Positions 1 through 29,813 of a stretch of 29,813 nt of DNA are shown one piece after another. The notes below the pieces were generated by a model. That model did not search any database and was not told the origin of the DNA. It saw only the letters and a list, made by a program, of their open reading frames with translations. How positions within the stretch are numbered: position 1 is the first letter of the stretch; every line of letters starts with the position of its first letter. This DNA comes from a virus (taxonomy: Duplodnaviria > Caudoviricetes). The position numbers and the translations under genes were made by a program. The stretch lies in the IMG/VR virus record IMGVR_UViG_3300047121_000505, positions 1 through 29,813 of that record. One strand, 5' to 3'.

Positions 1-234
1 AAAGTCATTGAAGGTAGAAAAGAATTATTACAGTATTTAAGTTTCAATCCATCAAGAATAGAAGCCATTTATAAATGGATGTATGATAACTTAGAATTAT
101 GGGGTACTACTCAATCTGAAAAAGATGCAGCAATTATTATTATACGTAATGGTTTAGCTAATCTTTCATTAGTAGGTATACCTGAAATTAACTTAGCAGC
201 AACATTAATTGAATTAACATCAAGAGGTAATTAA
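1..234 (+). CDS. Clamp loader large subunit (T4 gp44/RFC-like), C-terminal fragment
   Basis: Open frame from base 1 to TAA at 232-234, ending ...GIPEINLAATLIELTSRGN, which resembles the gp44-like C-terminal 'EINL' helix; T4-like replication context. Not in the ORF track (no start). Confidence 0.7.
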   Translation, partial: KVIEGRKELLQYLSFNPSRIEAIYKWMYDNLELWGTTQSEKDAAIIIIRNGLANLSLVGIPEINLAATLIELTSRGN

Positions 235-235
235 C

Positions 236-493
236 ATGGCAAGAGCAAAGAAAACCGAGACTAAAGAACTTGAAAGTATTACATCAGGTCATTATTCAAC
301 AAGAACTGTACATGGTGACGGTCGTGTAGATTTTGACATTGATTGGGATCAATTACGCACCCATATTAGCAATGCACTTGAAGAACATAATCGTACACGA
401 TTAGTTGAGGAAGCCCCCTACCACCCAGGCTACGAAGGCGCAGTCATCGAACAGCCTAAACCAAAAGCTAAAACAACAAGAAAGAAAAAATGA
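236..493 (+). CDS. Hypothetical protein, basic termini
   Basis: 85-aa ORF, GAGG SD upstream, ATGA overlap with next gene. Confidence 0.7.
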   Translation: MARAKKTETKELESITSGHYSTRTVHGDGRVDFDIDWDQLRTHISNALEEHNRTRLVEEAPYHPGYEGAVIEQPKPKAKTTRKKK

Positions 494-744
494 GATATTT
501 ACTGATTACATATTTGCGTAAATCAAGTGGTCAAATTGACGAGCAAGTTGGTTTTTCAACAAGATTGCGTGATAAAGACCTTTCATCTTGTAATGTCATT
601 GTTGATTATAAAGACAAAAAAGTGGTAAAATGTGTTATCGAAGGTAAAAAGGTAGAAACTGATTTTGGGTTAATGGACGATTATTATCGTAAAGTTTACC
701 CTGAATTAATTACTCAGTTGTCTGAAGCTGCTGATAAGACTTGA
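490..744 (+). CDS. Hypothetical phage protein
   Basis: 84-aa ORF translationally coupled to the previous ORF. Confidence 0.75.
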   Translation: MRYLLITYLRKSSGQIDEQVGFSTRLRDKDLSSCNVIVDYKDKKVVKCVIEGKKVETDFGLMDDYYRKVYPELITQLSEAADKT

Positions 745-769
745 CACCTTCAATTTCTTTTGATATAAT
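741..769 (+). promoter_or_regulatory. Sigma70-type (early) promoter
   Basis: TTGACA (741-746), 17-nt spacer, TATAAT (764-769): perfect consensus directly upstream of ORF 786. Confidence 0.85.
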
Positions 770-785
770 AGGTTTTTAGTGAGGA

Positions 786-1379
786 ATGATCTTGACAGAT
801 AGTAATTTGATTCTTGTTGATGTTGATGGTGTTTTGTGTAATTGGGAATATGCTTTTGATTGTTGGATGCAAGAGCATGGATATGCTAGAGTAAGTGGTT
901 CACAGTATGAATACAATATTGGAAAACGCTACGGTATCAGCAAAGAAGAAGGTAAGAAACTAATCAAGATTTTTAACGAATCTGCTGCCATTGGGTTTTT
1001 GCCACCATTACGTGATGCCATTCATTACGTCAAAAAGTTGCACGAAGAACATGGTTATGTGTTCCATGCAATCACTTCGCTTAGTTTAGACAAGAATGCG
1101 CAAAAACTTCGTCGAATGAATCTACAGAAATTGTTTGGAGAAACAGTTTTTGAAGAAATCATCTGTTTAGATACAGGTGCGGACAAAGATGAAGAACTTG
1201 CAAAGTATGCGGGTTCGGAATATTATTGGATCGAAGATAAGTATGCAAACTGTGAAGCAGGATTGCGGTGCGGTTTAAGACCAATTTTGATGGAACATGG
1301 ACACAATATGGAATATAGTCATCCCATGATCCCACGTGTTAAAAATTGGAAAGAAATTTACGAGATTATGGTTGGATAA
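786..1379 (+). CDS. HAD-superfamily phosphatase, 5'(3')-deoxyribonucleotidase-like
   Basis: Motif I DVDGV, conserved K, motif IV WIED, C-terminal HN...RVKNW. Confidence 0.8.
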   Translation: MILTDSNLILVDVDGVLCNWEYAFDCWMQEHGYARVSGSQYEYNIGKRYGISKEEGKKLIKIFNESAAIGFLPPLRDAIHYVKKLHEEHGYVFHAITSLSLDKNAQKLRRMNLQKLFGETVFEEIICLDTGADKDEELAKYAGSEYYWIEDKYANCEAGLRCGLRPILMEHGHNMEYSHPMIPRVKNWKEIYEIMVG

Positions 1380-1404
1380 GGCTCATTACTGAGCCTTATT
1401 TTTT
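1376..1404. terminator. Intrinsic terminator between convergent genes
   Basis: Stem ATAAGGCTCA / TGAGCCTTAT, loop TTAC, followed by a T tract. Confidence 0.8.
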
Positions 1405-2170
1405 ACCCGTATAATTTTAATACTTTTTCTATTATTGGGTGTCGTTGAACATCGGATACTGTAAATTTACATAATTGAATGGTATCAATTGGATGAAACT
1501 GTAATCGTTGTTCTAAATCAGTAAGTCCATTATCGGATCGTTTTCTATCTGATTGCTCTACATCTCCTGTAATAATAATCTTAGAATTCTCACCAATACG
1601 TGTTAACAACATTTTAAGTTGACTTGGTGTGGCATTTTGTGCTTCATCTAATATCACGTACGCATTTTTAAATGTTCTACCACGCATAAATGCTAGTGGT
1701 GATATTTCAATGATTTGTTCAGCTAACATGTGTTCAATTTCTTTTACATGATAGAATTCACGAAACACATCTAGCAATGGTCTTGTCCAAGGTTCCATTT
1801 TTTGGTTAAGATCGCCTGGTAAAAAGCCATGTTTTTCATCATCCACTGTAATCGCAGGGCGTGTTAATACTATGCGTTCGCATTGTTTGCTGCGTAATGC
1901 TTGTATAGCAGCAAGTGTGGCAAGATAAGTTTTTCCTGTACCTGCAGGACCTGTACCAACTACAACATCTACACGATCATCAGTAAGTGCAAGTATATAA
2001 TCTTCTTGGTTAACAGATTTGGGGATTAAATGTATTGATTTACGTTGACGTTGAGGATTAAACTCAATAGTGTTTTCATGTTTTTGGTAGTAGGTCTGTG
2101 TGTCTTTCTGTGGGTGTTTCATAAATTTTTCTTGTTCTTTTCGGATAGCCGAATTTTTTCTACGACTCAA
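1403..2170 (-). CDS. phoH: PhoH-family ATPase
   Basis: Walker A GPAGTGKT, LTRP, GFLPGD, FMRGRT, DEAQN, TRIGE, GDxxQ, RH motifs. Start moved to TTG at 2170 because AGGAG SD lies just upstream on the minus strand. Confidence 0.95.
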   Translation of the reverse strand: MSRRKNSAIRKEQEKFMKHPQKDTQTYYQKHENTIEFNPQRQRKSIHLIPKSVNQEDYILALTDDRVDVVVGTGPAGTGKTYLATLAAIQALRSKQCERIVLTRPAITVDDEKHGFLPGDLNQKMEPWTRPLLDVFREFYHVKEIEHMLAEQIIEISPLAFMRGRTFKNAYVILDEAQNATPSQLKMLLTRIGENSKIIITGDVEQSDRKRSDNGLTDLEQRLQFHPIDTIQLCKFTVSDVQRHPIIEKVLKLYG

Positions 2171-2209
2171 AATTACACTCCTTTTAGTAATGAGCAACTT
2201 GCTCAAACG

Positions 2210-2215
2210 TATTTA
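2210..2215 (-). promoter_or_regulatory. Putative late promoter (TAAATA) for phoH
   Basis: TATTTA on + strand = TAAATA on minus strand, 40 nt upstream of the phoH start; same motif precedes many + strand genes. Confidence 0.5.
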
Positions 2216-2322
2216 AAGATTTTATAACACGGTTTTATCACTACGTTTTTCTACAATTAAACGCATAAATACATAGCTGTTCTCCTAAAAACCCGTTTAC
2301 ATCTTCCATATCTAATAAAAGA

Positions 2323-2328
2323 TAAATA
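2323..2328 (+). promoter_or_regulatory. Putative late promoter (TAAATA)
   Basis: GATAAATAC intergenic, 20 nt before ATG 2349; resembles T4 late TATAAATA. Confidence 0.6.
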
Positions 2329-2348
2329 CTGTATCATGGAAAAATATT

Positions 2349-2960
2349 ATGCCTAAGAAAGATACATTCTTAGATTCATTAGAATGGGTTGACATTGTTA
2401 ATAACGTAAAAGGTATCATGACAAGTGATGGTACGATGGCTACGTTATTAGATTTTGAACGTGTTCTAGATGAAGCAGATTTATATGCATTTAAAAATTG
2501 GAAAATGGGCGAATTAGTTGATGGTCCTGTTATTGGGAAATATCTAGTTTCTTGTACATTTATGTGGCCCCGTTCAATGATGCCTGACCCACGTGCAGGT
2601 AGACGTTTGGTTACTTTAGGCTGTAAGGTTAAATTTAAAGAAACAAGTGTAGAAGTTCCCGTTGAAATTAAAGAACCTATGGACTATAAGCCAGGCACCC
2701 ATTACCCAAAGAAAACTAAAAAACATGTATGGTTAGTGAATATTACCATTCCTAAAACATTAATGAATGATATTCGTGAAGGTAGCGTAGATATTGCTGA
2801 GCAAACTATTGATTTAGAAGATTTAGATGATGCATATCAAAAAGATTACGATACTGAAGAAGTTAAAGGTGGTGAACAAGGTGGAGGACAACCTGTAGGT
2901 GGACCACCCATGCCACCACCTGCTCCTGCAGGACCCCCAACAGGAGGTCCACCACTATGA
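2349..2960 (+). CDS. Hypothetical phage protein with Pro/Gly-rich tail
   Basis: 203-aa ORF with typical codon usage. Confidence 0.8.
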   Translation: MPKKDTFLDSLEWVDIVNNVKGIMTSDGTMATLLDFERVLDEADLYAFKNWKMGELVDGPVIGKYLVSCTFMWPRSMMPDPRAGRRLVTLGCKVKFKETSVEVPVEIKEPMDYKPGTHYPKKTKKHVWLVNITIPKTLMNDIREGSVDIAEQTIDLEDLDDAYQKDYDTEEVKGGEQGGGQPVGGPPMPPPAPAGPPTGGPPL

Positions 2961-3493
2961 CCATATTAAACGAAAGTCTTAATTATTTGGACATGGAACA
3001 TTTGATTGTTCCTATTGTTGGTATTGACAAGTATAAATCATCAATGGGTAAAGATAGTGATATTATAACATTAAGCTTTACGGTAAAAGATGAAAATGCT
3101 GCTGAAGATTTAGTGAATTGGTTTGAACGTGGTTATGATTGGGTACTTGACTCTGATCGTAGCCCAGGCGAAGTCTCCCCCAATAAATATCTAGTGTTTG
3201 TTGAATTAGAGCGTAAAAAAATTGCAGCAAAACATATTATTACATTAATTGAAGATTTAAAAACATTAACAGGAATTCCTATTGAAAATTGGAGTTTAAA
3301 AGCGAATGGTGAAAAAGGTGATGCAAGCGTAGAGTTTATTCAAGCTAACGTTCCACTAAATTCATCTGAGTATAAAGAAGAAAATGATTTAGAATTAAAT
3401 GAATGGCGTAACATTGCAGGAGTAAGTGTACAAACTAGTGTATCTAAAGATGAAGATATATTAGCGATGCAACGTCAAGCAGGTATAATTTAA
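2957..3493 (+). CDS. Hypothetical phage protein
   Basis: 178-aa ORF, ATGA overlap. Confidence 0.8.
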   Translation: MTILNESLNYLDMEHLIVPIVGIDKYKSSMGKDSDIITLSFTVKDENAAEDLVNWFERGYDWVLDSDRSPGEVSPNKYLVFVELERKKIAAKHIITLIEDLKTLTGIPIENWSLKANGEKGDASVEFIQANVPLNSSEYKEENDLELNEWRNIAGVSVQTSVSKDEDILAMQRQAGII

Positions 3494-3503
3494 GGAAACA
3501 AGC

Positions 3504-4004
3504 ATGCCTATAACAACAATAACATTGGCACAACGTTCTGACGATGAAAAAGGTTTTGCGCTTAATGATGAAGCACATGAGCGTTTAGTTAAAGATCCAA
3601 GTGTAAAAACAGATGGTTGGCATAGCCCACATGATTTAAAAGCAGCACAACAATGGGGAGCACCACCACAAGCTAATCAAGCTGAAATCCTCAAAAACCC
3701 AGGCGGCGCAATGCAAAGCGGTCCTGCTGAAGTGCTGATCAAAACGGATGATAGTTTTGGTAACTTTATTAACAGTAAGTGGCGACCCATGATGGCTGTT
3801 ATTTACATGGTTACCTGTACATGTGATTTTGTAATATTCCCTATACTTTGGAGTGTATTACAAGCGTTAAGTCATGGACAAGTTAACAGTCAATGGATGC
3901 CAATTACCCTACAAGGTGCAGGTTTATACCATATTGCTATGGGTGCAGTGTTAGGTTTAGCAGCATATGGACGTAGCCAAGAAAAAATCGCAGGGAAAGC
4001 TTAA
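3504..4004 (+). CDS. Membrane protein, GTA_holin_3TM-like putative holin
   Basis: WRP followed by hydrophobic helices and C-terminal LGLAAYGRSQEK pattern. Confidence 0.6.
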   Translation: MPITTITLAQRSDDEKGFALNDEAHERLVKDPSVKTDGWHSPHDLKAAQQWGAPPQANQAEILKNPGGAMQSGPAEVLIKTDDSFGNFINSKWRPMMAVIYMVTCTCDFVIFPILWSVLQALSHGQVNSQWMPITLQGAGLYHIAMGAVLGLAAYGRSQEKIAGKA

Positions 4005-4018
4005 GTTTAAATAACTTA

Positions 4019-4813
4019 ATGGACCATTATCAAACATTGGGTGTGGACAGAAATGCCACACCTGATGAAATTAAAAAAGCATATCGTAAACTAGCTAGTC
4101 AACATCATCCTGATCGTGGTGGAGATACTGCTAAGTTTCAATCAATTCAAGTAGCATATGATACATTAAGCGACCCACAAAAAAAGGCAGCTTACGATAG
4201 CCCTCAACCACAATTTAATGGATTTAACCCACAGCAAGGTGGTTTTCATTTTAACTTTGGTGGTCCACAGTTTGAAGATATTTTCGGACAGTTTTTTAGA
4301 CAGCAAGCAAGACCACAAAAACGTATCTATACAGCAACCATTTTTGTCACCCTAGAACAAATTGCTAAGGGTGAACAACAAACCGTACATCTTAATACAC
4401 CAAGTGGTCCACAATTATTTAAGATTGATTTACCTAGGGGTATTGACGATGGTGCTGTAGTACGGTATGATGGGCTATTGCCTGATGGGTTACTTCAAGT
4501 TAATTTCAGGCAACATAGTCATCCACTATTTGATCGTCGAGGATTGGATATTTATTATACAGTTGATGTTTCTATTTTTGATTTAGTCATTGGTAAAAAA
4601 ATTATTGTCCCAACTATTTTAGGCAAGGAGTTAGAAATTACGATAGATCCACGTACACGTCCTAATTCAACACTTAGGTTAAATGGACATGGTATGGTAA
4701 CTCAACAAGGTCAAGGTGATCAATATGTCATTATTAAACCTGTTATGCCCGAAAGTATAGATGACGAAATCATCAGAGTTTTAGAGAAACATTGTAATGT
4801 AAATACGAAATGA
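4019..4813 (+). CDS. dnaJ: DnaJ/CbpA-class co-chaperone
   Basis: J domain with HPD, G/F-rich linker, C-terminal DnaJ_C-like region, no zinc finger. Confidence 0.9.
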   Translation: MDHYQTLGVDRNATPDEIKKAYRKLASQHHPDRGGDTAKFQSIQVAYDTLSDPQKKAAYDSPQPQFNGFNPQQGGFHFNFGGPQFEDIFGQFFRQQARPQKRIYTATIFVTLEQIAKGEQQTVHLNTPSGPQLFKIDLPRGIDDGAVVRYDGLLPDGLLQVNFRQHSHPLFDRRGLDIYYTVDVSIFDLVIGKKIIVPTILGKELEITIDPRTRPNSTLRLNGHGMVTQQGQGDQYVIIKPVMPESIDDEIIRVLEKHCNVNTK

Positions 4814-5247
4814 AATTAACTAAAAGAACGTTACACCTTGAAACCAAACCTGTAAATTTTACTTACCCAATTAAAAATGAATTATTGGGTACTGAATTAT
4901 TAAAATTTATGCACAAAAGTGGTGGTATTGGTTTAGCAGCAAATCAAGTTGGGTTGCGAGACCGTGTGTTTGTTATGAGTGTAAATGACAATGACCGTGT
5001 ATTTTATAACCCAAAAATCATTGATTTTAGTCAAAAAATGGTTCCATATACCGAAGGTTGCCTAAGTTATCCTAATGAATCGGTAGAGCTAGAAAGACCT
5101 GATACAATTATGTTAGAGTATCAAACTGCTGAAGGTAAATTCATAGCTGAATATTTTAGTAATTTAGAAGCTAGAGTTATACAGCATGAAGTTGATCACT
5201 TAAATGGAATTACAATGCATGATAGAAAATCGGAGAATAAAGAATGA
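4810..5247 (+). CDS. def: Peptide deformylase
   Basis: GIGLAANQ, EGCLS and QHEVDHL motifs. Confidence 0.95.
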   Translation: MKLTKRTLHLETKPVNFTYPIKNELLGTELLKFMHKSGGIGLAANQVGLRDRVFVMSVNDNDRVFYNPKIIDFSQKMVPYTEGCLSYPNESVELERPDTIMLEYQTAEGKFIAEYFSNLEARVIQHEVDHLNGITMHDRKSENKE

Positions 5248-7529
5248 TTACAAATCCTGAGATTGAAAGTATTATTGAAGAAGCAATTCGTATTGCTAAA
5301 ACTAAAAAACATGCTTATGTTACATTAGAACATGCGTTGTTAAGTATGATTACCTATGATTCATTTAGAAAACTACTTGATGATTTTGGCGTAGATACTG
5401 AGCAAATGATTACTGAAGTAAATGGTTATCTAGATTCAATGAATACTTTAGTAGTAAATGCTCCTACTGATGATACTGAATCTGAAATTGCCCCTAAGAA
5501 AACTAATTCACTAGAGCGAGTTTTCAATCGTGCAGTAACACAAGTATTGTTTACAGGGCGCAGACAAATTGAAATTATTGACTTGTATGCGTCATTAATG
5601 CAAGAAACAAATAGTCACGCACATTATTTCTTATTAAAATGGGGCATAACACGTTCTGAATTCATTCAATATTGGAACAAAAAACAAAAATCAATTAAAC
5701 ATAGTTCAAAACTATCTGAAGAACAAGCTAATGAAATACTAGAAGAACATACTATTAATCTTACTCATTTAGCAAAGAAAGGTAAAATTGAACCATTAAT
5801 TGGGCGTGAAACTGAAGTAGAAGATATTATTAATGTTTTAGCTAAACGATTTAAATCAAATGTATTAATGGTTGGCGACCCAGGCGTTGGTAAAACCGTT
5901 ATCGCTGAAGGTTTAGCACAACGTATTATTGATGAAGAAGTTCCACCATTCCTACTAGAACATGAAGTATATTCATTAGAAGTAGGATCATTGCTTGCAG
6001 GATCTAAGTATCGTGGTGACTTTGAAGAAAAAGTCAAACAAGTTATGGAAGCACTAGCAAGCAAGCCAAAAACAATCTTGTTTATTGACGAAGCACATAC
6101 TATGCGAGGTAGTGGTAATGGTAGTGGTGGTAGCGTAGATTTTGCTAACATGATTAAACCTGCTATTACTAAAGGTAATCTAAAAATTATAGCAAGTACA
6201 ACATGGGAAGAATATTACGAGTCATTTGAAAAAGATCGTGCATTAATGCGTCGATTCTATCGTGTTTCTATTGATGAACCTGATCGTGATACTACCATTA
6301 ATATTCTTACAGGTTTAAGTCAACGTTTGCAAAAGTTTCATGATGTTGTTATTGAAAAAGATGCTATTGAAGCATCAGTGACGTACAGTAGTCGATATAT
6401 ACATGAGCGTAAAAACCCTGATAAAAGTATTGATCTATTAGATGCAGCATGTGCAAAACAACGTGTAGCTAATAATAATGGTGCAATTATTAATGAAGCT
6501 AGTATCAAAGAACAAGTTACTAGAATGTGTGGGGTTTCACCTGACAAATTAAGCGGTGATAACTCAGATAAGATGATTAATCTTGAGGGTAATATCAAGT
6601 CTAAATTGTTTGGTCAAGATGAAACCGTTGAACAAATTCTAGAACGTATCTATGTTAGTTATGCAGGTATTTCAAATGAAAAGAAACCTATGGCAAGTTT
6701 CTTATTTTTGGGACCAACAGGTAGTGGTAAGACTGAAACCGCACGTTTATTAAGTGAATACCTTAGTATGCCATTGTTGCGTTATGATATGAGTGAATAT
6801 CAAGAAAAGCATAGTGTTGCTGCGTTGATTGGGGCACCTCCTGGGTATGTGGGGTATGGGGAAGGTAATCTTGGTGGTGGAAAAATTATCAATGATTTAA
6901 GTAAAAACCCATATGCAATACTATTGTTTGATGAAGTTGAAAAAGCACATCCTGACGTTTATAACCTATTCTTGCAATTATTAGATGAAGGTAGAATTAC
7001 TAGTACAAATGGTAAAACTGTTGATGCCAAGAATACTATCATCATTATGACAAGTAATTTAGGAGCAAGAGATAGTGAACGAGCAAACATTGGGTTTGGG
7101 TCAACACAAAAAACGGGTGAAGATGATAAAGCATTAAAAGAATTTTTCAAGCCTGAATTACGTAATCGTATTGATATGGTTTGTAAGTTCAAAAAGTTAG
7201 ATAATCTTGCGATTAAAAAAATTGTGGTTAAATTTGTTAATGAACTTAAGTCACAATTATTATCACAGCATGATATTACGTTGAATTTAGCCGAAGACAC
7301 TGTTGAATATCTAGCTAAGGTTGGGTACGATGACAAAATGGGAGCACGTCCACTTGCACGTAAAATTGATGAAGTCATTCGTGTACCGTTAAGTAAAAAG
7401 ATCTTGTTTGAGCGTCTTAAATCATCGGTTGTTAATACCACAGTGGTTGATGACAAGATCGAATTTACTGCAGAAGTAAAATTAAATAGGACTAGCGTAA
7501 TTGGAACAGATGGTATTATCAGGGTTTAG
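5244..7529 (+). CDS. clpA: ClpA-like AAA+ unfoldase
   Basis: Clp N domain, NBD1 GDPGVGKT/LFIDE, pore loop KYRG, NBD2 GPTGSGKT/GYVG/LFDE, IGF ClpP-docking loop, no ClpB middle domain. Confidence 0.92.
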   Translation: MITNPEIESIIEEAIRIAKTKKHAYVTLEHALLSMITYDSFRKLLDDFGVDTEQMITEVNGYLDSMNTLVVNAPTDDTESEIAPKKTNSLERVFNRAVTQVLFTGRRQIEIIDLYASLMQETNSHAHYFLLKWGITRSEFIQYWNKKQKSIKHSSKLSEEQANEILEEHTINLTHLAKKGKIEPLIGRETEVEDIINVLAKRFKSNVLMVGDPGVGKTVIAEGLAQRIIDEEVPPFLLEHEVYSLEVGSLLAGSKYRGDFEEKVKQVMEALASKPKTILFIDEAHTMRGSGNGSGGSVDFANMIKPAITKGNLKIIASTTWEEYYESFEKDRALMRRFYRVSIDEPDRDTTINILTGLSQRLQKFHDVVIEKDAIEASVTYSSRYIHERKNPDKSIDLLDAACAKQRVANNNGAIINEASIKEQVTRMCGVSPDKLSGDNSDKMINLEGNIKSKLFGQDETVEQILERIYVSYAGISNEKKPMASFLFLGPTGSGKTETARLLSEYLSMPLLRYDMSEYQEKHSVAALIGAPPGYVGYGEGNLGGGKIINDLSKNPYAILLFDEVEKAHPDVYNLFLQLLDEGRITSTNGKTVDAKNTIIIMTSNLGARDSERANIGFGSTQKTGEDDKALKEFFKPELRNRIDMVCKFKKLDNLAIKKIVVKFVNELKSQLLSQHDITLNLAEDTVEYLAKVGYDDKMGARPLARKIDEVIRVPLSKKILFERLKSSVVNTTVVDDKIEFTAEVKLNRTSVIGTDGIIRV

Positions 7530-8184
7530 TTATACAAATCTTGTATCTAACCCTAATCAACATTGGTTATGGTATGACAAGTACAAGTATAAAACAACAT
7601 TTCATATTGCACAAGCAGGTATTTTTAAGGCCTACGATGTAGCTTATATAGATCGTGAATTAGAACGTGCTAATAATCGTGCTACTTACCAAAAAAATTT
7701 AACTGAACTTAGAAAATTTTTATTATGGAAAGAAAAATATGTAGAATTTGTTAAAACATTGACACATCGTAATGATATTACAGTGTATTCAACACGATAT
7801 GATGTTTTAGAAGAAATTGCTATAACCTTACAACAACCTGAAACAGTTGAAGAAGTGCTTTATACCTTTTCTAGACCAAAAGAAACTATATACCATAAAA
7901 ACCCAAAGCATAATTTTCGTGTATTTTTAAAAAGTAAAGTGTATACAGCTAAAGATATCCAGGATTTACAAGAATTTTTTACAAAGTATAGCAAACATTT
8001 TTTCCCTTCAGCTAATTTAAGTTGGTTTTTAAATTGGGATAATAGAAACAAAAATGGGAGGTGGAGCGATGGAAACTTATTTTTTGATTATGATCAAGAA
8101 CAAGTGCAATCATTATTTTATATGACTTTTCATGAACATATTAAAAAGGAATGTATGATACAAAAACCTCCTGAAATAGCATAA
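7501..8184 (+). CDS. Hypothetical protein (start may be ATG 7510)
   Basis: Long ORF between clpA and next promoter. Confidence 0.7.
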   Translation: MEQMVLSGFSYTNLVSNPNQHWLWYDKYKYKTTFHIAQAGIFKAYDVAYIDRELERANNRATYQKNLTELRKFLLWKEKYVEFVKTLTHRNDITVYSTRYDVLEEIAITLQQPETVEEVLYTFSRPKETIYHKNPKHNFRVFLKSKVYTAKDIQDLQEFFTKYSKHFFPSANLSWFLNWDNRNKNGRWSDGNLFFDYDQEQVQSLFYMTFHEHIKKECMIQKPPEIA

Positions 8185-8204
8185 ATATATAACAGGAGGC
8201 TTTT
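8163..8204 (+). promoter_or_regulatory. Late promoter in hairpin loop with SD in the stem
   Basis: CCTCCTG (8167-8173) / CAGGAGG (8193-8199) stem, TAAATA at 8182-8187 in loop, ATG at 8205. Confidence 0.7.
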
Positions 8205-8369
8205 ATGGCTAAAATTCAAGAAGAAATTGTTGTTATACGTTTAAGTAAGTTAATTAAAGATACTGAAACTATAACAACATTAACTGATAAGGATTTTGCA
8301 CCAAGTTTAGAAGCAATTGTTCAAGAATTACTTGATAGTAATATTATTGTTGAGGTGGAGAAACAATAA
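8205..8369 (+). CDS. Small hypothetical protein (54 aa, MAKIQEEIVVIRLSKLIKD...)
   Basis: Not in ORF track; strong AGGAGG SD, TAATG overlap with next gene. Confidence 0.8.
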   Translation: MAKIQEEIVVIRLSKLIKDTETITTLTDKDFAPSLEAIVQELLDSNIIVEVEKQ

Positions 8370-8707
8370 TGTCACTTGTGTTAACAACTGAAACAATTGC
8401 TGCAAATGTTAATGGTGCAAACGTAGGACCAACATGGAAAGGTAGCGCAGCTAAGGGTGTAAGTTATTTCTTATCGCCAAAGACTACTACCACTGTAAAT
8501 TATTCTAATACAGGTGCAGTAAGTGGCAATGTTGTTATACAAGGTTCGTTAGAAATCAGTCCATCTGAAGATAAAGATTGGGTTGATTTATTGACTATTG
8601 ATTTTAGTAATGTAGCACCACAACCTATACAAGGTAATTGGTTATGGATGCGTGGGCAAGCATCTGATTTTACAAGTGGAATCATAAATATTTCTATCAC
8701 TTACTAA
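8369..8707 (+). CDS. Hypothetical beta-rich protein, possibly virion-associated
   Basis: 112-aa ORF with GGAG SD in a putative late unit. Confidence 0.7.
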   Translation: MSLVLTTETIAANVNGANVGPTWKGSAAKGVSYFLSPKTTTTVNYSNTGAVSGNVVIQGSLEISPSEDKDWVDLLTIDFSNVAPQPIQGNWLWMRGQASDFTSGIINISITY

Positions 8708-8708
8708 T

Positions 8709-8897
8709 ATGAAAAAAGAAGCTATACTAAAATTAATTGCTGAAAGCAAACCATTGTTAAGCACTGCTACACCACAGCAAAAGCTACGTTTGTTACAATT
8801 AATTAAAGAAGGTTTAAAACAAGCTTCACAAGTAAGACCAATGGTATTACAAGAAACTGAACAACCATCAAACAACGATTATGTAGCAGAAAAATAA
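8709..8897 (+). CDS. Small hypothetical protein
   Basis: 62-aa ORF packed between neighbours. Confidence 0.65.
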   Translation: MKKEAILKLIAESKPLLSTATPQQKLRLLQLIKEGLKQASQVRPMVLQETEQPSNNDYVAEK

Positions 8898-8949
8898 TTT
8901 GAGCATCATCAAACCCATTAAATATCCATATCTTAACAAGAGGATATTT

Positions 8950-9933
8950 ATGACAACTGAAGCAATCGCAGAAAAGCCAACCGTACCCGTAGACGCAGTA
9001 CAAGAATTAGCGGATAAAGCACCCCAAGCAGCAAGTCTTGGTGGCACTGTATCTGAAGAAGAAGCAAAAAAAGCAGCATCCCCCCCACAGCCAGGTCAAG
9101 TACAAGTAAACGTTGATTTCCTACGTACTACAAAATGCCACATTGCAATGCCATGTTATGGTGGTATGTTAACTGAATCAACTTTTATGAGTTTTATTAA
9201 GTTTGCAAATACCGCACGTCAACTTGGTATTGATTGGACACTTGAAACTATGGTCAACGAATCATTGATTTCACGTGCACGTAATACATTGACTGCAAAG
9301 TTTATGCATCAAAAAGATTCAACACACTTGTTTTTCGTTGATGCTGATATTGGTTGGGAACCATGGCACTTACTAGTCCTACTTAACCGTGACAAAGATG
9401 TTATTGGTGGACTATACCCAATGAAAACCATGCCTATTAAATGGGTCGTTAATGGTTTTGAAGGTGCGGAAGAAGGTCCTGATGGGCTACAAGAAGTATC
9501 AAAAGCAGGTACAGGTTTCCTATTGACTAAACGTCATGTGTTTGAAAAAATGAAAGCACATCCTGCAGTAAAACCATATAAGAATGATATTGGTTTAGAT
9601 CCTGTATATGATCAGTATCTTGCAACATACTTTGATACAGCCGTTCGTCAAAATCGTTACTATAGTGAAGATTGGACTATGTGCGAAAATTGGCGTGATC
9701 TTGGTGGTAAGATTTGGGTTGACAAACGTGTATTATTGCGTCATAGTGGTAGTTATGTTTTCTGTATGGAAAACCAAGAACATCTATTGAACAATATTGG
9801 TCCACAATTTGTACAATGGTGTGAAACCCAAGGTAAAGTAACAGTTATTGATAGTGCAGTAAAAACTGCTCCATTTAAACCTGTTGCACCCACTGAGACT
9901 AAAACGGAACAAACTGAAACTAAATCAGAGTAA
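8950..9933 (+). CDS. GT-A-fold glycosyltransferase-like protein
   Basis: IAMPCYGG, ESLISRARN, FVDAD (DxD), GTGF, SEDW motifs; start moved to ATG 8950 (GAGGA SD). Confidence 0.75.
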   Translation: MTTEAIAEKPTVPVDAVQELADKAPQAASLGGTVSEEEAKKAASPPQPGQVQVNVDFLRTTKCHIAMPCYGGMLTESTFMSFIKFANTARQLGIDWTLETMVNESLISRARNTLTAKFMHQKDSTHLFFVDADIGWEPWHLLVLLNRDKDVIGGLYPMKTMPIKWVVNGFEGAEEGPDGLQEVSKAGTGFLLTKRHVFEKMKAHPAVKPYKNDIGLDPVYDQYLATYFDTAVRQNRYYSEDWTMCENWRDLGGKIWVDKRVLLRHSGSYVFCMENQEHLLNNIGPQFVQWCETQGKVTVIDSAVKTAPFKPVAPTETKTEQTETKSE

Positions 9934-10574
9934 TGGAGGAATTAGCCACTTTTAGTACACCTGTTTGGGTTGGATCATTAAAGCTAGATGAAAACGATAG
10001 ACAAAAATGGATTCAACAGTGTTACGAGAAAAGGGAAGAAACGCCTGGGAGACAATTAAGTAACCATGGTGGTTGGCAAAGTGGCGCATTTTTTTATAAT
10101 CACGAATATGGAGTCCAATGGACTCCATTAATGGATCAACTGTTAACACAACTTATTAATATTGATGTTTTTCAACCATTAAAAGATAGATTAACACATT
10201 ATCAAGGTTGGATTAATATAAACCAATATGGAAATTACAATGGTATGCACGTCCATAGTTGTAGTTTTATATCATTAGTTTATTATTTACAAACTGATCC
10301 ACATGCAGGAAACATTGTTTTCCATCACCCATTTAAAATGCAAATGTATTATAATTATGATAATACTCCATTTTATGGCAAATATCCACTAGATATAGAA
10401 ATTACACCTGAAGATGGTATGATACTTATTTTTCCATCTTATTTGCCACACTCAGTAAATCATAGTAGAAGTAATAATGATAGAATTTCGTTAGCTTTTG
10501 ACTTATCTTTAAAACCTGTATATGAAGAACCAATTTCATATAAAACCTTAAGAGAGATGAACGTAATCCTTTGA
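9933..10574 (+). CDS. 2OG-Fe(II) oxygenase (TIGR02466-like)
   Basis: SNxGGWQS, HVH, YYL, FPSYLPHSV, RISLAF. Confidence 0.85.
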   Translation: MEELATFSTPVWVGSLKLDENDRQKWIQQCYEKREETPGRQLSNHGGWQSGAFFYNHEYGVQWTPLMDQLLTQLINIDVFQPLKDRLTHYQGWININQYGNYNGMHVHSCSFISLVYYLQTDPHAGNIVFHHPFKMQMYYNYDNTPFYGKYPLDIEITPEDGMILIFPSYLPHSVNHSRSNNDRISLAFDLSLKPVYEEPISYKTLREMNVIL

Positions 10575-10575
10575 C

Positions 10576-10581
10576 TAAATA
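10576..10581 (+). promoter_or_regulatory. Putative late promoter (TAAATA)
   Basis: Intergenic, 21 nt before ATG 10603. Confidence 0.55.
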
Positions 10582-10602
10582 TTATTATAGATTAATATAA
10601 TA

Positions 10603-11706
10603 ATGAACTTACAAGAATTAGAAGATTTTAAACTAACAAACGCAATACAGTTTCATGATGTATTAAATCCTGTACTATTCAGGGATGAACATATGATTCC
10701 TGCTGTGCGTGATCGTTTGTTAGAAATAGCTGATGATTTTATGGAACACTTAGGTGTCAATAATGTTGATGTAAAGGATATTACACTAAGTGGTAGCAAT
10801 GCTTCATATACATATACTCCACATAGCGATATAGATTTACACATTTTAGTTGATATTAAAAAATTAGATCATGATGAAATCTATGCTGAACTATTTCATG
10901 TTAAGAAAATTATATGGAATTTACAGCATGACATTACCATTGGTGGGTATGAAGTAGAATTATATGTACAAGATTCTGCCCAACCTGTTGTTAGTCGTGG
11001 TGAATATAGTGTATTGAATGATCGTTGGATAAAATTTCCTACTAAACGTGTGGCTGATATCAATGAACCTGCTAGTAAATCAAAGTTTGAAAAACTAGTA
11101 CAAGTTGCTGAGCTTGCATTAAAAGCAAGAGATATGGACAAGATTGAAGCAGTACTTGATACCATTCGTAAGTATCGTAAGGCAGGATTAGAATCACAAG
11201 GTGAGTTTTCACCTGAGAATATAGCATTTAAAGCATTGCGTACAAGTGGTTTATTGCATCGTTTACGTGATGCATATAATGAGATACATAGTCAAACAAT
11301 GAGTATGGCAGAAAAAGGACCAAAAATTCTTGACAAACCTACACTATCAATTAGCGATTTAGCTAAAAAGCATGGTGTTAGTCGTGAACATATTATTGGG
11401 CAACTTAAAAAAGGCATAAAAGTAGAATTAGAACATACAAGTATACGTGATGTTGCTACAGAAATTGCATTAGATCATTTAAGTGAAGATCCTAATTATT
11501 ATACCAAATTAGTAAAAGCTAATTTAGAAGAAGGTGCATCAGGGTATATCCCTAGTGAAGCAGAAAAAGATGACCCACGTTTTAAAACAGCATTAACGGT
11601 TGATATTAAACCTGATAGTATTAGACAAAATGCTATAAAATTAGGTTTAGGTAAGATTAAACGTAGTGGTATACCACCCATAGCAAAGCCATCAGGTAAG
11701 TTCTAA
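10603..11706 (+). CDS. Pol-beta-superfamily nucleotidyltransferase fused to a DUF5661-like domain
   Basis: GS...SDIDLH...ELY catalytic pattern; C-terminal VELEHT...IALDHL.EDPNYYTKL segment. Confidence 0.7.
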   Translation: MNLQELEDFKLTNAIQFHDVLNPVLFRDEHMIPAVRDRLLEIADDFMEHLGVNNVDVKDITLSGSNASYTYTPHSDIDLHILVDIKKLDHDEIYAELFHVKKIIWNLQHDITIGGYEVELYVQDSAQPVVSRGEYSVLNDRWIKFPTKRVADINEPASKSKFEKLVQVAELALKARDMDKIEAVLDTIRKYRKAGLESQGEFSPENIAFKALRTSGLLHRLRDAYNEIHSQTMSMAEKGPKILDKPTLSISDLAKKHGVSREHIIGQLKKGIKVELEHTSIRDVATEIALDHLSEDPNYYTKLVKANLEEGASGYIPSEAEKDDPRFKTALTVDIKPDSIRQNAIKLGLGKIKRSGIPPIAKPSGKF

Positions 11707-11722
11707 ATTAATTCATAGCGAA

Positions 11723-11728
11723 TAAATA
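11723..11728 (+). promoter_or_regulatory. Putative late promoter (TAAATA)
   Basis: AATAAATAC intergenic, 22 nt before ATG 11751. Confidence 0.6.
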
Positions 11729-11750
11729 CTAGATATTATGGAATTCCATC

Positions 11751-14477
11751 ATGTCAGATATTCGCAAAACCTTAGATAAACTTAATGAAATGACAGCAGG
11801 TTCAGTTGCTACTGTTGCCACACCATTATTCAAAGAAACAGTAAAACGTGAAAAAACGGATGAGACTGCAGATAGTGGTAAAAAATACATGAATAGTGTA
11901 GAGCGTGGTGCTTCAGAGTGGGGCAATTGGGCAGGTAGCAAAAAGAAAAAGACTGTGGCAGAAGCTACTACTCCAACAACGGATGATGATAAGTTTAAAA
12001 CAATGCTTAAAAAGGTTACGAGTAAGAAAGAAGTAAAAAAACAACAAAAAGCAGATACTAAACAACAAGCAAGCGATGCATTTGCTAGTATGTTTGGTGG
12101 AGGTAATCCTGCGGGTACACTTGGTATTAGGAAAGAAGGTGTGGCGGAAGGCTCGGCGGGAAATTGGTATGTAAGAGTCAGAGGCAAGGTTCTTAAAGAC
12201 AAACAATTTAATGCTATCCCATTTTCGTCAGAAGAAGCAGCAAGAACAAAGGCAATGGAAATTTACCGTAAAAAACGCATTCCGTTAGAGATGATTAAAA
12301 TAACGCAGAGTTGGATGGATGGTCCAGAGACGCAAGGTGTGGCGGAAGGCGCAGAGTTTGGTGCTTACTATAGTGAAAAAGTAGCAAAAGAGATATTTAA
12401 CAAGCGACAAGACATTACATCCGAAGATGAAATATTAAATCAAGCATATCATATTGTTTCTAACGAACAAGGTCAAAAAACTGCTCGTTATATGTTTAAC
12501 TATGATGAAGATTTTCCTAGTGATGTTGTTTCAAATTATTTTTATTTGCAAAAACAAGGTGTGGCGGAAGGCTTAGATGAAAGTTGGAAAATATCAACAC
12601 CTATTGATAAAGAACGTTATACAGACATGTCAGACCAAGGTTTAGAGGGTCCATTCCGTTTAAAATCAGGTAAGATTGTTTATTACGATCCTAAAGAAGG
12701 TAAGTATTATGATCGTGATACCGATATGTATATGGATTATGATGAATATCAATCCCATACTAATGAAGAAGCATTGATGGAACTTGGTTATGAAGGTAAT
12801 ATCGGTGCAATGGAAATGGTTAAGTTCTTTAAAATGGCGGACCCACGTCAAAAAGAAATCCTTAATCAATTAATTAAAGAAAAAGAATTCCAACGTGCAT
12901 GGGCATTAATCCAAGGTGTAACAGGTGATAAACTAGTTGGTAAAGAATTTAGCGAAGGTGAAATTGCTGAACAATTAAGTGAGGATTTACGTGCATGGTT
13001 TGGTAAAGGTGGTGAAGGTGGTGCAGGTGGCGGTGGATGGGATCGTTATAATACTAAAGGTGAGCGTATTGGTAAATGTGGAGAACGTAAAGCAGGTGAA
13101 GGTAAACCAAAATGCTTAAGTAAAGAAAAAGCAGCATCATTACGTTCAAGTGGTGGTAAGAAAGCTATTGCAGCAGCAGTACGCAAAAAACGCCGTGAAG
13201 ATCCAAACCCACAACGTCAAGGTGCAGCAGACATGGTGAGCAACAAGACTAAGAATGAAAGTCTTGAGTATTATGTCAAAGAAGGTATTTGCCCACAATG
13301 TAATGGTGAAATGGTCAGTGAAGCATTATTCACTGAAGGTAAAAAAGATGCATGCTACCATAAGGTAAAAAGTCGTTACAAAATTTGGCCCAGCGCCTAC
13401 GGTTCTGGTGCTTTGGTTAAATGTCGCAAAGCAGGTGCAAAAAATTGGGGTAATAAATCTAAGAACGAAAGTATCAACGAAGGTCGTACAGATGATTTAG
13501 AACGTGCATTAATGCAAGCTAGAAAAATTACTAAAGGAATTTCATACGATACTACCGTTAATGAAATTATGGTAGCCATTGAAGAACTAGTAAAATCTTA
13601 TAACTTAGACATGGATGATTTTAATTATCATAATAGTCGTGTGTATGAAGCCAAGCATGAATTAGAAAGTGCAATTTATGGATTAGATGAAATCTTTGAA
13701 GATGCGCTACGTGATGCACAATATTCTGATGAAGAAAGTATCAATGAAGCTGATCCTGCACGTAGAGGATTTTTAGGTAGTTTAGGTAAAGCTGCAGCAG
13801 CAGGAGCAGCAATGGCAGCAGGTGGTAAAGCATTGGGACAAGAAAAACGATCAGTAAACATTAGCGTAGAGGAAGCTGACAATCAAATAAAAGCACTTCG
13901 TAATCAAGCATATCAAGATTTAGCAAGTATGTTGTGGAGTGTTTGGCCCTACATACTTGATAAAAAGTTTGGTAATCTCACACCTGAAGATGATATACCA
14001 AATGCGGAAGAAATAGGTAAAATTATTAGCAATCGTATAGGTAGAAAACTTGAAGAATATGCAAAGGAATATAGAAAAAAAGTTCACATGATTAAAGTAA
14101 ACGCAGGTATAACTGATCCTAATACTTTATACAAAACATCAGCTATGCTAGAAAGCTTAACTGAAGAAGATTTAAGTGAACAAGACCTCATAGTGATGCC
14201 TGGAAAGATGCGTATGCGTGGTGATGTAGTTAAAGCTAAGCATATGGAACCTGACCATGAAGTATCAATGGCAGTTAATAGTTTATTATCTACCGTAAAA
14301 AGTTCAATGTCACTTGCTAAGATAATTAAAGGTAGGAGTGAAGGACAAGGCTTGCCAGGATGGGTCTCAGACCATATCACACGTGCTGATGAATTAATTA
14401 AAGATGTAGCAGAGTATATGGAAGGTCACGAAGCACAAAAAAATATGCTAGAAGGTAAAAAGAATGTTAAAAGATAA
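11751..14477 (+). CDS. Modular polyprotein, probable internal head protein
   Basis: 908 aa of unrelated short modules separated by [LIV]xE motifs (KLNE, TVAE, 3x GVAE, LFTE, 2x SINE, MLE). Confidence 0.75.
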   Translation: MSDIRKTLDKLNEMTAGSVATVATPLFKETVKREKTDETADSGKKYMNSVERGASEWGNWAGSKKKKTVAEATTPTTDDDKFKTMLKKVTSKKEVKKQQKADTKQQASDAFASMFGGGNPAGTLGIRKEGVAEGSAGNWYVRVRGKVLKDKQFNAIPFSSEEAARTKAMEIYRKKRIPLEMIKITQSWMDGPETQGVAEGAEFGAYYSEKVAKEIFNKRQDITSEDEILNQAYHIVSNEQGQKTARYMFNYDEDFPSDVVSNYFYLQKQGVAEGLDESWKISTPIDKERYTDMSDQGLEGPFRLKSGKIVYYDPKEGKYYDRDTDMYMDYDEYQSHTNEEALMELGYEGNIGAMEMVKFFKMADPRQKEILNQLIKEKEFQRAWALIQGVTGDKLVGKEFSEGEIAEQLSEDLRAWFGKGGEGGAGGGGWDRYNTKGERIGKCGERKAGEGKPKCLSKEKAASLRSSGGKKAIAAAVRKKRREDPNPQRQGAADMVSNKTKNESLEYYVKEGICPQCNGEMVSEALFTEGKKDACYHKVKSRYKIWPSAYGSGALVKCRKAGAKNWGNKSKNESINEGRTDDLERALMQARKITKGISYDTTVNEIMVAIEELVKSYNLDMDDFNYHNSRVYEAKHELESAIYGLDEIFEDALRDAQYSDEESINEADPARRGFLGSLGKAAAAGAAMAAGGKALGQEKRSVNISVEEADNQIKALRNQAYQDLASMLWSVWPYILDKKFGNLTPEDDIPNAEEIGKIISNRIGRKLEEYAKEYRKKVHMIKVNAGITDPNTLYKTSAMLESLTEEDLSEQDLIVMPGKMRMRGDVVKAKHMEPDHEVSMAVNSLLSTVKSSMSLAKIIKGRSEGQGLPGWVSDHITRADELIKDVAEYMEGHEAQKNMLEGKKNVKR
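12136..12572 (+). repeat. Three identical 17-bp direct repeats AAGGTGTGGCGGAAGGC
   Basis: Copies at 12136-12152, 12334-12350, 12556-12572; periods 198 and 222 nt, in frame, encoding GVAEG. Confidence 0.95.
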
Positions 14478-14904
14478 GTTAAAGCAAGTGTTGGGAACAT
14501 CATTTGCTTTTTATATTAAAGCAGCAGGGTTCCATTGGAATATAGAAGGACCTAACTTTCCACAATATCATGCATTTTTAGGTGACTTGTATAATGAAGT
14601 ATATGATAGTATCGATAAATTAGCTGAAATAATTCGTCAGTTAGACTCATATGCACCTGGCTCGATGACAAGGTATCAAGAGTTAAGTATTATTGATGAG
14701 CAACAACAAATCCCACGTGCTGAGTTAATGATGGCAGAATTGTACGAAGATAATCAAAAGATTATTGTATTATTAAAAGAAACGTTTCATCAATGTGAAG
14801 CAGAAGATGAGCAAGGTATTGCTGATTTTATAGCAGGACGTATCGATAGTCACGCAAAACATTCATGGATGCTTCGTAGCATATTGAAAAAAGACCGTGG
14901 ATGA
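14464..14904 (+). CDS. dps: Dps ferritin-like DNA protection protein
   Basis: HWNIEG.NF...H, D.LAE ferroxidase residues, K.SWML. Confidence 0.92.
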   Translation: MLKDKLKQVLGTSFAFYIKAAGFHWNIEGPNFPQYHAFLGDLYNEVYDSIDKLAEIIRQLDSYAPGSMTRYQELSIIDEQQQIPRAELMMAELYEDNQKIIVLLKETFHQCEAEDEQGIADFIAGRIDSHAKHSWMLRSILKKDRG

Positions 14905-17105
14905 AAATCAGTCAGTTATTAGAATACCAAAAAGCTAGAGAGACAAAAGCATTTCGTAGTTGGTTTGGTAATAGTAAAGTGGTTGACAGTAATGGCAATC
15001 CACTTGTTGTATATCGTGGTACACGTAAGCGACCTGCTGCCACAGAATTTAAATTAACACAAGGTCGTGCAGTACCATCATTTACAAATGATCCTGCAGC
15101 AGCTAGTGTATATGCTAGGCAATTAGATACAAGACAATATGGTAGTGGTTCTACTGTAATCGCAGCGTATTTACGTATTGTAAAACCATTAGACCTTACC
15201 CGTTATAATGAAACAATATCATTAATTGATTTTATCAATATGGTGCCTAGCGATTTAAATGTACCTGATGGTGGACGTAAAAAACTAGGTTGGAGAGATG
15301 TGTCCTATATGATATATGATTTAGATGAAATCATATACAAAACAGGCGCAAGATTTTCAATCAATGCTTATGACGATGATGGGTTTAGAATAAAAGGATT
15401 TCGTGACCTTTCAGATCAAATTGACATATGGGGTGAAGCAGACGATATTAGTTCTATTGAGGATGCACTAGACAATACGGTTATAGATACATATACTATT
15501 GCAGATAGTGAAGATATTGTAAGTTACCTACAAGGTATGGGATATGATGGTGTCATTTTAAAAGATGTTTTTGAAGCAGGTGCTAAACATTATGAACCAC
15601 GTGATAGAGAATTAGAACTTGGTGCTGAAGGTACACCAATTATTTTAACTTATCGCCCATTTGAACAGTATCAAATCAAGTCTATATATAATGTAGGTAC
15701 ATTTGGTAAATATGAACCTGACATTACTAAAGAAGATAGTAATGATAGAGAAAATAATTTTAATAAGTGGTTTGGTAATAGTAAGGTGGTTGATGCAAAA
15801 GGCGATCCATTAGTGGTGTATCATGGGACGCTGAGAAACTTTGCAGCGTTTGACAAGTCTGCGCCAAAAGGCAGCAGTGTGCCAAATGCAACTGATTATC
15901 TAGGCATCTTTTTCTCAACGTCAGCCTCGGATGCTGGCGGGTATGCTCAACAAGAAGGTGCCAACATCATTCCCGTTTTCTTATCTATTAAAAATCCGAT
16001 GCCTATATCTGTGGACAAATGGGTGTCAATGTCAAATTCTAGCAAGGGATACGTCCAAGTACGCAATCTTCTTAAAAAGGCTACGGAAAACGGTAATGAT
16101 GGCTTCGTTGTCAAAGGCAGAACTAAAACGTGGTACATAGCCTTACGCCCTGAGCAAATCAAATCCGTTTACAACGATGGTACATTTGACCCAACCAATC
16201 CTAGTATTAACAAAGAGTCAATGAATTTTTTAAAAGAATTAGTAGAAGGTCGTGAAGAAAACTTACGAGCATGGTTTGGTAATAGTAAAGTAGTTGATAC
16301 AAATGGTTTACCAATGATTGTATATCATGGTACTGCTAACGATTTTACAACATTTAAAAATTTATATCGTGATTTTGGTATACATTTTGGTAATCGTGAA
16401 GCGGCGAACGAATTTGCAACGAATAAACGTGCAGTTTCTGTTAGTGGAGCACGTGTAATTCCTGTATATTTAAAGATTACTAAACCTTTTACTATGCCTG
16501 ATATATTTGGTCCTGATGAGGATCATTTACGTCAAGTTATGAACTTTTTCTTAAAGCAAAAGATTATTAATCAAAAAGAATGGAATGAACTTGAAGCAAT
16601 TCGACGAGATCGTGATATGGATTGGAATGATTGTAAAGCAACAATCTATGCTGAACTAGCACGTTCATTGTTTGATGCAGGATATGATGGTATACAATAT
16701 AGAAATACCAATGAAGGTAAACGAACATTGCGACCTGATGAACGTATTAATTTTGTCATCAAAAAAGAAGGATTTAAGTACGTAGCATATTTGCCTGATA
16801 ATATTATGCCTACTGCACCTTTAGGTGATGGAAATACTCCTGAAGAAGCTGAAAAAGAGGCTTATGAATACTTGCAACAGCAAGCATCGTATATTGATAT
16901 GTCTTATATAATATTCAATTCATCCCAAGTTAAGAGTGCGTTTGGTACAGAATATGACCCTAGTGATCCACGTTATACTAAAGAAGACAAGCAAAATCCA
17001 AAATATTTAAGTGGGACAGACAAAGTTACAAAGATTAGTCCTGTTTTAGGCGCAAAACCTAAAAAACAAAAAGAACTAATGAATAAGTTTTTCGGATCAT
17101 CATAA
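14901..17105 (+). CDS. Protein with three tandem ADP-ribosyltransferase-like (ART-PolyVal type) domains
   Basis: Three WFGNSKVVD..G.P..VY[RH]GT starts, each followed by [ST]/hydrophobic strand, YL, G[YN]DG and Q[IV]KS end. Confidence 0.65.
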   Translation: MKISQLLEYQKARETKAFRSWFGNSKVVDSNGNPLVVYRGTRKRPAATEFKLTQGRAVPSFTNDPAAASVYARQLDTRQYGSGSTVIAAYLRIVKPLDLTRYNETISLIDFINMVPSDLNVPDGGRKKLGWRDVSYMIYDLDEIIYKTGARFSINAYDDDGFRIKGFRDLSDQIDIWGEADDISSIEDALDNTVIDTYTIADSEDIVSYLQGMGYDGVILKDVFEAGAKHYEPRDRELELGAEGTPIILTYRPFEQYQIKSIYNVGTFGKYEPDITKEDSNDRENNFNKWFGNSKVVDAKGDPLVVYHGTLRNFAAFDKSAPKGSSVPNATDYLGIFFSTSASDAGGYAQQEGANIIPVFLSIKNPMPISVDKWVSMSNSSKGYVQVRNLLKKATENGNDGFVVKGRTKTWYIALRPEQIKSVYNDGTFDPTNPSINKESMNFLKELVEGREENLRAWFGNSKVVDTNGLPMIVYHGTANDFTTFKNLYRDFGIHFGNREAANEFATNKRAVSVSGARVIPVYLKITKPFTMPDIFGPDEDHLRQVMNFFLKQKIINQKEWNELEAIRRDRDMDWNDCKATIYAELARSLFDAGYDGIQYRNTNEGKRTLRPDERINFVIKKEGFKYVAYLPDNIMPTAPLGDGNTPEEAEKEAYEYLQQQASYIDMSYIIFNSSQVKSAFGTEYDPSDPRYTKEDKQNPKYLSGTDKVTKISPVLGAKPKKQKELMNKFFGSS
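14961..16297 (+). repeat. Three near-identical 26-bp repeats TGGTTTGGTAATAGTAARGTRGTTGA
   Basis: Copies at 14961-14986, 15768-15793, 16272-16297 mark domain starts. Confidence 0.85.
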
Positions 17106-17108
17106 ATA
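17103..17108 (+). promoter_or_regulatory. Putative late promoter (TAAATA)
   Basis: Overlaps the upstream stop codon; followed by AAGGA SD and ATG 17127. Confidence 0.6.
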
Positions 17109-17126
17109 TTATAAAGGAATATTACT

Positions 17127-17246
17127 ATGAGAACTTACAAATTTAATGTAAAGTGTGCAAGTGGCGAAATGAAAGAATTCACTTGTCAAGCTGCTTCTTA
17201 CAATGAAGCACGTGGTTTACTAGCGGATTTTGCCAAGAATAATTAA
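17127..17246 (+). CDS. Small hypothetical protein (39 aa, MRTYKFNVKCASGEMKEFTCQAASYNEARGLLADFAKNN)
   Basis: Not in ORF track; own promoter motif and SD, fills the gap. Confidence 0.7.
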   Translation: MRTYKFNVKCASGEMKEFTCQAASYNEARGLLADFAKNN

Positions 17247-17293
17247 TATAAATTTGCGTTAAATTAAATAATGATTAATTTAACGAGGTTATA

Positions 17294-17992
17294 TTGGTTC
17301 CAAAAATATATCTAGCAACTCCTGCTTATAATAGCCAATGCTGTATTCAATTTACTGATACGGTTATTCAACTACAAAAATTGCTACTAAGTAAAGATTG
17401 GCAATTTCAATATCAATTTATATCAGGTGAAACCATTATATCATTTGCTAGAAATTTACTAGCAACTGATTTTTTAAATACTGATAGTACCCATTTATTA
17501 TTTTTAGATGCAGACATGTCATGTAACCCTCATGACATTGTAAGGATGGTTGAAGAAAATGTAGACATTGTTGGTGGAGTATATCCTTTTAAAATGTTGC
17601 ATTGGGATTGGGTAGAACATGCCGTAAAAAATGGCGTTACTGCTAATGATTTAGCAACACATAGTACTAATTATGTTTTCACACCATTAGAAAACACTTC
17701 ACGGTTTCTTGATAATGAAGATCTTAAAGAAGTAGAATCAGTTGGTACAGGTTACATGTTAATAAAAAGGCGTGTATTTGAAACCATGAGACTACATGTT
17801 AAAACATATATTTCTGAACAATATGGAAATTATGGAAATCAATACTATTCTTTTTTTAATATTTTAGTTAAAAACAATATATCATATGGTGAAGACAACT
17901 TATTTTGTCATGATTGGCGTAATTTAGGCGGTAAAATTTTTGTTGCTCCATATGCAAAAGCTAAACACTATGGTATGCATAGTTTTGGATAA
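17294..17992 (+). CDS. GT-A-fold glycosyltransferase-like protein (paralog of 8950..9933)
   Basis: LATPAY, ETIISFARN, FLDAD, GTGY, GED; TTG start with GAGG SD. Confidence 0.75.
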   Translation: MVPKIYLATPAYNSQCCIQFTDTVIQLQKLLLSKDWQFQYQFISGETIISFARNLLATDFLNTDSTHLLFLDADMSCNPHDIVRMVEENVDIVGGVYPFKMLHWDWVEHAVKNGVTANDLATHSTNYVFTPLENTSRFLDNEDLKEVESVGTGYMLIKRRVFETMRLHVKTYISEQYGNYGNQYYSFFNILVKNNISYGEDNLFCHDWRNLGGKIFVAPYAKAKHYGMHSFG

Positions 17993-17995
17993 ATA
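17990..17995 (+). promoter_or_regulatory. Putative late promoter (TAAATA)
   Basis: Overlaps upstream stop; AAGGA SD and ATG 18016 follow. Confidence 0.6.
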
Positions 17996-18015
17996 CTGAA
18001 TAAAGGATTTGTGTT

Positions 18016-19260
18016 ATGAAAATTAGTGAATTATTATTGGAAGAAGCGTCTAAGGAAGATTTACCTGGAGCGGCACCTGGAGTAGAGGTTATGTCCTTAC
18101 AACAATTTGTTCAAGATCAAGAAGAACTAGATGAAGCAGAAAAGTTTTTAGGGGCACCACATCGTGATTATCCTGAAGATGAATTAACTGATTATCTACG
18201 TAGAAAACTTAGTCCTGAATTACAAAAAAAGTATCGTAGACCAAGTAAGAAACAACTTGGTAAAATGTCAGGTGAAGAGTATGAAGTTTATAAGCGTTTT
18301 AAACAAGACAAATTAATACGTCCTTATATTCATAGTGGCACTGTACCTATCGTTGATGGTAATAATCAATTATATGATTTACCAAAGTTAATGGCATCTG
18401 TTATGCAACGTCCAAAGAAATTACTTAAACAAAATGAAAAGATGCAACATAGCGATGGTAGCAGCAGTATATTTTTTAATATTGGATTACCTGCTTTAGT
18501 TGGTTTGGCAGTTGATGAAGATAGACAAAAATTTGTAGTAGTCAACACCTGCCCAGGCGCAGGTAAATGCGTACAAGTATGTTATGCCATGAAAGGTGGG
18601 TATGTACAATATGCTCCACCATCTGAAGCAGGATCTAGATCATTAAACTTTTTATTAAATGATCCTGATGGATGGAAAGCAATGCTTGAGAGCGAAATTG
18701 AATCCGCTAGAGATAGATTTCAGAAAAAAGGTACTCAAGTTATTATTCGTTGGCATGATGCAGGTGATTTCTTTAGTCCTGAATATTTAAACTTGGCTTA
18801 TGATGTTGCTAGAAAGTTTCCTGACGTACAATTTTACGCCTATACTAAAATGGGCGATGTAGCAACAAGTCAGCGTCCACAAAACTTTAGAATTAATTTC
18901 TCTATGGGTGCAAAATCAGGAGAATATAAGAAAGTTGAATTGTATAAAAAACAAACAGGTCAAGAAGTCAAACGTAGTGAAATTGTAGATCGTGATATGT
19001 TTACTGATTTAATGGGACGTGACGCAAACAATCGATTACGTTGGAAAAATGCTGAAGCATGGGAAACATTCAAACAACGTGCAGCACAAAAGTATGGCAT
19101 TAAACCACAATCTATTATTACTTACGATCAAATGATGTCCTTTAAGGATGGTACGAAATCTAATGGTCAACCATATTGGAACGTAGTCGTTGCCCCAGGC
19201 GATGGCGACGATAGTGCTAACCGTAATGACGTTATTATAACTTTATTGCTTGAACACTAA
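18016..19260 (+). CDS. GP88-family protein (Cys cluster, radical-SAM-like)
   Basis: TCPGAGKCVQVCYA, IRWHDAGDF, FYAYTK motifs. Confidence 0.7.
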   Translation: MKISELLLEEASKEDLPGAAPGVEVMSLQQFVQDQEELDEAEKFLGAPHRDYPEDELTDYLRRKLSPELQKKYRRPSKKQLGKMSGEEYEVYKRFKQDKLIRPYIHSGTVPIVDGNNQLYDLPKLMASVMQRPKKLLKQNEKMQHSDGSSSIFFNIGLPALVGLAVDEDRQKFVVVNTCPGAGKCVQVCYAMKGGYVQYAPPSEAGSRSLNFLLNDPDGWKAMLESEIESARDRFQKKGTQVIIRWHDAGDFFSPEYLNLAYDVARKFPDVQFYAYTKMGDVATSQRPQNFRINFSMGAKSGEYKKVELYKKQTGQEVKRSEIVDRDMFTDLMGRDANNRLRWKNAEAWETFKQRAAQKYGIKPQSIITYDQMMSFKDGTKSNGQPYWNVVVAPGDGDDSANRNDVIITLLLEH

Positions 19261-19678
19261 TATGCAACATTGGATGACATATGTTAAACATAGCTACGAG
19301 GTAATTCTTGCAGCAGAAGCAGCAGCATGTGTCAACCTTGATCCTGAAATAGAAGCATTTACTGTGCATATGTTTGCTAGACATATGGAAAACCCACATT
19401 TAAACAAAGAACCAATCGCAATAAAATTGATGGAAGCTATGAACGCAGAAGGTGAGGTTAAAAAGACCAACTTGACAAGACTAGCGGAAGAATGTATACT
19501 CATCGATGGATTGAAACTTAACCAAAAACGTTGGCCTAGTTCATCTTATTATATTGATATGGGTCAGTTAGCATTGGGTTATCGTGCTTATAGTGAACGT
19601 CCACCTGAAATGTTTTATGATCGTGTTGCACGTGAATTTACAACAATCACCAAGGTTATAGGGAATTGTAGAGTATGA
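19250..19678 (+). CDS. Hypothetical protein (start may be ATG 19262)
   Basis: 142-aa ORF, ATGA overlap with next gene. Confidence 0.7.
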   Translation: MNTNMQHWMTYVKHSYEVILAAEAAACVNLDPEIEAFTVHMFARHMENPHLNKEPIAIKLMEAMNAEGEVKKTNLTRLAEECILIDGLKLNQKRWPSSSYYIDMGQLALGYRAYSERPPEMFYDRVAREFTTITKVIGNCRV

Positions 19679-20199
19679 AAATTTTTGAAGTTACCAAACC
19701 TAAACCATTTGTGTTTGTTGATATGGATGGAGTATTAGCAGATTTTGATCAAGCTATTTTAAACTATGATGGTACAGACATAGAAAGTAGGGTAGATAGT
19801 CTGCGTAGCTTAGGACCACGTGGGGTAAAAGAATTTTTCGCTAATATGCCACCATTACCTGATGGTATGCGTTTAATTAAATGGTTAAATGATCACAATG
19901 TTGATTGGCGTATATTAAGCGCACCTTTACGTAGTAGTGGGGTTGATCCTAAAGACAGTCGTAAAGCAAGTGAAATTGGTAAGAAGGATTGGTTAGCCGC
20001 AAATTTAGGATGGGAAATTGCTAGGAAGGCAATATTTGAGCCTAACAAATGGAAGTGGGCAAATTATGGACACCAACGTGCTGTATTAATTGACGATACA
20101 CCCAAAAAAATTGATGCTTTTAAACAAGCAGGTGGTATTGGTTTGTTATATACTGATTTAAATTCAGTCATGCCACAGTTAAAACAGATATTCCTATAG
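19675..20199 (+). CDS. HAD 5'(3')-deoxyribonucleotidase-like protein
   Basis: VDMDGVLADF, ILSAP, K..W, LIDD, GG.G. Confidence 0.85.
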   Translation: MKIFEVTKPKPFVFVDMDGVLADFDQAILNYDGTDIESRVDSLRSLGPRGVKEFFANMPPLPDGMRLIKWLNDHNVDWRILSAPLRSSGVDPKDSRKASEIGKKDWLAANLGWEIARKAIFEPNKWKWANYGHQRAVLIDDTPKKIDAFKQAGGIGLLYTDLNSVMPQLKQIFL

Positions 20200-20270
20200 A
20201 TATATTATCCAAAAAATATTGTTTTTTTACAATTATACTGTAGACTAAGTACTTTCTCAAAGGAGTTATT

Positions 20271-20531
20271 ATGTCAACAGTTATGTTTTCAGCAGAACAA
20301 AAAGCCAAACTTACGCATTTAATCAATGAAGGTTGCCAAGTCATGCATGAAATTGAAACCATGCAAGAAGGATTAAATGATACGGTTAAAGCAGTTGCTG
20401 AAGAAATGAATATCAAAGCAACCGTATTAAAAAAAGCAATTCGTATTGCACATAAAGCAGAATTAGGTAAAGCAAGACAAGATCACGAACTATTAGAAAA
20501 CATTCTAGAAACCGTAGGTAAAACACTATAA
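20271..20531 (+). CDS. Small dsDNA-binding protein (T4 DsbA/GapR-like)
   Basis: Coiled helix then KAVAEEMNIKATVLKKAIRIAHK; AAGGAG SD; upstream of DNA polymerase. Confidence 0.55.
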   Translation: MSTVMFSAEQKAKLTHLINEGCQVMHEIETMQEGLNDTVKAVAEEMNIKATVLKKAIRIAHKAELGKARQDHELLENILETVGKTL

Positions 20532-20534
20532 TCT

Positions 20535-23258
20535 ATGTCATATGTTGACGCATTATTAGATCGTGAATCTGATAAAATTCACATTGTCGAACGTGATAAA
20601 AAAGGTAAACGCATTTATCAAGAATACAAAGCAAAATACCTTTTTTACTATACTGACCCAAAAGGAAAATACCGTAGTGTATACGGAGATTCCTTGTCTA
20701 AAATTACAGCGTCAAACAAAAATGAATTCATAAAAGAATTGCGCATACATCGGACTAAATCACAGATATTTGAAAGTGATATTAATCCTGTTTTTAGGTG
20801 CTTATCTGATAATTATTTGGATATGCCACCACCAAACTTGCATGTATGCTTTTTTGATATTGAGGTAAACTTTGATCCTGATAAAGGATTTGCCCCAACT
20901 GATGACCCATTCAACGCAGTAAACTCAATCTCTTTATACTTAGATTGGATGGACGCATTAATTACATTATGTATTCCACCTACAGGTTATACTGAAGAAC
21001 AAGTTAAAGAAACTGTTAAGCATTTTGAAAATACCATAGTTTGTAAAAATGAAATTGAAATGTTTAACTTGTTCTTTGACCTGATTGAAGATGCAGACGT
21101 ACTAACAGGTTGGAATAGTGGAGGATACGATATTCCATACATGGTTAATCGTGTTACCCAAGTTATGTCTAAGGATGATACTCGCAGATTTTGTCTGTTT
21201 AATCAATATCCACGCCAACGTGAATTTGTGCAGTTTGACCAAAAACAAGTCACTTATGACTTGGTTGGTCGAGTACACATGGACTATCTTGAATTATACA
21301 AGAAGTATAACTACGAACAACGTCATAGTTATAAATTAGATTATATTGGGGAAATGGAAGTTGGAGAAAAGAAAACCCAATATGAGGGCACACTAGACCA
21401 ACTTTATAACAAAGATTGGAAAACATTTCTTGAATATAACAGACAAGATACAATGTTGTTATATAAGATTCATGCTAAGCTTAAATTCTTAGATTTAGCA
21501 AACAGTATTGCACATCAAAATACAGTGTTGTTGCCTACCGTAATGGGTAGTGTAGCTATGATTGAACAAGCTGTTATTAATGAGGCACATTCACGTGGGC
21601 TTATTATTCCTGATAAACCATATCGTACTGAAGAAGATGAAACCAAAGCTGCGGGTGCATATGTCGCTTACCCTAAAAAAGGTATTCATGAATGGATTGC
21701 TGCAGTTGATTTGAATTCTCTATATCCATCAACGATTCGTGCATTAAACATGGCACCTGAAACTATTGTTGGACAACTTAAGCAAACATTAACCGACCAA
21801 TATTTATATGACAAAAGTCAAAAATTAGCACGTGAAAAGAAAAAGAATCGTAAGGTTGCGGAGGATGAAGAAGTTGAAGGAGAAGATGGTCCTATCTTAT
21901 GGGAAGGATTATTTGGCACACTAGAATATACCGCAGTAATGAACCAAGAGCGTGATACCATGATTACCATAGAATGGGAACGTGGAAAAGCACAAGAGTT
22001 CAGTGCTGCTGAGGTGCATAAACTTATTTTCGATAGTGGCAAACCATGGATCTTAAGTGCTAATGGTACAATTTTTACCTATGAGAATGAGGGGGTGATA
22101 CCTGGGTTGTTGACGAGATGGTATAGCGAACGTAAACAAATTCAAAAGCAACTTAAAGAAGCCAAGACTCCTGAAGAAGCAGAGTTTTTTGATAAGCGAC
22201 AACTTGTACGTAAGATTTTGCTTAATTCTGCATATGGTGCATTGTTAAATCAACATTGTCGATTTTATGATAAGCGTATTGGACAAAGTACGACACTAAC
22301 AGGTAGGCAAATTGTCAAGCACATGAGTGCAACCTTAAATGAATTAATTGCAGGTGAATATGATCACACAGGTGAAGCTATTGTTTATGGCGATACTGAT
22401 TCTTGTTATTTTAGTGGATGGCCTATTTGGTCAAAAGACGAAAATTTAAGAAAGAATTGGACTAAAGAATATGCGATTGAGATATACGATGATCTAGGTA
22501 ATACGGTTAATTCAACATTTCCTGATTTCATGCATCGTGCTTTTCATTGTCCACCAAAGAATGGAAATATTATTGTAGCAGGTCGTGAATTAGTAGCTGA
22601 TCGTGGATTATTCATTACGAAAAAACGTTATGCAGTTAATATCTATGACAAAGAGGGTAAGCGTTTAGATAAGAATGGTGCTACAGGTAAAATCAAAGCC
22701 ATGGGCTTAGATTTGAAACGTGCGGATACACCAAAGTTTGTTCAAGAATTTTTGTTTAGTGTATTAGAAAGTGTACTTGCAGGTGCGACCAAAGAAGATA
22801 CAATTCAGCAAATCATTGAATTTAAAAAACGTTTGCGTGATATGCCTAGTTGGAACAAGGGTAGTCCTAAAGCAGTTAACAAGCTAACACTATATGAACA
22901 AAAATTAAAGAAAAGTAAGGATGGCAAAGTCAACATGCCAGGCCACGTTCGTGCAAGCCTTAATTGGAATTTTTTACGTGAGTTAAATCATGATAACTAC
23001 AGTACTAAGATTACTAATGGTGCTAAGGTTATTGTGTGTAAGTTACAGAACAATGTTCTTAATTTTACAAGTATTGCGTACCCAACAGATGAGTTACGGT
23101 TGCCAAAATGGTTTACAGAATTACCATTTAATGATAAAGAAATGGAATATACGTTGGTAGATAAAAAGATTGATAACTTAATAGGTGGGCTTGATTGGGA
23201 CTTAGAACGAACCACTAACATTTATAATACATTTGATTCGCTGTTTACGTTTGAGTAA
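20535..23258 (+). CDS. Family B DNA polymerase (T4 gp43-like)
   Basis: Exo FDIE, GWN..YD, YNRQD; pol DLNSLYPS, KILLNSAYG, YGDTDS, KKRY; C-terminal clamp-binding TFDSLF. Confidence 0.97.
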   Translation: MSYVDALLDRESDKIHIVERDKKGKRIYQEYKAKYLFYYTDPKGKYRSVYGDSLSKITASNKNEFIKELRIHRTKSQIFESDINPVFRCLSDNYLDMPPPNLHVCFFDIEVNFDPDKGFAPTDDPFNAVNSISLYLDWMDALITLCIPPTGYTEEQVKETVKHFENTIVCKNEIEMFNLFFDLIEDADVLTGWNSGGYDIPYMVNRVTQVMSKDDTRRFCLFNQYPRQREFVQFDQKQVTYDLVGRVHMDYLELYKKYNYEQRHSYKLDYIGEMEVGEKKTQYEGTLDQLYNKDWKTFLEYNRQDTMLLYKIHAKLKFLDLANSIAHQNTVLLPTVMGSVAMIEQAVINEAHSRGLIIPDKPYRTEEDETKAAGAYVAYPKKGIHEWIAAVDLNSLYPSTIRALNMAPETIVGQLKQTLTDQYLYDKSQKLAREKKKNRKVAEDEEVEGEDGPILWEGLFGTLEYTAVMNQERDTMITIEWERGKAQEFSAAEVHKLIFDSGKPWILSANGTIFTYENEGVIPGLLTRWYSERKQIQKQLKEAKTPEEAEFFDKRQLVRKILLNSAYGALLNQHCRFYDKRIGQSTTLTGRQIVKHMSATLNELIAGEYDHTGEAIVYGDTDSCYFSGWPIWSKDENLRKNWTKEYAIEIYDDLGNTVNSTFPDFMHRAFHCPPKNGNIIVAGRELVADRGLFITKKRYAVNIYDKEGKRLDKNGATGKIKAMGLDLKRADTPKFVQEFLFSVLESVLAGATKEDTIQQIIEFKKRLRDMPSWNKGSPKAVNKLTLYEQKLKKSKDGKVNMPGHVRASLNWNFLRELNHDNYSTKITNGAKVIVCKLQNNVLNFTSIAYPTDELRLPKWFTELPFNDKEMEYTLVDKKIDNLIGGLDWDLERTTNIYNTFDSLFTFE

Positions 23259-23271
23259 ACATCTAAATTAC

Positions 23272-23299
23272 TTGATTATTACCAATAGAGTCTTATAAT
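23272..23299 (+). promoter_or_regulatory. Possible sigma70-type promoter
   Basis: TTGATT, 16-nt spacer, TATAAT upstream of the clamp gene. Confidence 0.45.
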
Positions 23300-23316
23300 C
23301 ATACAAAGGATAAAAC

Positions 23317-24036
23317 ATGAGAGATTATTTATTAGACTTGATTCAACATACTTGTTCATTAGGATTTATTGATCTTATTAAAGTAACAGGTACAGACAAG
23401 TCAACTATTATTAACGCAGTAGCAGATGATCATACTGTTATTGTGCAAGGAGTATTCCATACAGCACAGGATGATTTTATTGGTATGTTTGGTATGCCTA
23501 ATTTAACCAAACTCAAGACTATTTTAAAGTTTGAGGATTATGATAAAAACGCATCAATAACAATGACACGAACTAATGAAGGAGCACCAACTGCAATACA
23601 TTTTGAAACTGCTAATGGTGATTTTGTTAATGATTATAGATTAATGTCTGAGTTACTTGTTAAAGAACGTGTTAAAGCTGTTAAGTTCGCAGGTGCAATA
23701 TGGAACATACACTTTGAACCAAAGCTTGCAAATATCCAACGATTGAAACGACAAATGCAAGCCAATAGTGATGAAAACACCTTTGTTTTAAAACAAGAAG
23801 GCAATGATTTAAAAATTTATATGGGTAAAGCTACAACACATAGTGGTAATTTTGTGTTTGAAGCAAATGTTACGGGTAAGGTTACAAAATCATACTCATG
23901 GCCTGTTAGACAATTTATCAGCATCATGGACCTCCCAGGCGACAAATCCATCTACATCAGTGACTCACCCGCTATGCGCATTACAGTGGATAGTGGTTTA
24001 GCAAATTACGAATATATGTTACCCGCACAATTATGA
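23317..24036 (+). CDS. Sliding clamp (T4 gp45-like)
   Basis: 239 aa, alternating alpha/beta pattern, FG..NL, terminal Y.Y.LPA, directly after the polymerase. Confidence 0.7.
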   Translation: MRDYLLDLIQHTCSLGFIDLIKVTGTDKSTIINAVADDHTVIVQGVFHTAQDDFIGMFGMPNLTKLKTILKFEDYDKNASITMTRTNEGAPTAIHFETANGDFVNDYRLMSELLVKERVKAVKFAGAIWNIHFEPKLANIQRLKRQMQANSDENTFVLKQEGNDLKIYMGKATTHSGNFVFEANVTGKVTKSYSWPVRQFISIMDLPGDKSIYISDSPAMRITVDSGLANYEYMLPAQL

Positions 24037-24374
24037 TTAAAACTATAAACACAGGAAAAGGTATAAAAGTAAACCAAACATATCCCGCTGATATTTACAT
24101 CAGCCCAGGCGCACAAGGTGCAGGGCATGTTCGTTGGAATTCAAACATTAATTGTTTGGAAATTAATGATGGTAGTTATTGGAAATGCTTAAATTGGAAT
24201 TATCCGACCATAGAACTTGACACCGAGACGCAAGAAATACTAGAATGGGCAAAAAATAAAATGGCGCAAGAGCGAGAAGTTGAGAAATTAGCTAAAGAAT
24301 ATCCTGCTGTTGCTGAAATTAAAGAAAAAATGGATTTGATTTTAAATTTGGTAAAGGATCATAAAGGAGGGTAA
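24033..24374 (+). CDS. Hypothetical phage protein
   Basis: 113-aa ORF, ATGA overlap. Confidence 0.75.
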   Translation: MIKTINTGKGIKVNQTYPADIYISPGAQGAGHVRWNSNINCLEINDGSYWKCLNWNYPTIELDTETQEILEWAKNKMAQEREVEKLAKEYPAVAEIKEKMDLILNLVKDHKGG

Positions 24375-24376
24375 TC

Positions 24377-24595
24377 ATGCCATATCGTGAGCGAATCAAG
24401 CATTTAGAAGAATTACATCGTTTTGTTGACAAACAAATACTTGACATTGAAAATCAAAAGAGTTATATTCCTGAGCAAGTAACAACCTTAAAGAAACGTA
24501 AGCTACAATTAAAAGATGAAATTACTAGATTGGAACGCTTACAATTTGAAGCCACAAGTGGTCGTGAGACCGAAATATGGAGTGATGAAAGATAA
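24377..24595 (+). CDS. DUF465/YdcH-like coiled-coil protein
   Basis: H..VD.QI...LKKRKLQLKDEI signature; GGAGG SD. Confidence 0.75.
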   Translation: MPYRERIKHLEELHRFVDKQILDIENQKSYIPEQVTTLKKRKLQLKDEITRLERLQFEATSGRETEIWSDER

Positions 24596-24972
24596 TGGAT
24601 TATACTGAACAAAGAACTCTTGCAATGAAAGAACGCAAACAACGTGTCTTGGAGCAAAGTTTAATTTATGTTCGTAAAAAAAGTCGCATTAAAAACTTTT
24701 TTAATACATCAATTGAAGTAGAATGTAAAAACAATAACTTTGATATTTCTGTAATTAATCAGGTAATCAAAGATGTAAATCAAGCTGATATTGGAAAACC
24801 TAAATGTGATGATGATTTAAATTTTTGTAGTAAAATCTCAGATGAACTTTTCCAACGTCTAGCAAATCATTTTGTAGATAGTGACATTAAAATTACTACT
24901 ACAGAAAGCAGTGGTGGAGCAATCACCAAACATTATCGTAGTTATAAACCTAGTTTATCAATTAAAATTTAA
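24595..24972 (+). CDS. Hypothetical protein, possibly degenerate T-fold (QueD-like)
   Basis: 125-aa ORF, TAATG overlap; fold guess is weak. Confidence 0.6.
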   Translation: MDYTEQRTLAMKERKQRVLEQSLIYVRKKSRIKNFFNTSIEVECKNNNFDISVINQVIKDVNQADIGKPKCDDDLNFCSKISDELFQRLANHFVDSDIKITTTESSGGAITKHYRSYKPSLSIKI

Positions 24973-24985
24973 GGAAGCAAACAGT

Positions 24986-25213
24986 ATGAGTAAAGCAAGT
25001 AAAGGTCGTAACTTTTTCAGTACTAACGAACCAATTTTTGAACAGTTAGAAAATTATCTAAACTTTTGTAAGGATTATGGTTATCGTTATGATGAACGTG
25101 ATTTAACCAATATGCGTAGTTACGCTTTTCAGCAATACCAAAAGTTTTTGAAAAATAAAAATTTTAAAAACATGTGGGAAGAAGATTTGAAAAAGATGGA
25201 ATCAGATTATTAA
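24986..25213 (+). CDS. Hypothetical phage protein
   Basis: Start moved to ATG 24986 (AAGGA SD, removes overlap with previous gene). Confidence 0.7.
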   Translation: MSKASKGRNFFSTNEPIFEQLENYLNFCKDYGYRYDERDLTNMRSYAFQQYQKFLKNKNFKNMWEEDLKKMESDY

Positions 25214-25219
25214 TTTTCC

Positions 25220-25256
25220 AAACTTCCCCCATCTAAATAACAGGTGGGGGAAGTTT
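25220..25256 (+). promoter_or_regulatory. Hairpin with TAAATA in loop and G-rich SD in stem (may also terminate)
   Basis: AAACTTCCCCCATCT / AGGTGGGGGAAGTTT, TAAATA 25234-25239, ATG 25258. Confidence 0.65.
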
Positions 25257-25257
25257 A

Positions 25258-25893
25258 ATGTCTTTTATATACATATTTGAAAAATCAATACCTTATAGTT
25301 TTGAACAAGAAATATACGATACATTTACACGTATAAATTTTCCATGGTATGGTTTAAATTTAACTACATATCATGAGGTAGAAACTTCGTATGAAAATGG
25401 TGATCTAGTCAGAAAAGATTACTATTTTGACGAAAACACTTTTGAATATTATCATTTAACTCATCTTTTTATGGAAGATGATCAGATAATATCTCCATAT
25501 TATCCAATTATTAAAAAATTTATAAATTATATTAACATTGACCAAAATAAAATAGAAAGTATTGTCAAAGTTAAAGCTAATTTACAAACATTCTATAAGA
25601 CTGATAAACTTTATAATCCTCCTCATTACGATTATTATCGTTTAACTAAAGATAAAAAAGTGATAAAACCCGATGATAAGTATGTCGTAGGTATATATCA
25701 CGTCAACGACTCAGATGGCTTTACGTATATTTTTGAAAACGATGAAAAGCCATTCAAAATAAGTCATAAGGTTGAATCTAAAAAAGGTCAATTAATCTTA
25801 ATGGATGGATCCGTACTTCACGCAGGATCGCATCCAAAAACAGGATATAGAATCGTACTAAATTTTTTAATAAAGCTGAAAAATGATATTTAA
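25258..25893 (+). CDS. 2OG-Fe(II) oxygenase-like protein
   Basis: PHYD (HxD), YHVNDSDG.T, LHAGSHP, RIVLNF. Confidence 0.75.
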   Translation: MSFIYIFEKSIPYSFEQEIYDTFTRINFPWYGLNLTTYHEVETSYENGDLVRKDYYFDENTFEYYHLTHLFMEDDQIISPYYPIIKKFINYINIDQNKIESIVKVKANLQTFYKTDKLYNPPHYDYYRLTKDKKVIKPDDKYVVGIYHVNDSDGFTYIFENDEKPFKISHKVESKKGQLILMDGSVLHAGSHPKTGYRIVLNFLIKLKNDI

Positions 25894-26362
25894 CCGTATA
25901 AAAGAACTGAAAAATAGTGGTCTAAAAATTGGTATTACTTGTAGCCAATTTGATTTGCTTCATGCAGGGCATATTGCTATGTTATCTGAAGCCAAACAAC
26001 ACTGTGACTATCTTATCGCTGCCCTACAAAATGATGCTAGTTTAGATAGACCTACAAAAAATCGACCTGTACAGTCTATCGTAGAACGACAAATACAACT
26101 TAGTGCTACACGTTTTGTTGATGAAATTGTTATCTACAATACAGAAAAAGACCTTGAAGATTTGTTTCTTGTTCTGCCTATTGATATGAGAATACTAGGT
26201 ATTGAATACAAAGATAAAGATTTTACAGGAAAACAGATATGCCTTGACCGTGGGATAGAATTAATTTATAATGGGCGTGACCATAGCTTTAGCTCAAGTT
26301 CATTGCGCAAGCGTGTTATGGAGGCTGAAATGCAACGGGTCAATCAATCCGAAAAGTGGTAA
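25883..26362 (+). CDS. Cytidylyltransferase (TagD/glycerol-3-phosphate CTase family)
   Basis: FDLLHAGH (HxGH), ER, VDE, R...SSS motifs. Confidence 0.9.
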   Translation: MIFNRIKELKNSGLKIGITCSQFDLLHAGHIAMLSEAKQHCDYLIAALQNDASLDRPTKNRPVQSIVERQIQLSATRFVDEIVIYNTEKDLEDLFLVLPIDMRILGIEYKDKDFTGKQICLDRGIELIYNGRDHSFSSSSLRKRVMEAEMQRVNQSEKW

Positions 26363-26372
26363 AAATACCACA

Positions 26373-26401
26373 TTGTTATTTTATTATTATCCTGATATAA
26401 T
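26373..26401 (+). promoter_or_regulatory. Possible sigma70-type promoter
   Basis: TTGTTA, 17-nt spacer, TATAAT. Confidence 0.5.
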
Positions 26402-26424
26402 TAGGATATCTTATGGAGGTAGTT

Positions 26425-26631
26425 ATGAAATATCTTGTTGATCGTCCTGACTTTAAACTATACATGAATGTAGATTCATGTGTATCACCTACTGATTTAC
26501 GTAATGTTACGTTTACACGAGAACTGTGGGATGTAGAGAAAAATAAGTGTATAATGACTAGTACTTTTGAGTTGTTTATTCCACGTAAACAACTTAACGA
26601 ACTTGCCGCACAACTTATTGAGAATTCTTAA
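26425..26631 (+). CDS. Small hypothetical protein
   Basis: ATG 26425 preceded by GGAGGT SD. Confidence 0.7.
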   Translation: MKYLVDRPDFKLYMNVDSCVSPTDLRNVTFTRELWDVEKNKCIMTSTFELFIPRKQLNELAAQLIENS

Positions 26632-26633
26632 TC

Positions 26634-27680
26634 ATGCGTAGACTAGGATTTGCCTGTAAATGGATTGACAATGCTGATCAAGTCAATGGTATCAAACCCA
26701 CTGATGATTGCAAGAAATACAATACAGGTACTACAACCCGTACTTGGTTAAATAAACAAGTACGCAGTGTTGCTGAAGATAAACTTTGGAACTTAATGAA
26801 GGGTAACATCGAAGCAACACGGTTACTAGTCAAACGTGTAGGAGAATTAGATGAAGACCTTAGGATGGTTCGCCTTAGTAGTGATCTCCTTCCTGTATAC
26901 ACTGAGCCATCATGGAGTTATTTCTATCAGCAACCTGATGTTGTTCGATATCTTGAACGCCATTTTGCAGTTATTGGTGATAGTGCTAGAGAAAACGGTG
27001 TACGTTTGTCTTTTCATCCTGGTCAGTTTTGTGTTCTTGCTAGTGATAACGAGAATATTGTTGAGAATTCGTTAAAGGAGTTTGAATATCATGCGGATAT
27101 GGCCCGTTACATGGGGTTTGGAAAAAGCTTTCAGGACTTTAAGATCAACGTCCACCTTGCGGGTAAACAAGGTGCCACAGGTTTCAGACGTGCGTATGCA
27201 AAACTCTCACCCGAATCCCGCAGTTGTATTACAATTGAAAACGAAGAAATAACCTATGGACTCGATGATTGCCTTCAACTTAGTGATATTGTTCCTATTG
27301 TCCTTGATATTCATCACCATTGGTGTAAAACAGGACAGTATATCGCCTTGGATGATGAACGCATCGATAGGGTTATACATAGTTGGAGGGGTGTGCGCCC
27401 TGTCATCCATTATTCTGTCAGTCGTGAGGATGTATTGGTAAAACACGATAAGCATACTATGCCTAACTTTCAATTATTAACTGAAAGTGGTCATAAGAAA
27501 CAAGACCTACGTGCACATAGTGATTTCTTTTGGAACAGTGCAGTTAACCGTTGGGCAATGTCTCATTGGGTATGGGGTGATATGATGTGCGAAAGCAAAG
27601 CAAAAAATCTTGCTAGCTTTAAGCTGTATGAAGAACATAAAAAGAATAGTATGATTCTTGTAGAGGATTGTTATGTTTGA
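26634..27680 (+). CDS. uvsE: UV-damage endonuclease (UvsE/UVDE)
   Basis: LGFAC, RLSS, RLSFHPGQF.VL.S, IENEE, LDIHHH, HYS, AHSD, ESKAK. Confidence 0.92.
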   Translation: MRRLGFACKWIDNADQVNGIKPTDDCKKYNTGTTTRTWLNKQVRSVAEDKLWNLMKGNIEATRLLVKRVGELDEDLRMVRLSSDLLPVYTEPSWSYFYQQPDVVRYLERHFAVIGDSARENGVRLSFHPGQFCVLASDNENIVENSLKEFEYHADMARYMGFGKSFQDFKINVHLAGKQGATGFRRAYAKLSPESRSCITIENEEITYGLDDCLQLSDIVPIVLDIHHHWCKTGQYIALDDERIDRVIHSWRGVRPVIHYSVSREDVLVKHDKHTMPNFQLLTESGHKKQDLRAHSDFFWNSAVNRWAMSHWVWGDMMCESKAKNLASFKLYEEHKKNSMILVEDCYV

Positions 27681-28098
27681 AAAGTTAAAAGCATTGTGGA
27701 ATAAGCCTGTACCTATTCCACCCGAACCACCAAAAACTGAAGCAAAAAAAGAACGTAAGAAAAAAGAAGAGCAACTTAGCCCAAAAGAAATTGCAACTAA
27801 TAACAATGAACCTTACGTAGCTATTACTAGTGTTGAGGTAGATCCAAGTAATATTAATTCAGGAAGTTTTGAACTTGACTTTAACGATAAGTTCGTGATA
27901 AACTTGATCAAAGCAGGTTACAAATTGCGTGAAACAGATAGCGATGTTGATATTGTTGATCGTTGGTTCCAAACAGTTTGTCGTAATATTGCACTAGAAG
28001 TATACGAGCAACAAGATGCTGATCCTAGAAACCGTGACGCTGATATCCGTGTAGTTAGATCAAGGAACATTGGAAATGGAAGATCCGAAGTCAGTTAA
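27673..28098 (+). CDS. Hypothetical phage protein
   Basis: 141-aa ORF with GAGG SD. Confidence 0.75.
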   Translation: MFEKLKALWNKPVPIPPEPPKTEAKKERKKKEEQLSPKEIATNNNEPYVAITSVEVDPSNINSGSFELDFNDKFVINLIKAGYKLRETDSDVDIVDRWFQTVCRNIALEVYEQQDADPRNRDADIRVVRSRNIGNGRSEVS

Positions 28099-29107
28099 GT
28101 ACATCATTATTGATACCGCTAACTTATTTTTTAAATCAAAATATATTGCTAGTCGTAGCCAAACCGATGATGAACGTGTTGGTATGGCATTACATCTTAC
28201 ACTACAAAGTGCGCACACTATGGTTCGCAAATTTAGTGGACAAGCACCTGTACATGTTGTTTTTGCCCTTGAAGGACGTAGTTGGCGTAAACAGTTTTAC
28301 GAACCATACAAACGTAACCGTATGGTTAAAGAAGCTGCAAAAACACAAAGTGAAGTAGAATTAGATGATTTGTTTAATAATACCTACAATGAGTTTATAA
28401 AGTTTCTTAACGATAAAACCAATGTATCAGTCATACGATGTAATAATGCGGAAGCAGACGATATCATTGCACGTTTTATCCAACTTCACCCAAATAATGA
28501 TCATGTTATTATAAGTAGTGATACTGACTTTGATCAATTGATTGCGTCTAATGTTCAACGTTACAATAGTTTAGCTAATCAACTTATTACCATTGATGGA
28601 TACTTTGATGAAAACGGTAAAAAGGTAATTGACAACAAAACCAAAGAGCATAAAACATTAGGTGATCCACAATTTATACTGTTTGAAAAATGTATGCGTG
28701 GTGATAGTACTGACAATATTTTCAGTGCTTACCCAGGTGTACGTAAAAAATCCACCAAAAAAACCATTGGATTGATTGAAGCTTATGCTGATCGTGAGAA
28801 AAAAGGATTTAATTGGAACAATGTTATGCAGCAGCATTGGGTTGATCATAACGGTATAGAACACAAAGTCAAAGATGATTATGAACGTAATCGTGTGCTT
28901 ATTGATTTGACTATGCAACCACAAGAAATCAAAGATGCACTTGATACAGTCATAACAGAAGTTGTAAATAAAAAACCTGTTGGGCAAATTGGTATAGAAT
29001 TTATGAGATTTTGTGGTAAATACCAATTGATTAAAATATCAGAATCAGCAGATTATTATCTAGATTGGTTAAAGAAACCATATGTTGGAAATTTAATACA
29101 TGAATGA
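28070..29107 (+). CDS. rnh: 5'-3' exonuclease / T4 RNase H-like flap nuclease
   Basis: IID.., SWRK..Y.PYK.NR, EADD, SSDTDF.Q, GDSTDNI motifs; exact start uncertain. Confidence 0.9.
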   Translation: MEMEDPKSVKYIIIDTANLFFKSKYIASRSQTDDERVGMALHLTLQSAHTMVRKFSGQAPVHVVFALEGRSWRKQFYEPYKRNRMVKEAAKTQSEVELDDLFNNTYNEFIKFLNDKTNVSVIRCNNAEADDIIARFIQLHPNNDHVIISSDTDFDQLIASNVQRYNSLANQLITIDGYFDENGKKVIDNKTKEHKTLGDPQFILFEKCMRGDSTDNIFSAYPGVRKKSTKKTIGLIEAYADREKKGFNWNNVMQQHWVDHNGIEHKVKDDYERNRVLIDLTMQPQEIKDALDTVITEVVNKKPVGQIGIEFMRFCGKYQLIKISESADYYLDWLKKPYVGNLIHE

Positions 29108-29672
29108 TTTTATTTACATAGAGGATAAAGTTTTTAGTCCTGAATTTTGCAATGAAGCGATACTATTTTTTGATGCGCTATCATCTTCGGGATTTGGACA
29201 TACAAGAAAGAATTATGCCCCACGTTATGAAAAAGATGATATCACAATTTTCCCTACTGCAACCGATATTATTGTTAGAATGGAAGCATCTAGGGAAATA
29301 ACATCAACCTTCAATAAAATTCTATGGGACAATATTTATAAAAGTTACACAGATAAATTTGATATTCTTTCTGCACTAGATAGTCATGGCATTCATCAAA
29401 TTAGAATGCAGAAAACATTGATTGGAGGTGGGTATCATATTTGGCATTGTGAAACTGCAAGTAGAGACACAGCAGTGAGATTATTAACTTTTACGGTATA
29501 CCTAAATACAGTCGATGAAGGTGGAGAAACAGAGTTCTTGTACTACCCAAAACGAGTAAAAGCTGAAACAGGTAGAGTATTAATGTTTCCCGCAGGATTT
29601 ACACATACACATCGTGGTAATCCACCAATAAGCAATGATAAGTATATTATAACAGGATGGATTGAATTTTAA
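29100..29672 (+). CDS. 2OG-Fe(II) oxygenase (prolyl-4-hydroxylase-like)
   Basis: YHIWHCE, YLN...GGETEF, FPA..THTHRG, KYIITGW. Confidence 0.88.
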   Translation: MNDFIYIEDKVFSPEFCNEAILFFDALSSSGFGHTRKNYAPRYEKDDITIFPTATDIIVRMEASREITSTFNKILWDNIYKSYTDKFDILSALDSHGIHQIRMQKTLIGGGYHIWHCETASRDTAVRLLTFTVYLNTVDEGGETEFLYYPKRVKAETGRVLMFPAGFTHTHRGNPPISNDKYIITGWIEF

Positions 29673-29673
29673 T

Positions 29674-29813
29674 ATGGAAAACACTGACAAACCAATTTTA
29701 GGATATTATAGTGATGGTAACCCTATTTACGAAGCTGAAAAGGGACAAATTGTCACACACGCATTCATACTATGCAGAATGTGTAATGCCTCTATTAGTC
29801 CAAACAGGGGACC
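29674..29813 (+). CDS. Hypothetical protein, N-terminal fragment with CxxC
   Basis: ATG 29674, open to the window end (MENTDKPILGYYSDG...CRMC...). Confidence 0.6.
   Translation, partial: MENTDKPILGYYSDGNPIYEAEKGQIVTHAFILCRMCNASISPNRG

Follow-up and report, generated by a model that had tools for sequence, protein, structure and literature searches.

Vsr repair corrects T:G mismatches at the recognised word itself and enriches that word, and at PRDM9 hotspots motif erosion with GC-biased gene conversion brings a symmetric shift in G and C over hundreds of bases. Defined cleavage geometries are known for MmeI (20/18) and EcoP15I. The MmeI family and the Type III Mod/Res systems have asymmetric sites, modify one strand and cleave far to one side (for MmeI, PMC2582602). 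Bases outside a recognition site can alter the rate of cleavage, as with EcoRI and EcoRV, symmetric enzymes for which effects of a few neighbouring base pairs are described in vitro (PMC4081073). In the site avoidance surveyed by Rusinov et al. (2018), short words are purged by silent changes; lytic dsDNA phages avoid mainly orthodox Type II sites, rarely those of Type III enzymes and neither Type I nor IIG sites; its text never uses 'flank' (PMC6286503). Phage DNA may also be shielded chemically, through the base hypermodification performed by Mu Mom (PMC13219725) or by ABC-ATPase-GNAT proteins, predicted to be phage DNA modifiers (PMC7824862).

The window analysed here, a 29,813-nucleotide stretch of the virus record IMGVR_UViG_3300047121_000505, carries 27 CCAG sites on its two strands. 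Within -11 to +21 of these, C occupies 91 of the 183 silent sites permitting it on the CCAG strand, against 22.5 expected, and G on the same strand occupies 12/155 (16.3 expected); the symmetric rise in GC against which a preliminary description had set its claim was not seen, as C increases on one strand only. When oriented CCAG sites were compared with control words, as that description had proposed, the excess lay at CCAG: its C fraction of 0.497 exceeded both the mean (0.123) and the maximum (0.215) of 10,000 draws of 27 Pro codons without CCAG, and it ranked first among all 4-mers with at least five sites (z 13.0, the next unrelated word reaching 3.8). In the same scan ACAGG, GCAGG, TCAGG, CCAA, CCAT and CCAC had no halo. 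CCTG sites had none either (ratio 0.99). The halo is present with the gene on either strand, bearing out the proposal that it follows the orientation of the motif rather than that of the gene.

Individual sites vary in the number of C-permitting silent positions within the footprint that hold C on the CCAG strand. Those previously cited exist and are C-rich on the motif strand. On the forward strand, the Pro-Gly CCAG sites lie at 425 (414..446, 7/8), 2691 (2680..2712, 4/7), 3164 (3153..3185, 4/8), 3699 (3688..3720, 5/6), 5880 in a ClpA-type ATPase gene (5869..5901, 3/7), 9091 (9080..9112, 3/7), 14355 (14344..14376, 3/7), 18553 (18542..18574, 5/8), 19195 (19184..19216, 4/9), 22938 in a family B DNA polymerase gene (22927..22959, 5/8), 23935 (23924..23956, 7/7), 24105 (24094..24126, 3/8) and 28733 in a 5'-3' exonuclease gene (28722..28754, 2/7). 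The Pro-Gly sites with CCAG on the reverse strand are that at 1816 in phoH (1798..1830, 3/7) and the CTGG words at 6841 in the ClpA-type ATPase gene (6823..6855, 5/7, appearing as G in the gene reading), 10045 (10027..10059, 3/9), 14200 (14182..14214, 2/5), 14657 (14639..14671, 2/6), 18065 and 18077 (together 18047..18091, 3/7 and 2/6), 22102 (22084..22116, 7/7) and 27019 in uvdE (27001..27033, 2/5). The site at 22102 lies in the same polymerase gene as that at 22938, in the opposite orientation. An Ala-Gly site, CTGG at 15934 on the reverse strand (15916..15948), has 3/7. Two avoidable forward-strand sites lack a halo: CCAG at 12324, encoding Pro-Glu (12313..12345, C 0/5, G 4/6), and CCAG at 7959, encoding Ile-Gln (7948..7980, C 0/5), whose first C is polymorphic among near-identical genomes, in agreement with its earlier description as a young site.

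Most survivors are Pro-Gly (22 of the 27) because coding for this dipeptide must contain CCAG or CCGG, and CCGG is nearly absent. Such a preponderance would suit an artefact, whether from the Pro-Gly context, from codon-pair bias or from imported GC-rich patches, an explanation to which we attach almost no credence. It is refuted by an orientation control, as the flanks of the one dipeptide are rich in C where it is spelled CCA GG but in G where it is spelled CCT GG (third-position C 0.42 vs 0.07; G 0.09 vs 0.35). First-position silent choices at Leu codons shift too (TTR:CTN 18:45 inside footprints vs 140:65 outside). Relatives that do not avoid CCAG have no halo; a like bias around their Pro-Gly codons is what the preliminary description had named as a refutation.

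The bias had been placed 15-25 nt either side of CCAGG. The footprint is instead asymmetric: it spans roughly -11 to +21, shows shoulders at -13 and +23, and covers approximately 33 bases on the CCAG strand alone, the 5' edge (-11 to -13) being the sharper. CCAGG sites do carry the halo, but it is not limited to them: CCAGC sites hold C at 33/89 positions vs 9.5 expected, making CCAG the anchor. C rises at the expense of A, T and G, A being depleted more strongly than T (A 328, T 510; expected ratio 639:804). Where C is no option (Ile, opposite strand) T is found 50 times vs 27.6. Among non-C bases G is raised at -1 (53 vs 15) and -4 (38 vs 20), lowered on the 3' side at +5..+24 (98 vs 152) and slightly raised beyond the 5' edge (1.26, interval 1.09-1.45, mostly from two lineages); at sites permitting only A or G it is unchanged (114 vs 125). 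The fall of G on the 3' side and the unchanged A/G-only sites led to the rejection of GC-biased gene conversion. As in PRDM9 erosion, a motif is eroded while the composition of its neighbourhood shifts; here, unlike there, the shift involves C only, on one strand, over 33 bases.

The anchoring word is itself scarce. Counting both strands of the window, CCAG occurs 27 times vs 129.6 expected and CCTG, which is not avoided, 195 times vs 118.6; in G014 CCAG occurs 95 times vs 757, and across the clade it is depleted 5- to 8-fold. Ahead of a non-Gly codon starting with G, 10/837 Pro codons are CCA vs 1455/2430 elsewhere, C stands ahead of CAG in 3/313 cases and ahead of CAA in 263/1978, NCC stands ahead of AGN in 1/940 vs 651/5480, and CCA or CCT is used by 169/170 Pro-Gly. 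The dipeptide itself is found 233 times in the clade vs 363 expected, and 395 times vs 269 in 17 other jumbo-phage loci. These counts show that the word is purged through each of its four bases and in all frames, and that even Pro-Gly is selected against. Avoidable CCAG sites that remain have a weak halo (C 46/263 vs 30.5 expected). Separately, CCGG (0 vs 14.5 expected in the window), CGCG (0 vs 32), CAGCTG and other palindromes are purged in the clade, an ordinary phage pattern. A LpnPI-like CmCDG site would mean that CCAG, CCGG and CCTG were all avoided; with CCTG over-represented and free of a halo, a target of the MspJI family was rejected.

The halo is real and clade-wide, in a group of giant freshwater phages: it recurs in nine related jumbo-phage contigs (z 4-24) and was absent from all 74 of 74 more distant relatives. 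The nearest named relatives of the phage porin are from Burkholderiales (32-38%). A Mom-nuclease fusion and an ABC-ATPase-GNAT gene, the latter 39% identical to a pT24 protein, are each present in three clade contigs, recalling the described phage DNA shields. Mom acts on A in SAS contexts, unlike the C gain here, which has similar odds ratios next to A and next to other bases; as the gained C does not build SAS contexts, Mom-type adenine shielding was rejected. G021, PX29 and pT24 carry ABC-GNAT yet have no halo, unlike this clade. ThyX was found in the clade, while PF00303 (the thymidylate synthase family, including dCMP hydroxymethylase) was found in 0/5 clade records, fragments that together span most of the genome; these records thus give no sign that the phage makes modified C by this route, as protection from 5mC or hmC deamination would suppose.

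Halos form rapidly. At lineage-specific CCAGG sites C occupies 85/169 silent sites vs 29/169 in the relative without the motif, demonstrating that halos arise quickly once a site appears. Polarising changes against related phages, as earlier advised, confirmed a gain of C, although not from T alone: A-to-C gains (27/78) equal T-to-C gains (28/78), compared with 3.9% and 6.3% elsewhere. The preliminary description was sound in positing a motif-anchored, strand-specific process over tens of bases, but none of its three candidates finds support in the form given. Either Vsr-like repair of T:G to C:G or a shielding of the strand against C-to-T decay would match a rise in C and fall in T on one strand near a Dcm-like word; we hold both to be very improbable. 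The A-to-C gains refute both unless a second process supplies such gains, and transition-only models fit far worse (1665.7 for T-only gain and 1731.9, vs 1392.5). At equilibrium, C would rise only to 0.17-0.20 under complete protection and to 0.24-0.28 under T-only gain, vs 0.47-0.49 observed. Here, moreover, the word is depleted rather than enriched as expected for CCWGG under Dcm/Vsr, the halo keeps to one strand within CCWGG, conversion affects A and G besides T, the patch extends on both sides, and the C5 methyltransferase family PF00145 was found in 0/13 fragmentary records, of which 11 were clade contigs.

If mismatch repair or gene conversion were biased and anchored at the motif, whatever base was mispaired with a G of the CTGG strand would be replaced by C on the CCAG strand, much as MIG-type glycosylases act on T, U, A and G opposite G. 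This predicts an approximately twofold gain, strong retention, conversion of all three bases and independent sites, matching the lack of compensation and the homogeneous fit to old halos (gain x2.07, loss x0.25). Yet such repair of replication errors could at most double the gain, whereas lineage-specific sites need a roughly tenfold or greater increase; it would multiply rates, whereas composition favours an equal added rate to C (1392.5, better than 1413.8 for a multiplied rate); and Pfam scans covering 298 proteins of the window and of related contigs did not reveal a MIG-type glycosylase. We judge this repair improbable.

A serious competitor, though in our estimation less likely than not, is that a nicking enzyme cuts at a constant distance from CCAG and about 33 bases are then refilled with errors, the CCAG strand receiving C, or its partner receiving G opposite T, A and G. 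On this view the halo would be a scar rather than an adaptation, and CCAG would be avoided as a word that draws damage. In its strong form, which we rate about as likely, CCAG-directed rewriting would change A, T and G on one strand to C between ten and thirty times faster than normal, intensely enough that the whole jumbo-phage clade purged CCAG. We know of no enzyme with such a mutation spectrum. The fast halos at lineage-specific sites favour such refilling, as do the equal gains from A and T, the additive composition, the slope of 0.37 +- 0.08, rather than 1, of halo C on background context, the independence of sites and the lack of compensation. In the overall tree fits it also does best, at 951.9 with added gain, loss left as it was and some 65% of sites responsive, against 983.7 under constant selection. 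The old halos, however, require the remaining, unexplained class of about 35% unresponsive sites, which context did not reveal; at 69 conserved sites a gain-only model without site classes gives 622.5 vs 594.6 for selection. Nor is turnover raised: codon positions 1-2 are unshifted, amino-acid divergence is 0.117 inside footprints vs 0.124 nearby, changes involving C make up 27/55 inside vs 82/164 nearby, and among near-identical genomes no differences were found at 1211 silent and 2568 other footprint positions, bar one within the motif, a weak result as differences cluster (permutation P 0.088). Refilling with C would leave G at -1 and -4 unexplained; the weak G excess past the 5' edge would suit a break there, but comes mostly from two lineages.

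The patch at 13379..13419 bears on the same question. It holds CCAG at 13390 and CTGG at 13405, both avoidable and on opposite strands, and most of its differences from relatives are changes to C on one or other motif strand. It can be read as a mutational cascade, in which changes to C made the second site; eight of nine exact IMG/VR matches to its 17-base core are unrelated sequence, the ninth being the window's own species. Two avoidable sites with halos count against selection.

On balance we lean, with modest confidence, towards selection, the pressure being an attack anchored at CCAG that is asymmetric between the strands and is dampened by C. A putative enzyme would dock on CCAG in one orientation and harm or block the DNA less as the CCAG strand gains C, and the other strand G. 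The phages remove CCAG wherever coding permits; where it has to stay, silent positions between -11 and +21 turn to C, most likely for the protection it gives, one agent presumably lying behind both halo and avoidance. That agent may belong to the host, as a stable defence, or be a nuclease of the phage itself, and C may protect as a plain base or through phage modification, for which the ABC-ATPase-GNAT is a candidate; its carriers without a halo indicate that ABC-GNAT alone is not sufficient. The earlier idea of selection driven by a host enzyme thus survives in general outline, with gain of C in place of removal of T, as A falls more.

In favour of selection are the four-base purge of the word, the Pro-Gly deficit, the C retained in old halos (their homogeneous fit matches a single selection coefficient of 2.1), the preferences for G at -1 and -4 and for T where C is no option, which a pure change-to-C process could not produce, the absence of excess turnover and the slight halos of avoidable sites. 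Against it, there are no diminishing returns: halo C does not drop where fixed C is abundant (rho -0.02, 390 sites), and log enrichment goes on climbing, by about 1.8 for each C and as far as 7 C, a rise larger than the 3-5 units that the word itself seems to cost. At lineage-specific sites constant selection also fits poorly, scoring 387.4 where fast gain scores 356.2, and it accords badly with the additive composition and the slope of 0.37. As A and T convert equally fast, episodic, mutation-unlimited selection is needed as an extra assumption; its episodes would be strong and the population very large. No enzyme making such an attack was found.

Selection of this kind resembles restriction-site avoidance in that the word is depleted by silent changes; unlike in the surveyed cases, an asymmetric 4-mer is purged and its survivors reshape 33 bases on one strand. 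It requires, as EcoRI and EcoRV show, that bases outside the site alter cleavage, but the signature here is long, one-stranded, of a single base and found in genomes. The asymmetric site, the polarisation to one strand and side (-11..+21/+23) and the longer 3' footprint would suit MmeI or Type III geometry, although here no restriction-modification gene is tied to the phage's host. We know of no restriction-modification enzyme disfavouring C in its flank, and the literature search found no one-strand C halo around a motif.

The signature itself is what is new; should the agent prove a Type III or IIG restriction enzyme, the case would fall under site avoidance. Under either selection or targeted mutation, the genome holds a base-resolution footprint of a putative DNA-acting enzyme, giving its word (CCAG, possibly CCRG), strand, reach (-11 to about +21) and base preference. 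Selection would make this a second tier of anti-defence evolution, in which the flanks of unremovable sites are tuned, and would point to a defence or phage nuclease whose sensitivity is unusually long and confined to one strand. Mutation would instead make it the work of a natural targeted mutator, to our knowledge with a spectrum seen in no other system. As the scan needs sequence alone, it can be applied to all phage genomes in search of other hidden enzyme footprints.

The tetramer CCAG occurs 27 times in the window, against an expectation of 129.6, and both CCGG and CGCG are absent. The preliminary description had proposed that CCAG is surrounded by a C-rich, strand-specific halo, and this was borne out: between -11 and +21, silent sites on the CCAG strand had C at 91 of 183 positions (22.5 expected) and G at 12 of 155 (16.3 expected). 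The resulting C fraction of 0.497 compares with no more than 0.215 in 10,000 draws of random proline codon sets, and CCAG was the top-ranking 4-mer for such a halo (z = 13.0) among those with at least five sites. The cleanest control is internal, and is provided by Pro-Gly dipeptides: where these are written as CCA GG, nearby third positions had C and G fractions of 0.42 and 0.09 (177 sites), whereas when they are written as CCT GG the fractions were 0.07 and 0.35 (150 sites). Hence the bias tracks the orientation of the motif, as had also been claimed. Silent choices at the first positions of leucine and arginine codons are likewise shifted near CCAG, indicating that the effect sits on the DNA rather than on wobble decoding. 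Of the 31 most pronounced single-strand C patches across 473 kb, 29 contain CCAG on the C-rich strand; once CCAG was masked, no 4- or 5-mer exceeded a ratio of 1.6 as a second anchor word, and all 12 single-mismatch variants of CCAG were without a halo. The few usable copies of CCGG (12), examined as a two-strand version of the CCAG site, had C at 11 positions (8.3 expected) and G at 15 (8.0 expected).

The halo is a real and strong trait of a whole clade of related jumbo phage contigs, being found alongside CCAG avoidance in all those with a polymerase identity of at least 80% and in the contigs joined to them by walking. The z values were 14.5 for contig G001 (64 CCAG sites), 17.7 for G006 (87), 17.5 for G007 (21), 4.1 for G008 (12), 13.0 for G009 (83), 12.2 for G010 (49), 13.6 for G012 (31), 23.8 for G014 (95) and 18.6 for G015 (69), although these are not fully independent evidence, as G007 represents the window's own species and the contigs have homologous CCAG sites in common. 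Halo strength varies by lineage, from 0.31 in G008 to 0.69 in G007. Beyond the clade, a z of 2.7 was not exceeded at any of the 74 loci with identities of 68% or lower, and the additional non-clade loci among those listed were likewise without a halo. Full-text searches of open-access papers did not turn up any report of a compositional halo confined to one strand near a word that is avoided. Separately, a 15.9 kb locus of a distant jumbo phage, L227, has 15 C near its only five CTCG sites where 2.6 are expected (z = 8.3), which may represent a further halo system, or else an artefact of repeats. Contigs G017 and G018 (loci L434-L437), in which CCTA and CTTA are avoided, have an excess of C at CCTTG (z = 7.5-8.5); coding repeats are the likely cause, as CCTTG is very frequent.

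The window is a 29.8 kb piece of a jumbo phage genome, encoding a family B DNA polymerase, a ClpA-type ATPase, DnaJ, PhoH, UvdE and a 5'-3' exonuclease. Its polymerase shares 48% identity with the counterpart in Sinorhizobium phage Phosso and 44% with the one in Atu_ph07. Runs containing the window are labelled as lake or freshwater, with one from wastewater. The host is likely to be a betaproteobacterium, because the closest named proteins to the porin of a related contig, past a set of mostly unnamed relatives, are from Burkholderiales (32-38% identity). G009 (L331-L336) has a heavy load of host-type genes: PhoX, a phosphate-binding protein, a porin, ClpP, ClpX, IscU, IMPDH, TerC, AhpC and several radical SAM enzymes. 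Two mosaic genes at 11751-17105 of the window, one coding for a protein of 908 aa and the other for an ART-PolyVal protein of 734 aa, share 92-95% identity with those of G001 and G006, compared with about 77% elsewhere, with modules swapped between strains.

The loss of CCAG proceeds through each of its four bases, according to frame, which exceeds what a single hypermutable base could achieve; selection thus acts against the word itself. Pro-Gly cannot avoid all of CCAG, CTGG and CCGG, and 169 of 170 instances are written with CCAG or CTGG; the dipeptide is depleted in the clade (233 versus 363), the opposite of other jumbo phages (395 versus 269). Met-Pro-Ala CCAG sites are also kept, with halos, which we attribute to the alternative codon generating GCAGGC, another avoided word (17 versus 198). 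Avoidable CCAG sites, which the protein sequence does not force, are mostly without halos (C at 46 of 263, against 30.5). One of these, at 7959, had been taken for a young site, in agreement with which the motif is polymorphic there. Other words are nearly absent from the pooled clade contigs, including GCAGGC, CAGCTG (4 versus 173), GACATC (21 versus 169), GCACGC (5 versus 94), CCGTGC (1 versus 50) and CGATCG (0 versus 64), with TCGA avoidance chiefly a feature of the G009/L177 lineage. No halo was seen at surviving copies of heavily avoided 6-mers such as GCAGGC, GACATC and GCACGC, a weak control given that the survivors are few and probably young.

Across 524 pooled sites, sampled at every third position only because nearly all are Pro-Gly, the log odds of C were about 2 from -10 to +14, with maxima at -1 and +5. 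The 5' edge is the sharper, with 0.8 at -13, compared with 1.4, 1.1 and 1.0 at +17, +20 and +23 on the 3' side; values beyond these were near zero. A gained C never creates CCAG, CCGG or CGCG (0 of 111). Among the non-C bases at 337 isolated sites, G was increased at -1 (53 versus 15) and -4 (38 versus 20) and decreased over +5 to +24 (98 versus 152), while an increase of T over A was restricted to +5 to +15. Halo positions act independently, and fixed C does not replace silent C; neither a threshold number of C nor the breaking of C-free runs was supported as a rule, and no neighbour-base rule marking responsive sites was found (AUC 0.65).

At four-fold sites where the motif is present in one lineage and absent from a relative, A to C and T to C changes were matched in frequency (27 of 78 and 28 of 78, as opposed to 3.9% and 6.3% elsewhere). 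This equality disposes of both Vsr-like T:G repair and protection from C-to-T decay, each suggested beforehand; Mom shielding and GC-biased conversion similarly failed to fit the halo signature. Halos form fast, since lineage-specific CCAGG sites already have C at 85 of 169 positions, compared with 29 of 169 in the relative without the motif. The slope of halo C against background context is shallow (0.37), which together with the composition points to C being gained irrespective of the usual mutation spectrum. In tree fits to 113 events, excluding positions past +15 and sites where C would create a banned word, a model with gain added at some 65% of sites and loss left as it was (951.9) was preferred over constant selection (983.7). 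When only the 69 conserved events were fitted, the models came close to each other (590.2 for gain and 594.6 for selection), and the gain model depended on its site classes, fitting worse once these were dropped (622.5). These fits used star trees with family-level branch lengths, and only 12 events were polarised by at least two motif-less lineages; a homogeneous rate fit that had seemed decisive for selection proved sensitive to heterogeneity among sites.

Such fast, equal and independent gains are accounted for directly by a motif-anchored mutagenic patch turning bases to C. This explanation is, however, the more doubtful one, as it requires site classes on the conserved events, cannot through change to C alone make the position-specific G and T preferences of the flanks, and predicts raised mutation that was not seen in proteins or within species, though these tests are weak. 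Runs X2-X20 comprise assembled contigs only. Within species, differences between near-identical contig pairs were clustered, resembling imported patches, and none fell within -40 to +50 of CCAG, outside the motif itself, where permutation gave 21 (P = 0.011). On balance, we lean towards protective selection for C near a CCAG-anchored attack, given that the word is demonstrably under selection, that the retention of C in old halos calls for no ad hoc class of sites, and that the flank preferences and mutation tests are as described. Strong episodic selection, in a population so large that the mutation supply is not limiting, would produce the same statistics as fast gain. Against protective selection, diminishing returns with more C were not seen, and a patch at 13379-13419 contains two avoidable sites with halos, on opposite strands (CCAG at 13390, CTGG at 13405), for which no donor sequence was found.

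In all, 298 proteins encoded by the window and by G006, G009, G012 and G014 were scanned against Pfam, with short ORFs and some shared genes excluded; joined through their overlaps, these contigs span most of a genome of around 350 kb. Neither a C5 methyltransferase nor a thymidylate-synthase-family enzyme was found in the clade records searched. A NUMOD3-nuclease-Mom fusion, P0001 (L184:14764-16377), lies on the opposite strand to its neighbours and is present in G006, G008 and G015, and an N4/N6-type methyltransferase with an SPPY motif, P0002 (L330:9420-10442), lies within a tRNA region in G009 only. Besides the family B polymerase, there are DNA polymerase III alpha fragments at L334:8828-10501 and L183:16336-16842, and these could possibly have error-prone repair activity. 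The clade also encodes an ABC-ATPase-GNAT protein, P0123 (L333:6478-7536), with clade copies 75-94% identical and others at most 60%. The phage family to which it belongs is uncharacterised and very large, with 7995 of 8000 candidates scored, and Iyer and colleagues (PMC7824862, section 3.4.7) have predicted that its members acylate a DNA base. No structure informative by sequence, nor similarity to the Mom fusion, was found for it. The gene was found in one of five near-complete relatives outside the clade. It is not a sufficient cause, and at most one of two required parts, as G021 (examined over 360 kb), PX29 and pT24 (over 50 kb apiece) encode it and avoid CCAGG, yet no 4- to 6-mer in them is surrounded by a halo. 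Their CCAGG counts were 96 versus 439, 5 versus 24 and 0 versus 10, respectively, which may be chance, CCWGG avoidance being common.

The halo signature goes further than the purging of a word seen in site avoidance. It is unusual for variable host systems to bring about the avoidance of an asymmetric word throughout a clade (PMC6286503), and on that basis a phage-encoded agent stays in play.

Follow-up and report, generated by a model that had tools for sequence, protein, structure and literature searches.

Results

Three identical joints within a modular polyprotein gene

The stretch of DNA that we analysed (the window; 29,813 nt) contains a 908-aa modular polyprotein gene of an uncultured giant (jumbo) T4-type phage (Table 1), as well as a neighbouring gene (14901-17105) that encodes three ART-PolyVal domains. 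Later modules of the 908-aa protein are common to cyanophage proteins, some of which are annotated as "structural protein."

Table 1. Coordinates of the modular gene and its parts in the window.
Feature	Position	Strand	Remarks
908-aa modular polyprotein gene	11751..14477	+	matches no Pfam family
N-terminal leader MSDIRKTLDKLNE, ends L-x-E	11751..11789	+	from sequence and leader enrichment
Worn joint copy, 11/17 bases, TVAEA, start of module A	11950..11966	+	
Module A (ATTPTT...GIRKE)	11964..12135	+	in L018 and L286 precedes a different cassette
Joint copy 1	12136..12152	+	5′ breakpoint for all five slot alleles
Cassette 1, 60 aa, basic	12153..12333	+	
Joint copy 2	12334..12350	+	L256 and P0031 part from the window here
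Cassette 2, 68 aa, acidic	12351..12555	+	
Joint copy 3	12556..12572	+	exact repeat
Second Glu linker LDE|S	12573..12584	+	GAA is the rejoining point of L256, L257, P0031 and the X14 allele
Glu linker ESINEG, not the repeat	13467..13484	+	homologous junctions elsewhere are NE-GVAEG
Glu linker ESINEA	13734..13751	+	module behind it missing in L257

The 17-base sequence AAGGTGTGGCGGAAGGC, hereafter the joint, occurs three times in the window without mismatch (12136, 12334, and 12556), a number reached in 0 of 100 shuffles (mean 0.01), and no further copy was found in the window within 3 mismatches. All three copies lie in frame and encode GVAEG at residues 130, 196, and 270, with spacings of 198 and 222 nt, or 66 and 74 codons, and the two cassettes that they bound do not align with each other. 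The codons used are uncommon in the window (GTG 10%, GCG 9%, and GGC 10% of their residue). The initial annotation had described these perfect copies, their rare codons, the two unrelated in-frame modules and a decayed fourth copy, and each description held on re-examination; the worn copy, which is also in frame, is real but weak, and elsewhere (L272, L286) DVAE, AVAE, or GVAE precedes the homologues of the module that comes after it. A hairpin or RNA family at the repeat was considered and rejected: the three 51-nt stretches around it folded no better than shuffles (z = -0.98, 0.18, and 0.71), no inverted symmetry was found within it, and Rfam gave no match. The core of the repeat presumably also bears a 12-nt likeness to tRNA-Leu 5′ ends.

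Cassette 1 had been described as foreign-looking, and this was supported by its composition (41% G+C and 44 CG/kb, where the window as a whole has 35% and 23/kb) and by the CCAG at 12324, one of only 4 such sites on both strands that lack a following G, in a window that avoids CCAG (16 seen, 55 expected); the CG excess is weak on its own, because it amounts to some 8 CG against 4 over 181 nt. Cassette 2 has 30% G+C. Cassette 1 has homologues in 39 other proteins, where the adjoining modules mostly differ (32 classes upstream and 35 downstream over the 40 proteins), and this cassette is two-sided, with a joint 5′ of it in 30 and 3′ of it in 33 of the 40. Cassette 2 has homologues in 26 other long proteins and in two stand-alone 72-aa proteins, and is one-sided, with a joint on the 5′ side in 6 of 27 cases and on the 3′ side in 24. 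For neither cassette did we find a match of known function among protein families or solved structures, and Pfam, PHROGs, PDB sequences, and the Atlas held nothing usable on what they do.

The joint is fixed at the DNA level

The initial annotation had proposed that conservation of the repeat acts on DNA rather than on the peptide alone. When the codons for V3 and A3 were left free in the search, 106 of 148 matches still read GTG-GCG, where approximately 1.5% would be expected. Among 45 unselected sites, from loci fetched through a neighbouring gene and not by motif, we counted GGT in 42 (codon background 0.49), GTG in 38 (0.12), GCG in 41 (0.10), and GAA in 42 (0.76), with GGC at 30 of 32 following glycines (0.14). 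The bases at the edges are kept while the residue varies, the preceding codon being CAA in 45, GAA in 17, AAA in 3, and CAG in 1 (n = 73), and the Glu codon of the joint is followed by G in 93%. Other Glu linkers in the same genes (ESVE, GLNE, SLNE, SVEE, DVEE, and SEEE) use free codons, with a top string of 19–27%, while the hybrid spellings DVAE, SVAE, and GMAE keep part of the DNA word. The codons of GVAEG thus do not vary freely across genomes, and the joint is fixed at the DNA level, not merely as a peptide.

This spelling recurs in genomes that range from 35 to 47% G+C and in genomes whose polymerases are 56–59% identical to that of the window's phage. Of 168 matches, 162 placed the repeat inside an open frame, and all 38 neighbour spacings were divisible by 3. 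All copies were on the coding strand, and records held 0 to 7 of them, with 0 in one complete relative. The five nearest cultured isolates by polymerase (<49% identity) had 0 exact copies of the 13-mer and one site with 1 mismatch. In 596 Gb of prokaryote genomes, the 18-mer occurred in 56 stretches, 55 of them single and unrelated-looking, and we rejected a host-encoded site on these grounds; the sole triple belonged to a polyprotein encoded by a MAG contig (L569).

Neighbouring copies had variant bases in common more often than shuffled pairs (33 vs. 18.3, p = 0.0002), an excess that genome-wide mutation bias could also give. In the unselected set, the last copy in a gene was less often followed by GGC (20/39 vs. 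27/34, p = 0.015), a deficit that was not significant over all 341 sites; this deficit and the one-sidedness of cassette 2 are hints of polarity.

Modules are gained, lost, replaced, and re-ordered at the joint

Among orthologues with 95–98% identical flanks, we found five alleles of the slot, namely cassettes 1 and 2, cassette 1 alone, another module, cassette 1 with that module, and a fourth module, which bears out the proposal that cassettes are gained, lost, and re-ordered with breakpoints at the repeat. The fourth-module allele was present alongside the window's form in a single sequencing run (X14), in which the major form has 5 differences from the window over 554 flank bases and 28 over 522, and the two alleles in this run may belong to separate strains. 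The L256 allele did not match an exact repeat-to-repeat deletion of cassette 2, 12 nt also being missing. No clean repeat-to-repeat deletion or circle joint was found in 7 runs, represented here by contigs only, which drop rare forms; two joints in run contigs (sides of 20–21 nt) were set aside because they probably belong to repeats of other phages.

After identical junctions had been collapsed, the 227 distinct junctions included 67 pairs that share the upstream module only, 69 that share the downstream module only, and 1 that shares both. These counts replace an ungapped comparison of 237 junctions, which gave >200 upstream and downstream classes and overstates discordance, having missed the window/L256 relationship. 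Identity drops sharply at the edges of the joint. Cassette 1 and a module containing GKNVVKS were found in both orders (P0038 vs. P0036 and P0059), so that cassettes do appear in other orders, as well as in other genes, and the modules do not align as diverged tandem duplicates would. Over all modules, the joint was on the 5′ side only in 21 and on the 3′ side only in 14 of 240 module contexts, so that no general one-sided polarity was seen. Taken together, these comparisons show gain, loss, replacement, and re-ordering of modules at the joint with the reading frame kept.

Search for recombination enzymes

A tyrosine recombinase (PF00589) was found in 0/5 and 0/11 records, including G005 (97%) and G007 (100%), RT gave the same counts, and resolvase (serine recombinase), Y1, Cas1, and IS110 families were each found in 0 of 5, most of the records in these searches being fragments. 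The absence of a visible recombinase that the initial annotation had reported was confirmed for the window proteins scanned (two sets of 18), and none was found among 278 ORFs of G002. A search for a gene that co-occurs with the repeat likewise yielded no recombinase: none was present in the 71 scanned of 111 ORFs common to G007 and G005 and absent in G013, the one repeat-negative complete relative compared, the others having been set aside because they were short or could be identified on inspection, and many of the shared ORFs have no family. UvsX/RecA was found in 5 of 5 genomes, and UvsX also in G013, which has no repeat.

Leader and prohead protease

The motif [ILVF]-x-E stands within the first 13 residues of 37 of 55 GVAE proteins, compared with 228 of 1559 other ORFs, and the leader MSDIRKTLDKLNE is likely a propeptide of the capsid-targeting type. 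The window itself is without head genes. An S77/gp21-type prohead protease gene was found in the repeat-bearing G001, G004, G005, and G007 and not in G002, G003, or G006, of which G002 is without the whole head block, and the capsid protein, protease, and scaffold begin with L/I-x-E sites. T4 gp21 cuts after L/I-x-E (PMC9026906), of which V-A-E would be a conservative variant. By its motif, the joint is probably also a cut site for a gp21-type prohead protease, after VAE, and packaging of the polyprotein in the head is plausible.

Discussion

We favour, with moderate confidence, the view that the joint is a short-homology recombination site used by the phage's general UvsX-type machinery, and that it probably doubles as a gp21-type cut site. 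On this reading, polyproteins that are presumed head cargo contain a hub for short-homology recombination, similar to PeSLs except that it is coding. A crossover between two joint copies would excise, insert, or swap a module, always in frame, as for PeSL mini-circles. A module between copies of the commonest spelling would fit the largest number of slots, so that use would keep renewing that spelling; this would account for the constancy of rare codons across genomes of 35–47% G+C. The leader would bring the polyprotein inside the prohead, and cuts after V-A-E would free each module regardless of its neighbours, which would make new orders harmless; the freed modules would likely be injected cargo, like T4 internal proteins. 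A general route fits the UvsX/RecA found in all 5 genomes, the failure to find a known site-specific enzyme, the lack of overall polarity, the hybrid spellings, and the variant bases that neighbouring copies have in common. Against it, 15–17 bp is short for RecA-type exchange, UvsX also occurs in the repeat-free G013, and the contigs of the 7 runs showed no crossover.

A less probable explanation is that a dedicated recombinase or nicking enzyme of phage or host, as yet unrecognised, has the repeat as its site, moves a module plus joint, and crosses near GAA|G. This would fit the conservation of every wobble base (84–94%, as a binding site would give) and of both edges whatever the residue, the common spelling across such distant polymerases, the sharp drop of identity at the joint edges, the one-sidedness of cassette 2, and the return of four alleles to a single GAA. 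It is opposed by the failure to find any known enzyme family in records that are mostly fragments, or a recombinase among the G002 ORFs and the shared ORFs scanned, and by the lack of inverted symmetry, hairpin, and global polarity. In its fullest form, which we regard as equally tentative, a freshwater jumbo-phage lineage would possess a dedicated domain-level cassette system. The 15–17-bp word would serve an unrecognised recombination enzyme as its target while also encoding a head-protease cut site, and phages whose DNA polymerases are as little as 56–59% identical would trade, in frame, hundreds of injected, likely anti-defence mini-proteins from a plug-in library.

We think it improbable that a second role holds the base sequence constant, for example as a protein-binding site in RNA or DNA, a two-tier G-quadruplex, or a translational signal, with swapping a by-product of many identical copies. 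The word does have four GG runs, two of them created by fixed wobble bases, and all copies are on the coding strand; against this, wobble bases outside the GG runs are equally conserved (93–94%) and V3 is the least so (38/45), many copies have lost the fourth GG (GVAEA/E/D), there is no Rfam match or stable fold, and records hold 0 to 7 copies, with none in the complete relative. A pilE-like G-quadruplex trigger was not favoured for the same reason, the non-G wobble bases being as fixed.

Marginally less credible again is a mere protease linker whose spelling reflects recent common descent, with only fusions at linkers tolerated. Modules are lost at other Glu linkers too (L257), and these module types also occur in G013, which is repeat-free, but modules between identical repeats have diverged (cassette 1 matches its L256 copy at 150/180 nt, and cassette 2 homologues fall to 42–50% aa identity) while the repeat has not, and the fixed spelling together with the free codons of other linkers already largely refutes this reading. 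That the mosaic genes are assembly chimeras joined via the repeat is very hard to credit even though all data are metagenomic assemblies and several contigs end near the repeat, since the 31-letter words of the run assemblies exceed the 17 nt of the repeat, the stretch seen in the window is unbroken in one 5412-nt X6 contig (possibly the window's source) and also in a 485-nt X14 contig from another study, many junctions carry non-identical copies, and P0037 is on 4 contigs.

Our literature search found no description of the joint, and "GVAEG" only in unrelated papers, subscription papers and supplements being outside its scope. Returning to the short-homology reading, its closest counterpart is the PeSLs of T4-type phages, short conserved repeats that flank unrelated ORFans and at which crossover between two copies was shown to give mini-circles (PMC2839356, PMC4122927). 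In both systems, gain, loss, and exchange of unrelated units map to short repeats, with exchanges between close relatives; mini-circles, shown for PeSLs, would be expected for the joint, and the passages on PeSLs name no dedicated enzyme, just as no known enzyme family was found here. As described there, a PeSL is an intergenic promoter-terminator element with a stem-loop that moves whole genes, whereas the joint, 15–17 bp long and without a hairpin, is part of a reading frame, codes for a peptide, and moves the domains of polyproteins.

T4 IPI-III and Alt carry a capsid-targeting sequence and are processed by gp21 (PMC9026906, PMC9958956, PMC5694885, PMC3012670, PMC12373910), and the internal-protein papers cite variable IP loci (Repoila 1994). 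Every one of these internal proteins blocks a different restriction system (PMC12373910). According to the passages on them, these are small, variable proteins with a short leader ending hydrophobic-x-Glu, whose content varies between close phages; a leader of about 10 residues ending L/I-x-E is present here at the motif level, and the window's relatives also encode a gp21-type protease. The T4 proteins each have their own gene and leader and an L/I-x-E site, whereas the 908-aa chain has many modules behind one leader, with candidate internal V-A-E sites. In SPN3US and phiKZ, heads are processed by cleavage after A-x-E or similar Glu motifs (PMC10052503, PMC5694885), including at several sites per ejection protein, but those SPN3US cuts remove propeptides, the passages on them mention no DNA-conserved joint, and the phage group and protease family are different. 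Phage polyvalent proteins are likewise large and multidomain, of variable make-up, and proposed to be injected (Iyer 2021, PMC7824862), which recalls the neighbouring gene; the passages on them mention no repeat-defined joints, and the cassettes here are of 40–160 aa and no known family.

In integrons, with IntI, attI, and attC, a conserved site bounds the small, unrelated coding units of an array. The joint resembles them in its conserved bounding site and in the variable order and content of its arrays, but the term "integron-like" in the initial annotation is not supported: we found no integrase and no attC-like hairpin, and the units are in-frame domains, not genes. A polar cassette of the integron type is suggested by cassette 2, but cassette 1 is two-sided and the all-module counts (21 vs. 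14 of 240) do not make it general.

Shuffling at the joint is documented across many phage contigs, and the joint would amount to a natural means of domain shuffling, with a single short word setting both the point of DNA exchange and the separation of the fused products. It marks the boundaries of a large set of small uncharacterised proteins, and opens to experiment a long-standing question about T4-type phages, namely the length of homology and the enzymes that their modular exchange requires, and whether it can by itself keep a sequence constant. If the modules are head cargo like the T4 internal proteins, they would form a ready list of anti-defence candidates.

Repeat and Cassettes in the 908-aa ORF

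As the initial annotation had proposed, the 17-bp word coding GVAEG occurs exactly three times in the window and in frame; all three copies lie within one 908-aa ORF, and consecutive copies start 198 and 222 nt apart. The modules between the copies had been called unrelated, and indeed cassettes 1 and 2 give no alignment with each other; the decayed copy expected near 11954 was also found, with 11 of 17 bases matching. The rare codons of the repeat, the surplus of CG in cassette 1 and the avoidance of CCAG were all as described, the composition signal of cassette 1 being a weak one on 181 nt. Across the window (1-29813), CCAG/CTGG is strongly avoided except before G, with exceptions at 4 sites, and the CCGG count is 0; these are possibly host restriction sites. 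Further along the ORF, two ESINE linkers have 15 of 16 bases in common, and the module behind the second is absent from L257, a locus carrying another allele of the ORF.

Coordinates of the repeat, the cassettes and neighboring features in the window
Feature	Coordinates	Description
Nucleotidyltransferase-like gene	10603-11706	367 aa
ORF carrying the repeat	11751-14477	908 aa
Worn repeat copy	11950-11966	TVAEA
Repeat copy 1	12136-12152	GVAEG
Cassette 1	12153-12333	60 aa
Repeat copy 2	12334-12350	GVAEG
Cassette 2	12351-12555	68 aa
Repeat copy 3	12556-12572	GVAEG
Second Glu linker	12573-12584	
First ESINE linker	13467-13484	
Second ESINE linker	13734-13751	
ART-PolyVal gene	14901-17105	One chain: MKISQLLE leader, then three ART-PolyVal domains

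The Spelling of the Repeat Is Conserved as DNA

When the third bases of the Val and Ala codons were left free in the search, GTG GCG made up 106 of 148 matches, against an expectation of 1.5% from codon use of the same frames; some of the remaining 42 matched by chance in unrelated contigs. A set of 62 loci fetched via a neighboring gene yielded 45 GVAE sites, spelled GGT in 42, GTG in 38, GCG in 41 and GAA in 42, with the following glycine spelled GGC in 30/32. Among 73 sites from loci chosen without the full motif, each of the two A's preceding the core is 93% conserved while the residue varies (Q/E/K), and so is the G after the Glu codon (G/A/E/D/V). Because third bases and edge bases are fixed, whereas codons are free in other Glu linkers of the same genes, we take the conserved word to be AAGGTGTGGCGGAAG(GC), which bears out the earlier claim of conservation at the DNA level. 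At one locus (L509:701-904), both joints flanking a cassette 2 homologue share two synonymous variants (GTA GCA).

Modules Are Exchanged at the Repeat

Gain, loss and reordering of cassettes with breakpoints at the repeat had been predicted, and four other alleles of the slot that holds both cassettes agree with this: all depart from the window at a repeat and rejoin it at the GAA before WKIST. Loci L256 and L257 have the upstream flank in common with the window (372 and 379 of 385 nt) as well as the downstream flank (208 of 218 nt). L256 retains cassette 1 (150 of 180 nt) and lacks cassette 2; since it also lacks 12 nt, it is not a plain deletion product. L257 carries an unrelated module that lies between a version of copy 1 differing at one base and a worn copy, and the protein P0031 has cassette 1 followed by that module. 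The fourth allele, a contig of depth 284 from sequencing run X14, departs after 12153 and returns at 12579 with 212 different letters between, which shortens the slot by 213 nt overall and leaves the frame intact; a second contig of the run (depth 6.8) is identical to the window. Judged on the first 30 letters of the insert, 28 match the module behind an unrelated neighbor in locus L028; the distance between repeats there, 219, agrees exactly with the length of the insert.

Exchange extends to other genes. Cassette 1 homologues occur in 40 proteins, the window's included, beside 32 upstream and 35 downstream neighbor classes; GVAE precedes the cassette in 30 of these proteins and follows it in 33. 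Cassette 2 was found in full 27 times (22 neighbor classes on each side), appears twice in the protein P0001 and is also found as stand-alone 72-aa proteins. We compared 227 distinct junctions in 25,651 pairs, after collapsing identical ones and dropping 10 of 237 for short frames: the upstream module alone was common in 67 pairs, the downstream alone in 69 and both in 1, with none in the grey zone. Identity drops to background a few bases beyond the repeat in ungapped comparison, and repeat spacing ranges from 126 to 1110 nt (median 216, n = 177).

The upstream nucleotidyltransferase-like gene is modular too, with constant first and last domains and differing middle modules in its orthologues (L256-L278); the longest of these, at 1723 aa, is that of L262, where several GVAEG joints occur. 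The middle domain of the ART-PolyVal gene is replaced in L257.

Distribution of the Repeat

The window, a virus record of 29.8 kb, encodes a family B polymerase, PhoH and a ferritin-like protein, and three of its genes match "virion structural protein" families. By polymerase, the closest isolates are the jumbo phages Phosso, Atu_ph07, XaC1 and CBB, all below 49% identity, and most sequencing runs containing the stretch are labeled lake or freshwater metagenome. Scanning IMG/VR gave at least 130 loci with the repeat, an estimated ~1100 stretches; among the matches listed, the GVAEG frame is open on both sides in 162/168 and neighboring spacings are divisible by three in 38/38. Repeat-bearing relatives extend to 260-374 kb. 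In five large records the copies number 2-7 per record, lie on a single strand and are mostly clustered within polyprotein genes; G+C content is 39-47% in four of these carriers (G001, G002, G005 and G007), whose polymerases share 56-59% identity with that of the window. No exact copy was found in five cultured jumbo phages or in the complete relative G013, whose shorter, repeat-free genes retain modules of the same types.

Prokaryote genomes showed the 18-mer as scattered single copies, one polyprotein contig excepted. That contig (L569, three copies within a polyprotein frame) is assigned to a bacterial MAG and is probably a phage contig caught in a bacterial bin. Genome G007 also carries a second repeat family at 181-184, 202-203 and 237-238 kb (L467-L469), in which identical in-frame DNA words surround the variable middles of at least six small ORFs (MNERIK...EKFAELI...).

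Probable Recombination at the Repeat

That the repeat is a real DNA-level swap joint is well supported. The integron-like mechanism suggested by the initial annotation is not supported: no tyrosine recombinase was found in 16 records searched, and the repeat has no hairpin. We think it probable that modules are exchanged by general recombination of the phage, which would act through short homology at the repeat, and that use would renew its commonest spelling. UvsX/RecA is present in 5/5 genomes, the repeat-free G013 among them, and the 278 ORFs of G002 include, by Pfam scan, RecA, an SMC-like ATPase accompanied by a phosphoesterase, a helicase of superfamily 2 and a SegE endonuclease. Variant bases are common to neighboring copies more often than by chance, which fits local homogenization, but mutation bias too. 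Precedent for such exchange exists in the PeSLs, promoter-terminator elements of T4-type phages, whose circles were demonstrated by inverse PCR (PMC2839356 and PMC4122927). No crossover product turned up here: contigs from seven runs held no reliable joint of the deletion or circle type.

The main rival, a dedicated and unrecognized enzyme acting at the repeat, seems to us rather unlikely. Reverse transcriptase was not found in the same 16 records, nor were resolvase, Y1, Cas1 and IS110 enzymes in five. The G002 scan contained no site-specific recombinase; this genome (L318-L335), rated 99% complete yet without portal, protease, scaffold and capsid genes, is therefore incomplete. Among 111 ORFs common to G007 and G005 and absent from G013, the 71 scanned included no recombinase candidate. 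Evidence on polarity is mixed, since the joint is one-sided for cassette 2 but neither for cassette 1 nor for all modules together (5′ only in 21 and 3′ only in 14 of 240 contexts; 187 two-sided, query contexts counted).

Proposed Cleavage and Cargo

T4 gp21 is described as cutting after L/I-x-E and removing a 10-residue targeting leader (PMC9026906), and cleavage in SPN3US as following A-x-E (PMC10052503). Repeat-bearing relatives encode an S77 protease and a capsid protein starting MTQALLE or MSEQLLE. Leaders of gp21-site type are enriched among GVAE proteins (37/55 versus 228/1559), GVAE stands at junctions whose homologues have other linkers, SINE among them, and cyanophage proteins, some annotated "structural protein", share later modules of the 908-aa protein. 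Many small genes open with leaders such as MRAxEF(I/V)xE or MKIx(E/Q)LLE (window 10603-20199; G001, G002, G005, G007 and G013), and from these leaders they likely belong to a wider set of head cargo.

In the main text of openly available papers, we came across no description of such a joint, both in frame and conserved as DNA; related work includes PMC5694885, PMC3012670, PMC7824862, PMC9958956 and PMC9024508. The joint works like PeSL shuffling coupled to T4 internal-protein processing, and is a member of neither family. The modules of the polyprotein would be cleaved, packaged and injected, and by analogy with T4 Ip1-3 (PMC12373910) the cassettes may have anti-defence activity.
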